Assembly: GCA_038064675.1 (NCBI GenBank)
Contig: JBBTSM010000003.1
Coordinates: 102,663-166,662 of the forward strand
From: Patescibacteria group bacterium
Lineage (GTDB): Bacteria; Patescibacteriota; Patescibacteriia; UBA9934
Reading direction: 5' to 3'
Length of the DNA stretch: 64,000 nt
In this document: positions 1 through 64,000 of the stretch, one piece after another
Position numbering within the stretch: the stretch's first letter is position 1
How the letters are laid out: each line of letters begins with the position of its first letter
The notes under the pieces: model-generated
What the model saw: the letters and a program-made list of their open reading frames with translations, nothing else
Databases searched by the model: none
What the model was told of the DNA's origin: nothing
Position numbers and translations under genes: made by a program

Positions 1-850
1 CCTTTGTATGCGTCATGCCATCGCAAACAATTGCGAGTTCCGGCGTGGATGGATGTTCGTTAATGTCTTTTGCTCCACAATATAAAATCCACTGTGTCCC
101 CGCGAACGGCGTCGCACCGTAGTCGCCCTTCAAGATACTCGCGTATAGTGGATAGTTATCTTCCCAAGGTCCAGAGTTCGCAATATCAACATCGAAAAGA
201 GGTTTTCCAGACTGTTGATCCTCAAATACAACACCATAACTTCGCGCGCCCCCCATGCTGAAACCCTGAAAAATAATGTTTCCATCAGTAATTCCCTTTG
301 CCGCTAACGCGCTTGTAATAAGCTGATACATCTCTGGGATTTCGTAATATCCAACGTCCTCGAGGGACCTGCCGAGCCACCATTGCAGGCCAATAAATGC
401 GTATCCACGCGCAGAAATTTCTGGATACCAAACCTTAAAATCCTGTATCGCCCAATCGCCGTGCCCGTGCAAACTTACAACGATCGTGTCTTTTGCGGGA
501 TCGAATCCCTCCGGCTGCCACCAGACCGCATACGTATTGCCAGCATCAAGGGGAAGTATTTCAGCATCGTGCGTTGTGACGAATGTATAGGCGTTAGGAT
601 TATCTGCTTTTGCTAATTCAAGTGCCGAATCTGAAAGCTTTCTCCCAGAAACAAACGGCGTCACCGAAGCCGTGGTCGTTAGCGGTGTTACCGTATCTTG
701 CGGCACAACCACCGGTATCGGCGATGCGACAACCGGATTTCCTCCCCCAATTCCAGACCCCACCCAATACGCTGCAACAACTGCACACACAAACATTATC
801 GCCACACCAAGAAACAGAAAGATTCGATTTCCATTCGACATAGCAGTCAT
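1..850 (-). CDS. alpha/beta-hydrolase-fold esterase/lipase-like protein with an N-terminal membrane anchor; C-terminus runs off the window
   Basis: My own minus-strand translation from ATG at ~848-850: MTAMSNGNRIFLFLGVAIMFVCAVVAAYW... It contains the nucleophile elbow GFSMGG (GxSxG) and HGHGDW. It is absent from the ORF track, presumably because the window edge truncates it. Confidence 0.45.
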   Translation of the reverse strand, partial: MTAMSNGNRIFLFLGVAIMFVCAVVAAYWVGSGIGGGNPVVASPIPVVVPQDTVTPLTTTASVTPFVSGRKLSDSALELAKADNPNAYTFVTTHDAEILPLDAGNTYAVWWQPEGFDPAKDTIVVSLHGHGDWAIQDFKVWYPEISARGYAFIGLQWWLGRSLEDVGYYEIPEMYQLITSALAAKGITDGNIIFQGFSMGGARSYGVVFEDQQSGKPLFDVDIANSGPWEDNYPLYASILKGDYGATPFAGTQWILYCGAKDINEHPSTPELAIVCDGMTHTK

Positions 851-866
851 CGATAAAGAATATTCC

Positions 867-1655
867 TCACTGTACCACAACAACATTCGGAACCGCAGCA
901 GACTGGACCTCGATATCCCATGGAGATGATGAAGTCGAGATTCCTGTGGACGGCCCGCCGTCGAGGTTGCCCGCAATACGGAAATGTTCGGGCTGCTGCG
1001 AAAGCCATTGTGCCATTTGATACAGCGACACTTCTCCGGATTCGCTTACAACGACATCGATTGTCCCATCGTCTTCCTGCGCAAGAACCGTTCGGCGAGC
1101 GTGCAAACCACTGTCTTCTGCAACCATTGGCGTGTCGTTCAGAATCAGCGTCGGAAACGAAAGGAATGTAGATCCTGGATACGGGCCGAGCATCGAGCTC
1201 GCCGGCACGTGATACATGTTCATCGTGCCTTCTGGAGTGATGTTCACCGCAAACGTGTATCCGTTCTCATCGAATGCGACGTTAGGCCACGCAACAATAG
1301 AATCAGCGCCGTTGATAGAATAAAATCCAGCGGGCTGATTCGTCTCCGTAAAATACGATCCATTCATCACGAACGTTGCGCCGAGATTCTTCCGCCATTC
1401 GTGAACCGATCGTGGCGAAAACGGATCGTTCGCAAACGACCATTGCGAATCGGCTGAGAACTTCGACACAAGAAACGAAACCTCGTGGCCATCGAACGAC
1501 GTGATTCTCCGCTCCATAAATGCCGGAAGATCGGCGTAACCATACCGAAGAACACTCTTCATTGTTGGCAAATACGCAGCGAAAAGCAATCCAAGAGCAA
1601 CCCCACCGCATACCATCGCTAAACATCCTAGGGCAAAAAATCGCTTAAGGTTCAT
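867..1655 (-). CDS. membrane-anchored phosphodiester glycosidase-like protein (NAGPA/DUF2233-like)
   Basis: ORF track, 262 aa. N-terminal TM segment; motifs MNGSYF and GFYSINGA fit that family. Lies in tandem with the hydrolase gene at 1..850. Confidence 0.4.
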   Translation of the reverse strand: MNLKRFFALGCLAMVCGGVALGLLFAAYLPTMKSVLRYGYADLPAFMERRITSFDGHEVSFLVSKFSADSQWSFANDPFSPRSVHEWRKNLGATFVMNGSYFTETNQPAGFYSINGADSIVAWPNVAFDENGYTFAVNITPEGTMNMYHVPASSMLGPYPGSTFLSFPTLILNDTPMVAEDSGLHARRTVLAQEDDGTIDVVVSESGEVSLYQMAQWLSQQPEHFRIAGNLDGGPSTGISTSSSPWDIEVQSAAVPNVVVVQ

Positions 1656-1658
1656 AGG

Positions 1659-4478
1659 CTAGAAATCATCATCGCCATCGTCTTCAAACGATCCACGACA
1701 GAACACCTCTGGCTCAACAGCAGCAGTATCATTCAATCCCCATTTTTGCTGTCGCCCATCTCGTAGCGCGGCCCTCTTGAGCTTCAGAAGCTCAAGCTCT
1801 CGATCTAATTTGAGCTGAAGTTCGGACAATCTTCGCTGAAGCCCCCAACGATCTGCCCGACGTCCAACAATTCGCCCCATTGAGGGACGGTAGACTTCAT
1901 GTTTTCGCAGCCGAATGTCGCTAGGATAAAACCCCTCACGATCCGGACGAGAATCATCATCACGACTCCTTGCGTTGTAGTCGAATCGACGCCAATCAAA
2001 ACCGAGCGCTTCTAATTCCGTTATCGTTGCAGAAACTTTTCGCATGGCATCAATGGCCGCTTGCGTGTCCTGTCGGTCATGGATGCGATTGCGCAATACC
2101 ATTTCGGCATGCGGAATGTCGTTTTCGTCTAAACAACTCTGCACGCTCCGCTGATCACTTTCTGAAAACGGTGGCTCTCCAAGAACAAACGCAACAAGAT
2201 TATCAGCCTCGAACTCAGCATTCATTGCATCAGCCTCCACTTGCAACGCTCGTACATTCTTCAGTGTTTCGCTCAATGCCCCGTCCCCCATTGCCTCGCG
2301 GGCTCGAAGCGCAACAACACGCTGAGCATACTTCTCTTTTGCGCGAGCCATACTCGCCTCAGCGTCCGCCGTGTTTTGTGCATACTGGATTCGGTACGTA
2401 TCGCCATCTGAATACCGAATGGTTGCGTGCGCAAAATGTTCTACACCGTCCCGATCCACAACATACCAGATGGTTCTCGGACGCGACTCCATGAGAATAT
2501 CGAGCAGAGCGGGCGTCGGAAACTGATCATTCGGTGTGATCGTTAAAGGAATATCCATTTTTCCAACAGGATCTTGCGTTGAAAAATCTCTCCATGCCTG
2601 GGCAAGGAACCGCTCTTTAGGCTGGATGATCTCCAACAATTCCCCAAAACGATTTGCGGAAAATTCTCGCGCAGTCTGCCGAATCCCAAAACTCACATCC
2701 TCGAAACGGAACATGATCAACACCGGATTATCGCGCGTTCCAAGTAGTGGAACATCCGCCGGAGTTGCCCGCTCAAGCCAATGCGCATTCGCAAATGCTC
2801 CGCCGCCACGTTCGACGTCTACAACGCCTTTTACGATCTTTTCTCCTTTGGGATCCCATTCATATTTCACCGTAAACGGATGCTTCCCGAGTAAAATTGT
2901 TTCAGGATATTGCTTCTCTGCCTCACGGAGCGCCGCACGATCGGACTCTGCAGAAAATACATCATCAAGGGTTAACACAAAATGCGAACGCTTGTCGTCT
3001 AATTGTTTTGCAGTAGATACACCAGACGAAACAATACGATCAAACATCCACTCGCTTTCTGCGTCTGCGCCGGTATATGTATGCAACGGACCTGGATTAA
3101 CTCCGGCAATTTTTGCTAACAACGGCAATCGATTTTCAACAAGCTTCTTGTATATCCAGTGAACATCATTCCAATAATGTGGTTCAAAAATATCTTCGCG
3201 ATAGCCCACGCTTGAACGCGGACGTTCTCGAATCTTATATACTATCGCATTCGCGATTGTTCGTGCTGCCGCTTGCTCAACCACTGCCGCCCGATTGCCC
3301 TGCACAGGTTCTTCGGCGGGCATCAATCCGATACCATTCTTATTAATCAGCCAACGCTGAACATCGACGACAGTTTTCCCGTCGAAAGATCGGACACGTG
3401 GTTTCCCTCGTTCTTCCAAAAGATATCCCGTCGGCAGTGCTTCGAGAAGCTCTGGCTCAATAATGCCATGATAACCGTACCCAACGCGCTCGCCTCGGCC
3501 GTCCACACGAACAGTAGCAAAAACATTCGACACAATACCGCCATCAAACCCAACCGAACTGCGATCCGGAATGGAGGCGTAAAAATGTTGAGCATCGTAC
3601 GTGCCGGCCACTACCCAAGATGTTTGAGAACGAAAATCACGCGCGTCTTGCGCGTTACCCAACGGAGGAGCCGCATTCACCATGCGATCTATTTCTGCAC
3701 GAATCGCCTCTAAACGTTCTCGAGCCTGAGACTCAGCGTACCGCGCTGGAAGTTGCTTCAGGGGAATACAGTTTCCCTCATCTGACCGAACAAAGATGTC
3801 GTCCGCCTCAAATCCTGCACGAATAACCTTATGCAGCTGTTCGGCGCTTAGTGCCTGAATCTTTTCAATAAACGTTCCAACGTTAAACGAGGCCCGCGTT
3901 TTCGCCTCCTGTTCGTCACGAATCATTTTTGCAACATGAACCAATCCATCTCCATCTAAACCATACTGCTCGGCCCACGCGCGAAATGCGGATCGATCCT
4001 TTGGCGATTCAGCGGCAAAAACGTTTGGAACATTTTGCCCCGGCTTTGTAGCCTTTTTTAACGCGGCGAACAACCGAAACCAATCTGATGGGCGAGCGTA
4101 TCCCGTTCCCGATTCTTGCATCTCACGATCAAGCAGAGCCTGACGGTCGTGCAATCTCTTCCAAGCACGACCGCGCGCCTGAGCATCAGTGCCGCCCCGC
4201 ATCTTCATTCGTTCAGCATCAATCATTCCGCGATCCGGAATCTTGTATACCTTTGCCATGTTTGTAAATCCTTCAACCGCCCGAACCAAATTCAACATCG
4301 CTTCTGCCTCAACAGTAATTCCCATCTCTTCCGCCTTCTGCAGCATCAATGCTCTTCGTTCCTGAGGTCCGAGCTGTTCGCCGGGAACCCGCGAGCGCTC
4401 AATCTGCCGAGGTACAGGAGCACTAGGCGCTTGCGGCCCACGATCCGCCAAGATTTCTTCCCATCTCATTTTTGCCAT
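1659..4478 (-). CDS. large hypothetical cytoplasmic protein (939 aa), no family recognised
   Basis: Single long ORF with mixed composition, no signal peptide and an acidic C-terminus (EDDGDDDF). Confidence 0.5.
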   Translation of the reverse strand: MAKMRWEEILADRGPQAPSAPVPRQIERSRVPGEQLGPQERRALMLQKAEEMGITVEAEAMLNLVRAVEGFTNMAKVYKIPDRGMIDAERMKMRGGTDAQARGRAWKRLHDRQALLDREMQESGTGYARPSDWFRLFAALKKATKPGQNVPNVFAAESPKDRSAFRAWAEQYGLDGDGLVHVAKMIRDEQEAKTRASFNVGTFIEKIQALSAEQLHKVIRAGFEADDIFVRSDEGNCIPLKQLPARYAESQARERLEAIRAEIDRMVNAAPPLGNAQDARDFRSQTSWVVAGTYDAQHFYASIPDRSSVGFDGGIVSNVFATVRVDGRGERVGYGYHGIIEPELLEALPTGYLLEERGKPRVRSFDGKTVVDVQRWLINKNGIGLMPAEEPVQGNRAAVVEQAAARTIANAIVYKIRERPRSSVGYREDIFEPHYWNDVHWIYKKLVENRLPLLAKIAGVNPGPLHTYTGADAESEWMFDRIVSSGVSTAKQLDDKRSHFVLTLDDVFSAESDRAALREAEKQYPETILLGKHPFTVKYEWDPKGEKIVKGVVDVERGGGAFANAHWLERATPADVPLLGTRDNPVLIMFRFEDVSFGIRQTAREFSANRFGELLEIIQPKERFLAQAWRDFSTQDPVGKMDIPLTITPNDQFPTPALLDILMESRPRTIWYVVDRDGVEHFAHATIRYSDGDTYRIQYAQNTADAEASMARAKEKYAQRVVALRAREAMGDGALSETLKNVRALQVEADAMNAEFEADNLVAFVLGEPPFSESDQRSVQSCLDENDIPHAEMVLRNRIHDRQDTQAAIDAMRKVSATITELEALGFDWRRFDYNARSRDDDSRPDREGFYPSDIRLRKHEVYRPSMGRIVGRRADRWGLQRRLSELQLKLDRELELLKLKRAALRDGRQQKWGLNDTAAVEPEVFCRGSFEDDGDDDF

Positions 4479-4516
4479 AATGCAACAGTCTCAATGATAG
4501 AAACTTTCCCATGTGC

Positions 4517-4792
4517 TCACAGTTCTTCCGACGAATTACATTCGTACAATATCAGAATTTCTGAAGAATCTTCTTGGCTCTTCGCACCACGGTGGCAGGA
4601 ACCATAATAGAAAATTTCGACGGTGCCCGTGCGGCGAACGGATTCCAGTGAAAGGTGATCTCCAGCAATTTCTGATGGGATGCCCGCCACCATCAGTTTT
4701 GCGCACGCAATATCTGCCCGCATCTCGTCGTCCATCGTCGCGGCAACGACCAAGATTTTTCCGCGGAGATTCATACAGAACGATTCTAACAT
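4517..4792 (-). CDS. possible small hypothetical protein
   Basis: Internal Met of ORF 4517..4822. The segment KILVVAATMDDEMRADIACAKLMVAGIP looks protein-like, whereas the overlapping plus-strand ORFs look like low-complexity junk. Confidence 0.2.
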   Translation of the reverse strand: MLESFCMNLRGKILVVAATMDDEMRADIACAKLMVAGIPSEIAGDHLSLESVRRTGTVEIFYYGSCHRGAKSQEDSSEILILYECNSSEEL

Positions 4793-4835
4793 GGAGCACG
4801 CTCTTAAAACAGGAATATACAAATTTTGCCAGCGG

Positions 4836-4864
4836 TTTACATCGGAAACAAGATTCTGTAGAAT
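4836..4864 (+). promoter_or_regulatory. sigma70-like promoter (TTTACA-17-TAGAAT) about 80 nt upstream of tRNA-Trp
   Basis: Hexamers and spacer read directly from the sequence. Confidence 0.4.
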
Positions 4865-4943
4865 GAACGTGCTTTATATGGTTTCGACTGAATAGAGTAA
4901 CCGGATAGAACCTTCTCCTCAAAACAGAAGGTTCTATGTATGG

Positions 4944-5017
4944 AGGGATATCGTATAATGGTAGTACAACGGTCTCCAAAACCGTTAGCGTGGGTCCGAT
5001 TCCCCCTATCCCTGCCA
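4944..5017 (+). tRNA. tRNA-Trp (anticodon CCA)
   Basis: Manual cloverleaf: acceptor AGGGATA/TATCCCT, anticodon stem ACGGT/ACCGT, loop CTCCAAA, encoded CCA. The T-loop reads TCCGATT, with C at the usual psi55 position. Confidence 0.65.
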
Positions 5018-5034
5018 AGAGCCGCTTTGGTGCT

Positions 5035-5083
5035 GTGACCGGATTCCCATAGGACCCAGGACGGGTTCCTGTGACCGGAGTCC
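5035..5083 (+). repeat. two tandem copies of a 13-bp direct repeat: GTGACCGGATTCC at 5035-5047 and GTGACCGGAGTCC at 5071-5083
   Basis: Read directly. A third copy at 5934-5946 closes the downstream gene. Confidence 0.6.
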
Positions 5084-5102
5084 TAGCCAAAGCGACTGCT
5101 GA

Positions 5103-5132
5103 AAACCCGCCACCAATTTGGTGGCGGGTTTT
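5103..5132 (+). terminator. rho-independent terminator, bidirectional (AAAACCCGCCACCAA/TTGGTGGCGGGTTTT)
   Basis: Perfect inverted repeat flanked by an A-run and a T-run. Confidence 0.55.
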
Positions 5133-5139
5133 CAATAGT

Positions 5140-5937
5140 ATGGATTACTTCGAATGGATTCTGAATTTCAACCGGCAAGAACTGGAGAGGGTACTGACCG
5201 CCGCCGTCGGGAATTATCCATTCCCGTTCTTCCATTTGGACGCTAGGCCATATGCGCTTAAGTCAATGACAGCGATGGTTCCGTTTAATCGGATACCACT
5301 TCAAAAGAACAAAGGTGATTTTGATCTCTTAATGCGGAGAGAGCGCGGGATATTTGATATAGGATATGCCGGATACGAACTAAAAGCCTTCTATCATAGC
5401 AAGAACGATGTAATAACGCCGAAACACAAAAAGCAGAAAAACATTCGTAAATACAAATATCAAATTGAAAAACTCTCACAAGGACCATGCCGATGGATTG
5501 GTTTCATTGAAATTCACTTTTTCGAGAGCGGTAACCTTAAGTCAATTGATAAAATTGAAACTATTTCAACGGAACTCGTCGAATCGTGCGTAAAATTTGG
5601 AGCAACATATGCTCAACTCTTCGTTCAGCTTCCTCCGCAGAGTGATGGCTTACTGAATTACGATGGTGTAATTTTTTATCCGGCAAAGTACTACAATTTT
5701 GGCAAAGATAGAATACGGGGAATCCGATCGGTTTTAAGTCTGTTAGTGACGAAACTTATTGCTCGCAAAATGAAAAAGCTCGGTGAGCTACCCGGTCAGT
5801 ACAATTATTACTGCATATCTTGTAAAAAGATCACTCCCTTAAATCCAGGAATAGGAATTGGCGATTATCACATCGCATGTTGCTGCCACTGCCTTAATCC
5901 TCTAATTGCTGACAGAAAGACTGCCAAATCGCAGTGA
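5140..5937 (+). CDS. PD-(D/E)xK-type nuclease-like protein with a C-terminal Cys cluster; AT-rich; flanked by direct repeats
   Basis: The ATG at 5140 is the first Met after the terminator. The track ORF actually begins at the GTG inside repeat copy 2. Motif GDFDLL...GYELK matches (P)D...ExK; C-terminus is CISCKK...ACCCHC. GC is ~42% against a ~52% backbone. Confidence 0.45.
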   Translation: MDYFEWILNFNRQELERVLTAAVGNYPFPFFHLDARPYALKSMTAMVPFNRIPLQKNKGDFDLLMRRERGIFDIGYAGYELKAFYHSKNDVITPKHKKQKNIRKYKYQIEKLSQGPCRWIGFIEIHFFESGNLKSIDKIETISTELVESCVKFGATYAQLFVQLPPQSDGLLNYDGVIFYPAKYYNFGKDRIRGIRSVLSLLVTKLIARKMKKLGELPGQYNYYCISCKKITPLNPGIGIGDYHIACCCHCLNPLIADRKTAKSQ

Positions 5938-5946
5938 CCGGAGTCC
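5934..5946 (+). repeat. third copy of direct repeat GTGACCGGAGTCC; overlaps the TGA stop of CDS 5140..5937
   Basis: Exact 13/13 match to the copy at 5071-5083. Confidence 0.6.
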
Positions 5947-6018
5947 CTCATTAAGTATCCTCGGAATCTTCCGAAACCCCCTGAATAACCGAGTTCAGGA
6001 GCGGAGTGCCCTACCACG

Positions 6019-6049
6019 AAAAAATACAGCTGATGTCAGCTGTATTTTT
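6019..6049 (+). terminator. rho-independent terminator AATACAGCTGA-TG-TCAGCTGTATTTTT
   Basis: 11-bp stem plus T-run. Confidence 0.55.
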
Positions 6050-6098
6050 CGTTGAGGCCACAAGGGAATAGAACTTTTGTGTTAAAATTCAACACAAT

Positions 6099-6557
6099 AT
6101 GATTGGAGAACGTGTCGAACAAATTGCGTCTCAAGAGATACAAGTTAGGATTGGCAACAAGGAAAGCAAGTTCCGTGTAGTTGATAGAAGTGATCAAGCG
6201 GAGATCGCAGTTCAAGTAGATGACGACACGAATCAGGATCAAATTGCAGATACGGTGAAGGCGGCACTTGAACAGCGATATTGGTTTGTAAATCCTCAAT
6301 GGGAACAAGAGACGTTGAAAGAACGATTTAAGATCGAACTTGGCCAATCTGCGGTTGAAATTTTTGCTTTTGGTGAAGGCCTGCAGGAGAGGGTACGCAC
6401 AGGAATCATTCGAACTCTCGAACGTTTGTATAGCAAGTTGGGCGATAAATCATTATGGCGTTTAGAGTCCATTCAGATACTTCCTCAACAGACAATAAAT
6501 CCGAAAAGCGGCGAAGCCGTTCCGAGGGATGGAATTTCCTGCTCAACGACGTCTTGA
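6099..6557 (+). CDS. hypothetical protein; probable N-terminal part of a frameshift-split metallopeptidase gene
   Basis: ORF track. Runs into a stop 29 nt after the next ORF has opened in the +1 frame. Confidence 0.4.
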   Translation: MIGERVEQIASQEIQVRIGNKESKFRVVDRSDQAEIAVQVDDDTNQDQIADTVKAALEQRYWFVNPQWEQETLKERFKIELGQSAVEIFAFGEGLQERVRTGIIRTLERLYSKLGDKSLWRLESIQILPQQTINPKSGEAVPRDGISCSTTS

Positions 6558-7101
6558 ACTTTATCCGGCGGGCACGGCAAATTCGGCTTATCGGAAAGGT
6601 GAGCTTCCGTGTACTGAACTTGAAGGAACGCTGGCACACGAAATAACTCACGTAGTGCTTGAAACTGCATTAGCCAGAGCGTGGGATTCTGAAGATCTCG
6701 GCTGGGAAATACACGACGAAGTTTTGATCGAACTGCCCGGGGGAGATCGCACGATGCACTTCAACAAGCGTCCACAGGAGTGCCCGACGAGTTACGGTGG
6801 TCTGCAACCCGATGATGATCGCGCCGATAGTGTTGTCGCATTCCTTTTTGCACCGGACAGATTAAACGAAAACCGTAAACGAATTCTTGATCGTGTTTTT
6901 ACGGGAGACGAGGAAATTCTCGCTAACGTGACACGGCTAGATACAAGATTGCCGGAAGTCCCCAGTAATATCGCGGTACACGTCACTCAAAAACGTAAAA
7001 GTCTTTTTGGAATAAGCTCTATCAAACCAGGAAAAGAAAAGCGAGTCGTTACGCTATCCGATTTCCGCAAGGAGCGCAATATTCCTGAGCCAAGGTTCTA
7101 A
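6529..7101 (+). CDS. HExxH zinc-metallopeptidase-like protein (C-terminal part)
   Basis: Motif TLAHEITHVV. Its frame is open from 6499. Deleting one A in the A4 tract at ~6504-6507 fuses it with 6099..6557 into a ~334-aa protein. Confidence 0.4.
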   Translation: MEFPAQRRLELYPAGTANSAYRKGELPCTELEGTLAHEITHVVLETALARAWDSEDLGWEIHDEVLIELPGGDRTMHFNKRPQECPTSYGGLQPDDDRADSVVAFLFAPDRLNENRKRILDRVFTGDEEILANVTRLDTRLPEVPSNIAVHVTQKRKSLFGISSIKPGKEKRVVTLSDFRKERNIPEPRF

Positions 7102-7125
7102 CGTCGTGTATTAGCCCCTGCTACG

Positions 7126-7156
7126 AAAAACACAGCTGACATCAGCTGTGTTTTTT
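7126..7156 (+). terminator. rho-independent terminator AACACAGCTGA-CA-TCAGCTGTGTTTTTT
   Basis: Nearly the same hairpin as at 6019-6049. Confidence 0.55.
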
Positions 7157-7210
7157 GTTCGTGCACAGGATCTGCTAGAACGTATCGTTCAAATATCATA
7201 AAATGTTTAC

Positions 7211-7570
7211 GTGGTAAACATGTATTCAGTAATCTCTACAAGCAATATGCTGGGAACATATGAAAAAGCGCTCGAAGTCGCCGCAGCCGATAAGGGGCTC
7301 CAGGCAGCGATGGCAATTAAGCGATGGATTAAAGAGGCCCCAATCCCTAGTACTCAAATTGGAGATGGCGGGTATATTGCAAGTCAAGATATTCAAGCGG
7401 CCCTTGAAGGAGACGGACTAGAAGTGCGAACTGAAGTGAATCTTGTTCGAGAGGGATTCCCCCGTATCCAAGCGGGAGTTGGTTCAGTGGGATTTGATGA
7501 GAACCTCACGATTGAATCGGTGGGCGAAAATCGCTACAAGATTACGATGAGAAAATCCGTTGCGCGCTAG
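7211..7570 (+). CDS. hypothetical protein (119 aa)
   Basis: ORF track. Last gene of the AT-rich islet and has its own terminator. Confidence 0.35.
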   Translation: MVNMYSVISTSNMLGTYEKALEVAAADKGLQAAMAIKRWIKEAPIPSTQIGDGGYIASQDIQAALEGDGLEVRTEVNLVREGFPRIQAGVGSVGFDENLTIESVGENRYKITMRKSVAR

Positions 7571-7588
7571 CCCCTGCCAGAAACATTT

Positions 7589-7618
7589 AAAAACCCACCA
7601 GCGATGGTGGTGTTTTTT
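7589..7618 (+). terminator. rho-independent terminator CCCACCA-GCGA-TGGTGGTG plus T6
   Basis: Hairpin followed by a T-run. Confidence 0.5.
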
Positions 7619-7750
7619 GAATGGCAATGGTCGGCACCCCAAGCGTCGGGAATGCTGACCGTCGTTCATCACGGACTGTACTGAATATCCAAACATATTT
7701 TGACTGTATACTTGATACAAAGTCGAACACGTGAGCGCATAAAAGCACCT

Positions 7751-9400
7751 ATGTCTCTTCGCCGAATCATTATCATCACCGGGCTCTGTCTTGGCATCGC
7801 AATAATCGTACCGCGTGCCTTTGCATTTCCATCAAACACCGTTGCAAATCCTGGTGCCGAGACAGGAGATTTTACCAGCTGGTCCAATGTCGACATCAAT
7901 CCGTGGACGGTGGAAACCGGTGGTGCTTATGCCGGAACAAAATCATTTGTTGGAGGGTCGGGGAGCACAATCATCTCGCAAGAAATCGACCTTGTGAGCG
8001 CTGGCTACACCACAGCACAGCTCGACACCATTAGTGGCGTAGAACTCTCCGCCTGGGTAAAAGGCTTTACCGATGACAATCTTACCGGCGACCAATACGG
8101 ACTATTCATCGCCTATCAAGGCGAAGGCTTTGGCACCATGGCATTTACGTACGTTCCGCTCACCAGCGTTCCAACAGACTGGACGCACGTTGCAATCGGC
8201 CTTGGGAACTACGGACCGGGGCTCCGCTACATTCGCGTTGAACTCTGGTCGGTGGACGGCGATGGCGACGGTGCAGATCATGGAGCAATGTTCGATGATG
8301 TTGCACTGAGCATTGCCGGAGACACCGATACACCAACCGTATCGGCTCTTTCTCCCACAGACGGTGCAACGTCGGTAAATCTCCTTTCGAATCTCACCCT
8401 CACCTTCAACGAAACAGTCTACGCTGGCAGTGGCAATATCGTCATCCATCGTCTAAGCGATGGCGCCGTGGCTGCAACAATCGACGCAACGTCAGGCGCA
8501 GTGACCGGCCCAGGAACAAACACCATTGTTATCAATCCCACAACGTCGCTCCTTCAGGGAACCGCGTATTACATCACCGTCGACAATGGAGCATTCGTCG
8601 ATACGTGGACGAATCCATACGTCGGAATCTCCACGTCCACCGGCTGGAACATCCAAACCCCATTCCCCCAGGATTCGTCCGATCCGTCATCAACTCCTGA
8701 CTTCACCATTCATGATGCCGCCGCGACGATCGATGCATCTGGTGTAGCGACAGTGATATGGTCCGCGTCGTCGGAGACGCCATTCATTCGCGTGTATGCC
8801 GCGAAAGACGGACAAGATTGGGAACGCATTTCCGATCCGCTTCTCCCAACATCGTCGTTTTCATGGCAGATCCCGGAAGTATATCGGGGAAAGAATGTCT
8901 CATTTTTGGTTGAAGCAACCGACCTCGCTTCACGTCTTTCAAGCGCAGAAACACCCACTGTTCTTTGGACAGTGAATGCATCGGCCAGCTCCCCTACAGC
9001 ATCAGCAACCACGCCGAGCGAAGGAAGCTTCGTTCGTACCGCGGCGCAAGATACTGTGTACTACATCAATGCGAATTATCAACGCCAACCCATTCCGAAT
9101 GCCCAAACATTCTTTACGTGGGAAACATCATTTGATGTTGTACAAATCGTTAACGCAACAGCCTTGTCGGCAATTCCTATGGGGCCACCGCTTCCTCCAA
9201 AACCAGGAACCATGCTTATAAAAATCACCTCTGTTCCAAAAGTATACGTTGTTGATGGCACCGCCGAACATCCAACGTTGCATTGGATTCGAACGGAACA
9301 AAAAGCCATAGAGCTCTACGGTGCAGAATGGACACAGAATGTTCTGGATGTTCCCCCAACATCGTGGTCGTCGTACGATGTTGGATCCGATATTGAGTAA
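7751..9400 (+). CDS. secreted bacterial Ig-like domain protein ending in the C-terminal module shared with the two giant proteins
   Basis: Internal Met (MSLRRIIIITGLCLGIAIIVPRAFA looks like a signal peptide). Ig-like segment SPTDGATSVNL...AYYITVDNGAFVD. The C-terminal ~110 aa are homologous to the C-terminal regions of 13740..19064 and 28246..37662. Confidence 0.5.
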   Translation: MSLRRIIIITGLCLGIAIIVPRAFAFPSNTVANPGAETGDFTSWSNVDINPWTVETGGAYAGTKSFVGGSGSTIISQEIDLVSAGYTTAQLDTISGVELSAWVKGFTDDNLTGDQYGLFIAYQGEGFGTMAFTYVPLTSVPTDWTHVAIGLGNYGPGLRYIRVELWSVDGDGDGADHGAMFDDVALSIAGDTDTPTVSALSPTDGATSVNLLSNLTLTFNETVYAGSGNIVIHRLSDGAVAATIDATSGAVTGPGTNTIVINPTTSLLQGTAYYITVDNGAFVDTWTNPYVGISTSTGWNIQTPFPQDSSDPSSTPDFTIHDAAATIDASGVATVIWSASSETPFIRVYAAKDGQDWERISDPLLPTSSFSWQIPEVYRGKNVSFLVEATDLASRLSSAETPTVLWTVNASASSPTASATTPSEGSFVRTAAQDTVYYINANYQRQPIPNAQTFFTWETSFDVVQIVNATALSAIPMGPPLPPKPGTMLIKITSVPKVYVVDGTAEHPTLHWIRTEQKAIELYGAEWTQNVLDVPPTSWSSYDVGSDIE

Positions 9401-9425
9401 ATGCCATCCATTCTCTTTCTTCATC

Positions 9426-9455
9426 AAAACCCCCACTCTTTCGAGCGGGGGTTTT
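9426..9455. terminator. bidirectional terminator AAAACCCCCAC...GCGGGGGTTTT
   Basis: Read directly. Confidence 0.45.
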
Positions 9456-9475
9456 GTGTTGTATATGAAATTGCC

Positions 9476-9586
9476 CTACCACCGACCTGTTTCGTTTGGA
9501 TTGTATCCATTCACAACCTCAGTGTAGTTCGTATACCCGTCGCCTTCAGCGAAGGACATAAGATCGGCTCTCACGCTGTTGGACAT
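9476..9586 (-). pseudogene. orphan 3' fragment resembling the end of gene 12393..13568
   Basis: Encodes ...MSFAEGDGYTNYTEVVNGYNPNETGRW*. About 50 nt are near-identical to the 3' end of 12393..13568. No plausible N-terminus or signal peptide upstream. Confidence 0.35.
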
Positions 9587-9764
9587 TTTGATAGCAGCAC
9601 GTGGTCGCAAAACAAATACTCGTCCTGAACGCTGAATCGGATTACGAAGAATCCGCTGGTGCCACAAAAGACGTTGTGCAATACAGAGCACCTGGAATAT
9701 CGCAGAAAACCATTGCAAAATAAGCCAAAAAGTGATACGGTTTCTTTGAATACGCAAACAATAT

Positions 9765-10397
9765 ATGCGCAGACTCAATCGAGAAAATCTCGTTTGGGGG
9801 GGCATCTTCCTGACACTTCAGGCACTCGTTTGGGCGCGAAATTTCATTATTGGATACATCGATTTTTACTGGTTCTGCGACTTCGCCCCCATGGTGTTTG
9901 CCGTGTTTTTCTTCTGCGATGCACCACAAGGAGCAAAGGGGCTCATTCACATTGGCCTTCTTGGCCAGCTACTCTACACCGTTTCATTTCTCAGCGCAGC
10001 GGCCTTTGGTATTCCACTCTTTGGATTCCCCATCGATCTCACCCTTGGAGCATTCTCGGTAACGATCACGTTTGTTATGCATCAAAGTGTCGTGCTTGCA
10101 CTATTTGCTACACGACACGTTCCCGCAGCCCCACGGTCGCTCCTGTATTCCGCGATCATTCTTCTTGGGGTGTACATTGCCGTGTTGAGCCTCGCCGATC
10201 CTACTCTCGCAACGCAAGAAAACTATAACTACATCTACTCCGGCGACCCACTGAACTTCATTCCGTTTTACACAGAACTCTGGATTGGCGTTGCGATGTG
10301 CGTTGCCGTGCTCCCCGCGTTCGCATTCGAAAAAATTCCTGACGCGCTTCTTCTCCTTATTCACAACATTCGTCATCGATACGCCGCATCGTCGTAA
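9765..10397 (+). CDS. integral membrane protein, hypothetical
   Basis: ORF track; several hydrophobic segments. Confidence 0.45.
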   Translation: MRRLNRENLVWGGIFLTLQALVWARNFIIGYIDFYWFCDFAPMVFAVFFFCDAPQGAKGLIHIGLLGQLLYTVSFLSAAAFGIPLFGFPIDLTLGAFSVTITFVMHQSVVLALFATRHVPAAPRSLLYSAIILLGVYIAVLSLADPTLATQENYNYIYSGDPLNFIPFYTELWIGVAMCVAVLPAFAFEKIPDALLLLIHNIRHRYAASS

Positions 10398-10436
10398 GTG
10401 CGCATTCCGCCTTGGAATACCCTAACCACACATTCT

Positions 10437-10829
10437 ATGACATACCTTGCAAACATCGCTCAACTCACAGCAGAAAACGACGCCTTCCGCACCGTGCTCC
10501 ACACCACCACAAAAAGCCAGCTCGTCGTCATGACCATCCCCATCGGCGGCGATATCGGAATGGAAACACATGCCCACGTAGAACAAATCTTTTTCATTCA
10601 ATCCGGAAGCGGGAAAACAATCATAGACGACATTGAGTCCCCCATCAGCGCAGGCTTTGTGGTAATTGTTCCGCCAGGAACCAAACATAACATCCTCAAT
10701 ACTGGCAACGATCCCCTTCGCATCGCCACCGTGTATGTTCCGCCAAATCATCGCGACGGCACCGTTCACCACACCAAAGCCGATGCCGAAGCAGATCGTG
10801 CAGACGAAGCATTCGGCGCAACGGTGTAA
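10437..10829 (+). CDS. cupin-domain protein
   Basis: Internal Met MTYLANIAQL. Cupin-like pattern G..H.H....E.....G.G......P.G..H (ETHAHVEQIFFIQSGSGKT...PPGTKHNILN). Confidence 0.45.
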   Translation: MTYLANIAQLTAENDAFRTVLHTTTKSQLVVMTIPIGGDIGMETHAHVEQIFFIQSGSGKTIIDDIESPISAGFVVIVPPGTKHNILNTGNDPLRIATVYVPPNHRDGTVHHTKADAEADRADEAFGATV

Positions 10830-10874
10830 CGCAGGCCTGGTATTCCTTATCCAAACACATTACGCTTCTAATAT

Positions 10875-11105
10875 ATGGACCTCAACAAAAAACTCTATCG
10901 AAGTGCCACGGATAAAATGATTACTGGTGTTTGCGGAGGCGTGGCAGAATACGTTCCCATGGATTCGACGGTGCTGCGACTTATCTGGGCCTTGGTTGTT
11001 GCGTTCACCGGCTTTGTTCCCGGCGTCATCGTTTACGTGATTGCTGCCCTTGTTATGCCAATCAAACCGGTTCCCGCAGCAGAGCCAACACCAACAAGCG
11101 TCTAA
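10875..11105 (+). CDS. PspC-domain membrane protein
   Basis: LYRSATDKMITGVCGGVAEYVPMDSTVLRLIWALVVAF followed by a TM segment. Confidence 0.55.
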   Translation: MDLNKKLYRSATDKMITGVCGGVAEYVPMDSTVLRLIWALVVAFTGFVPGVIVYVIAALVMPIKPVPAAEPTPTSV

Positions 11106-11112
11106 ACTTTCC

Positions 11113-11139
11113 AAAAATCCAGCACAACGCTGGATTTTT
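11113..11139. terminator. bidirectional terminator AAAAATCCAGC-ACAAC-GCTGGATTTTT
   Basis: Perfect inverted repeat between A and T runs. Confidence 0.55.
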
Positions 11140-11234
11140 GAATACGTACAAGAAACCATCTCTCGCGTTACGCGCCGATCAAATATATTCGATATTTGAA
11201 AAGCCGCGCCCTGGGTGCGGCTCTTCTTCAGGGC

Positions 11235-11750
11235 CTACCCGGACGCGGCTTCCGCCGTTCGTACTTCGTGACGCGTGGCAATGTAGAACTCCAGTTGTTC
11301 ATTGACGTCTTTCGCAGACAGACGCTGACCAGCGCAGTCGTGCAGGATGTCCCTGAGCGCCGTTTCCGGGCCACCGAACCCCGGCAGGAGGCGCTTTACA
11401 ACTGCGTCGATTTCCACCCCTTCTAGGCTTAAGTCGAACAGCGACCAGAGCCCATCAAGGTACTCGAGACTGATTCCCCCGAAATTCAGGTAAACGATCT
11501 CGTCGTCCCCCTCCTTTCCGGAATAGTACCCCCTGAGCAGATTCGGAGGCCTAGCCCCCACCTCAACCGATACCGGAAACTGAGCGCGCGGCTCAGTCCA
11601 TCGCACCGTACTGAATTCCTCGTTCGGCAACATGGCGATCTGCGATTCATGCGGGGAAATCCCCGTCTCACGGCACACCGTTTCGATGAGGCCCTGGGCG
11701 ACCCACAGGGCGACGTTTTTTTTATCAGGACCCATTCCAACTCCTGTCAC
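11235..11750 (-). CDS. hypothetical protein
   Basis: ORF track. A hairpin at ~11203-11226 acts as terminator on the minus strand. Confidence 0.4.
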   Translation of the reverse strand: MTGVGMGPDKKNVALWVAQGLIETVCRETGISPHESQIAMLPNEEFSTVRWTEPRAQFPVSVEVGARPPNLLRGYYSGKEGDDEIVYLNFGGISLEYLDGLWSLFDLSLEGVEIDAVVKRLLPGFGGPETALRDILHDCAGQRLSAKDVNEQLEFYIATRHEVRTAEAASG

Positions 11751-11833
11751 GCCTACCGCGACAGAAAAACACTATCAAAATATGGATAAAACGTCTACGC
11801 ACACTACGGGGGCATGCGTTATTTTGACATCGC

Positions 11834-12289
11834 TTGACTAGTCAACTATATTGCAAGCATATGGAAAATCTCTCCCCTTCCGTGCAACTGTTTCTTGAAA
11901 TGGCAAAAGCACAAACCATTCTTACTCGCCGCTTTGATGCTGGTCTTGGTGGACTTGGGTTGAATGAGTTCATGATTCTCCACCAGCTGCATATCAGCGA
12001 AGACGAAACGCTTCGTCGTACGGATCTTGCGGATAACGTTGGCCTGACGCAATCCGGAATTACCCGACTGCTCGCGCCAATGGAAAAAATCGGACTGGTA
12101 AAGCGAAAGGCCTGCGCAGAAGATGCTCGAGTGAGTTACGTTGTGCTCGCGCCCGGCGGAAAGCGAAAATACGAAGAAGCCGTAGAACGCGCCGAGCTCA
12201 TCTGCGGAGAACTCCTCGCCGCGGCGCACGTTGAAAACCCGGAGTCGCTTCGCCAAACCATTCGCGCGATTGGTTTAGCGAGAATTTAG
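11834..12289 (+). CDS. MarR-family transcriptional regulator
   Basis: Winged-helix signature LGLNEFMILHQL...RTDLADNVGLTQSGITRLLAPMEKIGLVKR. The start could also be the Met at 11861. Confidence 0.55.
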   Translation: MTSQLYCKHMENLSPSVQLFLEMAKAQTILTRRFDAGLGGLGLNEFMILHQLHISEDETLRRTDLADNVGLTQSGITRLLAPMEKIGLVKRKACAEDARVSYVVLAPGGKRKYEEAVERAELICGELLAAAHVENPESLRQTIRAIGLARI

Positions 12290-12392
12290 CCTATGAATAT
12301 CCACGAACTCGACCGCTGAATCTCGAGTAAACAAAATCCCGCAAAACATAAACGACTCCGAGCCTTTCAGCCGAAGTCGCTTACTGTGTGTT

Positions 12393-13568
12393 TTACCACC
12401 GACCAGTTCCGTTTGGATTGTAACCATTCGCAATCTCGAGGCCATCGTTGTAGCCGTCGTTATCGGAATCGGAATCAAAACGGTTGGTCCAGTGAACGGT
12501 CATTTCGGAATAATCCGTAAGACCGTCACCGTCGGAATCGAGCTTACCAACGCCGTTTGGATCGTAGCCATTGATGACTTCGGTGTAATCTTTATATCCA
12601 TCACCGTCCGTATCGGAACTGAACGGATTAGAATGCCACACATGTTCCTCATCCGCATTCGTTACGCCATCGCCGTCAGTGTCCATAGCGGAAACCGCGT
12701 TACCAAGGCTTTCAATAGCGGCCTCATCGTCGTCCGACAGATGATAGTTCTTGATATCGGTTGCATTGGTTGGCAACACAATATTCGTAGGCCGATTAAA
12801 GCTCTTGAAGAGCACCGAAACGCCGATGGTGGTATACGATGCATCGCTCTGGCGCACACTCACATTGAGTGTGAACATCGTAGGAAGCATGTCTGCAACA
12901 TCTACCCAGAAGGAACCACCGATCGTGACATGTTCGGCAAGATAGGTACGAACAGCGTCTTTTCCAGACGATGCGACCATCTTTTTCTCAACGAGATAAT
13001 CAACAAGATTATCGGTATCGATCGTGTACGCGTATCGCACCGTAGGCTTCTTGTTGATGAAGTCCACGGTTTCGTAATGGTACGTCACGATACCACGATC
13101 AAACATATCTTGAAGAGCTGACTGCATTTCTGCAATCCCCTCTGCGGTATCGGCGGCAGTTGGATACTCAGTCGAACCAGACTGCTTTGCAAAATACCAA
13201 GTGTCCCCGTCTTGCGAAAAGTACGCGGTGTCTTTGGTAAGGATCAACGATCCGTTCCGCGTATTGAATGCTCCGTTCTGGTCGGTCATCGATGCAGCGA
13301 AATCGAAGCGGCTATTTTGTGTTTCACTGGAAACGCCATCAAGATCCAAATGAATCTTCACCGGTTGCTTCATGCTTGATGTATACGTCTCCATATCCAC
13401 ATCGACGCCAAAATCAACAGACGTCGCGCTTGCGACGTTCTCAAGAAGTGTCGCGGACGAATCACCGAAGCTTGAGGTGAGGGTCGTCGAGGCCTGCGCA
13501 AACGACGCCGGCAACAACACCACACCCAAAACAGCAGTAGAAACGAGCTTTTTGATAAGATTTTTCAT
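12393..13568 (-). CDS. secreted protein with C-terminal thrombospondin-type-3-like Ca-binding repeats
   Basis: Internal Met MKNLIKKLVSTAVLGVVLLPASFAQA (signal peptide). Three DxDxDGxxDYxE motifs. Ends NGYNPNGTGRW. Confidence 0.5.
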   Translation of the reverse strand: MKNLIKKLVSTAVLGVVLLPASFAQASTTLTSSFGDSSATLLENVASATSVDFGVDVDMETYTSSMKQPVKIHLDLDGVSSETQNSRFDFAASMTDQNGAFNTRNGSLILTKDTAYFSQDGDTWYFAKQSGSTEYPTAADTAEGIAEMQSALQDMFDRGIVTYHYETVDFINKKPTVRYAYTIDTDNLVDYLVEKKMVASSGKDAVRTYLAEHVTIGGSFWVDVADMLPTMFTLNVSVRQSDASYTTIGVSVLFKSFNRPTNIVLPTNATDIKNYHLSDDDEAAIESLGNAVSAMDTDGDGVTNADEEHVWHSNPFSSDTDGDGYKDYTEVINGYDPNGVGKLDSDGDGLTDYSEMTVHWTNRFDSDSDNDGYNDGLEIANGYNPNGTGRW

Positions 13569-13739
13569 GGAAATTAGCCAATGAATTAACCAATCAGTAT
13601 AGCAAAAAAATGGCCAAAAGTCAAGGAATTTGGCTAAGATAAAAGGTAAAATAGAATCTAATCTGATCCTGAAATCGATGAAAAAGCAGATCAATGCAAC
13701 GCATCGTGAGCTGCATTAAGGAGGCACTGCTTCGAAATG

Positions 13740-16700
13740 TTACTCGTGAAGGTCCTGGCGGGCGCGGAGTTGGGAGCGGTCAACAAAGAATGGCGCACTG
13801 ATATCGGAGCCATGAAGAAAACGTGAGTAAAGCGTCGGCGGGATGTCGATAACGTAGTCTGCCCAGGAAGCACCAAAGATATCGCGCACAAGTACTTCAT
13901 TTGTCATCCATCGCAACGCAGTTCCCGTTCCAGATGTTTCAAGCCAATACACGCGATGATCGGATTGGACTTTGACCAGCACCGTTCCAGGATTCGGCAA
14001 CATTGGTGCGCCAACCACCATTTGTGGAAGCGTTGCATCGGTGACCATTTTAATCTCAGAACGGCTGATGATATATGTATACAGCGTCTGATTATCGATA
14101 AACGGATGTCGTCGTCCACCGGCCCCAACGTAATAGACTGTTGGATAGTTCGGCGACTGGATAAGATCTCCTACCGAAACTTCAGTAACCGATTCGGACA
14201 AGCCATTGAACGGCGATCGTCCTTGACCCTCGTAGACGACGGTTGTTGAAGGAGTTTCAGTTCCGTCACCCGCTTCCACGGCTCCATCACCAGATAGAAT
14301 TCCAGAGATGGAAAAAGTGTCATCCGACATATCTTGTGCACCAATGGTCAGCAAATCTCCACCTTCAATGAGCACGCGAGCGTTCGTCGTTGAAACATTC
14401 GGCACCGTCCACGTATAGCTGCCCGTGTTTTGAATATTTGTGGCAATCGCGGTATACGACACACCGTCGTCGAGAGAATACGCAAGCGTAACGAATGGAA
14501 TGGCAGTATCATTTGTGGACGACCAGCTGATGAATGCATGTTGTGCAGCAAGAAGACTGTCGCCGCCATTTGGCGTGATGAGTGAAAGAACAGGAACAAC
14601 GGATGGCGCGCTTTCTTCATCATTCGAGGAATCTGATGGCACTGTGGTAAACGTTGCCGGATGCGTCACTCCGGCAAGCGTGCCTCCGAACGGCACACCG
14701 GCAGTATCGTTTCCTCCAGTAACCGTGAACGTATACGACGTAGTAGGCGCTAAAAGCGATGGATGTGTTAGCGTGAGCACTGTTTCTCCCGCAGACCATG
14801 TTGCAGCGCAGCCATTAACCTCTGGAGCCAGGGTATACGTCACTGTTGAGACATTCATCGACTCGCTAAACGTAGCGGTAACATTGATGCTTCGCAACAC
14901 CGCCACCGATCCGTCTGCTGGAGTTATTGCAACAATACTTGGTGGTGCGGTATCGGTGGGAGTGACGAATCCCGACGACGCAACGTTGCCGAGCGTGTCA
15001 CTCACGCTTCCGATAATCGTGACGAGCGGTGTAAGACCGGTGTCATAGAAAGATCCCTCAGTTAACGACAGCGTCACTACGCCGGCAGATGCCTCGACAG
15101 CATCAGTAACAGCGTAAAGCGCTACAAAGAAGTCGGTGTCCGCAACAGTCGCAGCGTCGAGATCTTTTGAAAACGTCAAGACAATGCGATCAATCTTCCC
15201 ATTCGCATCAAAATCTTGTGTTGCGCCAGAAAGCAGAACTGGCGTTGCGGCGTCGCTCGGTGTAACCGATCCCGAAGCTCGAACATTCCCCACGCCATCC
15301 GCAACGTCTCCCACCAAAGACACGAGCGGGGTTGCACCAGTATCAACGCTTGATCCTTCAGTAAATACAATCGTCACTGCACCGGCCGAGGTTTCTGATG
15401 CGCTAGTGACAACGTATCCTGCAACAGTAATATCAGATCCTGAAACAGTTGATCCGTCGAGATCCTCCGAGAATAGCGCAACGACGCGGTCGATATAGCC
15501 ATTCGCGTCGATATCCTGCGCAACAGCAGACGTAAGGATTGGCAATGCAGAATCTGTTGGTGTCAGCGCCCCAGAAGTTGTGACATTGCCGGATGCATTA
15601 CTGACGCTTCCAACAATAGTGACGAGCGGCGTTGCGCCGGTATCAACCGATGGCCCCTCCGAGAGAACAATGGTCACTACGCCGGCAGCCGTTTCTGACG
15701 CACTCGATATTGTGTATCCAGAAACCGCAAAGTCCGATCCTGCAATAGTAGAACCATCAAGGTCTTGAGAAAATGTTACAACAACGGAATCAAGATATCC
15801 GTTTGTATTTGTATCGGCTGTGGTGGCCGACGCCATACTTGCAACAGACTGTGTCGTGGTAGAAAGCACATTGCTCCGATCCGAAACCGATGCGAAATTC
15901 GCGTCGTTGTCGTATGCCTCCACCGCGAAATAATATACCGTGTTCGGCGTAAGGCCGGTCACTATTCCAGTCGTCACATCACCAAACGTCGCGGTCTGTG
16001 TGAGTGCATTGCTCGCGGTTCCATACTTCACATGATATCCAGCGATAGTCGGTTCGAAAGCGGTAATGCTCGACCAATTCACCGTTGCCTGTGTTGCGGT
16101 CACCGCCGAGATCGTCAGCGCTGTCGGTTGCATGAATGCCAACGCCCACAACCGAGCGATACGTTCATAGCCGGCTGCATTTGGATGGACACCGTTATAC
16201 TCAGCCGGTTTATAATTTTGGAAGGTGAAAAAGAAATCAGCACCTCCTCCAAGTCCGAGCTCTGAGCGCATGGCGTCAATCGCGGCCGGATAGGTTGCCA
16301 AAACATCTACAATGTCCGCACGACTATCGTAGAACGGGTAAGGGACGTAAATATCGTCGTAGGAGGCGCCGTACGTGCCAATAAGGGTATTAAACAACGA
16401 CTCCATGTCGGCACGATATGTGGCTGCGGAGTGTAAGACTTGAGAATCTCCGTTGCCGAGCGCTACGATCCATTTTGTAGGAGCAAGTGCCAATTCTCTC
16501 GTTGTCCAATTGGAAACCATCACTGCCGACTGATAGTTCGACGCTCGTATACCAAGATGTCCTTCGTTCATCAGAAACACGGGGTAGCCATAATACGCAG
16601 ACAATTGATCGTTCAAATCTGTGAGAAACGATTCTTTAAACAGAGCATCAGACGGATCATTTTGTGGAAAATTTCTATGGTCAAGAGAAAGAGAACCCGC

Positions 16701-19064
16701 ATCGGCCTCCAACCAGTTAGTGACAGGGCCAGCGGGAGCCGTGCCGCCCGTACCATCAGACGTTGAGTCTCCAATGACGGAGATGATATCGCCGATTCCT
16801 ATGTGGTCGCGGTGATCATGCTGAAGAGCGTCAACGGATAGCGAACTGCCATCGCCAAGAATCTCGTACGCATCGAGGGTGTACTCCGCTTTCGCTAACC
16901 CAGAAAAAGCCGCGGTGTAAGCCGGACCAGCAAGGTCGTTGATTGTTTGTTCTCCTGCGAGCCCTTGATTTAAAATGAAGCGTATCCCCCCTCCCGTTGG
17001 AATGTCGTCGACGGTAGCGACGGCATTCAACGTGGAAGATGTTTGGATGTACGGAATGTAAAAGGTGCCATTTTCGTCGTCGATTTGTAAGGTGGCGGTG
17101 TCTGGCTCGGCAACAACACCGGCGGCTGGCGAGGTAATTAATAAGGTGGGGGCTGGGGCCGGTGGCGGGAGGGTTCCGGCAAAGTGAACGTCGTCAAAAT
17201 AGGCGTCGGCAACGGTCGTGTTTCTTCCAAGTGCAAAGGTGCCGTTAGGAAAACGATCAACAGTGTCAGTAAACGTAACCGTTGGAGTCAAGGGTTTCTC
17301 TGCTCCTTGTTTCCAGGCGTAGACGTTGATAACGGGCAAGCTGGAACCATTGTTTATGACGGAAGCCTCAACGTTGGTCCAGCCATTTTGCACAAACGGA
17401 ACAACGGTCGTCGCCGAACCGGTCGCAAGCGAGGTGAAGGTTGCCCCAACCTGAGAACTAATGGTCCAAACGCTGCCGTTATGCCAAACAAGGTATCCGT
17501 CATTATTTGCCTGACGGCGCAACCACGCATACCCGGAGGTGTTGTTGACCAAGTTTGATCTGAACCGATAGGAAATAACTTGATTCAGCGTGGTCGAACT
17601 TCCGTTCACCGCCATGTTCGTGATATAACTCGTGGTCGCTGATCCGGAAAGAAGGCGATCCGGTGAAACATCGGCAATCGTCCAAGTTCCGCCCTCACTC
17701 GTCCAACCATTTTGACCAACGACCGTTCCCGTATTTAACGCGTCAAAAGAATCCGCAAAAAGTTCTGTATACGGTGTTTCGCTTACAAACTGTGGTGTTC
17801 CGTAGACGTTTGAAGAATCGTAAGGAAACAAAGTGTAGTAATAGAGCGTACCATTCGTTAAGCCAGAGTGTGTGGTGCTACTATTTCCTCCGGACGATCC
17901 AGCAATGTCAGCAACCAGCGTTCCATCTGTTGGCGTCGCGGGGTACGCAGACGTACTCACGCGAACCATTGTTCCAGCATATGCGGCAAACATGGGATTT
18001 TTCCAACTGAGAGTATTAGAACCATCGCCAGGAATCACTCGCACAAAGGAGTCACCGCTCATTCCAGCATAGAGAATATTGTCGTACTCCGCGGCGACGG
18101 TGGAGGATTTTCCCACCGAAAAGACCCCTTGAGCAAAACGATTGACCGTGTCCGTAGCGGTTGCCGTTGGCGTGGAAGGCTTGGCCGTTCCCCGCACCCA
18201 CACATAGGCGGTGAGCACCGGCAAACCTGCGGAATTATTGACCACGGAAAATTCATAAGTATACCAAGTGTTGGCAAGTTGAGTAAAGGCTCCGGTTGCC
18301 ATACTGGTAAAGGAGGCTCCGGTAGTGGGTTTATAGCTAATGCGCAAAACTCCGCCTCCTTGGGTCAACACGTATCCACCGGCGTCCGCCGTGGCGGATT
18401 GGGCGCGCAAAAAGAGTTGCCCAGGAGCGTTAATGGTTGTTCCCTTCCAGTCTGCGCGGACCATTTGATTACTGTAGGCAGCTACATTGCCACCGTTTAA
18501 CACGCGATGCTGATCAAAAGTTAGGTTTTCCGTGCCGCTTTTGAGCGTTTGTTCGCCAGCGGTATCGACAATACTCCAGGTGCCCGCCACCGTAGCCCAA
18601 CCATTCTGACCGCTGACCGCCGCCACGTTGAGCGACTCAAAATCATCACTGAAGACCGTTTGCATAACTAATTGCTGAGTATTTACTGCAGAACTGTATT
18701 CTGGCGTGCCATCATGAGAAAAGAGGGAGAAATAGTACACGGTTCCATTCGTTAAACCGGTGATGGTGTACGAACTCGTCCCGCTTGGCGAACCAGCAAC
18801 ATCGGATGCGAGTGTCCCATCACTTACTGACGTTGGAAATGCGGTCGAGCTATAGCGCACCATAACTCCTGTAAATCCAACATCAGCAGGGTTCGTCCAT
18901 GAAAGAGTCACCTGTCCGTTGGCCGGAACGGGAACAACGTTCGCTACAGTTGCCGGTGCCGCACCAAATGCAAATGGAGAATACAAAAATGTTCCCGCAA
19001 GGAATCCAAATCCCAAACTGAGCCCAAGAACAACAATAAGAATATGGTGAGCCCGAATGGTCAT
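13740..19064 (-). CDS. giant (~1775 aa) multi-domain surface protein: FN3, two LamG-like modules, an embedded SGNH/GDSL hydrolase domain, three tandem ~95-aa repeats, an Ig-like domain and the shared C-terminal module
   Basis: Start at internal Met MTIRAHHILIVVLGLSLGF (signal anchor). GDSL block I VIGDSTSDGTGG and block V NGVHPNAAGYERIA. FN3 segments (PANGQVTLSWTNP...). Repeat unit NGYLDSVVVTFSQDLDGST..., three copies. Confidence 0.6.
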   Translation of the reverse strand: MTIRAHHILIVVLGLSLGFGFLAGTFLYSPFAFGAAPATVANVVPVPANGQVTLSWTNPADVGFTGVMVRYSSTAFPTSVSDGTLASDVAGSPSGTSSYTITGLTNGTVYYFSLFSHDGTPEYSSAVNTQQLVMQTVFSDDFESLNVAAVSGQNGWATVAGTWSIVDTAGEQTLKSGTENLTFDQHRVLNGGNVAAYSNQMVRADWKGTTINAPGQLFLRAQSATADAGGYVLTQGGGVLRISYKPTTGASFTSMATGAFTQLANTWYTYEFSVVNNSAGLPVLTAYVWVRGTAKPSTPTATATDTVNRFAQGVFSVGKSSTVAAEYDNILYAGMSGDSFVRVIPGDGSNTLSWKNPMFAAYAGTMVRVSTSAYPATPTDGTLVADIAGSSGGNSSTTHSGLTNGTLYYYTLFPYDSSNVYGTPQFVSETPYTELFADSFDALNTGTVVGQNGWTSEGGTWTIADVSPDRLLSGSATTSYITNMAVNGSSTTLNQVISYRFRSNLVNNTSGYAWLRRQANNDGYLVWHNGSVWTISSQVGATFTSLATGSATTVVPFVQNGWTNVEASVINNGSSLPVINVYAWKQGAEKPLTPTVTFTDTVDRFPNGTFALGRNTTVADAYFDDVHFAGTLPPPAPAPTLLITSPAAGVVAEPDTATLQIDDENGTFYIPYIQTSSTLNAVATVDDIPTGGGIRFILNQGLAGEQTINDLAGPAYTAAFSGLAKAEYTLDAYEILGDGSSLSVDALQHDHRDHIGIGDIISVIGDSTSDGTGGTAPAGPVTNWLEADAGSLSLDHRNFPQNDPSDALFKESFLTDLNDQLSAYYGYPVFLMNEGHLGIRASNYQSAVMVSNWTTRELALAPTKWIVALGNGDSQVLHSAATYRADMESLFNTLIGTYGASYDDIYVPYPFYDSRADIVDVLATYPAAIDAMRSELGLGGGADFFFTFQNYKPAEYNGVHPNAAGYERIARLWALAFMQPTALTISAVTATQATVNWSSITAFEPTIAGYHVKYGTASNALTQTATFGDVTTGIVTGLTPNTVYYFAVEAYDNDANFASVSDRSNVLSTTTQSVASMASATTADTNTNGYLDSVVVTFSQDLDGSTIAGSDFAVSGYTISSASETAAGVVTIVLSEGPSVDTGATPLVTIVGSVSNASGNVTTSGALTPTDSALPILTSAVAQDIDANGYIDRVVALFSEDLDGSTVSGSDITVAGYVVTSASETSAGAVTIVFTEGSSVDTGATPLVSLVGDVADGVGNVRASGSVTPSDAATPVLLSGATQDFDANGKIDRIVLTFSKDLDAATVADTDFFVALYAVTDAVEASAGVVTLSLTEGSFYDTGLTPLVTIIGSVSDTLGNVASSGFVTPTDTAPPSIVAITPADGSVAVLRSINVTATFSESMNVSTVTYTLAPEVNGCAATWSAGETVLTLTHPSLLAPTTSYTFTVTGGNDTAGVPFGGTLAGVTHPATFTTVPSDSSNDEESAPSVVPVLSLITPNGGDSLLAAQHAFISWSSTNDTAIPFVTLAYSLDDGVSYTAIATNIQNTGSYTWTVPNVSTTNARVLIEGGDLLTIGAQDMSDDTFSISGILSGDGAVEAGDGTETPSTTVVYEGQGRSPFNGLSESVTEVSVGDLIQSPNYPTVYYVGAGGRRHPFIDNQTLYTYIISRSEIKMVTDATLPQMVVGAPMLPNPGTVLVKVQSDHRVYWLETSGTGTALRWMTNEVLVRDIFGASWADYVIDIPPTLYSRFLHGSDISAPFFVDRSQLRARQDLHE
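14900..15780 (-). repeat. three tandem ~270-bp intragenic repeats, each encoding a ~95-aa unit, inside gene 13740..19064
   Basis: The repeat shows in the protein, and antisense ORFs 15136..15498 and 15580..15768 repeat each other. Confidence 0.4.
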
Positions 19065-19200
19065 AACGTAGTGCCAGTATACCACGATATGTCGTGATAG
19101 AATTGCAACAGCTATGATTAGCCTCCTTCTCTGGGACATCTACGAAATCAGCTCCCCCGCCTCTCTCCAGGGCGTTATGCTTCGCGGTCGCATTACAACG

Positions 19201-20202
19201 CTAAAGCTTTTCCAGCAGCTGCATTAATCCAACTTCATGAACGTGGAGTAAGGGATATTTCTTTCGCAACGTTTCGCGTGGAGCCTTCCAGGTGAGTTTT
19301 CCTTTGGCGTACAACGAAAGCACGTCGGGATGGATATAGGATTTTTTACAGACCGCAACCGTGTTGCCGAGCGCGTCGGCAGCGCGCTGAACTGCGACCT
19401 TGATATCGCGTTGAACGTCGCGTTTTGTTTTTGCGACAGGTCGATCCCAAAGATACGACGCGGCGATAACCGTGCCGTGCCACGTTCGGAAATCTTTTGC
19501 GGTAATCTCTTCCTTGGAAATCGATTTCAAGTATTCGTTCACGTCGTCAGACTGCACGTCGTGTGGTCTGCCGTCGTGATCAATATATTCAAAAAGCTTT
19601 TGTCCAGGAATGTCGTGGCATATTGCAACGATTTTTCGCAATCGCTCGTCCTCAATAGGAAACTCGTGCGCAATGCCATCCTTCCCATCGAATGCTAATT
19701 CCATGTGCTCCCCCGTTCCTTTCACGTGCCGATTACGGAGCGTCGTTAATCCGAACGAATGGTTGTCTTTTGCATATTCCTCGTTGCCGATGCGAATAAA
19801 TGCCGTGTCGAGCAGCCGCACGATAGCTGCCAGCACTTTTTCCTTCGGCATTCCACGCAGCCGAAGATCGCTCTCGACTTTTCTGCGAATCCGAGGAAGT
19901 GCCGCAACAAACTCGCTCATGCGATGAAACTTTCCCTCGTTCTGTTTTGCAATCCAGTCGGGATGATAGATGTACTGCTTGCGTCTTCGTGCATCGAGCG
20001 CCGTTGCCTGAATGTGTCCATTCACAAACGGACAGATCCACACGTTTGTATACGCCGGAGGAATTCCGAGCGAACGAATGCGATCCAATATTTTTCGATT
20101 ACGAATCTTTCCTCCCTTCTCGTCGCGATATGCAACGCCGAAAAATCCCTTCGCACGAGAGAAACCTGGGACCTCATCGGTGACGTATCGAAGCCGCATC
20201 AT
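19201..20202 (-). CDS. type IB DNA topoisomerase (poxvirus-like / bacterial TopIB)
   Basis: RLRYVTDEVPGFSR, GIPPAYTNVWICP, FRTWHGTV, and the active-site Tyr context VCKKSYIHP. Start taken at internal MMRL. Confidence 0.6.
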   Translation of the reverse strand: MMRLRYVTDEVPGFSRAKGFFGVAYRDEKGGKIRNRKILDRIRSLGIPPAYTNVWICPFVNGHIQATALDARRRKQYIYHPDWIAKQNEGKFHRMSEFVAALPRIRRKVESDLRLRGMPKEKVLAAIVRLLDTAFIRIGNEEYAKDNHSFGLTTLRNRHVKGTGEHMELAFDGKDGIAHEFPIEDERLRKIVAICHDIPGQKLFEYIDHDGRPHDVQSDDVNEYLKSISKEEITAKDFRTWHGTVIAASYLWDRPVAKTKRDVQRDIKVAVQRAADALGNTVAVCKKSYIHPDVLSLYAKGKLTWKAPRETLRKKYPLLHVHEVGLMQLLEKL

Positions 20203-20284
20203 TGTAGTATAGCAAGCCGCGCTCCACACACTGATGTGTTTTACAATTGAAAAGACCACACCCGCGAGAGCGCGGCCCTTCATG

Positions 20285-21076
20285 TCAGCGCGTAGCTGAC
20301 AAGGACGACGCTCCGCCGAATGCGGTCTCCGTAGTGGGAATCATCTCGTATCGATTTTTCTGCGCATCGAAACGGATACTGTTCTGATCGAGTGCGATCG
20401 TACGAGTACCATCTTTCACTCCACTCCCCCAAGGCAACTGGATGAGGGAAAGGACGAAGACACCGCTCTCGATCTGCGCGGCCCACGCGCCAGTAGAAAC
20501 GCCCGCCTCACGAAGGGCAAGCTCCAGCCAAACGCGCACGCCCTCCGTCATGTCCATGTCGCCACAGACCATGAAGAGTGACGGATGATGGGTCGAGATC
20601 TGACCGAGCGCGTTCCAATGCTTCGACGACCCAAAGTCAGAACGAAAGCCGGTGGCTGCCCACCCGCTCCAGTCCCACACCTCGAGCACCGTCGAAAGAA
20701 GATGGGACGGAATGGAGAGCGCGGCCGGCGCAGAGAGCAGCGCGTCCCAGTGCTTGGGGTCTTTTTGACTGGGAACAGTAGCGGGAATCAGCATCTGCCC
20801 GAGCACCTTCGCGTTCTGGTACTCGGGTGAATTGGAACTCACGGGCCCCGTGCTGAGCAGGCGGATGAGTTCCTTGCAGCTTGCCAGCCCGAGCTGTACC
20901 TGCCTCAAATAAGGACGGAGTTGCAACAGATGCTGTTTCAGTGCCTCGTCAGTCTGCGCCGCGACGAACCCGTCGTGCACGAGCGGCAGCGCCCGGGCCA
21001 GCATGCCAACCAGCGCCGTAAGCACCGCCTGATTCATCGCGCGCTCTTCGGGGCTTTCGCCGATCTTTTTATCCAT
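20285..21076 (-). CDS. hypothetical protein, locally GC-rich
   Basis: ORF track; no motif recognised. Confidence 0.35.
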   Translation of the reverse strand: MDKKIGESPEERAMNQAVLTALVGMLARALPLVHDGFVAAQTDEALKQHLLQLRPYLRQVQLGLASCKELIRLLSTGPVSSNSPEYQNAKVLGQMLIPATVPSQKDPKHWDALLSAPAALSIPSHLLSTVLEVWDWSGWAATGFRSDFGSSKHWNALGQISTHHPSLFMVCGDMDMTEGVRVWLELALREAGVSTGAWAAQIESGVFVLSLIQLPWGSGVKDGTRTIALDQNSIRFDAQKNRYEMIPTTETAFGGASSLSATR

Positions 21077-21194
21077 GTGTCACTCCAAGTGGACGATAAA
21101 CCTTAACATAATGCCTTCTTCAAGGCAAACCGAAACCCCTCAAAAGGATCGTTTCTTCATTCTCCACATTCTGGGCTCGTGCTACACTTTCCGC

Positions 21195-21929
21195 ATGAAA
21201 AAGCCTCAACGAATCCTCCTGAAACTTTCTGGAGAACAGTTCGCAGGAAAAGAGAAGTTTGGTATTGATACGGATTTTATTCTTGGGCTCGCCGAAGAAC
21301 TTCACGAAGTAGTAAAAGCAACCGGAGCACAGATCGTTATCGTGGTTGGCGGTGGAAACTTTTTACGCGGTGCGACACTTTCAAAAAATGAAGTGATGAT
21401 TGAACGAGCAACAGCAGATTACATGGGCATGCTCGCCACAGTAATGAACGGCATGGCACTCGTGGATATCCTTGAACATTTCGGCCAGCCAGCGCGACTG
21501 CAGACGCGCATCAAGATCGACGTGGTCGCAGAACCGTTCATTCGCCGACGTGCCATCCGCCACCTCGAGAAAGGCCGCATCGTCATCATCGGCGGCGGCA
21601 CCGGCAATCCGTATGTCACAACCGACACCGCCGCAGTTTCAACAGCCCTCGAGCTTGGGTGTGACATCGTGCTCAAGGCAACAAAGGTCGATGGGGTGTA
21701 TTCCAAAGATCCGAACAAGTACAACGACGCGGTAAAGCTCGAATCCATCTCACACCTCGATGCCATTCGCGATGAGAACATTTCCGTTATGGACAACGCC
21801 GCCGTGAGCCTTGCGATGGATAACGGTTTGCAAATTCGCGTGTTTGATCTGCTTACTCGAGGAAACATTCAGCGTATCGTGAACGGCGAGAATATCGGAA
21901 CGCTCGTCAGTAAGCACCCGTTGGCATGA
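21195..21929 (+). CDS. pyrH: UMP kinase
   Basis: MKKPQRILLKLSGE..., VVGGGNFLRG, MGMLATVMNG. Internal start computed from the track ORF. Confidence 0.8.
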   Translation: MKKPQRILLKLSGEQFAGKEKFGIDTDFILGLAEELHEVVKATGAQIVIVVGGGNFLRGATLSKNEVMIERATADYMGMLATVMNGMALVDILEHFGQPARLQTRIKIDVVAEPFIRRRAIRHLEKGRIVIIGGGTGNPYVTTDTAAVSTALELGCDIVLKATKVDGVYSKDPNKYNDAVKLESISHLDAIRDENISVMDNAAVSLAMDNGLQIRVFDLLTRGNIQRIVNGENIGTLVSKHPLA

Positions 21930-21965
21930 TAGAATTGGGGTAATCATTCCTCAGATCTTCCCTGT

Positions 21966-24767
21966 ATGGTTCGAATTCCTAGGACGCTCATGGGTGCAGC
22001 GGTAGGGCTTGGCCTTGCAGCCGGAAGCATAGAACACACAGAGGCGAAAGATTTTCCTACGGTAGAATCAACGAACGCCGGATTCCCTTTTGAAACGCTT
22101 GCAAAAAGTGAAGACGCAAACAACGTTCAGACGCTTCTTGAACACGTCAACGAATGGGCGTATCGAGAAGATGCCACCTCAACCGCAAAAGATCTTGCGA
22201 AGAAATTTCCGTATCTCTTCATTGCCAACAACCGCAGCCTTCTCGACTCGGGAATTCCCTGGGCACACGACGCGCTGCTTATTGCACTCCAAACAGATCC
22301 AGAGAACGGAACCTCATACGATTCGCACGATCTGTTCCGAATACTCAACGTGAACGATTCACGAATTGAGGAACTTTTGGAAGAATCCATGGAGCATCGA
22401 TACGGGGAGATTATTAACGCTTCCTGGTATCTTCCAAATTGGACGGCGCTCACGGCAAATGAAAAAAGACTTATACGGCAAGCCGTTGTCGTTCTTCCAA
22501 CCAAAAACCCCATATTCTTCTTTCAAAGCGTATTTTCCGATCGTGGAAAATTTGGAGAGATTGTCCCAGATGCAACAGAACGGGATCATCTCGCTGAGGC
22601 CGCAGCGGTGCACGCAATTGTTTCTGGAAAAACGGAAGATTTAGAAACCATGGCGCAATACGCAGAATCCTCTGGCGATATTCGTGCAATTATTGCGAAT
22701 GGCTATGGATGGGACCAGTTTCTTGATCGATGTTCCGAACAGGTCCCAGGAACCGTCATGAGCAGTTTACTCATAGGAAGAAAAACATTTCTCCCCCTCA
22801 CCACCGAAGACAAACGCATGGAGTTGTACCGCCATGCCGCAAGACGCGCACCAAGAAGTCTTGTTGACGAATGGTCACGGAATCGTGGCAAAAAGAGTGT
22901 CGTGAGCCACGAGAATGAACGTGAATTTCTCTATCATGTTGGCGAAGCATGGACGCATTTCATCATGAATGACCTCGTGCATTTTTATCCGAAGCTCCTT
23001 ACACGAGAAGCCATGACGCAGTTCCCGCAGATCCACAATGCACTGCTTGATGCGGCAGAACACAATCCAGCTCGTCTTTTAGATGTTTTGGAAAGCGACC
23101 CAGAATATGCTGCAGAAATTGATATCACGGAATATCGCGAAATAGCCGCCAGAAACGTGATAGCAAAGCGAGCGTGGATTGATAATTCACCACAAATGCA
23201 TTCGACATACACTGGAAAGCAGACACTAAATACGTTTATGTATTTTGCCGGCCTTCCTAATGAAGCAACGCTTACAGAATCGTGGTTCCGACAATCCGCT
23301 ATGGACATTCCGGCAACAACGCTCCGCGCGCTTTCTAGCAAAACCCAGCGAGAACCATGGTTTAGTATTGCCCAACGCACGAGCGTTCTGTACGTTCTCG
23401 ATAAAACTCCAACGGATGTTGATGCATTTCTTGTTGAAACGAAAAATGCTTCGCTCCCTTTTGACGACCTTGAGCTTCTGTTGGGCGCGCGAGCAAAGGA
23501 CGACTTTGGAAAAGCCATGAATGACGCTAATACGCTTCTCCTGAAAAATGGAGGCTACGATCCAAATCTTGCGTACCGTCTCCTGTGGATTCTTGAACAA
23601 TCCCAACCGTACGAGTTCGCTGCATGGGTACGAAAAAATACCCCAGCGGGAAGTGCAACGCCAGAACTCGGGGCATGGCAAGACGCACTCACGAGTGATC
23701 AATGGGACGGACTTGTTGCCCACGCGAATCGCATTGAAGCAGACAAAACATACGAAAGGCTTGCTGTATCAACCGTTGGAACGGGATTCCGATTTGACGC
23801 AACAATATTGGATGACGTTGCCGGCATGAACTATCGTCATCGCATCGAAACAACCGTGCCGGCAGGCCATCCGCTTGGACCAATTCCCGGAGAAAACTTT
23901 ATCAGTGTTCCGATGATTGCGTTCGAAACGGTTGCGACATCAGCACCATTTGGCGCGTACATCGACGCACACGCGAGCGATCGTCTTTCATTCGTCAATG
24001 TATGTTCCATTGCCCAAGCAACATGGAGACGATTGCGTGATCTTCGTCTTGAACCAACGCCAGAGAATATTGGACGAGCACTGCAGGACGTAAATACACA
24101 ATGGGAGCAGATAAAGGATATTGAGATATTCGGCCCACATACCAAGCTCATTACCATCGCCAACCACGAGGAACGATTCAACAACACACAAATCATCAAT
24201 CAACTCCTCGTTGGTCATGGTGGGAGCGCATCACAAGTCATTTTCCAAGGAAAAGGTCCAAGAGATAAATACAAAATCCTTGAAGCCATTAGTACGCAAA
24301 GTACCGCCCCTGTAACTATCGTGTTCAATGGTCATGGAAACCGCCTAGGAATCCATCTCGATACACAAACACCAATCACGCCAAGCGACCTTGGCGATGC
24401 GCTCATCGATTCCCAAAACATCAGCAACACGAGACTCGTCATCGACTCCTGCTATAGCTACGACTATGCCGATAAGGTCCTGCAGTATATTCGTGGAAGA
24501 GAAGTTGATGCGTCTGGGCTGATCATCATCACGGAATCAAATCAGGATGCGCTTGGCTTTGGCGTTGTTGGTGGCAGCAATATCCTTGATAGCCAATATC
24601 TTACCGCAGTAAATGCTCAGGCTCCGGACAGGCCAATTACCGTAGAAACCTTCAGGCAAGCTGAAAGTGCCGTGTGGTTTTCAGAAGACCCAAGCATCAC
24701 CGTGGGCCTTCCGTTTTCTGCGGGATGGATGACGGGAATTGAGGTTGCGGACGCAGGAACCGAATAA
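21966..24767 (+). CDS. large (933 aa) probably secreted protein with a C-terminal caspase/clostripain-fold cysteine peptidase-like domain
   Basis: N-terminus MVRIPRTLMGAAVGLGLAAG. Near the C-terminus a hydrophobic strand ends in TIVFNGHG and a later one in RLVIDSCYS. This His-Gly ... Asp-Ser-Cys arrangement is typical of caspase-hemoglobinase-fold peptidases. Confidence 0.45.
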   Translation: MVRIPRTLMGAAVGLGLAAGSIEHTEAKDFPTVESTNAGFPFETLAKSEDANNVQTLLEHVNEWAYREDATSTAKDLAKKFPYLFIANNRSLLDSGIPWAHDALLIALQTDPENGTSYDSHDLFRILNVNDSRIEELLEESMEHRYGEIINASWYLPNWTALTANEKRLIRQAVVVLPTKNPIFFFQSVFSDRGKFGEIVPDATERDHLAEAAAVHAIVSGKTEDLETMAQYAESSGDIRAIIANGYGWDQFLDRCSEQVPGTVMSSLLIGRKTFLPLTTEDKRMELYRHAARRAPRSLVDEWSRNRGKKSVVSHENEREFLYHVGEAWTHFIMNDLVHFYPKLLTREAMTQFPQIHNALLDAAEHNPARLLDVLESDPEYAAEIDITEYREIAARNVIAKRAWIDNSPQMHSTYTGKQTLNTFMYFAGLPNEATLTESWFRQSAMDIPATTLRALSSKTQREPWFSIAQRTSVLYVLDKTPTDVDAFLVETKNASLPFDDLELLLGARAKDDFGKAMNDANTLLLKNGGYDPNLAYRLLWILEQSQPYEFAAWVRKNTPAGSATPELGAWQDALTSDQWDGLVAHANRIEADKTYERLAVSTVGTGFRFDATILDDVAGMNYRHRIETTVPAGHPLGPIPGENFISVPMIAFETVATSAPFGAYIDAHASDRLSFVNVCSIAQATWRRLRDLRLEPTPENIGRALQDVNTQWEQIKDIEIFGPHTKLITIANHEERFNNTQIINQLLVGHGGSASQVIFQGKGPRDKYKILEAISTQSTAPVTIVFNGHGNRLGIHLDTQTPITPSDLGDALIDSQNISNTRLVIDSCYSYDYADKVLQYIRGREVDASGLIIITESNQDALGFGVVGGSNILDSQYLTAVNAQAPDRPITVETFRQAESAVWFSEDPSITVGLPFSAGWMTGIEVADAGTE

Positions 24768-24770
24768 TCG

Positions 24771-25985
24771 CTAGACCGGAATCGCAACCGATGTTTGCGC
24801 TCCGGACTCCATATCCTTCTCAATCATCATTCCCTTCGCAAGTTCTTCTGGCGAGATGATAATCACGTTTTTCGCACCGATACGATTCGCGAGCGTGAGC
24901 TGCTTCTTCAGATCAAACGGCGGAACCGCAAGAAGAACAGTTCGACCAGACAATCGGAGTGATCGGGCAATAGATCCGGCGGCAGACGATTCTGCTTGAG
25001 TAGCCGGAATGATTAGCCTCTTTTCTGCTTCGATTCCGATCATCGTTTTCCCCTGCGCTTCCAGTGCCGCAAAGAACGACACGTCGCTCACCGCAAATCC
25101 CACCGCACTCATTGGCTTGCCACCAACAGCCTGCAGGAGATCGTTGTATCTTCCACCACCAAACATCGCTCTGCGATATTCTCCGCTCGTGCTGAATACT
25201 TCGAACACCATACCGGTGTAGTACGAGAATCCGCGGATAAGCGACGGATCGTATGCCAGCTGCGTCCAGCCGAGCGCTAAAACAGCATCCATGATCGCTT
25301 CCAATCGTTCGCTCGGTTTCATCTCCTCGATACACGTCAGATCGCCAATAGTGATTGTCGCGTTAATCGTTTGAAGCTGCGCAAGGAATTCCTCAGTCGT
25401 CAGTTTTCCACGTTCGTCGAGGAGTGTTAAGAATTGTCCGCGCTTGTCGTCGGAAATCTTGAGCCCGTTGCAGATCACGTCGAATGAGGCGCGATCGTTC
25501 ACACGCATTTCGATCTTTGTCATATCCATCCCATTCGCTTGAACAATGGAAAGCGCGAGATCGATCGCCTCAACATCGGCCTCTACACTATCCGATCCCA
25601 GGAAGTCGATGTTCAGTTGCATAAAGTTTCGTGATCGGCCCTTTTGTGGTCGCTCGTACCGCCAACAATCTGCAAAGCTAAACCAGCGCAACAACGGCGG
25701 GAGCTGACCTTGTCTGTTCGCAACCATTCGCGCCAACGACGGCGTGAGCTCCGGCCTCACAACAATCTTCTCTCCCCCACGATCCGTGAACACATACGAC
25801 TGTCGCTCAACAATTTCCGCACTCGACTTTGCTTCATACAACACCAATGGCTCCAAAATCGGCGCTTCATACTCCTCGTATCCCGCACGTTCCAACACCA
25901 CCCGGCTCGCATTCGCAAACGCGTTTCGTTTGCGCATATCTGCCGGGTACAAACTCTGAGTTCCTCGTAATGGTTGAATCTGCAT
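24771..25985 (-). CDS. hisS: histidyl-tRNA synthetase
   Basis: Class II aaRS / HisRS signatures: VVRPELTPSLARMV, RWFSFADCWRYERPQKGRSRNF. Confidence 0.8.
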   Translation of the reverse strand: MQIQPLRGTQSLYPADMRKRNAFANASRVVLERAGYEEYEAPILEPLVLYEAKSSAEIVERQSYVFTDRGGEKIVVRPELTPSLARMVANRQGQLPPLLRWFSFADCWRYERPQKGRSRNFMQLNIDFLGSDSVEADVEAIDLALSIVQANGMDMTKIEMRVNDRASFDVICNGLKISDDKRGQFLTLLDERGKLTTEEFLAQLQTINATITIGDLTCIEEMKPSERLEAIMDAVLALGWTQLAYDPSLIRGFSYYTGMVFEVFSTSGEYRRAMFGGGRYNDLLQAVGGKPMSAVGFAVSDVSFFAALEAQGKTMIGIEAEKRLIIPATQAESSAAGSIARSLRLSGRTVLLAVPPFDLKKQLTLANRIGAKNVIIISPEELAKGMMIEKDMESGAQTSVAIPV

Positions 25986-26110
25986 ATCGGTTTGTTATGA
26001 ATAAAAAAGTCCGCCTGATAAGCGGATTTCTTTGTGGTCATTATGAGAACAACACCAAACAGATCCGCTTATGCAAAGCGGAGATGATGGAAAACATTCA
26101 TGGTGTCGCG
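25986..26110 (-). promoter_or_regulatory. hisS leader: a 10-codon ORF with two His codons (MNVFHHLRFA) whose stop lies in hairpin 1, followed by an intrinsic terminator hairpin plus U-run about 17 nt before the hisS ATG
   Basis: Minus-strand reading: ATGAATGTTTTCCATCATCTCCGCTTTGCATAAGCGGA ... AATCCGCTTATCAGGCGGACTTTTTT ... ATG. The two hairpins share the sequence ATCCGCTTAT. Confidence 0.3.
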
Positions 26111-26139
26111 TGAGAACGTCATATCGGTATCACTTTACC

Positions 26140-27024
26140 TTATTTTACCCGTTTCGCCAAGTAACAGACCGGCTTTCCGACAGTTTGATGCTCAGGAAGT
26201 ACAGGAAAAACAATAATGCCGTCGCACGGTGCAAATACCGCATCCTGACCACAGTGCCCGATGAGATCGCCACGACGGATGGGATCGAATGACGACGTTC
26301 CTCGGTTATCAGCGAACACAAACGATCGATCGTCTCGAAGAACAGCTTCAAGAATCTCGTACATCGCTCCGTCGAATTCAGGCGGAGAAACCTTTTCACC
26401 TGAAAATATTCCTACGTCGGTAATATACCGAATTGTCGATTCCATAATCGCAGGAAAAATGGCTGCATCGCCAACCCAGCCCGCCTCAAAACACAAGCCA
26501 ACTTTTCCGAGGCTGTCCGCGTACTCATCTGTCGCGACCGGCACTCCCCCACCAAAAATGTATTGCGGGTCTATAAGAACATTCTTTGGCTCAAACCAAC
26601 GAAACACATTTTGGTGTGCTTGGTCATTTTTCGACGCAACGAATGGAATGGAAGGAATATTCATGGCGTGAATATCGATAACGACATCCGCGTGGCGAAT
26701 ATATTCCGCGATCGTTATTGTGCGCCGAAACTCATAGCTTCCATTATCGTGAGCACGTGCTTCCGCAGAATACAACCGATTCATGTCCCGACCGCCTACC
26801 GCACGAACGTTCTCTGCGATTGCCATTTGATTCGCCAAAATCAGTGTCAGTGTTCCAGCGGAAACCGAGCGTTTCCCGGAACGAAGATCTTCGCGAAGCT
26901 GTTTCACGATTTCGATTCCTGTTCGTTCATTGCCATGTGTTCCTCCAACAATAAGAACGGATAGGCCAGGAGCCGATCCTTCAGCGGAAAAAATATCATC
27001 GTGATCAACAATGTTCATACTCAT
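26140..27024 (-). CDS. succinylglutamate desuccinylase / aspartoacylase-family zinc hydrolase (AstE/AspA)
   Basis: LIVGGTHGNERTG and the ...DIHAM... metal-site pattern. Start at internal MSMNIV. Confidence 0.55.
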   Translation of the reverse strand: MSMNIVDHDDIFSAEGSAPGLSVLIVGGTHGNERTGIEIVKQLREDLRSGKRSVSAGTLTLILANQMAIAENVRAVGGRDMNRLYSAEARAHDNGSYEFRRTITIAEYIRHADVVIDIHAMNIPSIPFVASKNDQAHQNVFRWFEPKNVLIDPQYIFGGGVPVATDEYADSLGKVGLCFEAGWVGDAAIFPAIMESTIRYITDVGIFSGEKVSPPEFDGAMYEILEAVLRDDRSFVFADNRGTSSFDPIRRGDLIGHCGQDAVFAPCDGIIVFPVLPEHQTVGKPVCYLAKRVK

Positions 27025-27256
27025 ACGATGGTAATTGAAAGAACTCCTTGACACAAGAAATGCTTCATGAGATCTTCGTATGGTATGAACATGCAGTTTG
27101 CACAATTGAGCGAAAAGAAGTCTAAGGGAATTTCCCTTAGCGCTTAACGTTGCACACTGCACGAAAAAGCGACTGAGGGGAAACCTTCGTCGCTTTTTTG
27201 TTTATACAGAGATACCGTGATTCACCCCTTCACCGTTCGAGGTTCCCGTGTCTACT

Positions 27257-27895
27257 ATGGATGACGACAAGATTTTCCGCCTTCTCTCTGTGGTTGCGGA
27301 AGCAACTGCGTCCACCAGCATCATCGTCAACGGCACGGCGATGGCGCCACTCCTGCCGAAGACTACTGAAGAACTCGCCATCCTCTGGAAGCAGGGTCGC
27401 TCCGCGATCGCTGTCCGCAACGGACGGATTGTCGGCCACGCGTCTGTGGAACCACTCACGAATCGCTGGAACGAGCTCGGTGTCGTGTGGACGGATCCCG
27501 GACTTCGAGAAGAAGGGGGACCACATCGGCATGTGGGGCTCCGGCTCTGCAGTGCGCTCCTCGAGCGTCATCGCGAGAAGTACATCCTCATGACCACGGT
27601 AAACCCGGCCATGATGGTCGTGGGCTGGCGCACCGGTATGGTGCCGATTCGCTACGATCAACTTCCCGAAGCCGCATGGCGCGCCACGTGCTGCTGCCCG
27701 GAAGACAAGACCGGAGTTCCGCGTAAGGAGAACGTGCCACACTGTAGGCTTCGCCTGCTGGGGTGCTTCGTACAAGTGACTTGGGAAACGTGGAATGGGA
27801 TGGACCGACCGGAACCGTGCACGCTGCCGGTTTGCGCACCGACGTCCGCCGTAACCATCCCCCGCGACGACATCAACATTCTCCTTGCAGAATGA
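27257..27895 (+). CDS. GNAT-family acetyltransferase-like protein in a GC-rich patch
   Basis: Strong GC3 bias picks this frame. Motif-A-like segment LGVVWTDPGLREEG. The competing minus-strand ORF 27230..27775 is rejected. Confidence 0.4.
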   Translation: MDDDKIFRLLSVVAEATASTSIIVNGTAMAPLLPKTTEELAILWKQGRSAIAVRNGRIVGHASVEPLTNRWNELGVVWTDPGLREEGGPHRHVGLRLCSALLERHREKYILMTTVNPAMMVVGWRTGMVPIRYDQLPEAAWRATCCCPEDKTGVPRKENVPHCRLRLLGCFVQVTWETWNGMDRPEPCTLPVCAPTSAVTIPRDDINILLAE

Positions 27896-28061
27896 CGCAC
27901 GATCGGCCGCACCCTGGTGCGGCCGATTCGCTATTTCAGCTTCGATATCACGAGGGCTTTCTCATTTGAGGAAGTCCTCCTCTATCTATTCTTTCGCGGA
28001 GCTGCTATGGTGCAACCTCAGATATGGTAGCCTGCTTTATGGCTCCAAAACGCATACTCGT

Positions 28062-28199
28062 ATGACCGACGGCGAAGAAGTGACCACCACAACCGTTCCT
28101 CCAACAGAGCCAGTTGCAGCTCCAGAAGAAGTAACTGAAACGGAAGAAGTTGAAGCTCCAGAAGAAACGGCTCCTGCAACCGAAGAAACAGCGGCGTAG
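28062..28199 (+). CDS. small acidic protein (45 aa), Thr/Glu/Pro-rich
   Basis: MTDGEEVTTTTVPPTEPVAAPEEVTETEEVEAPEETAPATEETAA, immediately followed by a strong terminator. Confidence 0.3.
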   Translation: MTDGEEVTTTTVPPTEPVAAPEEVTETEEVEAPEETAPATEETAA

Positions 28200-28207
28200 T
28201 TCATACC

Positions 28208-28240
28208 AAAAGCCCCAGCGAGCGATCGCCGGGGCTTTTT
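28208..28240. terminator. bidirectional terminator GCCCCAGCG-AGCGAT-CGCCGGGGC flanked by an A-run and a T-run
   Basis: Serves the small plus-strand ORF and the minus-strand giant gene that stops at 28246. Confidence 0.5.
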
Positions 28241-28245
28241 GTATT

Positions 28246-31200
28246 CTACGGCCTTGGCGCTACGGTGTACGGATCGAAGCCATTCAAAATTTCAATATAG
28301 TCCGTGTACCCATCGCCATCTGAATCGAGCGTACTTGATGAATCAAGAGGCGCAGCAATCGTTGGCGTTACGGGCTCTGAAGTCGCACAAGCATTCGTGA
28401 GTCCGGGAGTTACAGCGTATCCCGGAACGTGCATGACGTCGCTTGGGTACGAAACAAGATTGTAAATGCTCTCCGCACGCCACGCGAGGTCCGTCAGCAC
28501 GGCGCCAAAGTGGTAGTTGCGGTAGAACACGTCCTGAATGTCGTCCACCTTCTTGTTCCAGTCGCTGCCGTAAATTGTTGTCGCATCGGTTTCAGACAGC
28601 ACCCAGCGCAAGCTTCCGTCGCTATCCACTGCGTACACCCGAGGATCGGTAATGAACTTCACCAGTCGGCTTCCCGGACGATACGTGACATTTGGACCGA
28701 TTGGCATTGAAGCCATTTCGGACGGCGTCAGAACCGTTACATGATCTTCGCTGCAGAACCACGAATCGTACACATGAGGGTTCGGGAATGCATGACGATA
28801 TCCGTCTGCACCAACGTAGTACACCGTAGTATCGTATTGGCTCTCTGCATTGCTATCATCGGAAAGCTTCACCAGGGAATGGATTTCAACCGACGCTGGT
28901 AGTGATGCAACGCGTGCGGCGATTTCCGCGATTGCTGCACCAGATGCCGTACTGTCATCAACAATAGTTCCTGGATCGACGTTTGATGTCGTCGATGCGG
29001 ATGCAGATACAATGAACGTATCAGAAACTGATCGCGCAAGCACTTGGATAAAGTCCGTTCCTTCAATACGCACCTCTGCGGTTGTCGTCGCTTGATCAAG
29101 GGTAATCGTCGTTGATCCCGTGTTCGTCACAAAGTATCGCTGCAGCGCCCATGTTGCTCCTCCATCCAACGAAAGGTACACGTTGACTGCTGGAATGCTT
29201 CCTGTCCATACCCACGTCACGCTCATCGCCCCAAAGCCGTATGTTGCATTAGCGGTTGGCTTTCGTAGGCTGATGGTTGGCGACGTTGATGTACCGCCGC
29301 CTCCCCCTCCGCCTCCACCGCCCCCTCCACCACTTTCGCCGGTGGATACTGGATCGTTGTCCGTTACTGTCACAGGTACTCCTTCAATCGTCAGCGCGGC
29401 GTACGTGGAATCCGCAGAAGAAACAACGTGCAGAATGGAGTGAACCTCTGCACCCTCGATTGTTGAATCATCAACTGCGGAAACCGTGACCGCTTGTGGA
29501 GTGCTCCAGTTTTCGGCGGTGAACGTGAGCTGACTGACGCTTGTTGTGACGTCACCGTCGCCAATCATGAACACCGAGACATTCGCCGTTGGCTGGCTCT
29601 TCAGCACAATGGTGTATGCGTCCTGGGCTCCGCCTTCTGTTACCGCTGTGGCGTCTTCGCTTTGGACCACGGTGAATCCCGGCGTGTCGTTGTCGGTATT
29701 TGAAAGTGAAAGATCTGCAGGATTGATTGCGGCATACACCGCATCAACCGAGACTGCTGTTGCAAGAATAATGTTGTACGCCACCGTGCCGTCGTTTACC
29801 ACATCATCTATACCCGTTACCGTAATCGTCTGCGGCACATTCCAGTTTACCGACGTGAATGTTGCCGTGGATGCACTCACCGTTCCTTCGGTGGCGTCCG
29901 AACTTGAAATGTCGATACGAACATCTGCGATTGGCTCTGACGTGAGAACGAGCGTGAAAGTTGCTGTTGCGCCAGCCTCCGAGGTGTTCCCAGAAATGGC
30001 TCCAACCGTAATTCCCGCAACGTCGTTATCAGCAACCTGAACGCTCACCGATACAACGACAAGAGCATCGAACAATACATCAGATGAATACGTCGTGTGA
30101 TCGATACTATGCGTATGCGTTCCTTGAGCGATTACATCGTCCGTAACAGAAATGGTGACTGTCTGTGGGGTGTTCCAGTTTCCCGAAGTGAATGTCAAAA
30201 TTGATACATCCGTTGCGACCGGTGCGGCTGCAGTAAGATTCACCGTAACATCTGACGATGGCTGTGCAGAGAGAACCAATGTGTATGTATCTGTTGCACC
30301 AACTTCGGTAACCGCCGATGCCCCGCCCGACTGCGTTACGAGAACCGACGCGGCATCATTATCCGTATTCGTCACGGAAACGTCTGTTGGGTTCAATTCT
30401 GAATATGCTGGATCAGTTGACGTCATTGCACCAAGAACCACCGCATACACCACATCGCCATCCACAACAACGTCGTTCATACCCGTCATTGTGATGGTCT
30501 GTGGAATACTCCAGTTTCCCGAAGTAAACGTGAGCGATAGCGTGGAAAGCATTCCTTCGGCCTCATTCGATGAAGAAAGTGGAATTGTGACGTCTGCCGA
30601 TGGCTGCGAATTGAGGACGACGGTAAACGTTGCTGTTCCGCCGGCTTCCGTGGTGTTCCCTGACGACGGCGACACCGAAACTCCAACCGCATCATTGTCC
30701 GTGTTTATTACGCTCACATCAGCAGGATCAAGCGCGTTGTAGTTTGTGTCCGCCGATGTCGCAGCACCAAGAACAATTGAATACGCCACAGGTCCATCAA
30801 CCGCACCGTCGTCCACACCGGTCACGGTAATGGTTTGCGGTGCATTCCAGTTTTCCGACGTAAATATCACTGTCGCCGGCAAAACCGTTCCTTCATTCGT
30901 GGCGCTCGATGAAATGTCGAATGTCACATCTGCAGTCGGCTGTGTGTTGAGGACGATCGTAAAAGTTGCAGTAGCGCCAGCTTCTGTGGTGTCTCCGGAA
31001 ATTGCGCCAATCGTCGCAGCAGCAACATCGTCGTCGGTGTTCGTTACCGATACATCCGATGGATTGATGCCGTTATACAGCAGATCATCCGAAGTCGCTG
31101 CACTCGTCACAATTGCGTACACGATATTTCCATCGATCGTTGAGTCGTTCGCGCCAGTTGCAGTGACGGTTTGCGGTGTACTCCAATTCCCTGTCGTGAA

Positions 31201-34200
31201 TGTCAACGATGCTGGAGATACCGTTCCTTCGGTAAGGTCCGAGCTCGTCAGCCCGATTGTAACGCTTGCAGTTGGTTGCGCATTGAGCACTATGGTGAAC
31301 GTTGCAGTGCCGCCGGCTTCTGTGGTGTCGCCAGAAATCGCACCGAACGTGAATCCAGAAACATCATCGTCCGTGTTCGTTGCTGAAATGTCTCCCGGAT
31401 TCAATCCGTTGTATGGAGAATCTGCAGACGACGCTGCTGCAGTGACAATCGTGAACGCAATATCCCCATCATCAAGATCGTCATTCACACCGGTAACGGT
31501 TACTGTTTGTGGTGTGTTCCAATTTCCCGAGGTGAATGTTTTTGATGTCTGTACTGTTCCTTCGGTGGTATCCGAACTTGAAAATCCAACGGTAACGTCT
31601 GTTGTTGGCTGCGTATCGAGAACAATCGAGAAGGTTGCGGTGCCGCCAGCCTCGGTGGTGTTCCCCGAAATTGTTCCCACAGTAATTCCCGCGGTGTCGT
31701 CGTCTGTTGTTGAAACAGAAACGTCCGATGGATTCAATCCGTTGTAATTTGTATCGCTCGACGTTGCTGCTGCGGTAATGATCGAGTATGCCACCGTTCC
31801 GTCGTCAATAACATCGTCTACACCGGATATGGTAATCGTCTTCGGCGTATTCCAGTTCCCCGTTGTGAATGAAGTGCTTGCAACAACCGTGCCTTCGGTG
31901 GCATCCGAGCTCGAAAGATCGATCGTCACACTTGCCGTCGGTTGTGCGTTCAACACAATAGTGAATGTTGCGGTGCCACCGGCTTCGGTGGTATTCCCAG
32001 AAATCGCGCCAACCGAGAAACCAGAAATATCATCGTCATCGTTCACAATAGTCACGTCTGCAGGATTCAATCCGCTGTATGCAGAATCGGCAGACGTGAT
32101 AGCTCCAAGAAGTGCGCTGTACGAAACATCGCCATCGTCGAGATAATCATTCACGCCAGTCACCGTCACCGTCTGTGGCGTGGACCAATTTCCCGACGTA
32201 AAAGTGAGCGATGCAACGCCGACCGAACCTTCCGTTGCGTCTGAAGACGAGAGCGGGATCGTCACGTCGGCAGTTGGCTGTGCGGTAAGTACAACCGTGA
32301 ACGTTGCAGTCGCTACCTCGTCTTCGCTTGTGTGACCAGAAATCGCCGATGCCGTTGCGCTAGCCGTGTCGTTGTCCGTATTTGTGACCGACTCATCCGA
32401 AGCATTAATGCCGTTGTAGTTGGTGTCGGCTGATGTTGCCGCAGCGGTCACAATTGCATACACAACATCGCCGTCGTCGATAAGATCATCAACACCAGTT
32501 ACCGTTACGGTTTGTGGCGTGCTCCAGTTCCCCGTCGTGAATGTGAGCGATGATGGAGAGACGGTTCCCTCAGTCGTGTCGTTCGACGTGAGACCAACGG
32601 AAACGCTTGCCGTTGGCTGCGCGTTGAGGACGATGGTGAATGTTGCGGTTCCGCCAGCTTCCGTGGTGTTTCCGGAGATTGCTCCGAGCGTAAATCCTGA
32701 TGTGTCGTTGTCGGTATTTGTCACGGCAATGTTTGCTGGATTGATGCCATCGTAGTTGAGATCGGCGGATGTTGCCGCTGCGGTAACAATCGAGTATGCA
32801 ATGTCACCGTCGTCAAGATCATCGTTCACGCCAGTGACCGTGATCGTCTGTGGCACGCTCCAGTTTCCTGATGTGAATGTTACTGATGCCGGAGAGACGG
32901 TTCCCTCAGTGGAATCTGAGCTCGAGATCGCTACAGAAACATCGGCAGTTGGTTGCGCCGTGAGAACGATCGTGGCCGTTGCAGTAGCGCCAGCTTCCGT
33001 AGTATTGCCCGAAATCACGGATACCGTAACGCCAGCGACATCGTTATCGTCATTCACCACCGTCACATCCGATGGATTCATTGCGTTGTACAACAGGTCG
33101 TCCGATACCGCCGCGGCCGTCACGATCGAGAACGAAATATTTCCGTCGATGACCACGTCATCAACGCCAGTAATCGTCACCGTTTGTGGCGTAGACCAGT
33201 TCCCCGTCGTGAATGTGAGCGATGATGGAGAGACGGTTCCTTCCGTGGTGTCGTTCGATGATAAGTCAATGGAAACGCTTGCAGTTGGTTGAGCGTTCAA
33301 CACGATAGTGAATGTCGCGGTGCCGCCAGCTTCTGTGGTGTCCCCCGAGATGACTGAAACGGTGAAGCCGGAGGTGTCGTTGTCTGTATTGGTAACACTC
33401 ACATCGGCAGCGTTCAGACTGTCATAGTTACCATCCGCAGAAGTAGCAGCCGCGGTAATAATACTATAGGCAATATCACCATCATCAAGATCATCATTTA
33501 CCCCTGTCACGGTAATCGTCTGTGGCGTGCTCCAATTGGCGTTGGTGAATGTAAGGGAGGCAGCAGAAACCGTTCCTTCACTGGTGTCATTTGAAGAAAT
33601 TCCTATCACCACATCACTAGCGGGCTGCGTGTCTAAAACAATTGTGAAGGTGGCCGTGGCTCCAGCTTCGGTGGTATTGCCAGAGATAGCGGAGACGGTT
33701 ATGCCGGCCGGAGTGGAAGAAAACCAATTAGTCGTATTTGTACCCTCAACGGAATTCGCCGGATTAATCGGCGCGCTGACACCCGAAGAATTATCCGTAA
33801 CAATGCTGTCAGTAATATCGAGGTAATCTCCGCTAAACGACGAGGTTCCTTCGAAGTCGAACGTCGACGCCGTGGTAGGAGACGAAGAAACGATGTTTAA
33901 ACGATCTGAAGCATCCAATCCATCAAGCGTTAGCGTTCCATTGATCGTCTGCGTCGAACCTGCTTCGATCGTCAAAACAACATCGGTTGCATTGTCACTG
34001 CTATCCTGCAAGGTCAAAGAATTCCAGCTGGGACTTCCGGTAATGCTGTGGTTGGCGTTGGCATCAAAGGTAACCGTTCCACTATTGTGGGTAAACGTTG
34101 CCGCGCCTTTGATGAAGTTACCAGAAATCGTAGTCAAGGTCGGAGCGGTGAACGTTCCCGTCGTCAACGTGAGTGTTCCGTTGACATCGGCAGTCCCCGA

Positions 34201-37200
34201 ACTTCCGGTGTATGTTCCTCCAGAAAGAGTCAAACCAGCATCAAATGTTTGCGTGGCCGATCCGCCCGTGTAGGTTCCGCCGGAGACAGTCGTCAAACCC
34301 GTGCTTGTGGTCGTCTGCCCGTTAGCATCGTACGTTCCCGACGAAATAGCCAAAGTACCAGCGATAACTTTTGCCCCAGCCGATTGGACAATATCTGCCG
34401 CATCCGTCGTAGCAATGGTGAGGTTGTAGTAATCCGTTGCTCCAAAATCTTTCAACGTGTAGGTATCGGCAGCAGCGTCCCCATCACCAAGGTAGATCCA
34501 GGCTCCCGAATCCGTATCCTGCGTCAAAGAAAGAGATTCTGATCCGATCAAACGAACCGTGTCGCTGTTGCTAAACGTTCCCGTCACGGTAAGACCAAAA
34601 CCCGCCAAGGAAAGAATACCGTTACTAACGGTAAGATTTTCCGCGATCGATGTGGTGGCGGGCAAGGTAAACACCGTCGTCGCCGCCGTCCCGTCGATCA
34701 CGACATTTTTATAGCCGGAATAGTTTTTCAGGGTATAAGGACCAGATGTACCGTAGTAATAAATCGTACTCCCCGCATCCCATTGCGGATACGAAGCGCC
34801 GGTTGTGGTAATTGTCTCTCCCCCTTGGAGCTTCAAGGTTCCTCCGGCGTTGATGATCAGCTTTGAACTTGACGCATTCATGTTGATTGTATTCCCGTTC
34901 AAATCAAGCGTTCCGTTTACTACCGTAACCGTTGTTGTATTTCCGTCATCTAGGGAGGAGTCAAGAATCAAGGAACCGCCGGATTTATCAATGGTGAAGT
35001 TTCCAAGTGCCTTTGCACTTGATTCTGTAAAATGTTGTGTTCCTGATCCGTAAAAACCTACTGTTGCTGCTGAACTAGCAATACTCGCACCCACAGTCAT
35101 ATTTCCGTACAACTGAAATGTCCCTTCTGCAGGTTTCGTCGTTTGCGCAATCACTCCGTTGGTTCCCCCGAGTGATAAATTACCAAGAACAATTAAGGAG
35201 TCACTATTTGAAATAGTTGTTGTGTTGGTGCTCGTCGGATTGACAGAAAGAGTATAGAAAGTCTCCGTGAAATTAACGTTGATCGTTGGGTTTGACCCGT
35301 TCATGCTGACGGATCCATTGTTGTGGTTGAAGATTCCCCCCGCGGTATGCGTCCAGCTCCCGTTAACCGTCATGGTTGCTGTTGTTGCGTTGAATGTTCC
35401 TCCAGCAATAACAACAGAACCGAGAGTAACGCTCGACGCCCCAAAGTTGATTGTTCCGCCATTATGGGTATAGGTACTATTTGGAGTAAAGCCAAGGTCG
35501 GCGGTATTCCAAGTTCCGTTAGTGAACGTAAACGTTCCGACGGTGATCGCTGTTGATTGCGTAACGGAACCAGCACTTTTATCTATGGTGAATGTTCCCG
35601 AGAATCCCGAAGGAATGCTCCACACTTGATCCGCTGTGCCCGTCAAAGAAATTGTCCTCGAACCAGGGAAGGAACTCCCACTTCCAGTAATATCTCCCCT
35701 TAACTCAAGCGTTGCTGCCAACGCACCGCCACCAGCGTTACTAAAATTAAATGTGTGCGCGATAATTAACGTCCCTCCGGTAACGGTTCTTGTATTTGAA
35801 TTTGTGACGGAGAATGTCGCGTTGTAAAAAATATCTTGATCAACAACCGTAATGGTCGAGCTTCCACCCGTTGATGAAAACGTACCGCTTCCGTGGTTAT
35901 AGGTTCCGCCGGAATGAGTCCACGTTGTCGAGATAGCTGTCGTTCCACTGGTTGCTGTGTAGGTACCACTAGAAAGCGTGTACGTGGAGTGCGTCACCGT
36001 GTCGCTTCCTCCGGTAAAGATTCCGCCGGATTGGTTGTAGGCTCCGGAAAAAGTCATGGCGTATCCGGTTGCGTCGATCGTTCCCGCCTGAAGGTTTACT
36101 GCGCTAAATGTGAGAGTTCCTGTACCCGTTCCGCTGAAGGTAAAATTGGCGTTGTTGAGCGTCACCGTGCTGGCGAGCGCGGCTTGTCCGCCGTTGAGCG
36201 GGAGGTTCTGGGTGTTGGTGCCGTCGATAAGAAGTATGCCGCCTCCACCATCCCATCCAGAATTGAGCGAAATGGTACTCGTTGCCTCGACCGTACCCGT
36301 TCCAAAACCACCGTTGGTAAGGGTGAGCGTACCGGTAGCAACAAGTGTATCTCCAGATGAAACGGTCAATAACGTCGAACCATTTTTCGCAAGCTCAAGG
36401 TTATTAAATGTTTCTGTTGTCGCGACGTTTGTTGTAGAAGCTGAACCGGAAAACCTTACAGAACCACTGTTGTGGGTAAATGTTCCCGTGCCAGCCGTAT
36501 GCGTAAACCCGGCGCTAAAAGTGGTTGTCCCACTCGTAGCGGTATACGTCGCTCCTGGGCCACTCAGCGTAAAAGCGCCGGTGTGGGTTACTGCATTGAT
36601 TCCACCAACAAAGACACCATTGGATGATTGATCAAATGTGGAACTAAAGGTTGTCGTGCCCGAACCGGACGTTGGGGCATTGTAGGTTCCTCCGCTTAAA
36701 GCAACCGCCCCCGAAAACGTCACGGTTGCGGTGTTGGCATTAAAGGTACCCGCAGACATGGTCAATGCTCCCACTGCAACCGTTCCTGTACCAGATGTGT
36801 TAACCGTAGCGCTCGTGTTTGTGACGCTCAGGTTTACAGCCGTATTTCCTGAAGTAAGTGTTGCTGTAACGGTGGCTGATCCTCCAAGAAGAAGCGTTCC
36901 TGTTCCTCCATCAAACGTAGAGGCCCAACTTGTTGTTCCACGCGCGTCCCAGGTTCCGGTCGTCAGGTTACCGTCGGTAAGCGTGCTCGTACCAGTCACA
37001 ATCATCGTATCTCCAGAGGCAATCGTAAGACTCGTTGCTGTGGTTTTATTGAGCGTGACGTTATTAAACGTTTCACTAGTGGCGAAATCAAATGTTCTTG
37101 TACTCCCCCCTGTAATATTCACAGCACCACTTGCTTGAGAGAACGTTCCCGTTCCGGCTGTGTGGGTGAAGTTACTACTAAAAATTGTTGTGCCGATACT

Positions 37201-37662
37201 TGCGGTATAAGACGCCCCCACTCCACTAAACGCAAAAGCGCCCGTATGGGTCACCGTCTGATTGCCTCCGGTAAAGGTACCCGCTGTTTGTGTATATGCA
37301 CCGGTAAACGTGAGCGCGTCCGTACTTCCATTAAATATCGCCGCTCCTGCAAAAGTGGTGACACCGCTTACCGTAAACGAACGAGCCTGCGTAATTGTTC
37401 CAGTATACCCAGAGTTAATGTTGAATGTCGTCACGCCAGTAGTAAAGCTTGCATCGATGGTGGCGTCCTTTGTGGACGTCGCATCAAAGGTGGCGATATC
37501 GGCCGTTGTTGGTGCCGTATCAAGGGACCAGTTAAAACGATCACTCCAATTATTTGTTGAACCTCCGCCGTCCCATGTTCTCGTGGCGGCCATAGCGGAA
37601 TGAACGGAGACAAAAAAGAACATCCCAAAAACGAGGAATGTCCCGAAGAGATATTTCAGCAT
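28246..37662 (-). CDS. giant (~3138 aa) adhesin-like surface protein: signal peptide, PATR/autotransporter-type beta-helix repeats, ~14 tandem ~100-aa Calx-beta/cadherin-like repeats, a Gly14 linker, the shared C-terminal module and a TSP3-like tail
   Basis: Start at internal MLKYLFGTFLVFGMFFFVSVHSAMA. PATR signature TWDGGGSTNNWSDRFNW. Repeat unit VSVISGNTTEAGGTATFTIVL...VTITGVDD. GGGGGGGGGGGGGG stretch. Ends DGDGYTDYIEILNGFDPYTVAPRP. Confidence 0.65.
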   Translation of the reverse strand: MLKYLFGTFLVFGMFFFVSVHSAMAATRTWDGGGSTNNWSDRFNWSLDTAPTTADIATFDATSTKDATIDASFTTGVTTFNINSGYTGTITQARSFTVSGVTTFAGAAIFNGSTDALTFTGAYTQTAGTFTGGNQTVTHTGAFAFSGVGASYTASIGTTIFSSNFTHTAGTGTFSQASGAVNITGGSTRTFDFATSETFNNVTLNKTTATSLTIASGDTMIVTGTSTLTDGNLTTGTWDARGTTSWASTFDGGTGTLLLGGSATVTATLTSGNTAVNLSVTNTSATVNTSGTGTVAVGALTMSAGTFNANTATVTFSGAVALSGGTYNAPTSGSGTTTFSSTFDQSSNGVFVGGINAVTHTGAFTLSGPGATYTATSGTTTFSAGFTHTAGTGTFTHNSGSVRFSGSASTTNVATTETFNNLELAKNGSTLLTVSSGDTLVATGTLTLTNGGFGTGTVEATSTISLNSGWDGGGGILLIDGTNTQNLPLNGGQAALASTVTLNNANFTFSGTGTGTLTFSAVNLQAGTIDATGYAMTFSGAYNQSGGIFTGGSDTVTHSTYTLSSGTYTATSGTTAISTTWTHSGGTYNHGSGTFSSTGGSSTITVVDQDIFYNATFSVTNSNTRTVTGGTLIIAHTFNFSNAGGGALAATLELRGDITGSGSSFPGSRTISLTGTADQVWSIPSGFSGTFTIDKSAGSVTQSTAITVGTFTFTNGTWNTADLGFTPNSTYTHNGGTINFGASSVTLGSVVIAGGTFNATTATMTVNGSWTHTAGGIFNHNNGSVSMNGSNPTINVNFTETFYTLSVNPTSTNTTTISNSDSLIVLGNLSLGGTNGVIAQTTKPAEGTFQLYGNMTVGASIASSAATVGFYGSGTQHFTESSAKALGNFTIDKSGGSLILDSSLDDGNTTTVTVVNGTLDLNGNTINMNASSSKLIINAGGTLKLQGGETITTTGASYPQWDAGSTIYYYGTSGPYTLKNYSGYKNVVIDGTAATTVFTLPATTSIAENLTVSNGILSLAGFGLTVTGTFSNSDTVRLIGSESLSLTQDTDSGAWIYLGDGDAAADTYTLKDFGATDYYNLTIATTDAADIVQSAGAKVIAGTLAISSGTYDANGQTTTSTGLTTVSGGTYTGGSATQTFDAGLTLSGGTYTGSSGTADVNGTLTLTTGTFTAPTLTTISGNFIKGAATFTHNSGTVTFDANANHSITGSPSWNSLTLQDSSDNATDVVLTIEAGSTQTINGTLTLDGLDASDRLNIVSSSPTTASTFDFEGTSSFSGDYLDITDSIVTDNSSGVSAPINPANSVEGTNTTNWFSSTPAGITVSAISGNTTEAGATATFTIVLDTQPASDVVIGISSNDTSEGTVSAASLTFTNANWSTPQTITVTGVNDDLDDGDIAYSIITAAATSADGNYDSLNAADVSVTNTDNDTSGFTVSVISGDTTEAGGTATFTIVLNAQPTASVSIDLSSNDTTEGTVSPSSLTFTTGNWSTPQTVTITGVDDVVIDGNISFSIVTAAAVSDDLLYNAMNPSDVTVVNDDNDVAGVTVSVISGNTTEAGATATATIVLTAQPTADVSVAISSSDSTEGTVSPASVTFTSGNWSVPQTITVTGVNDDLDDGDIAYSIVTAAATSADLNYDGINPANIAVTNTDNDTSGFTLGAISGNTTEAGGTATFTIVLNAQPTASVSVGLTSNDTTEGTVSPSSLTFTTGNWSTPQTVTVTGVDDLIDDGDVVYAIVTAAATSADTNYNGINASDESVTNTDNDTASATASAISGHTSEDEVATATFTVVLTAQPTADVTIPLSSSDATEGSVGVASLTFTSGNWSTPQTVTVTGVNDYLDDGDVSYSALLGAITSADSAYSGLNPADVTIVNDDDDISGFSVGAISGNTTEAGGTATFTIVLNAQPTASVTIDLSSSDATEGTVVASTSFTTGNWNTPKTITISGVDDVIDDGTVAYSIITAAATSSDTNYNGLNPSDVSVSTTDDDTAGITVGTISGNTTEAGGTATFSIVLDTQPTTDVTVGFSSSDTTEGTVQTSKTFTSGNWNTPQTVTVTGVNDDLDDGDIAFTIVTAAASSADSPYNGLNPGDISATNTDDDVSGFTFGAISGDTTEAGGTATFTIVLNAQPTASVTIGLTSSDLTEGTVSPASLTFTTGNWSTPQTVTATGANDSTIDGNIVYAIVTSAATSDDLLYNGINPSDVSVTNTDDDVAAATIGAISGDTTEAGATATFTIVLNTQPTADVTFDISSSATNEGTVLPATVIFTSENWNAPQTITVTGVDDGAVDGPVAYSIVLGAATSADTNYNALDPADVSVINTDNDAVGVSVSPSSGNTTEAGGTATFTVVLNSQPSADVTIPLSSSNEAEGMLSTLSLTFTSGNWSIPQTITMTGMNDVVVDGDVVYAVVLGAMTSTDPAYSELNPTDVSVTNTDNDAASVLVTQSGGASAVTEVGATDTYTLVLSAQPSSDVTVNLTAAAPVATDVSILTFTSGNWNTPQTVTISVTDDVIAQGTHTHSIDHTTYSSDVLFDALVVVSVSVQVADNDVAGITVGAISGNTSEAGATATFTLVLTSEPIADVRIDISSSDATEGTVSASTATFTSVNWNVPQTITVTGIDDVVNDGTVAYNIILATAVSVDAVYAAINPADLSLSNTDNDTPGFTVVQSEDATAVTEGGAQDAYTIVLKSQPTANVSVFMIGDGDVTTSVSQLTFTAENWSTPQAVTVSAVDDSTIEGAEVHSILHVVSSADSTYAALTIEGVPVTVTDNDPVSTGESGGGGGGGGGGGGGTSTSPTISLRKPTANATYGFGAMSVTWVWTGSIPAVNVYLSLDGGATWALQRYFVTNTGSTTITLDQATTTAEVRIEGTDFIQVLARSVSDTFIVSASASTTSNVDPGTIVDDSTASGAAIAEIAARVASLPASVEIHSLVKLSDDSNAESQYDTTVYYVGADGYRHAFPNPHVYDSWFCSEDHVTVLTPSEMASMPIGPNVTYRPGSRLVKFITDPRVYAVDSDGSLRWVLSETDATTIYGSDWNKKVDDIQDVFYRNYHFGAVLTDLAWRAESIYNLVSYPSDVMHVPGYAVTPGLTNACATSEPVTPTIAAPLDSSSTLDSDGDGYTDYIEILNGFDPYTVAPRP
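29540..33830 (-). repeat. about 14 tandem ~300-bp intragenic repeats inside the giant adhesin gene
   Basis: Tandem protein repeats, plus a run of mutually similar antisense ORFs on the plus strand between 29546 and 33826. Confidence 0.6.
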
Positions 37663-37763
37663 ATTTTTCACATGGTTGGATGGCCAGATAATACCGGTTT
37701 CGTGGCTGCTCGAATACCACGTTATACACATAAAATTACAGGATCGAGATACACTACTCGCAT

Positions 37764-38375
37764 ATGGCATCATGGAGCCCCCAAGAACGCTCAATCCTTC
37801 GAGCGCTCTCCACCCCGGCGAAAATTCAAGACTTCTTGAACGGCCTTCGATTCCGGATTATCGGCAAGAATGAGACATGCCATTCCCCTCGTCTGGTGAT
37901 GCGGTATCGGGAAGCACAATGCGTTGAAGGTGCGATGTTTGCGGCGGCCGCGCTCCGATTCCACGGCTATCGACCGCTCATCGTCGATCTCGTTTCTACC
38001 GCACAGGACCAAGACCACGTCATCGCGGTCTTCCAGATTAATGGGCACTGGGGAGCGATATCAAAAACAAATCACGGCGTGCTCCGATATCGCGAGCCTA
38101 TTTACCGATCGATTCGCGAGCTCGTGATGAGTTACTTTCACGAATACTTCCTCCAATCGAATCGGAAAAAAACTCTCCGAAGTTTTTCGAAGCCCGTTGA
38201 TCTCACCAGATTTGATCACCAAGGATGGGAAACAAGTGAAGAACCGATTTGGTATATTCCAGAATACCTCTTATCGATTCCCCACTCACCAATTCTGAAC
38301 CGATCCCAAATTGCACGATTACGTCTAGCCGACCCCATCGAGGCGCAGATGACGGAAATCGTGGAGTGGGAATGA
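37764..38375 (+). CDS. transglutaminase-like cysteine peptidase superfamily protein, transcribed divergently from the giant adhesin
   Basis: EAQCVEGAMFAAAALRFHGYRPLIV...DHVIAVF fits the Cys-His-Asp transglutaminase-like core. Confidence 0.4.
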   Translation: MASWSPQERSILRALSTPAKIQDFLNGLRFRIIGKNETCHSPRLVMRYREAQCVEGAMFAAAALRFHGYRPLIVDLVSTAQDQDHVIAVFQINGHWGAISKTNHGVLRYREPIYRSIRELVMSYFHEYFLQSNRKKTLRSFSKPVDLTRFDHQGWETSEEPIWYIPEYLLSIPHSPILNRSQIARLRLADPIEAQMTEIVEWE

Positions 38376-38529
38376 CGCCTCCCCCGACCCCTCCATAAAT
38401 GGAGGGGAGAGTATCACTGACATTCGCTCCCCCATTTATGGCGCTCGACGAACCTGAGCTGGGTGAGGAGAGTGAGTTGGAGGGGGCTTATGTAGCGATC
38501 GCGCATGTTTTTTGCTACACTCGCTCCAT

Positions 38530-38682
38530 ATGGAATGTCCAAATTGTAAACGAGGTATGAAATACGTTCGTAATGGAACCAATACCTATGAAGGCATTCG
38601 ATACGACGAAGAAGTCTATCGTTGTCCGTACTGCTATTCGTACGTTACCGAGAGCATCCCAAAGAAAAAGCCAACGGAATAA
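38530..38682 (+). CDS. small zinc-ribbon protein (50 aa, CxxC...CxxC)
   Basis: MECPNCKRGMKYVRNGTNTYEGIRYDEEVYRCPYCYSYVTESIPKKKPTE, followed by a terminator. Not in the ORF track because it is under 60 aa. Confidence 0.4.
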   Translation: MECPNCKRGMKYVRNGTNTYEGIRYDEEVYRCPYCYSYVTESIPKKKPTE

Positions 38683-38686
38683 ACAA

Positions 38687-38716
38687 AACTCCGAGCGCAA
38701 TGCTCGGAGTTTTGGT
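38687..38716 (+). terminator. rho-independent terminator CTCCGAGCG-CAAT-GCTCGGAG plus T-run
   Basis: Read directly. Confidence 0.5.
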
Positions 38717-38723
38717 TTCGCAT

Positions 38724-39035
38724 TTATGCGATCGACTGAATGGTGATCTTGGTCCAAGGCTGACGATGACCAACGTTGCGGCGGTAACGGGTCTTTGGCT
38801 TGTACTTGATAACCGACACCTTTTCGGCACGACCGTGCTCAGAGATAACTGCGGTGACCTTTGCGTCCTTTACTGTTGGGGTTCCAACTTTGACGGTTGC
38901 GCCGTCATCAGAAGCCACGAGCAATGCGTCAAAGGTCATTGAAGCACCAACCTCAAGGTCGATCTTTTCTACGCTGAGCACCTGGCCCTCGCGGACGATG
39001 TGCTGTTTTCCACCTGCGGTAATGACTGCAAACAT
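38724..39035 (-). CDS. rplU: 50S ribosomal protein L21
   Basis: MFAVITAGGKQHIVREGQVL...KYKPKTRYRRNVGHRQ. Confidence 0.85.
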   Translation of the reverse strand: MFAVITAGGKQHIVREGQVLSVEKIDLEVGASMTFDALLVASDDGATVKVGTPTVKDAKVTAVISEHGRAEKVSVIKYKPKTRYRRNVGHRQPWTKITIQSIA

Positions 39036-39049
39036 AGAATATAGAGAAC

Positions 39050-39160
39050 TTCCTCATTTGGCCTATTTTCGACTCACGTCTTCGCAAACTTGCTCAACGC
39101 ACCATGAAGTACGCCTCGCAAGCTTTGCTCGCCGTTCATCGAAACTAGTCTCAAATGTGA
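39050..39160 (+). repeat. copy 1 of a ~110-bp MITE-like intergenic element with terminal inverted repeats CCTCATTTGG / CAAATGAG; sits upstream of rplU
   Basis: About 88% identical to copy 2. Same orientation relative to the downstream gene in all four copies. Confidence 0.55.
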
Positions 39161-39185
39161 AAGTTCTGTTAGATTTGTGCTGCTG

Positions 39186-39214
39186 AGGCGACGAGGAAAC
39201 CCTCGTGCTTTTTT
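39186..39214 (+). terminator. plus-strand terminator GACGAGG-AAAC-CCTCGTG plus T6, located just downstream of repeat copy 1
   Basis: There is no plus-strand gene upstream other than the element. Confidence 0.4.
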
Positions 39215-39247
39215 GCCTATTGCAAGCCAAAATGTGCGAAAAGAGTA

Positions 39248-40291
39248 TCAGGAAGCCTTGGAATCGTCAAGGTATTTCGCTAACAGGCTAATGCCGATAA
39301 TAGCCAAAATTCCAAGAAAACCCAACGCAATCACCTTTTGCCAGCTGGCAAACAGCAGGCTCGTTACCCCAAATGCCAGGGCAAGGAGCGAGTAGAGCAG
39401 CGTAACCTGCCGAGGCGACAGGCCAGCATCGCGAAGCATAAAGTGGAAGTGTCGGCGATCGGCGGTGGTAAACGGGTTCTTCCCTGCTCGCCACCTGCGA
39501 ATCGCGACGAGGCCGACATCAATCGCGGGAATGCCAAGGACGAGAAGTGCCGTGGCCATCTTGCTGCCAGCGATCACAGAGAGAACACCAACCGTGAATC
39601 CAAGAACCGTACTCCCCGATTCTCCAAGGAAGATCTGTGCCGGATGCCAGTTCCAGAGGATGAAGCCCAGAATCGATGCGGAGAAGATCAGAGCAAGAAG
39701 TGCGACATCGGATTGGAAATATGTTGGCGTCAGTGCGAGTGCGGCGATCATGAGTGATCCGACCAATGACACGCTCGATGCCAAGCCATCAACCCCGTCG
39801 AGGAGCTTCGTCGTCATCGTCATCGCAAGAATCCACACGAATGCAACAACCGACGCTACAATCGGCGCGAGTACGATGACCCCACCAAACGGATTCGTCA
39901 TCTTTGCAACGTTGATGCCGCCGAGGACTGCGACAAGGGATGCGAGGACGAACAGCATCATGGAATACTTCGCCGATATCGCGAATCGATCATCAACAAC
40001 ACCGCCGATCGTGAGGATCGCGATTCCGATGAAAAATCCAATGAAGTGATGGACGCCAATCGCGCCACTCGTGAGCTCGGTCGATGAAAGAAGAACGCCG
40101 ATCGTCACCATCGAAAAACTCGCAACGATCGCGAGGCCGCCAAGAAGTGGTGTTGGTTCGCGATGCAATTTTCTGCCACCGTCTGGAGAATCGATCACGC
40201 CGAAGCGCAATGCCAATAATCGAACGACCGGCGTGAGCCAAGCCGAGATCAGGAATGCGAGAGCGATGGGAATTGGCCACCAAGAAACCAT
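39248..40291 (-). CDS. polyprenyl-phosphate N-acetylhexosamine-1-phosphate transferase (MraY/WecA/TagO family, GT4)
   Basis: Multi-pass membrane protein with motif KLLDGVDGLAS. Confidence 0.55.
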   Translation of the reverse strand: MVSWWPIPIALAFLISAWLTPVVRLLALRFGVIDSPDGGRKLHREPTPLLGGLAIVASFSMVTIGVLLSSTELTSGAIGVHHFIGFFIGIAILTIGGVVDDRFAISAKYSMMLFVLASLVAVLGGINVAKMTNPFGGVIVLAPIVASVVAFVWILAMTMTTKLLDGVDGLASSVSLVGSLMIAALALTPTYFQSDVALLALIFSASILGFILWNWHPAQIFLGESGSTVLGFTVGVLSVIAGSKMATALLVLGIPAIDVGLVAIRRWRAGKNPFTTADRRHFHFMLRDAGLSPRQVTLLYSLLALAFGVTSLLFASWQKVIALGFLGILAIIGISLLAKYLDDSKAS

Positions 40292-40309
40292 ATGCGGCCA
40301 GAGTAACGA

Positions 40310-41713
40310 TTAGGACGGCATCAGTCCAGGAATCGCCTCACTCATCGTCGGATATGCGTGAATCATCGATTGAACGGTATCGATCGTAAGTCCAGCGAAC
40401 ATTGCCAACGCAAGCTCGTGAATCACTTCGCCGGATCGATCACCGAGCATCGATGCGCCGAGGATGAGATATGACCTCTTCTCGACGAAGACTTTGAGCA
40501 ACCCAATTCGTTCGCTTTCGATAACAGCGCGACCAAGCGCGCCGACTGGAAATTTCCAGACGGTAAACGATTTCTTTTTTGCGACGAGCTCATCTGGCAT
40601 TGCACCAACCGATGCAAGTTCTGGCGCAACGAATGTTACTCGAGGAACAACGGCAAGATCGACACTCGCGAATTTCTTCTTTCCCTGCGCGAGGAGCGCT
40701 GCGTTCTTTCCGGCAATCGCTCCTTCGTGATGCGCGGTGTGGGTGTATGCCGGCAAACCAGAAACATCTCCAGCAAGAAATATCGCCTGGCCTTTTATGC
40801 GCATCGCGGAATCGATTAGCATCCTGCCCGTCGCATTACGCTTCACGCCGGCATTCTCGAGACCGAGCGATTCAACATTCGGTACACGTCCAGAAGCGAT
40901 GAGAAGCCTTTCGACACGAACAGTTTTTCGTGGTTCAGACTTCGTTTGAAATGTGATACGGATCTGACGACCAGTTTTTGCCACACCAAGCACACGCGTG
41001 TCGCCGTGAAATGTTACGCCGCGATGCATGAGTGTTTTTGCTGCGAGCGCAGCCGTCTCTGCGTCTTCGCGAGGAAGCAAACGATCAGCGATATCGAAAA
41101 CAATGACGGGAATACCAAGCAACGAAAAGAATGTCGCGAACTCGCAACCGATTGGGCCGCTACCGAGAATCGCAATCGATTCTGGCAACTCAGTGATTGA
41201 TGTTGCTTCGCGTGGCGTCCAGTAGTCGACCGAATCAATCCCGGCGATTGGCGGAATCTTTGGCACCGATCCTGTGGCGATAACAAAAGATTTCGCACTA
41301 ATGATGTGCGTGCCGACACGAATCGATTCGTCGTCGATGAAGCTCGCGGCGCCACGGAAGATTGTTACTTTTTCCTTTTCAAGAATCTTCTCCAATCGTC
41401 GGCCGCCAGTCATCGCGTTCACCACGGCGTCTTTACGCTCCATCATCGCTGGAAGATTGAACGTTAACCGCTTCACGTCGATTCCAAATCGCGCACCGTT
41501 TCGTCGAATGTCGTCGTATCGAACCGCCGCAGCGAGCATCGATTTCGTTGGAACACACGCGTAGTTTGGACATTCGCCACCGAGTTTATCGGATGACACA
41601 ATCGCAACGCTCGCGCCTTCTTGTCGCGCAGCAAATGCCGCAGAAAGCCCCGCAGAGCCTCCGCCGATAACGACAACATCGAATCCGGTTTTATGAGCTG
41701 GGGTTTTAGGCAT
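40310..41713 (-). CDS. FAD-dependent pyridine nucleotide-disulfide oxidoreductase (dihydrolipoyl dehydrogenase / mercuric reductase class)
   Basis: GFDVVVIGGGSAG and the redox-active GGECPNYACVPTK motif. Confidence 0.6.
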   Translation of the reverse strand: MPKTPAHKTGFDVVVIGGGSAGLSAAFAARQEGASVAIVSSDKLGGECPNYACVPTKSMLAAAVRYDDIRRNGARFGIDVKRLTFNLPAMMERKDAVVNAMTGGRRLEKILEKEKVTIFRGAASFIDDESIRVGTHIISAKSFVIATGSVPKIPPIAGIDSVDYWTPREATSITELPESIAILGSGPIGCEFATFFSLLGIPVIVFDIADRLLPREDAETAALAAKTLMHRGVTFHGDTRVLGVAKTGRQIRITFQTKSEPRKTVRVERLLIASGRVPNVESLGLENAGVKRNATGRMLIDSAMRIKGQAIFLAGDVSGLPAYTHTAHHEGAIAGKNAALLAQGKKKFASVDLAVVPRVTFVAPELASVGAMPDELVAKKKSFTVWKFPVGALGRAVIESERIGLLKVFVEKRSYLILGASMLGDRSGEVIHELALAMFAGLTIDTVQSMIHAYPTMSEAIPGLMPS

Positions 41714-41807
41714 AATAAAACGGTTGAGGCGGTCAAAATGGTTAATCGGGATTACCCTTGGTTAAGGGAATGACCATTTGACCAAGCGTAGCGATTGACC
41801 GCGCCCA

Positions 41808-43157
41808 TTACACAACAAGCGGTAAATCGCGCCACACCTTTTCGTCGCCGCGCAGTAACGATTCCACGCGATACGCTCCATGTGTTGGGGCATTCGTAAA
41901 TCCGCTCCACGCCATACGCGCGAGCGCCCCGCTCTCGATCCAATCGAATAACCACTCATTCATATACTGCGGCGCAAGACCATCAGCGCCTCCCCCAACG
42001 TACGTCAGCCACGCGCGATTAAAGTCTTCTTGGCTTCCAACCGTTGGCGCCATGATGATTGGAATTGCTAAGCCGGTGTAGAACGAAAGCTCGGACGGCT
42101 TCGTCCAAAGAATATCCGTCTTGCGCATCAATTTTGAAAACGCAGAAAAATACGCGGGACGATTGTCTTCAAAAAGAATGGTAACTTTTCCTGCACGCTT
42201 TGCACTTACCAATCCATCCAAACGAATCTCGCGTTCAAAGAATTCGTTCACTTCCGGTCGCGTTCCCGCAACAAGGTTCACGATGATTCGTCCAGCACGA
42301 ATATCCCCAGCTAACGATCGAAGCGCGAGAGCCACGACCTCGCGCTGCGTGCCCGCACCGCCAACCGCAAACGTAATCGATGGCGTGGTCGGTTTCACCG
42401 CACAAAACTGTTTTCCGAATGTTGCGTCGAGAAGTGAATGTGCTTTAGCAACAAAATTTCCATGCGGATCAAGATTGCACATGCGTCGTTGTAAATCCGC
42501 GCGCACATATTCTGGAACGTGCGGGCCACCAACCGTTTCAAATGGCAACGGGAATCCTGTCAGCGTAATGTTCTTTTCTTTCACGCCGTACAACTTCAAT
42601 CGCTCAACGACTCGTCCGGTTGGTGCCAAGTATTTGATTCTGCTCTTCTTCGGATTAAGGGGCACCCAAGCTCTTGCGATATCTGCATCACAAAGCACGA
42701 TGTAAATATCCTCAGGATAATCGAACTCCTCTGCGGCAAATGCGGGAGTGAAGAATGTAGAAACAATCGGCAGCGGCCGTTCCTTGAATCGTTCGATGAG
42801 ATCGCGACACATCCCTTGCCGACGAATCAGTGCGTACGTTTGCCGAACCTGCAGGCTTGGTTTCGAAAGATCACGACGCGGATAAAACTCCGGAATACGC
42901 TGCATCTTATCCATGATGCCGAATGCCGTCGTCCCGAGGATTGGGACGTTCTTAAATCGTGAAACAAATTCGTAAAAACTCTTCCCCGTTTCCCAAAGCC
43001 TTCGCTCATGCGCCGGAATGCCAGGATAATCATTTGCCACCGTTACTTGCCCACCAGGAGCAAGGTGCCGCAACGCAAACGCGGCCCGCTCGTGGCCATA
43101 ACCCATATTGACCGCAACAACGTGCGCCAATGCTTTCCCCCTTATTTTCTCCTCCAT
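41808..43157 (-). CDS. hypothetical protein, possibly a GT-B glycosyltransferase
   Basis: N-terminal VAVNMGYGHERAA resembles the G-x-GH motif of MGDG-synthase/UgtP-like enzymes. Weak evidence. Confidence 0.3.
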   Translation of the reverse strand: MEEKIRGKALAHVVAVNMGYGHERAAFALRHLAPGGQVTVANDYPGIPAHERRLWETGKSFYEFVSRFKNVPILGTTAFGIMDKMQRIPEFYPRRDLSKPSLQVRQTYALIRRQGMCRDLIERFKERPLPIVSTFFTPAFAAEEFDYPEDIYIVLCDADIARAWVPLNPKKSRIKYLAPTGRVVERLKLYGVKEKNITLTGFPLPFETVGGPHVPEYVRADLQRRMCNLDPHGNFVAKAHSLLDATFGKQFCAVKPTTPSITFAVGGAGTQREVVALALRSLAGDIRAGRIIVNLVAGTRPEVNEFFEREIRLDGLVSAKRAGKVTILFEDNRPAYFSAFSKLMRKTDILWTKPSELSFYTGLAIPIIMAPTVGSQEDFNRAWLTYVGGGADGLAPQYMNEWLFDWIESGALARMAWSGFTNAPTHGAYRVESLLRGDEKVWRDLPLVV

Positions 43158-43167
43158 ACGCTTAGGG

Positions 43168-43280
43168 CTTCCTCATTTGGTCTATTTTCGACTCACTTCG
43201 TCGCAAAATCGCTCAACGTACCATAAAGTACGCCTCGCGATCTTTGCTCCTCGTTCATCGAAACTAGCCTCAAATGAGAA
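43168..43280 (+). repeat. copy 2 of the MITE-like element, upstream of gene 41808..43157
   Basis: Aligned to copy 1. Confidence 0.55.
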
Positions 43281-43305
43281 ACCCCTAATTTGAATAAATC
43301 ATATC

Positions 43306-43338
43306 ATAAATCGAAGACCGCTCTCAGTGTTGAAAGCG
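43306..43338 (+). terminator. plus-strand terminator GACCGCT...AGCGGTC plus T7, downstream of repeat copy 2
   Basis: Same arrangement as at copy 1. Confidence 0.4.
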
Positions 43339-43353
43339 GTCTTTTTTTCTTTT

Positions 43354-43764
43354 CTATGCAAGTTTTCGTTCCAGTCGCGTTACCCGAGCATTTAACGTGT
43401 TGAACTGCGGCTGAATATTATCTTCAATAATGTCGATGATCTCATCACGCATATTGGAAAATCCTTTTTCCATTGTGGCTATAAGCTCTCCGCGAACCCG
43501 ATCAATTTTCTGATCGAGTCCCATGTGGACGCTGTCCATCTTCTGATTGAGTGACTCGTAAACGCCGTCGATCTTTTTATCAAGAGATTCGTAAACGGAA
43601 TCAATCTTCTGATCCAGCCCCTCGCGAACGCCGTCGATCTTCTGATCGAGAGCCCCATGGACACCATCGATCTTCTGATCGAGAGCGTTAAATCGCTTCT
43701 CGAACTTCTCATCCTGCACTGAAAACATTTCTCGTAACACCTGAATATCACTGGCATCAAGCAT
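43354..43764 (-). CDS. coiled-coil protein with six tandem 11-residue (hendecad) repeats LDQKIDGVxxx
   Basis: ALDQKIDGVHG ALDQKIDGVRE GLDQKIDSVYE SLDKKIDGVYE SLNQKMDSVHM GLDQKIDRVRG. Confidence 0.5.
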   Translation of the reverse strand: MLDASDIQVLREMFSVQDEKFEKRFNALDQKIDGVHGALDQKIDGVREGLDQKIDSVYESLDKKIDGVYESLNQKMDSVHMGLDQKIDRVRGELIATMEKGFSNMRDEIIDIIEDNIQPQFNTLNARVTRLERKLA

Positions 43765-43950
43765 AAATTTTGATGCTACACGAGCCTCCGCCGCCTTCCC
43801 TCGCGCGCGTGTCGTGAGAATAAATTCCAGTCACCAGGGAATGATTTTATATTAGCACAATTTCTCCGCCGAACCAACGACGAATATTTGCCCTAAAAGT
43901 CGAAAAGCGCCTCCCTGCGTGGAGGCGCCCTCGTGGATCCGTGATGGGGA

Positions 43951-44466
43951 TCAGTCGATGTACGTGACGGTGTTGTGTCGCGCGTACGTGATGCCGATGC
44001 CGGCACCGACCTGGTTGGTGAAGTACCGCACATCGTGGTACTCAGCTCCCCCAACCCCGAAAGTACCGTAAGGCACCAGGATGAAATCGGACGAGAGCTG
44101 GAAGCGCGGCCCGACCTTGAGCTCAACCAGAGCCCGCGTGTCGGTAAGGTCACCGAACACCTCGCTCTCGAAACGGGCGGAGATCCGCATATCGATACGG
44201 TCGGCCTCGATCCCGAGGCCGAGAAGCACCGCCGCGCCGAAGGAATCACCCTTCGCCAGCGTCAGCCCGTACCCGACGATCGGAGCAACGATGAGTCCGC
44301 TACCCGTCTGGAACTCGACGCCGCCGGTCACGAGGACCTCCCACGCGGGAAGAAACTCGCGGCCCTTGGGTGCGGAGAGACTGAGGAAATCACGCATCTG
44401 GACGCCAGTTTCGACGCCGGCCGCGAGGCTTGCAGCAGAGGCAAAGGACGAAAGAAGAAGCAACAT
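43951..44466 (-). CDS. signal-peptide-bearing beta-barrel outer-membrane-like protein
   Basis: Signal peptide MLLLLSSFASAASLAAG. Alternating hydrophobic beta-strand pattern. Gly-rich. Confidence 0.35.
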   Translation of the reverse strand: MLLLLSSFASAASLAAGVETGVQMRDFLSLSAPKGREFLPAWEVLVTGGVEFQTGSGLIVAPIVGYGLTLAKGDSFGAAVLLGLGIEADRIDMRISARFESEVFGDLTDTRALVELKVGPRFQLSSDFILVPYGTFGVGGAEYHDVRYFTNQVGAGIGITYARHNTVTYID

Positions 44467-44586
44467 CAGAACTCCAGGGGTAGGTTCGGTGCGCAGCCAA
44501 GCAAAGAAACTTCGCTGACCACCGAGCCTACCCCAACCGATCTGAACAATAAATAATAACAGAAAAATGCCGTTTTGTCAACGAAT

Positions 44587-44612
44587 TTCGCAATATTCTT
44601 CGCAAATATTCG
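44587..44612 (+). promoter_or_regulatory. tandem direct repeat TTCGCAATATTC / TTCGCAAATATTCG in the divergent promoter region between the OMP-like gene and rpmB
   Basis: Read directly. Candidate -35 TTGACA lies just downstream, and TTGCCA-17-TAGCAT further on. Confidence 0.2.
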
Positions 44613-44724
44613 CCAAGAAATATGTTGACACCCTAAAAAAACGACCGATTCCCTGTCCACCGCTGAGATTTGCCAAATTTATAGGGTTCAGGTAGCATTC
44701 CCGCATTCGAAACCATCTCTACTT

Positions 44725-44955
44725 ATGAGCAAAGTCTGCATGATCACGGGGAAAACCCCATTGACTGGCAACAATGTCAGCCACTCCAACGTCAAATCGA
44801 AGCGTCGCCAGATGCCAAATTTGCAAAAGAAAACGGTGATTAACCCAGCAACCGGCAAGCCAGTGGTGCTCATGGTTTCTAGCCGCGGCATCCGCACCCT
44901 TGCAAAGTGGGTACGTGAAGGCAGCAAAGTCGATCTCCGCTACTTCATCGAGTAA
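44725..44955 (+). CDS. rpmB: 50S ribosomal protein L28
   Basis: MSKVCMITGKTPLTGNNVSHSNVKSKRRQMPNL. Confidence 0.8.
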   Translation: MSKVCMITGKTPLTGNNVSHSNVKSKRRQMPNLQKKTVINPATGKPVVLMVSSRGIRTLAKWVREGSKVDLRYFIE

Positions 44956-44962
44956 TCAATAA

Positions 44963-44993
44963 ACCAAAAACGCCCCGAGCAATCGGAGCGTTT
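44963..44993. terminator. bidirectional terminator ACGCCCCGA-GCAA-TCGGAGCGT flanked by A and T runs
   Basis: Read directly. Confidence 0.45.
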
Positions 44994-45003
44994 TTGTTTT
45001 TCA

Positions 45004-46002
45004 TTAAGCTTGTGTGTAGGCGCCGTCCTTGTACACGACTTCCCCGTCGATCGTGACGGTCGTCACATCGACGAACACATCAACGTGGTACTTACTCGAT
45101 CGCTTCGGGAATCCTTCCTTGGTATACACCGAATGTTTCTGGCCAAGGGAAAGGTGAATGCCGCACATGCGTTCGTAGCTCCCAATATCGGTGAGCCTCC
45201 TATTTCGAGTGAGCGCACGGTTCATACCAAATCCAAGTTCGCGAACCCACAAAAGCTCATCGGCGCGAATCTGATCCATCACCGCGGTGAATGATTCTGG
45301 CGGATGAATCGCTTCAACAAGAATGCCGTTTTCGATGCGAACGAGTACGGGCTCCGGTGGGACGATCACATGAAAATCTGCATCGGCGTATGCAAAGAGC
45401 TTCGCGAGCCCGTTTGCTTTGGAGAAATCCGCAGCCTCGGTGAACACTTCGCCGATCGGAAACATTCCTCCAGTATTTTTCATTCCCGTGTAATCGCCAG
45501 TATTCAACTTCGCGGACTCGAACGGGCCGTCGTACACCAGCTCAGTTCCCTCGCAGGAAACGATGATCTGTTTCGCATTATCGATCTTGTTCTTCAACCA
45601 CGGCCCAACGGTGTGATAGTACTGTTCATCGTATGCGAGAGAATCGAGATAGATTTCGTGCTCCTCTTCTGGCATGCGGCCAAGGTGTGGATGTTCGATG
45701 ACGGCAAGATTGCGATTGAACAGTTCAAGACGGAATCGGAATTCGTTCAAACGGAAACTGCCCGATTGAACGAGGACGACAAGACCTCCTGGCGCCAATG
45801 TATCAATCGCGGCGCGGACCGCATCTGGTGTTGTGTCGTCAAAATTGATTTCAATCGCGTTCGTCAAAACATTCCGATACGCCCGAGAAAGACGGGTGGA
45901 AAGCGGCGATTGTTCATCGAAGACAATAATCGACGGATGCGCTACATCGATCCGAAATGCTTTGGTGATGATGTCGAAGATATTTTGCTCAAGAACGGAC
46001 AT
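45004..46002 (-). CDS. hypothetical protein
   Basis: ORF track; no confident motif. I suspected an aminopeptidase-like fold but could not support it. Confidence 0.4.
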   Translation of the reverse strand: MSVLEQNIFDIITKAFRIDVAHPSIIVFDEQSPLSTRLSRAYRNVLTNAIEINFDDTTPDAVRAAIDTLAPGGLVVLVQSGSFRLNEFRFRLELFNRNLAVIEHPHLGRMPEEEHEIYLDSLAYDEQYYHTVGPWLKNKIDNAKQIIVSCEGTELVYDGPFESAKLNTGDYTGMKNTGGMFPIGEVFTEAADFSKANGLAKLFAYADADFHVIVPPEPVLVRIENGILVEAIHPPESFTAVMDQIRADELLWVRELGFGMNRALTRNRRLTDIGSYERMCGIHLSLGQKHSVYTKEGFPKRSSKYHVDVFVDVTTVTIDGEVVYKDGAYTQA

Positions 46003-46116
46003 AGAAAAAAATCATATCTGAAATCTGAAGAATTGTCACATTTCCTCCGACCATCCACAGCCAGAGATTCCTCCCCGTTTTAATCATGAGACAATCGCCT
46101 TAGCCACGGAGAGTTC

Positions 46117-47361
46117 ATGGCACAGGAACTGGCGGTTACCCACGCCCGCCGGATCCATGCCTTGGATCCGCGCGAGCTCAGAGATATTTTCAGCGATGTG
46201 GTGTGCGAGCCCTACACCACCGTACAGGCGTTGGCATGGGGATCGTACGTACCTGTTGCACAGGTGCGAAAGACGTTTCAGGACATTGAGCACCTCGCAA
46301 AAGACATCGCGCTTCGCGGAATGCTCAATCCGCAAACCGTGTTCGCGTTCCCGCTTCCCGTCGCAGAGCGCTACGTGCGCGCAGTGAACGTGATGTGGGG
46401 AAGCAATCACACCATCGCGGATCTTCCCAGAGGAACGTTCCGCGACGAACCCGTCTGCTTCATTCTCATTGCCGGTGAACGGCGCTTTCGAGCGCTCCAT
46501 CAGCTGTGGATGACGGGATGTGAACGTTGCCGTGAAACACACGGGAACGAGTCCGAAGGAACGTGCTTCTCTCGGCATTTCCCGCACGCGCTCGTACCCG
46601 TGAATCTCAAAGTGGGGTTCACGCCCTACGATGCGCTCACGGACCAATTCGCCGAGAACACCCACCACCGGCCACAGCCGGCCGAGGAAGCTGTGGGTTT
46701 CCGCGTGTTCTACGAGTTGATGCGCGTTCGGGAACCGACGCTTGAGGTGTCCGCATTCGCACGGCGCATTGGGCACAATCCGGAACGCGTTCGCGCAGCA
46801 CTTCGCTACACCACACTCCCGGAGTTCATCCAAGAAGCCGTTACCGAGGGGAAAATTCCGTACTCCAGCGCCCTCGCACTGGAGCGGTACCATCGGGAAC
46901 GCGCATCAGAAGACGAGCTACGGTACTGGCTCCAACGAGCCATTGCAGAAGCGGAAATGTCGGCGCACAGGCTGGAAGAACTTCTTCGGGAGGACATCCA
47001 GCACTGGAGATCGTCGCAACTCGGCTTATTCGGGAGCGCAGTCAACGCACTTGAGAAGACGAAGACGCGCGCAGTGTTCGACACGGCAATCAGTCGAGCC
47101 CTCGATCGCATCAATGGATTTCTTTCACACGCAGTGAATGCGCGAAAGAACGGACTCATTGGCGACCGGGATTCCCCTTTCGCCTCGGGATCGATCGCAC
47201 ACGCAGTCGTCCGGATCTACGATCTTCTCGACGGCATCGTTCCCGCGATTCGTCGCGACCTCACACGACAAGAACAGAAACGCATCGAGGGAACTCGAAA
47301 CGGTCTGAACGACGACATCACGTGGATTCGGGAACGCACCGATGACACGGACGTCAACTGA
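46117..47361 (+). CDS. ParB/Srx-fold (ParB-like nuclease domain) protein, GC-rich
   Basis: N-terminal FILIAGERRFRALHQL (the GxRRxxA motif). Confidence 0.45.
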   Translation: MAQELAVTHARRIHALDPRELRDIFSDVVCEPYTTVQALAWGSYVPVAQVRKTFQDIEHLAKDIALRGMLNPQTVFAFPLPVAERYVRAVNVMWGSNHTIADLPRGTFRDEPVCFILIAGERRFRALHQLWMTGCERCRETHGNESEGTCFSRHFPHALVPVNLKVGFTPYDALTDQFAENTHHRPQPAEEAVGFRVFYELMRVREPTLEVSAFARRIGHNPERVRAALRYTTLPEFIQEAVTEGKIPYSSALALERYHRERASEDELRYWLQRAIAEAEMSAHRLEELLREDIQHWRSSQLGLFGSAVNALEKTKTRAVFDTAISRALDRINGFLSHAVNARKNGLIGDRDSPFASGSIAHAVVRIYDLLDGIVPAIRRDLTRQEQKRIEGTRNGLNDDITWIRERTDDTDVN

Positions 47362-47367
47362 CGACGA

Positions 47368-47400
47368 AGGGCGGCCAGCAATGGCCGCCCGTGTTGTTTT
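47368..47400. terminator. terminator GGGCGGCC-AGCAAT-GGCCGCCC followed by a T-run
   Basis: Read directly. Confidence 0.5.
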
Positions 47401-47402
47401 TT

Positions 47403-48035
47403 TTATTCCCTCACGTCACTCACCGCTTTTTCAACCACCGTCTTCCCCCTTCCTGCCGCCATTGCTCGAAGCACGATGTAAACCACAATGATGATGAAGA
47501 GGCCGATGCCTACCCAACGCAACCCTCGATGAATCGAGCTCCAGAACTGTCCAAAGAAAAATCCAATGGCAAGGTATGACGCGGACCACAAGACACCGCT
47601 CGTGATGTTCATCACCATGAACGAGCGCCATTTCATCTTGAGCGCGCCGGCAATAAACGGAACGAACGGACGGAGTGGACCAATGAATCTGCCAAGGAAC
47701 ACACCGGCTACACCGTATTCGTGCATAAACTTTTCTGCACGATCGACTATGTTTTGTGCAAACAACCGTGGAAAGCGCTTTGCAGGATCAATCCCCTGTC
47801 GGCCAAGAACAAAGCTAAACACGTCGCCGAGAATAGCGCCAATGGCGCCAATGAGAATTGCATCGCCGATATTGTAGATGCCTTGCGAGATAACGAAACC
47901 GAACAGCACAACGAACGTTGCACCTGGAACAAGAATGCCCACAACGGCGATGGATTCCCCGAATGCAAATGCAAACAGCAAGGCGTATGCCCAATTGCCA
48001 AGCTGTGAGATCCAGGGAAGCCAATGATTAAACAT
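47403..48035 (-). CDS. DedA/VTT-domain membrane protein
   Basis: FGESIAVVGILVPGATFVVLFGFV. Confidence 0.55.
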   Translation of the reverse strand: MFNHWLPWISQLGNWAYALLFAFAFGESIAVVGILVPGATFVVLFGFVISQGIYNIGDAILIGAIGAILGDVFSFVLGRQGIDPAKRFPRLFAQNIVDRAEKFMHEYGVAGVFLGRFIGPLRPFVPFIAGALKMKWRSFMVMNITSGVLWSASYLAIGFFFGQFWSSIHRGLRWVGIGLFIIIVVYIVLRAMAAGRGKTVVEKAVSDVRE

Positions 48036-48600
48036 ATTGCGTAGGAGGGTGCTCGAATGTAATCAACGGCATGTGGTTTTTCATGATGTCCTGCGGAATA
48101 CCGAGCTCTTCGAGATACACGGTAGAGACCTCACAGAACTTTGCGTCGGCGTAATTGAATCCAAGAAGTTCCGACGCCGTGCGAACCGTCGCCTCGTCGT
48201 GCGCTTCGACCTCAACAAACGGTCGGAGACCCGGCCATGTGTCGATCGTCACCTCCGCACCGTTCAACATCCATGCCTCGCGCAATGTTTCTTGATACGC
48301 CTTCTTCTCCGCGCCGATTGCCGACAAGAAATCCACAGCGTTGTCGAAATCATCAACCGTCACCATCACTTCTTTCTGATCCTCAATTGCACTACCATTC
48401 ACCACCTTCAACGACATCGTAATCGTCTCCCCCTCGTCGCGAACCCGCATCCAGCCGCCAGGAATAGCAATCGGCGGGTTAAACACCGTTCGCCGCATCA
48501 ACGATTCCTTTTTTACAAGCGTTCCGCCGACTTCGTGAAGCTTTGCCCGTACGGCGCTTTTATCGATCCCCGTAAATGTGGCCTCGAATTCGATTTGCAT
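48028..48600 (-). CDS. CYTH-domain protein (CyaB / thiamine-triphosphatase-like)
   Basis: Internal Met MQIEFEATF matches the N-terminal ExExK/F motif of CYTH. Confidence 0.45.
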   Translation of the reverse strand: MQIEFEATFTGIDKSAVRAKLHEVGGTLVKKESLMRRTVFNPPIAIPGGWMRVRDEGETITMSLKVVNGSAIEDQKEVMVTVDDFDNAVDFLSAIGAEKKAYQETLREAWMLNGAEVTIDTWPGLRPFVEVEAHDEATVRTASELLGFNYADAKFCEVSTVYLEELGIPQDIMKNHMPLITFEHPPTQYV

Positions 48601-48688
48601 AGAATATCCTTGAGGATAGCGCCCCCACGCTCTTCTTGCCAGGGCGCTCTTCAACATGATACGATTCGGCCGTTCTTTTCTGAGTTTT

Positions 48689-48764
48689 GCCGAAATAGCT
48701 CAGCTGGTAGAGCAACGGTTTTGTAAACCGTAGGTCACCGGTTCGAATCCGGTTTTCGGCTCCA
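48689..48764 (+). tRNA. tRNA-Thr (anticodon TGT)
   Basis: Perfect cloverleaf: GCCGAAA...TTTCGGC T CCA; anticodon loop TTTGTAA. Confidence 0.8.
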
Positions 48765-48765
48765 G

Positions 48766-48851
48766 GGGTTGGTACTCAAGCGGTCAACGAGGAGAGACTG
48801 TAAATCTCTTGGCTTGCGCCTTCGAAGGTTCGAATCCTTCCCAACCCACCA
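48766..48851 (+). tRNA. tRNA-Tyr (anticodon GTA), long variable arm
   Basis: GACTGTAAATC anticodon arm; TTCGAAGGTTCGAATCCTTC T-arm; encoded CCA. Confidence 0.8.
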
Positions 48852-48853
48852 TC

Positions 48854-48978
48854 AGAAAAGCTCATAAAATTGCCCAGGGCGTTGTCGTCGCCTTGCGCCC
48901 CGTCCTCACCGTACACTGTGGTACGCCTCGGACGGTGCTCGGCTCCTCCTAGCCCTGAACAATTTTATGAGCTTTTCT
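48854..48978. repeat. a perfect 19-bp inverted repeat (AGAAAAGCTCATAAAATTG / CAATTTTATGAGCTTTTCT) flanking an ~88-nt GC-rich core, directly after tRNA-Tyr
   Basis: Read directly. Could be a MITE-like insertion or a structured RNA. Confidence 0.5.
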
Positions 48979-49044
48979 CATTCACTTTGTGCCGATTCGT
49001 AAGAATTTGAAATGATAAGACCGGAAAAAGTGCTAAGTTTGCGT

Positions 49045-49105
49045 AGTGCTAGGAGCGGCGAGGATCGCAGCGAAACGTACTTCACGGTACGTTGAGCGAG
49101 AACCG
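49045..49105 (-). repeat. copy 3 (core only) of the MITE-like element, upstream of tRNA-Thr(GGT)
   Basis: GTACTTCACGGTACGTTGAGCG matches the reverse complement of the core of copies 1 and 2. Confidence 0.45.
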
Positions 49106-49149
49106 GAGCAAGCAACAACGCAATACGCAAACTTGGGCACATTTTCCCC

Positions 49150-49225
49150 GCCGCAGTAGCTCAGATGGTAGAGCGCATCCATGGTAAGGATGAGGTCTCG
49201 GGTTCGATCCCCGACTGTGGCTCCA
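49150..49225 (+). tRNA. tRNA-Thr (anticodon GGT)
   Basis: GCCGCAG...CTGTGGC T CCA; anticodon loop ATGGTAA. Confidence 0.8.
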
Positions 49226-49228
49226 CAA

Positions 49229-49258
49229 AACATCGACCAATCGGTCGATGTTTTGTTT
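49229..49258 (+). terminator. terminator AACATCGACC-AAT-CGGTCGATGTT plus T-run
   Basis: Read directly. Confidence 0.55.
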
Positions 49259-49375
49259 TAGCGCCTTCTTTACTTTCCCCCATTTTTCTGCCTATACTTC
49301 CCCGTCATGCTTTCGAGCCTGACAGCCCCGTGGCGAGGTTTCGCCGATTGTCCGCGTACAAAATCAGGAGCAGCC

Positions 49376-49954
49376 ATGCTCATCTCGCTTCTTCTCGGTC
49401 TCGCCCTCGCGCCCGAGGCGTCGGCAGCCACGCTGTCGCCGCAAATCCTCATGAAGGTCCACAGCCGGATCCACCTCGAGGGAGACGGCGACTGGGACTT
49501 CGGAGTATTCACAAGCGGGTTGATGATCACGAGCGGATCCCCCCTGTCCTTCTGGTACGTCGGCCCGGGAAAGCAGATCACCCCGTGGTGGTGGTCGAGC
49601 GTTCGTCCCGGCATCGTGTTCAACTTCCCGACCGGGGGCGACGCGATGCCCATCATCTCCTGGTGGAATTCGCTTGATCCCACGGATGATTTCTCGTTCT
49701 TCCTGGAGGGCGACTACTACCCCGTCAGCCTGAAGGGCAGCGATCCCATCTACTACGGGTACTACGGCGCAAGCTACACGCCGAAGATCTTCGACCTGGG
49801 CGTGCAAGCTGAACAGGTAAACCTAAGCCTGACGGCGGGCCCGCACGCCCTCATCAAGCTGGGCAAGTTCATCACCACCGGGGCGGAGTACTACTGGGAC
49901 TTCAAGAAAGGCCACACCGTCCGCATCATCTTCGACGTTGGAGCAGACATGTGA
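49376..49954 (+). CDS. secreted hypothetical protein, aromatic-rich; first gene of the GC-rich islet
   Basis: Internal Met preceded by a CAGGAG Shine-Dalgarno. Signal peptide MLISLLLGLALAPEASAATLS. Confidence 0.45.
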   Translation: MLISLLLGLALAPEASAATLSPQILMKVHSRIHLEGDGDWDFGVFTSGLMITSGSPLSFWYVGPGKQITPWWWSSVRPGIVFNFPTGGDAMPIISWWNSLDPTDDFSFFLEGDYYPVSLKGSDPIYYGYYGASYTPKIFDLGVQAEQVNLSLTAGPHALIKLGKFITTGAEYYWDFKKGHTVRIIFDVGADM

Positions 49955-50027
49955 CGCACCGCCCTCGGTGGCCGGCCACACGGGCCGTCCTCAGTGGGCG
50001 GTTTCGTGTTTTCAGCACCTTGTTTAA

Positions 50028-50056
50028 TTGATTCTTTCGTCATTTCCGTCTACAAT
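50028..50056 (+). promoter_or_regulatory. promoter TTGATT-17-TACAAT followed by the conserved leader GTTTGGTCCGCTCCTTCG
   Basis: Paralogous to the element at 50743-50772. Confidence 0.4.
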
Positions 50057-50131
50057 GTTTGGTCCGCTCCTTCGAGCCGACAACCTGCAGCGAGGATTCG
50101 TTGCTCCATTCTCACACCGCAGAGGTGCCCT

Positions 50132-50668
50132 TTGACGCATTTCATTTCAGATCTTCTTCTTGTTTGCTCCACCGACGAGGCAGAGCATTTCCTTCAGCCC
50201 ATGCTCAACGCGGCACTCGACGTCGTCCTGCCGCTGGCCCAGGTTCTGGACCCCACCGATACGGGCGTCGTGTTCATGTTCTGGCGCATCGGCGACGACG
50301 GGCACAGACCGCTCGTCGTGCTCCGCGGCGGCAATGTGTCGCCCGAGAAGGACGGCTGGTACATGGAGAACGCCATGCGGAAGCTGGCCGCGCTCGCGGA
50401 CAACCCGGGCATCGTCTCCACGGCCGAGGTCGCCAATCCGACCGTCGAGCTCTTCGGCGGCGGCACGCGGCTATTCGACGGGCGCCTCGCCTACATCTCC
50501 GCGGGCCTCAACTCCTGGTTCGACGAAATGGTGGACTGCATCATGGCCTGGAGCATCGGCCACACGACCGTAGCGGAGATGCGCCGCGTGGCGGAGATCA
50601 GTAAGAACCCGCATCTCAACGCCTACCTCGACGACCTCGAAGGGAAGCTCCGAAGAGTGCGACAGTAG
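50132..50668 (+). CDS. hypothetical cytoplasmic protein, paralog A (TTG start, MTHF...)
   Basis: High GC3 in this frame. Homologous to 50847..51386 from the first residues onward. Confidence 0.45.
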   Translation: MTHFISDLLLVCSTDEAEHFLQPMLNAALDVVLPLAQVLDPTDTGVVFMFWRIGDDGHRPLVVLRGGNVSPEKDGWYMENAMRKLAALADNPGIVSTAEVANPTVELFGGGTRLFDGRLAYISAGLNSWFDEMVDCIMAWSIGHTTVAEMRRVAEISKNPHLNAYLDDLEGKLRRVRQ

Positions 50669-50683
50669 CGCACGACAACGCAG

Positions 50684-50720
50684 CCCCGCGACGAGAGCCC
50701 CACGCTCCGGCGCGGGGTTT
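50684..50720 (+). terminator. conserved terminator CCCCGCG-ACGAGAGCCCCACGCTCCGG-CGCGGGG plus TTT
   Basis: An ~75-nt block duplicated at 51400-51436. Confidence 0.45.
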
Positions 50721-50742
50721 CTCAGTTTTAAGGAATTATTCG

Positions 50743-50772
50743 TTGTTTTTTCTCTCAATCTCTGTATAGAAT
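50743..50772 (+). promoter_or_regulatory. promoter TTGTTT-18-TAGAAT followed by the conserved leader GTTTGGTCCGTTCCTTCGGGG
   Basis: Paralogous to 50028-50056. Confidence 0.4.
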
Positions 50773-50846
50773 GTTTGGTCCGTTCCTTCGGGGCCGGGCC
50801 AGGGGCGAACCATCGCTCAGAAACGTATCGTCTAGGAAGGGCTCCA

Positions 50847-51386
50847 ATGACCCCGTACGAACTCATCGATTCCAACGGACCCGAAGCCGAAGTAGCGCTG
50901 CTCGCTGCATTCACACACGCGCTCGGTTGCGTGCTCCCGCATGTGGCTTCCCCCGCCGGGTCAAACGACCCGGAGGTGCTCCTCGCCTTCTACCGGTGGG
51001 AGTCCAAGGATCACGAGCCGAAAGCGTTCCATAGGCGGGCATTCGTCAGCAACGAGGCAGTCCCCAGCGGCTCCGTTCGAGGGCACATCGCGGCCACTGT
51101 CCCGATTGCCCAGGCATTCGGCAGCTACCATCTGGGCGCCTCGTCCCTCCAGGGTCGGGATGAAGCTGCCGGAGTGCTCGGTGGTGGGGTGCGCATCAAC
51201 CGCGATTTCGTCTTCATCACCACCGGCAAAATTCCTGAGTGGGCCCGGGAGATGGTCTCCATCCTGACGGCGGTGAAGCTCGAGCTCTTGAGCCCTATCC
51301 AAGCCCGTCTGATCGCACTCGCCAGCGACAACACACATCTCCTTCGCCACACCTTCGCCCAGGCTGAAACGGAAAAGGAAGGATAG
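50847..51386 (+). CDS. hypothetical cytoplasmic protein, paralog B (MTPY...)
   Basis: AGGAAGG Shine-Dalgarno 6 nt upstream. Shares blocks with paralog A: PEAE/DEAE, VLP, GGG(V/T)R, EMV. Confidence 0.45.
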   Translation: MTPYELIDSNGPEAEVALLAAFTHALGCVLPHVASPAGSNDPEVLLAFYRWESKDHEPKAFHRRAFVSNEAVPSGSVRGHIAATVPIAQAFGSYHLGASSLQGRDEAAGVLGGGVRINRDFVFITTGKIPEWAREMVSILTAVKLELLSPIQARLIALASDNTHLLRHTFAQAETEKEG

Positions 51387-51399
51387 TGCGACAACGCAA

Positions 51400-51436
51400 C
51401 CCCGCGACGAGAGCCCCACGCTCCGGCGCGGGGTTC
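51400..51436 (+). terminator. second copy of the conserved terminator block
   Basis: Aligned to 50684-50720. Confidence 0.45.
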
Positions 51437-51501
51437 TCTGATTTTAAGAAAAATTGTTCTTTCCCCGATTTTTTGCTACGATTCCCCCTTCAAAACTTCC
51501 T

Positions 51502-53289
51502 ATGAAAAAGCGAACAAAAATCATTCTTTCCGTTCTTGGCGTCCTCATTATTGGCGGAATCGCGTACGGCGCGACTCATCAAGGTTCCGGCGTTGTCGTC
51601 ACCACCGAAACTGTAAAACGTGGGGATATTCACCAAACCGTGGAAGTCACTGGCGACACGCAGAGCGTCAAAGATCTCGATCTCGCGTTTAGCACGAGCG
51701 GCATTATCGCCGTCATGAACGTTGCCATCGGGGACACGGTGAACGCCGGCGATACTCTCGCCGTGCTTTCTGAAGCCAAAATCGCCGCAAGCCTTGCACA
51801 GGCTGCTGGCGCCGTGGAACAAGCGCAGGCTGCGCTCGATCTGAAGACTGCAGGATCTGCGGACGAGGAGCTCGCCGTGTACCAGGCTACCGTCACCGCA
51901 GCAGAAGCAAGCCTTGCGAACGCGACCATCGAATCTGAACAAACAAAAACCACTGGCGATACCAATGTCGCAAGCGCAACGGACGATCTTGCTCATATTT
52001 CCTCATCGACCGCCGCAACTCTCTCATACGCACAGCAGGACGAGCTCGAAGCACTGCGCTCGCTTGTTGCTGAAGTACGATCAGCACTGAGCTCGGCCGA
52101 CGCAGTTCTTGGAGTTGAGAACAACCTTGTGAATGTGGATTTCGATCAAGATCTTGGCATCGCCGATCCACAGTCGTTCCCCGATGCAATCGACGCGTTT
52201 GTTGTTGCTGCAAAGAGCCGCGATGCTGCGGAGGACGCGCTCACTATTGCGAGTCTCGAGGACGCGACAACACTTTCTGTTGCGAGCGCCGCTGCACAAA
52301 CTGCGTATACCAACACATATTTCACCCTCATCGCCACCAGCCGTACCCTTGATGCAACAACCGGCGGATCGTCGACGCTCTCGCTCGATGCTCTGGATGC
52401 AATGAAGGTGTCGATTGCTGGCGCAACATCGGCGCTCACTGCAGACGGAAGCGCGCTTACCAATGCAGAGCAGACCCTCGAAACCGCAACGCGATCTGCA
52501 ACGAACGATGTGACCGACGCACAGAATGCGCTTGCAAAAGCGCAGGCGTCGCGTGACCAGAACAATGCAAGTGCCGCGTCTTCCCTTTCACAGCACGTTT
52601 CCGATCTCGCAAAGGCAAAAGCACAGCTTGCGCAAATCGCTGCAACGCCACGCACTGTTGACCTTGCCGGGCTTCGCGCCGCCGTCGCTATTGCCCAAGC
52701 GCAGTACAGCACAGCCCTTGCAGGTGCCGCAGATGCGCAAATCAACGCGCCAATCGATGGTATCGTCACCGCGGTGAACGCAGACGTAGGCGAACAGGCT
52801 TCCGCGGGAACACCGATGATTACGCTTCTTGGAACGTCAGACCAATTTGAAATCGTCATGGACATTCCTGAAGCCGACATCGCAAAGGTCCACGTTGGCC
52901 AACCGAGTATCATCACGTTCGACGCGTTCGGCGACGACCACGCATTCAGCGGATCCGTTCTCAGCGTGAATCCCGCAGAGAAGCTCATCGAAGGCGTCGT
53001 CTTCTACGAAGCAAAAGTCATTCTCGACAATGGCGCCGACGTGAGCGGCGTGAAATCCGGCATGTCTGCAAACGTCACCATCGATACACATGACGTTCTC
53101 GGTGCATTGTTTATTCCAAAACGCGCAATCCTTGAAGACGCAAACGGAAAATACGTTCGTATTCCGAAGGACGACACTGGTGCGTTCGATCGCCGATCAG
53201 TGACAGTTGGCTTGTATGGCGACGATGGTTCTGCAGAAATCTTGAGCGGCCTTTCTGAAGGCGAAACCATTATCGTGACCATCCGATAA
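51502..53289 (+). CDS. HlyD/MacA-family periplasmic adaptor (membrane fusion protein) with a long coiled coil
   Basis: Signal anchor MKKRTKIILSVLGVLIIGG; Ala/Thr/Asp-rich coiled-coil; C-terminal beta-barrel and lipoyl-like segments. Confidence 0.55.
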   Translation: MKKRTKIILSVLGVLIIGGIAYGATHQGSGVVVTTETVKRGDIHQTVEVTGDTQSVKDLDLAFSTSGIIAVMNVAIGDTVNAGDTLAVLSEAKIAASLAQAAGAVEQAQAALDLKTAGSADEELAVYQATVTAAEASLANATIESEQTKTTGDTNVASATDDLAHISSSTAATLSYAQQDELEALRSLVAEVRSALSSADAVLGVENNLVNVDFDQDLGIADPQSFPDAIDAFVVAAKSRDAAEDALTIASLEDATTLSVASAAAQTAYTNTYFTLIATSRTLDATTGGSSTLSLDALDAMKVSIAGATSALTADGSALTNAEQTLETATRSATNDVTDAQNALAKAQASRDQNNASAASSLSQHVSDLAKAKAQLAQIAATPRTVDLAGLRAAVAIAQAQYSTALAGAADAQINAPIDGIVTAVNADVGEQASAGTPMITLLGTSDQFEIVMDIPEADIAKVHVGQPSIITFDAFGDDHAFSGSVLSVNPAEKLIEGVVFYEAKVILDNGADVSGVKSGMSANVTIDTHDVLGALFIPKRAILEDANGKYVRIPKDDTGAFDRRSVTVGLYGDDGSAEILSGLSEGETIIVTIR

Positions 53290-53291
53290 GT

Positions 53292-53963
53292 ATGTCTGCG
53301 ATCATCGAGCTCAAGGATCTTACGAAGACGTACCAGAATGGCGACGTGGAGACGCTCGTGCTTCGTGGACTCAATCTCACCATCGAGTCTGGCGAATTTG
53401 TAGCGCTCATGGGCCCGTCGGGTTCAGGAAAGTCCACGCTCATGCACATCTTGAGTTTTCTTGATCGCCCAACAAGCGGTGCGTACATCTATCGTGATCG
53501 CGACGTTACCGCACTCACCAACGACGAACGCGCAACGTTGCGATTGTCCGACATCGGTTTCGTGTTTCAGGCATTTCATCTTCTACCAAAGCTTACGGTT
53601 CTTGAAAACGTGATGCTCCCCCTTGTATACGCAGGCCTGCCTGCCGCCGACCGAAAACACCAAGCAGCAGAAGCGCTTAATCGTGTTGGGCTGAACGAGC
53701 GTCTCGATTATCTTCCGAATCAACTTTCCGGCGGACAGAAGCAACGCGTCGCCATTGCTCGCGCGCTCATCAACAATCCTTCCGTCATCTTTGCAGACGA
53801 GCCAACAGGAAACCTCGACTCTGTTTCAAGTGAGCAAGTTCTGAACATTCTTGCCGATCTGCATAACGAAGGCCGAACGATTGTGATGGTGACGCACGAA
53901 ACGGAAGCTGCGAGTTTTGCCAAACGCGTCATTCGGATGAAAGACGGTGTCGTCATTGGATAA
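53292..53963 (+). CDS. ABC transporter ATP-binding protein (MacB/LolD type)
   Basis: Walker A GPSGSGKST; signature LSGGQKQRVAIARAL; Walker B IFADEPTGNLD. Confidence 0.75.
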   Translation: MSAIIELKDLTKTYQNGDVETLVLRGLNLTIESGEFVALMGPSGSGKSTLMHILSFLDRPTSGAYIYRDRDVTALTNDERATLRLSDIGFVFQAFHLLPKLTVLENVMLPLVYAGLPAADRKHQAAEALNRVGLNERLDYLPNQLSGGQKQRVAIARALINNPSVIFADEPTGNLDSVSSEQVLNILADLHNEGRTIVMVTHETEAASFAKRVIRMKDGVVIG

Positions 53964-53966
53964 TCT

Positions 53967-55193
53967 ATGCGCCTACCCGATCTCTTCCTCACGTCGTCCG
54001 AATCACTTCGTCGCAATACTTCGCGATCGCTTTTGACGATTCTTGGCATCATCATTGGTATTGCCGCAGTCATCGTGATGCTTTCTATTGGCCAAGGCGC
54101 GCAAGGATACGTGCTCAATCAAGTGGCGAATCTTGGTTCCGACGTGTTGTTTGTAGAAGCAGGGAGCGGTGGCGGTGGCCCGCCTTCGCCATTTACGCAG
54201 CAAACTATTCTTTTAAACGATGCTACGGCACTGGCGAAACACGGACCATTTTCCGTAGTGTCTTCCATCGTCGTCACGAATGCTCCTGTTACCGCGCAAG
54301 AGAACAGCACGTTCACCGATATTGCCGGAAGCGATGAATACCAACTCGACATCTTCCCCGCCGAACTCGCATCGGGACGGTTCATCGATCACGAAGACGT
54401 ATCATCACACGCTCGCGTTGCGGTACTTGGATGGGATATCGCAAAAGATCTTTTTGGCGATCAAGACCCAATCGGCGAACGCGTAACCATTAAAAATCTT
54501 CCTGCACGAGTCATCGGCGTTGTCACCCCACAAGGGAGCAAGTTTTTCTCAAATCTCGACACCCGTATCTATATTCCAGTAACAACCGCGCAACGTGAGC
54601 TCCTCAACGTGGATTATGTTTCATACATTTCGATGAAAGCAATCGGCGATGTCGAAATCGCGAAAGACGAAGCGCGAGCGATTCTTCGCGACACCCATGC
54701 CCTCGATAATCCAAATAGCGATCTTGCAAAAGATGACTTCTCCGTGTCTTCACAGAGCGACGCAGTAAATACGATCGCAGGTGTGGGATTCGCGCTCACG
54801 CTTCTTCTTGCGTCAATCGCAGCAATCTCGCTCGTGGTTGGCGGTATCGGTATTATGAATATGATGCTGGTGTCGGTGACCGAACGCACGCGTGAAATCG
54901 GATTGCGAAAAGCCATCGGCGGAACAGAGCGAGACATCCTCGGACAATTCCTCCTTGAGGCCGTCATTCTCACGCTCGGCGGCGGCGTACTCGGCGTTAC
55001 CATCGGCGTCATCGTCTCCTTCCTCGCGTCACTCCTCTTAAAGGCCTTCGTCGACGGCTGGGTATTCGTTATTCCCCCATCCGCAATTGCCGCGTCATTC
55101 ATCGTCGCCACCGTCGTCGGCATCGCCTTCGGCTATTACCCAGCAAAACGCGCCGCGAAGCTCGATCCGATTGAAGCGCTGCGATACGAGTAA
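53967..55193 (+). CDS. ABC transporter permease (FtsX / MacB-like)
   Basis: N-terminal TM segment, a large periplasmic domain, and a C-terminal 3-TM FtsX-like region. Confidence 0.6.
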   Translation: MRLPDLFLTSSESLRRNTSRSLLTILGIIIGIAAVIVMLSIGQGAQGYVLNQVANLGSDVLFVEAGSGGGGPPSPFTQQTILLNDATALAKHGPFSVVSSIVVTNAPVTAQENSTFTDIAGSDEYQLDIFPAELASGRFIDHEDVSSHARVAVLGWDIAKDLFGDQDPIGERVTIKNLPARVIGVVTPQGSKFFSNLDTRIYIPVTTAQRELLNVDYVSYISMKAIGDVEIAKDEARAILRDTHALDNPNSDLAKDDFSVSSQSDAVNTIAGVGFALTLLLASIAAISLVVGGIGIMNMMLVSVTERTREIGLRKAIGGTERDILGQFLLEAVILTLGGGVLGVTIGVIVSFLASLLLKAFVDGWVFVIPPSAIAASFIVATVVGIAFGYYPAKRAAKLDPIEALRYE

Positions 55194-55235
55194 AAACGCC
55201 AAGGTCGGCGTACACTGTTGGCATCGCATTCGCCT

Positions 55236-56360
55236 ATGTTTGCCACCCGCCTTTTCCGATGGTCGTATCAACACATTCTGAAACCGATTGCATTTCGGCT
55301 CGATCCTGAAGATGTTCACGACGCCATGATTCGTGTCGCGAGCTACGCACAGCGATCCACATCGATGAAAAAAATGTTCTACCGTTGTTTCGAATTTTCG
55401 CATCCTACACTTGAACAAACCATTCACGGCATCCACTTTACTAATCCAATTGGCCTCAGTGCTGGGTTCGATAAAAATGCAGAGATTATTAATGCCATTG
55501 CTTCCACGGGATTCGGATTCACTGAAGTGGGATCAATCACCGGTGAACCATGCGCGGGGAATCCAAAGCCACGATTGTGGCGACTCCCAAAATCTCAAGC
55601 GATTATGGTGTGGTACGGACTCAAGAACGACGGCTGCGTCGCGATTGCGCATCGGCTTCGCGGACAACAATTCCCCATTCCCGTCGGAACAAGCGTTGCC
55701 AGAACGAACGACAAAACTACCGTGGAACTTGGTGCGGGAATTGCCGACTACGCCAAAGCATTTCGCGAGCTCGCAGACATCGGATCGTACACCACGATAA
55801 ACATCAGCTGCCCAAATACTTGCGGAGGCGAACCGTTTACGTCTCCAGAACGGCTCGAACTCCTCCTCAACTCAATCGACACCATTCCAACCTTGAAGCC
55901 GATCTTTCTCAAACTTCCCGCTGATCTCACCTTCTCAGATGCCGACGCGCTCATCGCTGTCGCTCGAAACCATCGTGTCCATGGATTCATCGTCTCAAAC
56001 CTCACCAAGCAACGGCAATCTCCAGATATCGATCACTCGGAGCTCTCGGAAGCAATGCGCGGAGGCATCAGTGGAAAACCCACATTCGATCGCTCAAACG
56101 CGCTCATTGCACACATCTTCCAAGCCGCCGGAGATCGATTCACGATTATTGGGGTTGGGGGCGTCTTCTCTGCTGCAGATGCGTATGAAAAAATCCGTTG
56201 CGGCGCAAGCCTCGTCCAGCTCATTACTGGCCTTATCTTTGAAGGTCCTCAGCTCGTCGGTGAAATCAACCGAGGCCTTGTAATGCTTCTGAAAAATGAC
56301 GGGTTCGCGAACATCCATGAAGCCGTAGGTTCTCGCCTAAATAAACGATCTTTTCGCTAA
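55236..56360 (+). CDS. pyrD: dihydroorotate dehydrogenase (quinone), class 2
   Basis: N-terminal membrane-association helix; GFGFTEVGSITGEP; GGVFSAADAYEKIRCGASLVQ. Confidence 0.75.
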   Translation: MFATRLFRWSYQHILKPIAFRLDPEDVHDAMIRVASYAQRSTSMKKMFYRCFEFSHPTLEQTIHGIHFTNPIGLSAGFDKNAEIINAIASTGFGFTEVGSITGEPCAGNPKPRLWRLPKSQAIMVWYGLKNDGCVAIAHRLRGQQFPIPVGTSVARTNDKTTVELGAGIADYAKAFRELADIGSYTTINISCPNTCGGEPFTSPERLELLLNSIDTIPTLKPIFLKLPADLTFSDADALIAVARNHRVHGFIVSNLTKQRQSPDIDHSELSEAMRGGISGKPTFDRSNALIAHIFQAAGDRFTIIGVGGVFSAADAYEKIRCGASLVQLITGLIFEGPQLVGEINRGLVMLLKNDGFANIHEAVGSRLNKRSFR

Positions 56361-56425
56361 GATTGGTGAAGAATTGACAGTAATCCTGTATTCCCGTACA
56401 CTTTCGCTAACATTTTTATTGCCGT

Positions 56426-56581
56426 ATGTCCCAAGACAACCTGATCAAATTGGAGTGCACAGTCTGTAAATCCTTGAACTACCGTTCTTCAAAGAACAAG
56501 AAGATTCTCAAGGATCGCCTGGAACTGAAAAAGTTCTGCGAAAAGTGCCGAAAGCACCAGATGCACAAAGAAACGAAGTAG
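56426..56581 (+). CDS. rpmG: 50S ribosomal protein L33
   Basis: [51 protein letters not shown]; under 60 aa, so absent from the track. Confidence 0.75.
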
Positions 56582-56608
56582 CCCCAGCTACTTCGTTCTT
56601 TTTTTGCG
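56568..56608 (+). terminator. terminator GAACGAAGTAGC-CCCA-GCTACTTCGTTC plus T7
   Basis: Overlaps the rpmG stop codon. Confidence 0.55.
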
Positions 56609-56671
56609 ACTTTCCAACAATTATGGAACAATCCCTCCGCTGATCGTCCATTCGATCGAGCAAGGATTTTC

Positions 56672-57181
56672 TTGAACATCATCGCCTTCAATCAGAATGC
56701 TCAGCGTGGAGCCGAGGCCACTCTCACCGTCGTCCTTCGCCTCCTCGTGGAGGCCGGAATCACCAACCGCACCGGTGGATTCCTGTGTGTTGGACGCACG
56801 GGAGACAGCGGGTTCTCCTATCCACTCCACCGGAAAATCGGCGAAGTGCCGAACGAGGAAAAATCGTCCCGCTGCGAACAGCTCTCGAAAGAGAAGGTCG
56901 ATCGACTCCGCCGCAGCCGCTCCGATGTCCTCAGTTGGCAGTCACGGTGCGACGAGCGAGGGGAATTCCAGGGCGGCGTTCGATCGGAGTCCGATGGCGG
57001 CGACTACTGGTACGCGGGCTTCTCCGGGCTGCCCGCCGAGGCCGACGAGTGTTTCTGCCTCATCTTCCTCATCCGCATGCGGATGCTCACCTTCGAGGCC
57101 GCTGTGGAGCGGGCGAAGATCAGCAACAACACCACGTTCTTCCGCGCCACGGTCGCGGACCTCCTCCCCCTCACGGCCTGA
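56672..57181 (+). CDS. hypothetical protein in a GC-rich islet
   Basis: Strong GC3 bias selects this frame over three overlapping Arg/Ser/Pro-rich alternatives. Confidence 0.4.
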   Translation: MNIIAFNQNAQRGAEATLTVVLRLLVEAGITNRTGGFLCVGRTGDSGFSYPLHRKIGEVPNEEKSSRCEQLSKEKVDRLRRSRSDVLSWQSRCDERGEFQGGVRSESDGGDYWYAGFSGLPAEADECFCLIFLIRMRMLTFEAAVERAKISNNTTFFRATVADLLPLTA

Positions 57182-57396
57182 ACAGCCGCACACTCACGCA
57201 ACGCCCCGCAGAGAACGAAGCGCCCTGCTCGTTCATCGAGTGGGGCGTTTCCGATTTCAAAAATTCCGCCCTGCAAACGTAAACAATCTTTACAAAAGCC
57301 AAGAAATTGGCTAAGGTTCGCAATGCTAAACGGCAATCCTGCCCAAGGCACCAATCTCCAAATAATCGTTCATGAACGAACGATTGGGAGTGCGAC

Positions 57397-58362
57397 ATGT
57401 GTAAGAAAGTAAAAGACGAAGAGGAAGAAGTAGACATCAACGCCCTCCTCGATTCGTTCATGGAAGATCCGGAGATCACCATCGCGATGCTCAACGAAGA
57501 GCAGGCTGTCCTTCTCCTGGAAGCCATCCTGTCGGACGTCCCCGAGGACACCGATTGGATGCATCTCCTGCGGATGGCCAACGGACTCGGCCGCGCGGAG
57601 AGCGTCGAGCGGTTCCGTAGCATCATCCACGCAGCAAACAACGAACTGCGTCGAAGCGAACTGCTGCGGGCATTCGTGGACTACACCATCAACGATGAAG
57701 GCGTTCAACTCCTCCGGTTCGAGGACGCCATCGCCGCAGGAGTGTTCGACGAACTGATCGTCCACCTCGACCGCAAGACCATCAAGAGCCTCACGAGGGG
57801 AACGCTCGCGCAACCTGTCGTGACCGCGTACTCCGCTGGCCGCATCCAGCGGTTCATCGAAGGCCGTGATCCGAAGCGTGCGTTCGACGAGCTCGTCTAC
57901 TCCGCGACCGCCATCGACGGCTGGCGTCCGCCGTTGTTCGAAAAGTGGGTGCAACGCGTGTGGCAAGCTCACCGCGACAAGGGCCTCGTGCTCGAGCTCA
58001 CGACCGATCCGATGGACTGGCGGAACAACGTGGAGCGCAAAATCACGCGGTTCGGTCGGGTTCGAACCAAGTCAAGGATCAAACACCCTGAAATCCGCTC
58101 CGAAGAAGAATTCGTTCCTCTCTACGAGCTGTGGGATCACTACAGGCGCCCGGCGACTGCCGAAGAACGGAAACTCGACTGGGGAATCGAGAAGACCCTG
58201 TACACGCTTCAGCAGCCGCGGATGTGCACCGCGCCCCCGATGGTCGACCCACCCGGCAACATGATCCGTGACATGGCGTGGCACTGGCACAACGAATCCA
58301 AGGAGCGCAAGCTCCGCGAGTTCTGCAGCCAGCACGGCATCCCGTACACCGATCCGGTCTAG
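57397..58362 (+). CDS. hypothetical protein in a GC-rich islet
   Basis: GGGAGTG Shine-Dalgarno 7 nt upstream; acidic N-terminus. Confidence 0.45.
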   Translation: MCKKVKDEEEEVDINALLDSFMEDPEITIAMLNEEQAVLLLEAILSDVPEDTDWMHLLRMANGLGRAESVERFRSIIHAANNELRRSELLRAFVDYTINDEGVQLLRFEDAIAAGVFDELIVHLDRKTIKSLTRGTLAQPVVTAYSAGRIQRFIEGRDPKRAFDELVYSATAIDGWRPPLFEKWVQRVWQAHRDKGLVLELTTDPMDWRNNVERKITRFGRVRTKSRIKHPEIRSEEEFVPLYELWDHYRRPATAEERKLDWGIEKTLYTLQQPRMCTAPPMVDPPGNMIRDMAWHWHNESKERKLREFCSQHGIPYTDPV

Positions 58363-58381
58363 GATCGGCACGACGAACGAA

Positions 58382-58413
58382 GCGCCCCGGAACTCTTGCG
58401 AGATCCGGGGCGC
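58382..58413 (+). terminator. hairpin GCGCCCCGGA...TCCGGGGCGC
   Basis: 10-bp stem, but the following U-run is weak. Confidence 0.3.
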
Positions 58414-58455
58414 GACGCGTTTATAAGGATTCGAGACGGCCCAGCGGGCGCGTCT

Positions 58456-59229
58456 CTACGGAATCAGTTTTTCTTCAAACTCCGTGATCTTTTGGTTATC
58501 GGGATTCACTTCGCGTAAGTGGTCGAGGGACTTCTTTGCCTCAGCGACCTCGCCGATCTCGAAGGCGGCGGTGATGAAGAAGTCGAGGTATTTCGGGTTG
58601 TTCGGGCTGATCGTCTTTGCCTTCTCGTAAAATCCGTATGCAGTTTTCATGTCGCCTTCGGCATCGAATACTTCACCGAGGGCCGCGAGAACGCTGGCGT
58701 CTTTCGGCGCAAGCTTTACGAGGAACTCGAGGGCCTCCTTCGCTTCCGCGTGCTGACCTTGCGACAAGTACATGCGGCCAAGCGTTTCGTATGCCTGAAC
58801 ATTCTTTGGGTCGTGGGAGAGTACTTCCACCAGCTCCTGTTCAGCAGCTTCGTACTTTCCGAGTGAGATAGACTTCTTCGCTTCGCCGGTCATGCGCTGC
58901 AACTCTGCAGTATCAATCTTTCCTGCTCGCTGACGCTCCACATATCGTCGTTCAAGCGCAGTGAGTTTTCCCGCAAGGCGTTGGAAACCCTCTTGAATCT
59001 TTTTCGCCACTGGAAGTATCGATGCCTTCCAAAAGTTCTTTCCCTTCTCTTCCACCTGTCGCATCATGCGCTCTTCAAGTAACGCATTCTTCTTCTCTCG
59101 CGTTCGTGCTTCTTTCGACGACATCGGATCAACAATAGAAAGTTGCGGAGCCTTCTGCTTCGCGATGACGACGATCGTGCCAAGCGAACCGAGAAACATC
59201 ACCCAGAGCAACCCATCAATAATCGTCAT
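58456..59229 (-). CDS. membrane-anchored TPR-repeat protein
   Basis: N-terminal TM segment and TPR-like repeats (AYETLGRMYLSQGQHAEA...). Confidence 0.5.
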   Translation of the reverse strand: MTIIDGLLWVMFLGSLGTIVVIAKQKAPQLSIVDPMSSKEARTREKKNALLEERMMRQVEEKGKNFWKASILPVAKKIQEGFQRLAGKLTALERRYVERQRAGKIDTAELQRMTGEAKKSISLGKYEAAEQELVEVLSHDPKNVQAYETLGRMYLSQGQHAEAKEALEFLVKLAPKDASVLAALGEVFDAEGDMKTAYGFYEKAKTISPNNPKYLDFFITAAFEIGEVAEAKKSLDHLREVNPDNQKITEFEEKLIP

Positions 59230-59993
59230 ACGTTTTGCGCAATCATCACTTCCCTGCCTGCGCCGATAATTGCCTCAAACTCGTGAATCTTCACACTCGC
59301 ACCGCCAACCAACACGCCGTCGATTCCTGGCTCACGCAAGAAGCTGTACGCATTCGCACCGTCCACCGATCCACCATAGAGCACCTGCGCGGTTGCGCCG
59401 ATATTGATCTTCTTCAATGATTCACGAATCACATTATGCATTGCAATGGCGTCAGCTGGAGTTGCGCTCACCCCAGTACCAATCGCCCAAATCGGCTCAT
59501 ATGCCACAATCAATCGGGACGTTTTCGTCATCGTCACGCCACGAAGCGCAGCGCCGAGTTGTTGTGCAACGAACTCTTCCGCCTTTCCTGCAGTGCGAGT
59601 CTCTTTCGATTCACCAACACACAAAACCGGAACGAGCGATGTTTGAGCAATCAATTTCATCTTGGCATTCACCACGGCATCCGATTCTCCGTTCATTGCT
59701 CTACGCTCGGAATGACCGATAATCACGAATCCGCAACCAGCATCATCGAGTTGCGCGGCAGAGACGTCGCCGGTGAATGCGCCAAAGCGCTCAGTTCCCA
59801 TCGTCTGTGCCCCGAGAGCAACACGAGTACGAACAAGAACCTTGCGAACTTCCGATAACGCCGTGAACGAAGGGCAAATCACAATTTCTGGCAGAACCTC
59901 ATGTCCCATTACCGATCGCAACACTCCACGCGCGTGCGCGATGGACTCTCGAATACCGAGATGCATTTTCCAATTGCCGATAATGGTTTTCAT
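59226..59993 (-). CDS. tpiA: triosephosphate isomerase
   Basis: IIGNWKMH; AYEPIWAIGTG; YGGSV. Confidence 0.8.
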   Translation of the reverse strand: MKTIIGNWKMHLGIRESIAHARGVLRSVMGHEVLPEIVICPSFTALSEVRKVLVRTRVALGAQTMGTERFGAFTGDVSAAQLDDAGCGFVIIGHSERRAMNGESDAVVNAKMKLIAQTSLVPVLCVGESKETRTAGKAEEFVAQQLGAALRGVTMTKTSRLIVAYEPIWAIGTGVSATPADAIAMHNVIRESLKKINIGATAQVLYGGSVDGANAYSFLREPGIDGVLVGGASVKIHEFEAIIGAGREVMIAQNV

Positions 59994-60045
59994 ATTTTTT
60001 CATTCAGTCATCCCCGCGTAGGCGGGGATGACCAGAGCAAACGGG

Positions 60046-61332
60046 TCACGAAGGCAATAGTAACTTCAATTCATCTTCACTCTTGAACGGGCCAATCGCC
60101 GCAAGCGACATGCGATCGAATCGCAAATACTGCCGCGCAACACGAGCGATGTCTTCAAGCGTGACGGCATCGAACTTCTTCAAACGCTCAGCCGGTTCCT
60201 CGATCGTGCCCAAGAACAACGCCTGTCGGCCGTAAAACTCTGCGCGATCTGCAGAATCTTCAAGGCTCAGCGATAAGCCGCCGCGAACATTCTCCTTCAC
60301 CATCGCAAGTTCATCGGCAGCAACTCCATCGACGGCAACCTTACGAAGTTCGTCAGTGATCACTTTCATCGCCTCTTGCAATCGCGTTGCGTCGAGTCCG
60401 GCACGAACCGTAAACATACCAATGTCTTGATATCCCTCAACACCCGTTCGAACCGTGTAACAAAGGCCGCGTCGCTCACGAACTTCCACAAATAATCGCG
60501 AGCTCATTGTTCCACCAAGAATCGCGGAAAGAAGTTTCAAAGGAGCCTCATCAACGTGACCACGGCCAACCGTTGGGAATCCGAGAGAAAGTTGAATCTG
60601 TTCAAGATCCTTGTGCTGATATCGAATGCGGCCAATGTTTGTCTGGTTTCCGACGACGCCGAAGGTTGACCGTGCCGACCCTGAAGGAGCAACGGTACCG
60701 AATGTTTCTTCGAGTTGATCAAGAATGTCTGCTGGTAACTTTCCAGACGCAACAATCACCATGTTCTCTGGTCGGTAATGCGATCCGTGGTACGCGATGA
60801 CGTCGTCACGTTTCATCGTCTTTACCGACTCTGCAGTACCGGCGATGTTCTTTCCGAGAATGTGACCATCGAACATCGCTTCCTCAAGAAGATCCTCGAT
60901 GTGCATGATTGGGTTTTCCTCGTACATTTTGATCTCTTCCACGATAACGTTCTTTTCACGCTCCATTTCTTCCGCGTTGAAGACGGAATGGAAAATCATA
61001 TCGTTGAGCAAGTCGATTGCAACCGGAAGCTGCTCTCCAGCAATCTTTACCCAGTATCCCGTGAGATCCTTTCCGGTGTACGCGTTGTATTGCGCGCCGT
61101 AGCGATCGAGTTCTTTCGAGATATCGACGGTTTGTGGTCGGCGCGTGGTTCCTTTGAACATCAAGTGTTCCACAAAATGCGAGCCACCCCACACATTGTC
61201 CGTTTCGTTTCGTGAACCAACCTGAAACGCAACAAGAATCGCCGCAGCGTCTGTACCAGAAAATGGGGCGAGTACAACCTTCGCACCATTGTTGAGATTC
61301 GATTGCGTAAAGGACATAGGCGGCAACATCAA
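60046..61332 (-). CDS. M16-family zinc peptidase (insulinase / pitrilysin-like)
   Basis: Inverted zinc motif HFVEHLMFKGT (HxxEH). Confidence 0.65.
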   Translation of the reverse strand: MMLPPMSFTQSNLNNGAKVVLAPFSGTDAAAILVAFQVGSRNETDNVWGGSHFVEHLMFKGTTRRPQTVDISKELDRYGAQYNAYTGKDLTGYWVKIAGEQLPVAIDLLNDMIFHSVFNAEEMEREKNVIVEEIKMYEENPIMHIEDLLEEAMFDGHILGKNIAGTAESVKTMKRDDVIAYHGSHYRPENMVIVASGKLPADILDQLEETFGTVAPSGSARSTFGVVGNQTNIGRIRYQHKDLEQIQLSLGFPTVGRGHVDEAPLKLLSAILGGTMSSRLFVEVRERRGLCYTVRTGVEGYQDIGMFTVRAGLDATRLQEAMKVITDELRKVAVDGVAADELAMVKENVRGGLSLSLEDSADRAEFYGRQALFLGTIEEPAERLKKFDAVTLEDIARVARQYLRFDRMSLAAIGPFKSEDELKLLLPS

Positions 61333-61872
61333 TTAAATTGTCGTGATTTCTTTTTCTTTCTTGTCTCCCATCTCTTCAATCTTTGCGGTAAATTCTTTCA
61401 CAGTCTTTTCCAGCAGCTCTTCCAAACGACGCTTCTCGTCTTCCCCTCCCTCAACCTTACCCATAGCCTTTCGCGTTTCTTCACGAACGCGGCGGATTTG
61501 CACACGAGCATCTTCAAGTTTTTCTTTTGCAAGCTTCACCATCTTCAAACGAGTCTCTTCCGTCATCATTGGCATGATGAGACGGAGCGTTTTTCCATCA
61601 ACGACAGGATTGATCCCAACATCGCTCTTCACAATTGCGGTTTCGATGAGCTTCACCACACTCGCGTCCCATGGTTCGATGAGAATGGTTTTCGCATCAG
61701 GGGTCGTGATGGTTGCGAGCGCCTTGATCGGCTGCAATGCACCGTACGCCTCAACCTGAACGGGCTCGAGAATTGCCGCAGAAGCACGGCCAGTACGAAT
61801 TGCGCCAAGCTCGTTCACGAGGTGCTCAAGAACTTTAGCAAACTGCGGTTTGGTGTCGTCGATAATGGACAT
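61333..61872 (-). CDS. frr: ribosome recycling factor
   Basis: IRTGRASAAILEPVQVEAYG... The track ORF opens at a GTG at 61890. The Met at 61872 (MSIIDD) aligns with the canonical Frr N-terminus. Confidence 0.8.
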   Translation of the reverse strand: MSIIDDTKPQFAKVLEHLVNELGAIRTGRASAAILEPVQVEAYGALQPIKALATITTPDAKTILIEPWDASVVKLIETAIVKSDVGINPVVDGKTLRLIMPMMTEETRLKMVKLAKEKLEDARVQIRRVREETRKAMGKVEGGEDEKRRLEELLEKTVKEFTAKIEEMGDKKEKEITTI

Positions 61873-61895
61873 AATTGTTTGAATGTTCACTGCCT

Positions 61896-61924
61896 ATTCT
61901 AGACCAATCACCACGCACCGTCAA
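61896..61924 (-). promoter_or_regulatory. sigma70-like promoter TTGACG-17-TAGAAT for frr
   Basis: Read on the minus strand. Confidence 0.4.
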
Positions 61925-61980
61925 CGCGGTACGTGGTGATATTTTGCGAACTTCTGCGAAGTTTCTGTGTGGATTCGCGT

Positions 61981-63042
61981 CTATTTCTTCGTCACCGTCG
62001 CCGAGCCGAGATAGACATGCGTGTTGTTGGCAGGATCTACGAGAAGCGCCATTGCTGCGCGCGTTGAAGGAAGCTCGCTCGTCGTCCATGCGCTGCCGCC
62101 GGATGTTGAGCGATTCACCGTGGAATCCGTTCCGTAGTAGATGATGTCGCCGTTATCTGGTGCGATTGCAACAGAGTAGATGCGTACTTCACCGCTTGCG
62201 GAGATCAACGACACGCCAGACCATGTCGCGCCCTTGTCCTTAGATACAAGCAATCCGTACTGCGTGTTCATAACAAGGACGGATCCATCGGCATTTTGCG
62301 CAAATCCGTACACGCGGTCCGACGACTTGTAGTCTTTCAACGTTTTTTCAAAGCTCACCCAGTTTGCGCCGCTGTCTTCCGTGCGCTGCAACCCACTGGT
62401 TTTTGTTCCGACGAACACGATTCTGCTGTCTGCGCCGCTAATGGCAAGCGCAGTCACCGATGAATCGGTTCGTGTAATCGTCGCCCAGCTTCCGCCGCCG
62501 TCCACGGATCGAATAACGTCACCAGCGGTGTTGCCGATCCAAACAATCGAAGGATCGTACCAATCAAGCGCCATCGCAGAGATGGTCGTCTTCGCCTGGC
62601 TTTCCACGTACACGCCAGCATCAAACGTTCGTCCGCAATCAACCGTCTTCATCACGCGGTCTTCCTTTGCTACGAAGTACGTACAGACGTCCTTGGAACT
62701 AACAGCGATGGCGACGATTGCGCCAGACGTTGCAAGATCTTCCTCCGGCCGTTGCCACGATGCGCCACTGTCCAAGGAATAGAACATGCCGTTCGCAACA
62801 GTTCCAGCATAAATCGCGGAGCTGTCTTGAGGATCGACAGCGAATGTTGTCACGTCAACATTCTCAAGTGAACTTGTTCCTGTTGCGGTTGGCACCACTG
62901 CAGTTTGTTCCCACGTCTTTGATGCGTCGGCAGACTGCCAAACGCCACCCGTGGTTACGGCAGTGCTCCCGCCACCAAAGCACCCCGCACCAGTTAATGT
63001 GAGCGCCGCAAATGCAGCACCAAAGCGAAAAAGTTTATTCAT
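61981..63042 (-). CDS. BNR/Asp-box repeat beta-propeller lipoprotein
   Basis: Lipobox LTLTGAGC. Six SxDxGxTW-type motifs: SLDSGASW, TVDCGRTF, SVDGGGSW, TEDSGANW, SKDKGATW, STSGGSAW. Confidence 0.5.
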   Translation of the reverse strand: MNKLFRFGAAFAALTLTGAGCFGGGSTAVTTGGVWQSADASKTWEQTAVVPTATGTSSLENVDVTTFAVDPQDSSAIYAGTVANGMFYSLDSGASWQRPEEDLATSGAIVAIAVSSKDVCTYFVAKEDRVMKTVDCGRTFDAGVYVESQAKTTISAMALDWYDPSIVWIGNTAGDVIRSVDGGGSWATITRTDSSVTALAISGADSRIVFVGTKTSGLQRTEDSGANWVSFEKTLKDYKSSDRVYGFAQNADGSVLVMNTQYGLLVSKDKGATWSGVSLISASGEVRIYSVAIAPDNGDIIYYGTDSTVNRSTSGGSAWTTSELPSTRAAMALLVDPANNTHVYLGSATVTKK

Positions 63043-63790
63043 ACTTCCCCAATTGTAGCGCAAGTTGCTCGAAGGCGATTGTGGAATTCCCGTTTCCCGC
63101 AATTCGCTCCCGTGTTTTGAGCACGGCATCGAGCGCTTTCGACGTGGCTCGACCCGATCGCTCCAACTCGGCAACCAACGCACCAAGGAGCTCATCAACA
63201 TCGAGAACGTCGCGTTTCCCAAGGCTTTGTGCGACTTTCAATCGATCAACAAGAGACGACGACGTGAGGTTTTTTACATCCTCAAGGCATTCTGGTGAAA
63301 CTGCACGGTCGATGTTTGGCGCAAACGGAATGGTGACGGTTCGCGAAAGGACTGTGGGTAACATAGACGAAAGCTCGTGAACAACCAGGATGACGACGGT
63401 TTTCCCCGCCGGTTCTTCGAGAGTCTTCAGTAGTGCATTTTGTGCCGCGGTCGATAACACGTTCGCGTCGTCAAAGATTGCGACCGTCTGACCGTAAACC
63501 GCCGACTGGCCAAGCCGAACCAGAGCATCCCGAATATCGTCTAAATCGTACGCTTTCGATCCGGAATCGCGAGTGATCGGCGCCATGCCAATGAAGTCTG
63601 GATGGCGTGAGAGCTCGTCGTTTTGGACCCCAAGAAGCCCCGCAGCAAGCGCGCGAGCCACCATTGACTTTCCCGAATGTTCTGCTCCGGCAAGCACCAA
63701 ACCGTGCGGAAGTGTACCGCGTTCCAGCATACCCAAAAGTGCTGAAATCTGAGGTTTATGCCCGGAAATATGCGAAAAGCTGTCCATCAT
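63035..63790 (-). CDS. holB: DNA polymerase III delta-prime subunit-like AAA+ protein
   Basis: GLVLAGAEHSGKSMVARALAAGLL; sensor segment VILVVHELSSMLPTVLSRT. Confidence 0.55.
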   Translation of the reverse strand: MMDSFSHISGHKPQISALLGMLERGTLPHGLVLAGAEHSGKSMVARALAAGLLGVQNDELSRHPDFIGMAPITRDSGSKAYDLDDIRDALVRLGQSAVYGQTVAIFDDANVLSTAAQNALLKTLEEPAGKTVVILVVHELSSMLPTVLSRTVTIPFAPNIDRAVSPECLEDVKNLTSSSLVDRLKVAQSLGKRDVLDVDELLGALVAELERSGRATSKALDAVLKTRERIAGNGNSTIAFEQLALQLGKYE

Positions 63791-63794
63791 ATGC

Positions 63795-63823
63795 TTGACT
63801 TTTCTGCGATTTTCTGCTATTCT
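63795..63823 (+). promoter_or_regulatory. promoter TTGACT-17-TATTCT reading towards repeat copy 4 and a gene beyond the window
   Basis: Read directly. Confidence 0.35.
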
Positions 63824-63947
63824 ACCCGGTTCGCTTCGTTTCCGATAGAAGCAAAAACTCAAACCGAGTGCATGAAGATATTCGTGCCCTCAGTGCGAGA
63901 TATCGCAGATTCACAATACAAAAGTCACTCGAACAGAGAACGTTCCA

Positions 63948-64000
63948 CATTTAGACTAGTTTCGGTGCGCGTCGAGCAAAGCTCGCGAGACGTACTCAAG
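63948..64000 (-). repeat. copy 4 (partial, truncated by the window end) of the MITE-like element
   Basis: CATTTAGACTAGTTTCGGTGCGCGTCGAGCAAAGCTCGCGAGACGTACT aligns to the reverse complement of copies 1 and 2. Confidence 0.45.

Follow-up and report, generated by a model that had tools for sequence, protein, structure and literature searches.

Miniature palindromic repeats are normally the lineage-specific debris of local insertion sequences. Terminal repeats define Correia/NEMIS of Neisseria, ERIC/IRU, RUP and YPAL, each of which is confined to a genus or a family, and in the ends of DDE transposons conservation is normally highest at the termini. The ends of Tn3 are 38 bp long, with an invariant outer GGGG and a 5-bp duplication. 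Correia/NEMIS and similar transcribed MITEs are among the subjects of a review by Delihas (PMC2229807), and REPINs and the RAYT tyrosine transposases are among those of two further papers (PMC3337134, PMC2817692).

The window, by which we mean the whole 64-kb stretch of DNA from a groundwater bacterium analysed here, carries a repeat that can be compared with these systems. A covariance-model search found five copies of an imperfect hairpin of ~125 nt. The hairpin spans 125-133 nt, its arms pair from end to end, and it has no conserved ORF. Its neighbours are rplU, tRNAs and housekeeping genes, and the copies occupy transcribed spacers, namely the 5' leaders of rplU and of a DUF6938 gene and the spacers of a tRNA operon.

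Copies in the window

The copies and their tips are listed below, with the matches to the covariance model (CM).

39045..39170, minus strand: copy 1, complete hairpin; CM match 39038-39173, 94.5 bits, E = 5e-25
43164..43289, minus strand: copy 2, complete hairpin; CM match 43157-43292, 104.9 bits, E = 4e-28
49030..49140, plus strand: copy 3, complete element; CM match 49017-49153, 94 bits, E = 7e-25
63931..64000, plus strand: copy 4, 5' half, cut by the window end; CM positions 1-70, E = 1e-3
48849..48983, minus strand: copy 5, degenerate, inverted repeat; CM match 55.2 bits, E = 1.8e-13
39092..39119, minus strand: tip of copy 1, GCGAGG-CGTACT-TCAT-GGTGCG-TTGAGC
43211-43238 (minus strand) and 49070-49097 (plus strand): the same tip in copies 2 and 3, pattern GCGANNCGTACT-N6-10-CGTTGAGC

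Copies 1 and 2 are direct repeats (39049-39162 and 43168-43281) and 89% identical, close to the ~88% that a sequence-only reading of this DNA had given for the full copies. Copy 3 belongs to a different subfamily, with other stems and the same tip, and copy 4 forms an inverted repeat with copy 1 (80%). The core CTCAACGYACCRTRAAGTACG occurs three times in the window, as compared to zero times in 100 shuffles. The repeat itself is confirmed, but the count of four in that reading was one short, as it lacked the degenerate copy 5. This copy begins directly 3' of tRNA-Tyr, is antisense to the tRNA operon and has the tip CCGAGG-CGTAC...GTACG-GTGAGG. The inverted termini that had been described, CCTCATTTGG...CAAATGAG, are also present, but they are only the foot of a hairpin that covers the whole element.

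The complete copies lie very close to the genes that follow them. The ATG of rplU (39035) is 5-9 nt beyond the 3' end of copy 1, the ATG of the 449-aa DUF6938 gene (43157) is 6 nt past that of copy 2, and copy 3 stops ~9 nt before the start of tRNA-Thr(GGT) at 49150. Copy 2 is bounded by TA on both sides (TA, then GGGGTTTC...GAAGCCC, then TA). A promoter-like site, TTGACT-17-TATTCT (63795-63823, plus strand), is found ~110 nt upstream of copy 4. The contig of the NCBI MAG stops 66 nt short of the DUF6938 gene next to copy 2, and no gene came into view behind copy 4, as every assembly examined also ends within that copy. Assembly contigs often break at copies of the family and several stop inside one, which makes the element a frequent break point in metagenome assembly.

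Structure and conserved tip

The gene-sense strand folds at -56.6 kcal/mol in copy 1 (z = -7.6), -61.7 kcal/mol in copy 2 (z = -9.4) and -48.8 kcal/mol in copy 3. Rounded, this is -57, -62 and -49 kcal/mol, as compared to -35, -39 and -40 on the other strand (-40.2 in copy 3). The same preference was seen in the family at large, where the sense strand is the more stable one in 97 of 114 copies.

A comparison of 91 copies showed that the termini vary and that the inner 28-nt tip is conserved. The family tip, GCGARR-CGUAC-loop-GUACG-UUGAGC, is nearly invariant and consists of a 5-bp stem, CGUAC/GUACG, adjoining an internal loop of the GA/GA type; the stem pairs CG/GC/UA/AU/CG are retained in 85-91 of the 91 family members. 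The stem is retained over loop lengths of 4 to ~75 nt, and the arms are not equivalent: a conserved, strand-specific difference sets GCGARR on one against UUGAGC on the other. An invariant inner tip with variable termini is unlike the ends of DDE transposons, and this counts against a MITE-like element.

The outer stems covary. When covariation was checked on the 91 copies, as had been suggested together with the sequence-only reading, 81.5% of the cells were paired, as compared to 61% in shuffles, and changes on both sides were found at 43 of the 50 pairs. Plain alignment with MAFFT and RNAalifold recovered the tip alone, and the full structure was obtained once the folds of single sequences had been combined into a consensus and a covariance model was used. 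Differences between orthologous copies mostly preserve the structure: 10 are compensatory, 8 go from Watson-Crick to G-U or back, and 2 lead to A-C. Outside the tip the excess of G-U over A-C is modest, 195 as compared to 139. In a DNA palindrome, template switching can also produce compensatory changes, with no selection at the RNA level. The covariation signal does not tell an RNA from a DNA palindrome, and template switching as another source of such changes is a point against the MITE-like reading given below.

Mobility

Among closely related genomes of Candidatus Uhrbacteria, some sites that are filled in the window are empty, and the reverse is also seen. Since these relatives differ in filled and empty sites in both directions, the element is mobile and MITE-like. 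The term MITE-like, already used in the sequence-only reading, is supported by a small, palindromic, multi-copy element whose presence varies among close relatives. Copy 1 is a 133-nt insertion in a spacer of 79-80 nt that is otherwise conserved in the loci L125, L126, L127 and L128. L125 carries a copy in the gap between its FAD-oxidoreductase and glycosyltransferase genes; the corresponding spacer of the window is 18 nt long. The tRNA cluster holds three copies in L113, one in L125 and two in the window, at different positions. The site of copy 5 is empty in L125 (33-nt spacer) and copy 3 is absent there; in L113 the orthologue of copy 5 shows three compensatory pair changes and that of copy 3 three changes from Watson-Crick to G-U.

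TA or CTA stands at both junctions in most of the ~25 Uhrbacteria-type copies. Read in the direction of the element, both copy 1 and the L125 copy at 8732-8867 have CTA on either side. Whether a target site was duplicated is ambiguous, as TA, being a palindrome, might itself be the end of the inverted repeat. The element ends vary (TAG, CTA, TTA, TAA, TAC), and the tetranucleotide GTAG/CTAC is not conserved. The site of copy 1 is the only clean empty site, and a difference of 5 nt remains between its junction and the empty site of the relatives; this misfit and the ambiguous duplication both speak against a MITE-like insertion.

An autonomous partner, with the arms parted by a transposase gene, was not found in ~1 Mb of loci, which were examined as pieces of 8-20 kb. 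Arms that had no partner, or that stood 0.1-4 kb apart, turned out to be only loop-insertion variants and chance half-sites. A Pfam scan of 19 ORFs near copies found housekeeping genes and no transposase domains. These two negative results also weigh against the MITE-like reading.

Orientation and flanking hairpins

It had been claimed that all copies have the same orientation relative to the gene, which is false, because copy 5 is antisense to the tRNA operon. A bias does exist. Directly upstream of tRNA genes, a wider census gave ~11 independent sense copies and 1 antisense copy, and the element's 3' end abuts gene boundaries ~24 times as compared to ~5 times for its 5' end. Several copies stop 2-8 nt before the mature 5' end of a tRNA. 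The bias is not absolute, since copy 5, the L125 copy at 8732-8867 and a copy in L033 are antisense. A TA-duplicating DDE mechanism predicts no orientation preference, and the polarity of ~24 to ~5 is therefore a point against the MITE-like reading in that form. Replication strand was considered as a cause of the orientation and rejected: the GC skew is uniform in the window, and sense copies are found on both strands.

The sequence-only reading had also pointed to two terminators beyond copies 1 and 2, on the strand that leads away from the gene:

39186-39214: terminator-like hairpin with a T-run, beyond copy 1
43306-43338: terminator-like hairpin with a T-run, beyond copy 2

Both T-run hairpins exist, 20-50 nt beyond the copies, but they are ordinary features of the host spacers and lie outside the element. 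The first is conserved in four related loci devoid of copy 1, and compensatory changes are seen there; in L128 it has no A/T-run, and in L125 a G-U pair is retained on the gene-sense strand. The second stands 16 nt past the stop codon (43354) of the upstream minus-strand gene and folds equally well on the minus strand, -20.3 kcal/mol; it is in the place expected for that gene's own terminator. Among the Uhrbacteria-type copies, no U-tract could be read after the hairpin in either orientation.

Range of the family

The tip was found in genomes of many phyla, at more than 119 loci, ~109 of which place it within a long hairpin. Carriers include Nitrospira (with N. moscoviensis, CP011801), Rokubacteria, CPR groups (with the assembly GCA_964357295.1 and other Uhrbacteria MAGs), Desulfobacterota and others, and the hairpin tip is near-identical in bacteria labelled as about ten phyla. 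In Rokubacteria the copies have (C)TAG on both sides and adjoin the stop codons of unrelated genes. Rokubacteria and Nitrospira copies are mostly placed between convergent genes and appear in either transcript orientation. We also considered the element as the end of a larger unit, and rejected this: in these two groups, the ORFs ending at its 3' end are mutually unrelated.

A scan of Rfam 15, proposed as a check along with the sequence-only reading, covered the window and six loci from other phyla and matched none of the elements, either at the gathering threshold or with E up to 10. BLAST of two family members against the PLSDB plasmids gave chance matches or none. Among IMG/VR viral contigs there were six matches to the core pattern, none with the hairpin, and a phage vector is not indicated. 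A search of the literature by sequence and by keyword, outside subscription journals, gave no description of the family.

Discussion

The best explanation, to which we give a probability of about 55%, is a MITE-like one: the element would be a mobile hairpin repeat that is non-autonomous and is transcribed together with its neighbours. It would be moved in trans by the product of a gene located elsewhere in the genome, an enzyme recognising the folded tip and not the termini, and insertion would take place at TA-containing sites beside gene boundaries. Once inserted, the element would simply be co-transcribed, and the sense RNA would be a closed and very stable hairpin of -49 to -62 kcal/mol. 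Upstream of tRNA and ribosomal-protein genes it may be mainly the compact-hairpin orientation that survives, and RNase P or RNase III would cut the hairpin from the mature RNA.

It is conceivable, but improbable, that the element is instead REPIN-like and is moved as single-stranded DNA, the tip being recognised by an enzyme of the Y1/HUH type (RAYT, IS200-like) or by another structure-specific enzyme, with polar insertion at an asymmetric target such as CTA. This departs from the MITE-like reading in the mechanism of mobilisation alone. It would agree with the invariant tip and covarying outer stems, with the stem that is retained while the loop varies, with the conserved difference between the arms and with the better fold of the sense strand, and it would account for the strong polarity at tRNA and gene boundaries and for the CTA around copy 1 and the L125 copy. 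However, no RAYT or Y1 gene was seen in the 8-20 kb loci, the REPs known so far carry GTAG, measure 20-40 nt and are each limited to a genus, whereas the ends here vary (TAG, CTA, TAA, TAC), G-U is only modestly in excess of A-C, and the orientation in the window is not linked to the replication strand. Somewhat harder to accept is that the element has been selected as a cis-acting RNA module upstream of tRNA and ribosomal-protein genes, whether as an RNase III or RNase P processing signal that separates cistrons, as a 5' stabiliser, or as the site of an RNA-binding protein through tandem G-A loops. The sense copies upstream of tRNAs, rplU and the DUF6938 gene, a tip that is invariant across about ten phyla, the very stable sense RNA and the pairing preserved as orthologous copies evolve in situ would all fit such a module, but the same genes in close relatives manage without it, antisense copies occur within the same operons (copy 5, L125:8732, L033), the copies of Rokubacteria and Nitrospira are mostly found between convergent genes in either orientation, and the covariation does not separate an RNA from a DNA palindrome.

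The two functions put forward in the sequence-only reading fared worse. A portable promoter or UP element, in which the 3' arm (AAAATAGACM) would give a -35-like hexamer and the TA-rich junction would complete the promoter, is very unlikely. Read by eye, the junctions TAGACA-16-TATAAG in L046 and TAGGCC-16-TATATT in copy 1 would suit it, as would the two conserved G-A mismatches that seem to create TAGAC on the 3' arm only. Against this, a scan for the sigma-70 consensus found no such promoter in any copy, only 0-4 nt separate the junction hexamer from the ATG or the tRNA 5' end, which is too near for a start site, and the tRNA-adjacent junctions of L092, L134 and L156 have no -10-like sequence; promoter-like sites are instead found upstream of copies 2 and 4. 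Because several copies end so close to the tRNA 5' end, there is no space for a junction promoter. A divergent structured sRNA of ~170 nt that ends at the plus-strand terminators is the least probable of all, hardly credible, although T-run hairpins do stand on that strand beyond copies 1 and 2. It fails because the best-folding strand is the gene-sense strand: the fold of the opposite strand is 10-22 kcal/mol less stable in the window copies, and that strand is also the worse one in the same 97 of 114 family members. Moreover, the hairpin beside copy 1 predates the insertion, retains its G-U pair on the gene-sense strand in L125 and lacks a T-run in L128, copies 3, 4 and 5 have no such terminator, and no promoter for the sRNA was found in a scan at copies 1 and 2.

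Returning to the mobile hairpin repeat, we can tentatively go one step further, to a proposal that we still consider doubtful. The element may represent a new class of mobile structured nucleic acid, present in at least ten bacterial phyla, with the tip as the putative docking site of a conserved protein, which would take a folded single strand as its substrate for mobilisation and also determine, with fixed polarity, the placement of the element at tRNA and gene boundaries. In tRNA operons, an abundant hairpin RNA of ~130 nt with a function of its own might then be released.

A tip conserved from CPR to Nitrospira and Rokubacteria, together with covarying stems, suggests a shared recognition partner and spread across phyla in groundwater and soil communities. 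The genes whose 5' leaders the element alters, rplU and many tRNAs, are essential ones in organisms whose genomes are minimal. The cultivable Nitrospira moscoviensis carries the element, so that transcription, processing and mobility can be tested directly. Even if it is only a MITE, the covariance model that now exists for a repeat missing from Rfam is of use for annotation.

Comparison with known systems

The element resembles Correia/NEMIS, ERIC/IRU, RUP and YPAL in its size class of 100-155 bp and in being an imperfect palindrome as a whole. It also shares with them many intergenic transcribed copies, TA junctions, insertion polymorphism between strains and co-transcription as a long RNA hairpin. 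It differs from that group in its variable termini and in an internal 28-nt tip that is conserved in about ten phyla, in the strong polarity beside tRNA genes, and in that no IHF site, promoter or cognate IS was identified for it. Tn3-family terminal repeats and miniatures offer a precedent for end motifs that are recognisable across phyla, but no sequence similarity to the element was seen. REPINs are likewise extragenic hairpins of ~100 nt in high copy number, each composed of two inverted halves, strand-specific in structure, with no internal transposase and often located between convergent genes. Unlike them, the element has no conserved GTAG/CTAC at the hairpin foot and no linked RAYT gene; its apex is the most conserved part, not the REP halves, and REP sequences are lineage-specific, which the tip is not. 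The attC sites of integrons conserve the base, with the R''/R' core sites RYYYAAC/GTTRRRY, and vary on top, which is the reverse of what is found here; the element has no core sites, cassette arrays or integrase, and whereas attC follows cassette ORFs, the element precedes rplU and tRNAs. Like attC, it has a conserved structure with a variable sequence and a fixed polarity to the gene, and it would, as attC does, act as a folded single-strand substrate.

The window copies and their structure

The window genome is from Candidatus Uhrbacteria (CPR), Hainich groundwater, well H41. The best supported reading of its repeats is that they are copies of a non-autonomous mobile hairpin element that behaves like a MITE and is transcribed together with rplU, the DUF6938 gene and the tRNA operon. 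The two full copies, described in the sequence-only reading as about 88% identical, were recovered as direct repeats (39049-39162 and 43168-43281, 89% identity), and a 21-nt core, CTCAACGYACCRTRAAGTACG, was found at three places in the window and in none of 100 shuffles. The arms do pair, as inverted termini would, but each copy is a single imperfect hairpin of about 125 nt, and the terminal repeats are only its base. Covariance model R1 (137 positions, 50 pairs, trained on 35 diverse family members) recovered all four copies noticed earlier and a fifth, degenerate one, and found none in the first 39 kb.

Copies of the element matched by R1
43157-43292, minus strand: copy 2, 105 bits
39038-39173, minus strand: copy 1, 94.5 bits
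49017-49153, plus strand: copy 3, 94 bits
48849-48983, minus strand: copy 5, degenerate, 55 bits, E = 2e-13
63931-64000, plus strand: copy 4, 5' half only, truncated by the window end

Copy 5 starts directly 3' of tRNA-Tyr, in antisense orientation relative to the tRNA operon. Elsewhere in the window, 28246-37794 (minus strand) holds a lone 3182-aa ORF with about ten tandem repeats of 333-339 nt (about 112 aa, 60-80% identity), which probably encodes a giant surface protein.

A cross-phylum family

The element is one of a family that spans phyla, is not yet catalogued and has an invariant tip as its defining feature. Exact matching of the pattern GCGANNCGTACT-N6-10-CGTTGAGC against one genome per species gave at least 119 loci, and the motif tops a long hairpin in about 109 of the matches listed. 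A number of genomes account for many loci each, and one 8-kb locus can have up to four copies. The records label the hosts as Nitrospira (including cultured N. moscoviensis), Rokubacteria/Methylomirabilota, Limnocylindria, Thermoanaerobaculia, Syntrophales, Desulfobacteraceae, Geobacteraceae, Planctomycetales, Omnitrophota, one Bacillota MAG, several Pseudomonadota MAGs and, within the CPR, Uhrbacteria, Peregrinibacteria and Saccharimonadia. No Rfam 15 family matches the element, a check proposed earlier, nor was a description found in the searchable literature; searches of plasmid and viral collections turned up no copies. At L075 808-1032 the element and a tRNA-Ser have flanks orthologous to a Candidatus Uhrbacteria MAG (L092 3854-4074); the contig, like L027 and L036, bears the label 'uncultured Gammaproteobacteria'. 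The labels of these three co-assembly bins look doubtful, which bears on the phylum count.

From the base upward, the common architecture is a variable outer stem, an A-rich/U-rich stem, a conserved internal loop (in most lineages (C)AGAUGCRAGGC opposite AACGMMGCAGAUGG), a variable stem, a GA/GA-type loop, the 5-bp stem CGUAC/GUACG and a loop of 4 to about 75 nt. Among 91 model-aligned copies 81.5% of the cells were paired, compared with 61% in shuffles and 31-43% with slid partners; both sides had changed at 43 of the 50 pairs, and the tip pairs were kept in 85-91 of the 91 copies.

Some copies carry further sequence. In Nitrospira (L013 about 1000-1060, L119 about 3295-3340, L044 about 4830-4880, L055 about 2820-2870) a second repeat, GTTCACG..CGTTTGTGAAC...GGCGGCAGTGTC, interrupts the inner stem symmetrically beside GAG/CTC, and another element seems to target the hairpin there. 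Four Rokubacteria copies (L042 3570, L077 6232, L081 7676, L094 5442) have an insert of about 70 nt in the apical loop. One such insert (CCGCTTGGCGAGCCGAGCCGGAGGCGAG...) is common to three Rokubacteria loci, which implies that loop-cargo variants also propagate.

Gain, loss and upkeep

The element is mobile, and its description as MITE-like held, in that empty and filled sites differ between close relatives. In four related loci, whose RplU proteins are 94%, 94%, 88% and 80% identical to that of the window, the glycosyltransferase-rplU spacer is 79-80 nt and aligns with the window on either side of a clean 133-nt gap, which is copy 1. Three further differences show gain or loss. In the related locus L125, a copy (8732-8867) lies between, and antisense to, FAD-oxidoreductase and glycosyltransferase genes, where the window spacer is 18 nt. 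The tRNA cluster differs as well.

Arrangement of the tRNA cluster
L113: Thr, copy, Tyr, copy (minus), copy (plus), Thr
L125: Thr, copy, Tyr, 33 nt, Thr
Window: Thr and Tyr adjacent, then copy 5 (minus), copy 3 (plus), Thr

The 33-nt spacer (L125 1139-1171) is a small hairpin, GAGAAAAGCTCG-GCAA-CGAGCCTTTCTC, whose stem matches the outer stem of copy 5 (window 48852-48981); either copy 5 inserted into a pre-existing hairpin loop or the spacer is a deletion remnant. The tRNA-Thr/Tyr/Thr block is also inverted relative to the CYTH gene (divergent at window 48689-49225, co-directional at L125 827-1247), with element copies at or near it in both. A three-ORF block (49307-51386) appears to be missing in L125, where the HlyD-like gene runs straight to the tRNA cluster. 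Independent assemblies break within copies 2 and 4 and close to the tRNA copies, which is what a high-identity repeat would cause.

When orthologous copies were compared across genomes (copy 3, copy 5, L125:922, L075:808 and their partners), the changes in pairs were 10 compensatory double changes, 8 between Watson-Crick and G-U, 2 to A-C and 7 others; a further 37 fell in unpaired positions, about one quarter of all positions. Most changes in pairs thus preserve pairing, which implies that the hairpin is maintained once inserted. This could reflect selection on the folded strand or palindrome-templated repair.

Orientation and neighbouring genes

The sequence-only reading saw one orientation relative to the downstream gene throughout. 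Gene-proximal copies do show such a bias, though with exceptions: copy 5, L125:8732 and the L033 copy are antisense. Metagenome contigs were scanned for Uhrbacteria-type arms, followed by model search and ORF/tRNA mapping (about 45 copies of the window's subfamily). Of the copies that end 2-10 nt short of the mature 5' end of a tRNA, about 11 independent ones are sense and only one, in L033, is antisense (two-sided binomial p about 0.006); the tRNAs include those for Thr, Tyr, Ser, Asp, Met, Val, Asn and Arg. Upstream of protein genes about 7 were sense and 4 antisense. When nothing but exact boundaries is counted (tRNA ends and stop codons), the element abuts one with its 3' end about 24 times and with its 5' end about 5. 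GC skew is uniform over the window and sense copies lie on both strands, so that orientation does not track the replication strand. Copies cluster around translation genes: rplU, many tRNAs, and the smpB-infC interval of a CPR contig (L134 5630-7647) with opposite copies at 6120-6254 (plus) and 6754-6888 (minus).

The usual site in Rokubacteria and Nitrospira is between two convergent genes. At about 45 loci a convergent gene has its TAG stop in the conserved CTAG of the element's 3' end, which either supplies this stop or coincides with it. These genes are mutually unrelated. In Rokubacteria a partial repeat of the 5' end, about 22 nt, stretches the element to a second (C)TAG.

Transcription and the adjacent hairpins

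A promoter or UP-element role had been suggested, yet no sigma-70-like promoter was found inside any window copy. Promoter-like sites lie upstream of the element at copy 2 (43327-43298, minus strand) and copy 4 (63795-63823, plus strand), which places the hairpin within a 5' leader. A hybrid promoter, made of a -35-like TAGACM in the 3' arm and the TA-rich junction, is legible in L046 and weakly in copy 1, but its hexamer would lie only 0-4 nt from the ATG or tRNA 5' end and it is missing from most tRNA-adjacent copies. The other proposal, a divergent structured small RNA, is disfavoured by strand stability. The gene-sense RNAs of copies 1, 2 and 3 fold at -56.6, -61.7 and -48.8 kcal/mol against -35.4, -39.2 and -40.2 for the other strand, and the same strand is the more stable in 97 of 114 family members from other genomes (median difference -8 kcal/mol); the worse fold argues against an RNA read away from the gene. 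Most of the asymmetry is due to conserved purine-purine (G-A) loops and to two G-U/A-U pairs beside the tip, outside which G-U only modestly exceeds A-C (195 and 139).

The hairpins once read as plus-strand terminators beyond copies 1 and 2 exist, but the first predates copy 1 and the second probably serves another gene. All four relatives keep hairpin 39186-39214, where three pairs have changed in a compensatory way; on the gene-sense strand of L125 a G-U pair is required, and the L128 version lacks an A/T-run. This makes it an old host-spacer feature outside the element, not a conserved plus-strand terminator. Hairpin 43306-43338 lies 16 nt past the stop of an upstream minus-strand 136-aa gene and has a 13-bp stem on that strand (-20.3 kcal/mol), the simplest reading being a bidirectional terminator of that gene. 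The gene (43354-43764, minus strand), missing at the matching place in L125, encodes a coiled-coil-like protein with an 11-residue repeat (LDQKIDGV...) from five 33-nt tandem repeats at 43501-43718. Uhrbacteria-type copies have no U-tract past the hairpin in either orientation.

Other terminator-like repeats were seen in the window. A 34-nt inverted pair (6019-6052 and 7123-7156, 94% complementary), each arm a palindrome flanked by A- and T-runs (AAAAAATACAGCTGATGTCAGCTGTATTTTT), resembles two bidirectional-terminator copies about 1.1 kb apart. A 63-nt direct repeat (50673-50735 and 51389-51451, 87% identical), with a GC-rich hairpin CCCCGCG...CGCGGGG and then T's, follows adjacent small plus-strand ORFs (49994-50668 and 50775-51386), both without a Pfam match.

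Insertion and comparison with transposons

Most Uhrbacteria-type copies have TA at both junctions (copy 2, TA|GGGG...CCC|TA; L092, TA|GAAC...GTTC|TA), and CTA stands on both sides of copy 1 and of L125:8732. The junction sequences fit a TA or TNA target duplication, short of proof since TA is its own reverse complement and the empty site reconstructed for copy 1 differs from the relatives' by 5 nt. No transposase was found among 19 scanned ORFs near copies, and a search for arms flanking an ORF found none in about 1 Mb of loci. The analysis establishes that the element moves, belongs to the family, folds as described and has a preferred strand; an enzyme would mobilise it, with a TA-duplicating DDE or a polar single-strand mechanism as candidate chemistries, and transcription would run through it. 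Unexpected to a specialist are the conserved tip and the polarity beside tRNA genes. In ordinary transposon ends the termini are the most conserved part, whereas in this element it is the reverse.

What the first reader, a model, noticed from the sequence alone, without database searches (positions are those of the whole stretch)
48854..48978. An inverted-repeat-flanked ~88-nt GC-rich element sits where glyT lies in the classic thrU-tyrU-glyT-thrT tRNA operon
The order here is tRNA-Thr(TGT), tRNA-Tyr(GTA), then about 300 nt, then tRNA-Thr(GGT). In the E. coli-type thrU-tyrU-glyT-thrT cluster a tRNA-Gly occupies that gap. Instead there is a perfect 19-bp inverted repeat (AGAAAAGCTCATAAAATTG ... 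CAATTTTATGAGCTTTTCT) that starts 3 nt after the tRNA-Tyr CCA and closes an ~88-nt GC-rich core with internal pairing potential. Partial copy 3 of the MITE-like element follows it. It could be a MITE-like insertion that displaced or destroyed glyT, or a structured RNA or processing element co-transcribed with the tRNAs.
Basis: partly seen in the sequence, partly recalled or inferred. Interest (0 to 1): 0.55.

Follow-up and report, generated by a model that had tools for sequence, protein, structure and literature searches.

The report
Widespread structured hairpin repeat beside tRNA-Tyr
The inverted-repeat element after tRNA-Tyr is not a wrecked tRNA-Gly; it is one copy of a ~125-base hairpin-forming repeat, absent from Rfam, that occurs in at least ten bacterial phyla, keeps its fold by compensatory mutations, and abuts tRNA genes always by the same end.

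Summary
A perfect 19-bp inverted repeat (48854-48872 / 48960-48978) begins 2 nt after tRNA-Tyr and encloses 87 nt.

The element (D, 48852-48982) is a complete, diverged member of the same family as the "MITE-like" copy that follows it (C, 49020-49148). Copies A (39041-39170), B (43160-43289) and the truncated E (63937-64000) also belong.

All copies share an invariant apical module, C-GA-RRCGUAC-N6-GURCGKU-GA-G, on top of a ~125-nt hairpin. The outer stems differ completely in sequence but always pair.

The 26-nt core occurs in more than 114 loci, labelled with ten phylum-level groups. These include Patescibacteria, Nitrospirota, Acidobacteriota and Geobacter. Rfam 15 has no match. [quoted passage not shown]

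D sits at the same site in four Patescibacteria genomes, none of which has a tRNA-Gly there. It is 90% conserved where third codon positions of the neighbouring gene are 49.5% conserved. Fourteen of its 46 pairs show compensatory changes.

Nineteen of 124 copies abut a tRNA gene, always by the same end. How the element works is inferred, not shown: a strand-specific single-strand hairpin, either mobile, retained as gene-boundary punctuation, or both.

The parts
48852..48982 (-). Element D, the finding: a complete ~130-nt family copy. The purine-rich-loop ('GA') strand is the minus strand, antisense to the tRNA operon.
   Evidence: Covariance model R1 scores 86.4 bits, E 1.5e-21, model positions 1-130. 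The fold is -75.9 kcal/mol, z = -11.2. Orthologues in four genomes are 98.9% paired, and 14 of 46 pairs show compensatory changes.
48854..48872 (.).
   Evidence: Exact match; 0 of 100 shuffles gave a match.
48960..48978 (.). Outer-stem arm 2 of D.
   Evidence: Exact reverse complement of arm 1.
48905..48930 (-). Invariant apical module of D: CGAGGCGTACCACAGTGTACGGTGAG. It is a 5-bp CGUAC/GUACG helix closed by R.U and R.K pairs and a tandem GA/GA internal loop.
   Evidence: Pattern match with 0 mismatches. There are four matches in the window against 0.03 expected.
49020..49148 (+). Element C: a complete family copy. Its GA strand is in the tRNA sense, and its 3' end lies about 1-4 nt from tRNA-Thr(GGT).
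   Evidence: R1 scores 71.9 bits. It is 93.1% identical to the L020 orthologue, with three C-G to U.G changes that keep pairing only on the + strand.
48983..49019 (.). AT-rich spacer between the 5' ends of D and C, which lie head to head. It is not conserved.
   Evidence: 40% identity to L020, against 90-93% for the elements. No promoter-like site was found.
39041..39170 (-). Element A: a family copy whose 3' end lies about 9 nt upstream of the rplU start codon (39035). The SD-like GAGGAAG lies inside its 3' arm.
   Evidence: R1 scores 103.3 bits. The L21 Pfam match covers residues 1-102 of the ORF 38724-39035. Sequence.
43160..43289 (-). Element B: a family copy 89% identical to A. Its 3' end lies about 6 nt upstream of the ORF 41808-43157 (DUF6938).
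   Evidence: R1 scores 112.3 bits. See repeat family D8.
63937..64000 (+). Element E: the 5' half of a family copy, cut off by the end of the window.
   Evidence: 60-nt inverted match to A at 80% (pair I1). The sequence shows ...GCAAAGCTCGCGAGACGTAC at the window end.
48766..48851 (+). tRNA-Tyr(GTA). Its CCA end lies 2 nt from the 3' end of D's GA strand.
48689..48764 (+). tRNA-Thr(TGT), the first gene of the cluster. It lies 1 nt from tRNA-Tyr. Relatives have a further family copy in this gap.
49150..49225 (+). tRNA-Thr(GGT), preceded by C.
49225..49256 (+). Perfect 14-bp hairpin followed by a T run: the likely terminator of the tRNA cluster.
   Evidence: Inverted repeat I4. 94.6% conserved in L020.
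48636..48665 (+). Sigma-70-like promoter match upstream of tRNA-Thr(TGT). This is a consensus match only.

Best explanation
What it is (shown). Positions 48852-48982 are a complete, diverged copy of a multi-copy family of ~125-nt imperfect palindromes. Each copy folds, as a single strand, into one long hairpin. At the apex is an invariant module, C-GA-RRCGUAC-(6 nt)-GURCGKU-GA-G. Lower down are conserved purine-rich internal loops (…CNAGG… on the 5' side, …RAC… on the 3' side). The stems between them differ freely in sequence between copies and lineages but always pair.

The window holds five copies (A-E). The family occurs in more than 114 loci labelled with ten phylum-level groups. D is an old resident of its site. 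It lies 0-2 nt after tRNA-Tyr in four Patescibacteria genomes, and there its fold has been kept by compensatory substitutions under stronger constraint than the neighbouring protein gene. It is not a remnant of tRNA-Gly.

How it most likely works (inferred). The functional form is the single-stranded hairpin of the purine-rich-loop ('GA') strand. The invariant apical helix with its tandem G.A pairs is probably the recognition site for a conserved, still unknown protein. The long stem supplies only structure.

The family spreads or is lost copy by copy: related genomes have 2, 3 or 4 copies in the same tRNA cluster. Copies settle with fixed polarity, the 3' end of the GA strand against the end of a tRNA gene or ORF.

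My preferred reading is a non-autonomous, structure-dependent repeat in the manner of REPIN or ERIC elements. It would be propagated through a hairpin intermediate, and resident copies would be retained by selection as gene-boundary punctuation. When transcribed, in either orientation, such a copy gives a dsRNA stem of about 20-27 bp. That is long enough to be an RNase III-type processing or stability signal in the tRNA precursor.
For: Family membership and structure.
- The core motif occurs four times in the window against 0.03 expected.
- R1 scores 72-112 bits for A-D and nothing else above noise.
- In a 40-sequence alignment, 81.2% of cells pair against 58.1% after shuffling (0 of 500 shuffles reach it). 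Slid controls give 35-43%. The covariation score is 0.562 against 0.179, and 30 of 37 pairs show changes on both sides.

Distribution.
My own estimate of the chance expectation is about 4.
- Hits lie on contigs and chromosomes of up to 4.6 Mb from Terriglobia, Nitrospirales, Parcubacteria and Rokubacteria.

Constraint on D and C.
- Against L020, D is 90.1% identical and C 93.1%. The spacer between them is 40%.
- The adjacent CYTH gene is 75.3% identical in nucleotides and 49.5% at third codon positions.
- D orthologues in four genomes are 98.9% paired. Fourteen of 46 pairs show compensatory double changes, against 1-2 in the slid controls.

Strand specificity.
- The GA strand folds better in every copy.
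- D orthologues have 12 G.U cells against at most 2 non-standard cells.
- C has three C-G to U.G changes that pair only on the + strand.
- Internal loops hold G 596 and A 566 against C 309 and U 215.

Gain and loss. The same tRNA cluster holds 2 copies in the window, 3 in L020, and 4 each in L116 and L051.

Polarity. Nineteen of 124 copies abut a tRNA gene within 12 nt, all by the 3' end of the GA strand. Fifteen are sense and upstream of a tRNA 5' end; four are antisense at a CCA end. The four tRNAs next to the 5' end (21-27 nt away) all belong to copies lying between two tRNAs. ORFs show the same trend: 32 against 20 within 25 nt.

No tRNA-Gly. None is found in the window gap or in the clusters of relatives.
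Against: - No partner protein was found. The 150 flanking ORFs gave 165 Pfam families with no transposase, RT or recombinase among the 25 most frequently matched families listed. The 25 families listed for the window were all housekeeping.
- No conserved target sequence or target-site duplication could be defined at the junctions.
- Orientation relative to genes is mixed: 32 antisense/antisense, 17 sense/sense, 13 convergent, 12 divergent. A simple sense-strand cis-regulatory RNA does not fit.
- No expression data are available, so RNA versus single-stranded DNA is undecided.
- The G.U over A.C excess across the whole family is only 116 to 77.
- Strong constraint at orthologous sites is unusual for a purely selfish repeat.
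- RNase III processing is inferred from stem length and from published behaviour of Correia elements (review PMC10969869). It was not tested.
Confidence: 0.6

Rival explanations
1. Host cis-acting RNA element only. D and C are processing or stability hairpins of the polycistronic tRNA precursor, for example RNase III sites that separate tRNA-Tyr from tRNA-Thr(GGT). They would have multiplied by duplication, with no mobility mechanism of their own.
For: - The elements are under strong purifying selection with compensatory changes at orthologous sites.
- Copies abut tRNA 5' and 3' ends within 0-12 nt in many genomes.
- Every tRNA of the L116 and L051 clusters is preceded by a sense copy.
- Continuous duplexes of 19-27 bp are long enough for RNase III.
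- A and B sequester an SD-like GAGGAAG 10-13 nt before start codons.
Against: - The strand favoured by the conserved G.U pairs in D is antisense to the tRNA operon.
- Across 114 loci the GA strand is more often antisense than sense to its neighbours.
- A core identical in ten phylum-level groups next to unrelated genes is hard to explain without horizontal spread or a universal binding partner.
Confidence: 0.22
2. Classical selfish MITE of the ERIC type. It would be mobilised in trans by a DDE transposase that duplicates TA, and the hairpin would merely reflect its terminal inverted repeats. No host function.
For: - The size is about 125 bp, against 127 bp for ERIC.
- It is an intergenic imperfect palindrome found in either orientation.
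- Many copies begin and end with TA (TAGAAC...GTTCTA, TAGAGG...CCTCTA).
- Presence/absence differs between relatives.
- ERIC has the same apex design: CCAG-GA-GCTTAC-ATAA-GTAAGT-GA-CTGG.
Against: - The terminal repeats are not conserved in sequence between lineages. The centre is, which is the reverse of what a TIR-recognising transposase predicts.
- Orthologous copies evolve more slowly than first and second codon positions of the neighbouring gene.
- No transposase is enriched nearby.
- Homology to ERIC is not supported: CM 11 bits, which is the noise level; BLAST E of at least 0.2, equal to the reversed control; nhmmer 0.7 bits.
Confidence: 0.1
3. Independent small-RNA genes. Each copy would be a ~125-nt hairpin RNA transcribed from its own promoter, so that D and C are divergent genes. 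The GA-strand RNA would act in trans or bind a protein.
For: - There are strand-specific signatures: G.U pairs and purine-rich loops.
- The apical module is invariant.
- Aklujkar et al. 2009 annotated the Geobacter relatives as predicted short RNA elements (PMC2700814).
Against: - There is no positional enrichment of -10-like hexamers upstream of the 5' end compared with the control side.
- The D-C spacer is 40% conserved and holds no promoter-like match.
- In L051 only 27 nt separate the two head-to-head copies, too little for two promoters.
- No terminator follows the elements.
Confidence: 0.06
4. Degenerate tRNA-Gly, or the scar of a glyT deletion.
For: Only the position, by analogy with the E. 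coli thrU-tyrU-glyT-thrT cluster. This rests on background knowledge of that cluster, not on a test made here.
Against: - Neither ARAGORN nor Rfam (E up to 10) finds anything tRNA-like in the gap.
- The gap is fully accounted for by two complete family copies plus a 37-nt spacer.
- Three related genomes lack tRNA-Gly there as well.
Confidence: 0.02

Closest known systems
[quoted passage not shown] 2009, PMC2700814, Additional file 4)
   Same: These are intergenic multi-copy sequences of about 110-115 nt with a central palindrome, GRCGTAGCGCTGCTACGCC. Two members carry GCGTACC..GGTACGC.

Their reverse complements fold into the same long hairpin and are more stable than the listed strand. They share the boxes AGAUCAAGGC, GGAGGCGUA[GC] and ACGCAGAGAU with the Geobacter-type copies found here. 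The authors gave no function.
   Different: The 3' side of the apex reads CUACGCSCACAAG instead of GUACGUUGAG, so my 26-nt pattern does not catch them. They were described in one family of bacteria only, as a supplementary list. The hairpin fold, covariation, cross-phylum spread and tRNA polarity were not noted.
ERIC / IRU (enterobacterial repetitive intergenic consensus, ~127 bp)
   Same: Both are intergenic imperfect palindromes of nearly the same length. Both occur in either orientation, are cotranscribed with neighbours, and fold as RNA hairpins. The ERIC apex has the same design: a 6-bp helix closed by a tandem GA/GA loop. According to the review PMC10969869, ERIC at the 3' end of genes changes mRNA decay through RNase E.
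   Different: No significant sequence or profile similarity was found. ERIC is reported only from Enterobacteriaceae and Vibrionaceae, and its whole sequence is conserved, termini included. Here only the apex and loops are conserved, and the stems covary.
REP / BIME / REPIN elements with RAYT (Y1 HUH) transposases
   Same: They are hairpin-forming, non-autonomous and strand-asymmetric repeats. They are thought to move through a single-stranded hairpin recognised by a single-copy host-resident enzyme, and they persist vertically for long periods (PMC3116915 and PMC3733652, listed).
   Different: REPs are 20-40 nt and carry a GTAG or CGTC tag at one end. REPINs are doublets of such units, with the conserved sequence in the stem. 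Here there is a single 125-nt hairpin with the conserved sequence at the apex. No RAYT was seen near any copy.
Correia / NEMIS elements of Neisseria
   Same: They are intergenic inverted-repeat elements of 100-155 bp. They are cotranscribed with genes, and their RNA hairpins are cut by RNase III (PMC10969869). This is the model for the processing role proposed here.
   Different: They are restricted to one genus and have conserved 26-bp TIRs. I know of no sequence relation; this last point rests on my own knowledge and was not tested.
Integron attC sites
   Same: They are imperfect palindromes of 57-141 nt. They are defined by the structure of one folded DNA strand rather than by sequence, and they lie at the 3' end of genes in a fixed orientation.
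   Different: attC sites conserve the terminal R''/R' boxes (RYYYAAC / GTTRRRY), not the centre. They occur in cassette arrays next to an integrase. None of this is seen here.

Membership tests
Long-hairpin repeat family defined here (includes Geobacter Gmet_R10xx-like elements) | Apical module CGARRCGTAC-N6-GTRCGKTGAG on the purine-rich-loop strand | tested here: met
   D matches at 48905-48930 (-) with 0 mismatches.
Long-hairpin repeat family defined here (includes Geobacter Gmet_R10xx-like elements) | A single ~125-nt hairpin with the family's pattern of helices and internal loops | tested here: met
   R1 scores 86.4 bits over model positions 1-130. The MFE is a single hairpin with z = -11.2.
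Long-hairpin repeat family defined here (includes Geobacter Gmet_R10xx-like elements) | Stems that covary while the loops stay conserved | tested here: met
   See for the family and for the D orthologues, where 14 of 46 pairs are compensated.
ERIC / IRU | Sequence similarity to the ERIC consensus | tested here: not met
   CM 11 bits (the noise level), BLAST E of at least 0.2 (equal to the reversed control), nhmmer 0.7 bits.
ERIC / IRU | An intergenic imperfect palindrome of about 127 bp that folds as an RNA hairpin | tested here: met
ERIC / IRU | TA target-site duplication | tested here: inconclusive
   Many copies end in TA...TA. The filled/empty site pairs available are too diverged to define a duplication. 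D itself has AGAAAAG...CTTTTCT ends flanked by TC and CA.
REP / REPIN-RAYT | A 20-40-nt palindromic unit tagged by GTAG or CGTC, with doublets forming the hairpin | tested here: not met
   The element is a single unit with its conserved sequence at the apex, and it has no terminal tag.
REP / REPIN-RAYT | A Y1 (RAYT) transposase gene in the genome, flanked by the repeats | not testable with these tools
   None appears among the 25 most frequently matched Pfam families listed for the 150 flanking ORFs, nor among the 25 listed for the window. Whole genomes were not available.
Classical MITE | Terminal inverted repeats shared with an autonomous IS, plus a target-site duplication | tested here: not met
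   The terminal arms differ between A/B, C and D and between lineages. No related IS or transposase was seen.
tRNA / pseudo-tRNA (glyT remnant) | A cloverleaf detectable by ARAGORN or the Rfam tRNA model | tested here: not met
   There is no hit in 48852-49149, even at E up to 10.
Integron attC | R''/R' core sites RYYYAAC...GTTRRRY, a cassette array, and a nearby integrase | tested here: not met
   The ends of D, C, A and B do not fit these sites. The copies lie 4-15 kb apart among housekeeping genes.
Intrinsic terminator | A short G+C-rich stem followed at once by a T run | tested here: not met
   The terminator scan of 48300-49500 does not flag D or C.
Any Rfam 15 family | A score at or near a family's gathering threshold | tested here: not met
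   Tested on the window, on 18 loci at the gathering threshold, and on 8 loci at E up to 1. Only generic microRNA-hairpin models far below threshold overlap the elements.

The most novel reading that the evidence does not exclude
The family is a strand-specific, structure-defined element. Its invariant GA/GA-closed apical helix would be the docking site for a conserved, unidentified protein. Copies are placed with fixed polarity against the ends of tRNA genes and ORFs in at least ten bacterial phyla, including the tiny genomes of Patescibacteria.

Two readings are open. One is a new class of hairpin-dependent (single-stranded DNA) mobile element that targets gene boundaries. The other is a widespread cis-acting 'punctuation' RNA module for tRNA and mRNA processing that has escaped cataloguing.
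Probability: 0.35. Interest if true: 0.8.

Novelty: new variant of a known kind. Interest (0 to 1): 0.62.

Why it matters
Dispersed hairpin repeats such as REP, ERIC and Correia are regarded as lineage-restricted. A family with a 26-nt core that is identical from Patescibacteria to Acidobacteriota, Nitrospirota and Geobacter is not expected. Neither are freely covarying stems, constraint stronger than on neighbouring coding DNA, or a fixed polarity toward tRNA gene ends.

Such a family points to a conserved partner, either an enzyme or an RNA-binding protein, that could be found by phyletic profiling or pull-down.

It also matters in practice. Several tRNA-cluster spacers in small Patescibacteria genomes consist largely of these elements. 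They will confuse operon, promoter and terminator prediction, and they are not in Rfam.

Tried and rejected
- **Rfam.** I searched at gathering and at permissive thresholds on the window and on 26 loci. Nothing matched.
- **tRNA-Gly remnant.** No signal.
- **Hammerhead and K-turn.** I considered both readings of the core by eye. CUGAUGA is absent, CGAAAC is present only in copy C, and there is no 3-nt bulge next to the G.A pairs. Rejected.
- **ERIC homology.** The architecture is similar, but the CM, BLAST with a reversed-database control, and nhmmer with shuffles all fall at noise level.
- **attC.** The terminal core sites are absent.
- **Own promoter.** There is no positional enrichment of -10-like hexamers upstream of the elements, and no promoter match in the D-C spacer.
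- **Associated mobilisation gene.** The flanking ORFs of 114 loci and all window ORFs gave only housekeeping families among the 25 shown in each scan.
- **Phage carriage.** The core pattern has zero matches in 2.9 million viral contigs.
- **Literature search by sequence strings.** This found only primers.
- **Chunjie MITE of Geobacter.** It is 178-235 bp with 9-bp direct repeats, so it is a different element.
- **Alignment.** A gapless alignment anchored on the core failed beyond about 6 nt because helix registers shift. MAFFT over all hits failed for RNAalifold. A curated 40-sequence subset worked.
- **Target motif or TSD at junctions.** None was evident.
- **Exact look-up of the CYTH ORF.** It failed because the listed ORF start was too far upstream. 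The homologue search solved this.
- **Repeats at 50673 and 51389.** They share CGACAACGC with the family but are ordinary terminator-like hairpins.
Full report
**1. The observation**

ARAGORN and Rfam place tRNA-Thr(TGT) at 48689-48764, tRNA-Tyr(GTA) at 48766-48851 and tRNA-Thr(GGT) at 49150-49225. The 19-mer AGAAAAGCTCATAAAATTG occurs once on each strand, at 48854-48872 and 48960-48978. None of 100 shuffles gave a match. The repeat extends to 30 nt at 90% complementarity. The region folds into one long hairpin. The energy is -63 kcal/mol on the + strand (z = -9.4) and -75.9 kcal/mol on the - strand (z = -11.2).
- The arms enclose 87 nt, not 88.
- Two nt separate the CCA end from the repeat.
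- The next element is a complete copy, not a partial one.

**2. D belongs to a family**

Reading the other repeats of the window showed that element D, the element that follows it (C, 49020-49148), and the repeats at 39041-39170 (A), 43160-43289 (B) and 63937-64000 (E, cut by the window end) share a 26-nt centre. In one orientation this reads CGARRCGTAC-N6-GTRCGKTGAG. The pattern occurs four times in the window against 0.03 expected.

Around this centre the sequences of A/B, C and D are unrelated, yet each forms a ~125-nt hairpin. In each of the four complete copies (A-D) the strand that carries the motif as written folds better. On that strand the apex is a CGUAC/GUACG helix. It is extended by R.U and R.K pairs and closed by a symmetric tandem GA/GA loop. 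I call this the GA strand. It is the minus strand for A, B and D, and the plus strand for C and E.

**3. Distribution**

By my own calculation about four hits are expected by chance (38 bits of information against 1.2e12 positions).

The record titles name ten phylum-level groups:
- Patescibacteria (Uhrbacteria, Saccharibacteria, Parcubacteria)
- Geobacter and other former Deltaproteobacteria
- Nitrospirota
- Acidobacteriota (Terriglobia)
- Gammaproteobacteria
- Planctomycetales
- Rokubacteria
- Elusimicrobia
- Nitrospinota
- Bacillota

Several hits lie on contigs or chromosomes of 1-4.6 Mb, and some genomes have many copies. Every hit sits at the apex of a long hairpin. The pattern has no match in 2.9 million viral contigs.

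**4. Structure and covariation**

A curated 40-sequence alignment (A3) gives a 37-pair consensus hairpin. On it 81.2% of cells pair, against 58.1% after shuffling (0 of 500 shuffles reach the observed value) and 35-43% when partners are slid. The covariation score is 0.562 against 0.179. Thirty of 37 pairs have changes on both sides. Apart from the apex, a few loop positions are nearly invariant, such as C and G in ...CNAGG... and A in ...RAC.... Internal loops on the GA strand are purine-rich: G 596 and A 566 against C 309 and U 215. G.U pairs outnumber A.C pairs 116 to 77.

A covariance model built from A3 (R1) finds exactly A-D in the window, at 72-112 bits. D scores 86.4 bits with E = 1.5e-21. 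Nothing else rises above noise.

**5. What D is not**

- There is no tRNA-like signal in the gap, even at E up to 10.
- Rfam 15 has no family for these elements, in the window or in 26 loci from different phyla.
- The terminator scan does not flag D or C.
- The termini do not fit attC core sites.
- The 150 ORFs flanking the elements fall into 165 Pfam families. No transposase, RT or recombinase appears among the 25 most frequently matched families listed; the most frequent is GroEL, at 4 of 150. The 25 families listed for the window are all housekeeping.

**6. Orthologous comparison**

The neighbouring CYTH gene is 100% identical to a protein labelled 'Patescibacteria group bacterium'. Three related genomes carry the same CYTH-tRNA neighbourhood:
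- L020, Ca. Uhrbacteria, CALRAI010000001
- L116, Ca. Uhrbacteria, CALRGY010000009
- L051/L117, Patescibacteria, JBBUEW010000022

None has a tRNA-Gly in the cluster. All have the D orthologue 0-2 nt after tRNA-Tyr in the same antisense orientation. All have the C orthologue directly before tRNA-Thr(GGT).

Against L020 the identities are as follows:

| Region | Identity to L020 |
|---|---|
| tRNAs | 99-100% |
| Element C | 93.1% |
| Element D | 90.1% |
| D-C spacer | 40% |
| CYTH gene, amino acids | 78.9% |
| CYTH gene, nucleotides | 75.3% |
| CYTH gene, third codon positions | 49.5% |

The elements are thus under stronger constraint than coding DNA. Gene conversion between copies cannot explain this, because the stems of D and C are unique to their sites.

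Across the four D orthologues 98.9% of cells pair. Fourteen of 46 pairs carry compensatory double changes, against 1-2 in the slid controls. There are 12 G.U cells against at most 2 non-standard cells. In C, the three stem substitutions against L020 are all C-G to U.G, which pair only on the + strand. In both elements, selection therefore acts on the GA strand. For D that strand is antisense to the tRNA operon.

**7. Gain, loss and polarity**

The same tRNA cluster holds two copies in the window, three in L020 and four in L116 and L051. The window has a 1-nt Thr-Tyr junction where L020 and L116 have about 150 nt of element plus a 5' tail. The window and L020 lack the copy that L116 has upstream of tRNA-Thr(TGT).

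Over all loci, 19 of 124 motif-bearing copies abut a tRNA gene within 12 nt. At least twelve different tRNA species are involved, and the loci include Nitrospirales and Gammaproteobacteria. In every case the abutting end is the 3' end of the GA strand. Fifteen copies are sense and upstream of the tRNA 5' end. Four are antisense against the CCA end, as D is. The only tRNAs next to the 5' end are 21-27 nt away, and they belong to copies lying between two tRNAs. Crude ORF calls show the same tendency: 32 tight contacts at the 3' end against 20 at the 5' end. In the window, A and B end 9 and 6 nt before the start codons of rplU and a DUF6938 gene, with an SD-like GAGGAAG inside the 3' arm.

Orientation relative to neighbouring genes is otherwise mixed. 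No promoter signal precedes the elements. No target motif or duplication is evident at the junctions.

**8. Comparison with known elements**

The only earlier record I found is in the Geobacter metallireducens genome paper (PMC2700814). [quoted passage not shown] Their reverse complements fold as the same hairpin, are more stable than the listed strand, and share the AGAUCAAGGC, GGAGGCGUA[GC] and ACGCAGAGAU boxes. I take them as a sister subfamily. I could not score them with the model.

ERIC/IRU of enterobacteria is the closest named element in form. It is 127 bp, intergenic, found in either orientation, and has an apex closed by GA/GA. It is described as restricted to Enterobacteriaceae and Vibrionaceae. 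Homology is not supported: the CM gives 11 bits (noise), BLAST gives E of at least 0.2 (the same as a reversed control), and nhmmer gives 0.7 bits.

REP/REPIN-RAYT, Correia and attC elements resemble the family in principle. They are strand-specific hairpins, RNase III substrates, and structure-defined sites respectively. Each fails a defining feature; see the membership table.

**9. Mechanism**

Shown:
- D is a member of the family.
- It has a conserved single-strand fold.
- It carries GA-strand signatures.
- It is under purifying selection at an orthologous site.
- Copy number differs between relatives.
- Copies have a fixed polarity toward gene ends.

Inferred:
- The apical module is a protein recognition site.
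- Copies arise through a hairpin intermediate.
- Resident copies are kept because the hairpin serves at gene boundaries. As a transcribed duplex of 19-27 bp it is a plausible RNase III-type processing or stability signal in the tRNA precursor. A and B could also mask ribosome-binding sites.

RNA versus single-stranded DNA cannot be settled without expression data. The antisense placement of D and the mixed orientation elsewhere argue against a purely sense-strand regulatory RNA. The strong constraint argues against purely selfish DNA.

**10. Verdict**

The finding is real and more interesting than a local oddity, though not in the way first proposed. It is a new, uncatalogued and unusually widespread variant of the known kind 'dispersed hairpin-forming intergenic repeat'. 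It was previously glimpsed only as an unnamed list in Geobacter.

Noticed in passing
window 28246-37794 (-): A giant 3182-aa ORF built from at least 13 tandem units of about 336 nt (112 aa) at 60-80% identity (families D1-D7). The window Pfam scan also lists Big_5 and TSP3_bac hits, but they were not assigned to a particular ORF. Probably a cell-surface protein.
   Followed up: no
window 39045-39053 and 43164-43175 (- strand), 3' arms of A and B: The SD-like GAGGAAG that precedes the start codons of rplU (39035) and of the DUF6938 gene (43157) by 10-13 nt lies inside the basal stem of the hairpin. The ribosome-binding sites would therefore be sequestered unless the hairpin is opened or cut.
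   Followed up: partly
L116 1164-1913; L051 4382-5116; L020 2580-3103: In related Patescibacteria the Thr/Tyr/Thr tRNA cluster is packed with 3-4 family copies. In L116 and L051 every tRNA is immediately preceded by a sense copy; in L020 two of the three are. In all three, tRNA-Tyr is immediately followed by an antisense copy.
   Followed up: yes
L020 3104-3124, L116 1682-1704, window 49000-49019: AT-rich tails of about 20 nt precede the 5' end of tRNA-cluster copies: TTGAATATTGA, TTGAATACTAA, ATTGAGAATAAT, TTTGAAATGATAAG. They look alike. They could be part of the element or a tRNA trailer. No -10 box sits at a fitting distance.
   Followed up: partly
L015, L017, L065 (MGSF01 Deltaproteobacteria), 3' arm of the element: Some copies carry an extra small hairpin (…AACGAAGTAGCCCCTCTTTATGGGGCAACGCCGCAG…) nested in the 3' arm. 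This suggests a secondary insertion or an expansion segment.
   Followed up: no
window 50673-50735 and 51389-51451: Two terminator-like hairpin modules, 87% identical (CCCCGCG...CGCGGGG followed by a T-rich run), lie 716 nt apart after the paralogous ORFs 49994-50668 and 50775-51386. This is a tandem gene duplication. They are not family members.
   Followed up: partly
window 6019-6052 and 7123-7156: Two 34-nt sequences are 94% complementary to each other, and each is itself palindromic (AAAAAATACAGCTGATGTCAGCTGTATTTTT). They flank a 1.07-kb segment and look like bidirectional terminators.
   Followed up: no
window, ORF not located (Pfam Topoisom_I + Top1B_N_bact): The window encodes a bacterial type IB topoisomerase, an enzyme mechanistically related to tyrosine recombinases. 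No link to the repeats was tested.
   Followed up: no
L115 109-236 (E. coli ERIC between ybhJ and ybhI): The apex of ERIC (CCAG-GA-GCTTAC-ATAA-GTAAGT-GA-CTGG) has the same design of a helix closed by tandem GA as the family studied here, although no homology could be shown.
   Followed up: yes
L024 1403-1468 (-): A near-threshold match to the Rfam int-alpA RNA (35.5 bits against a gathering score of 35.8) in an Acidobacteriota contig. It is unrelated to the repeat.
   Followed up: no
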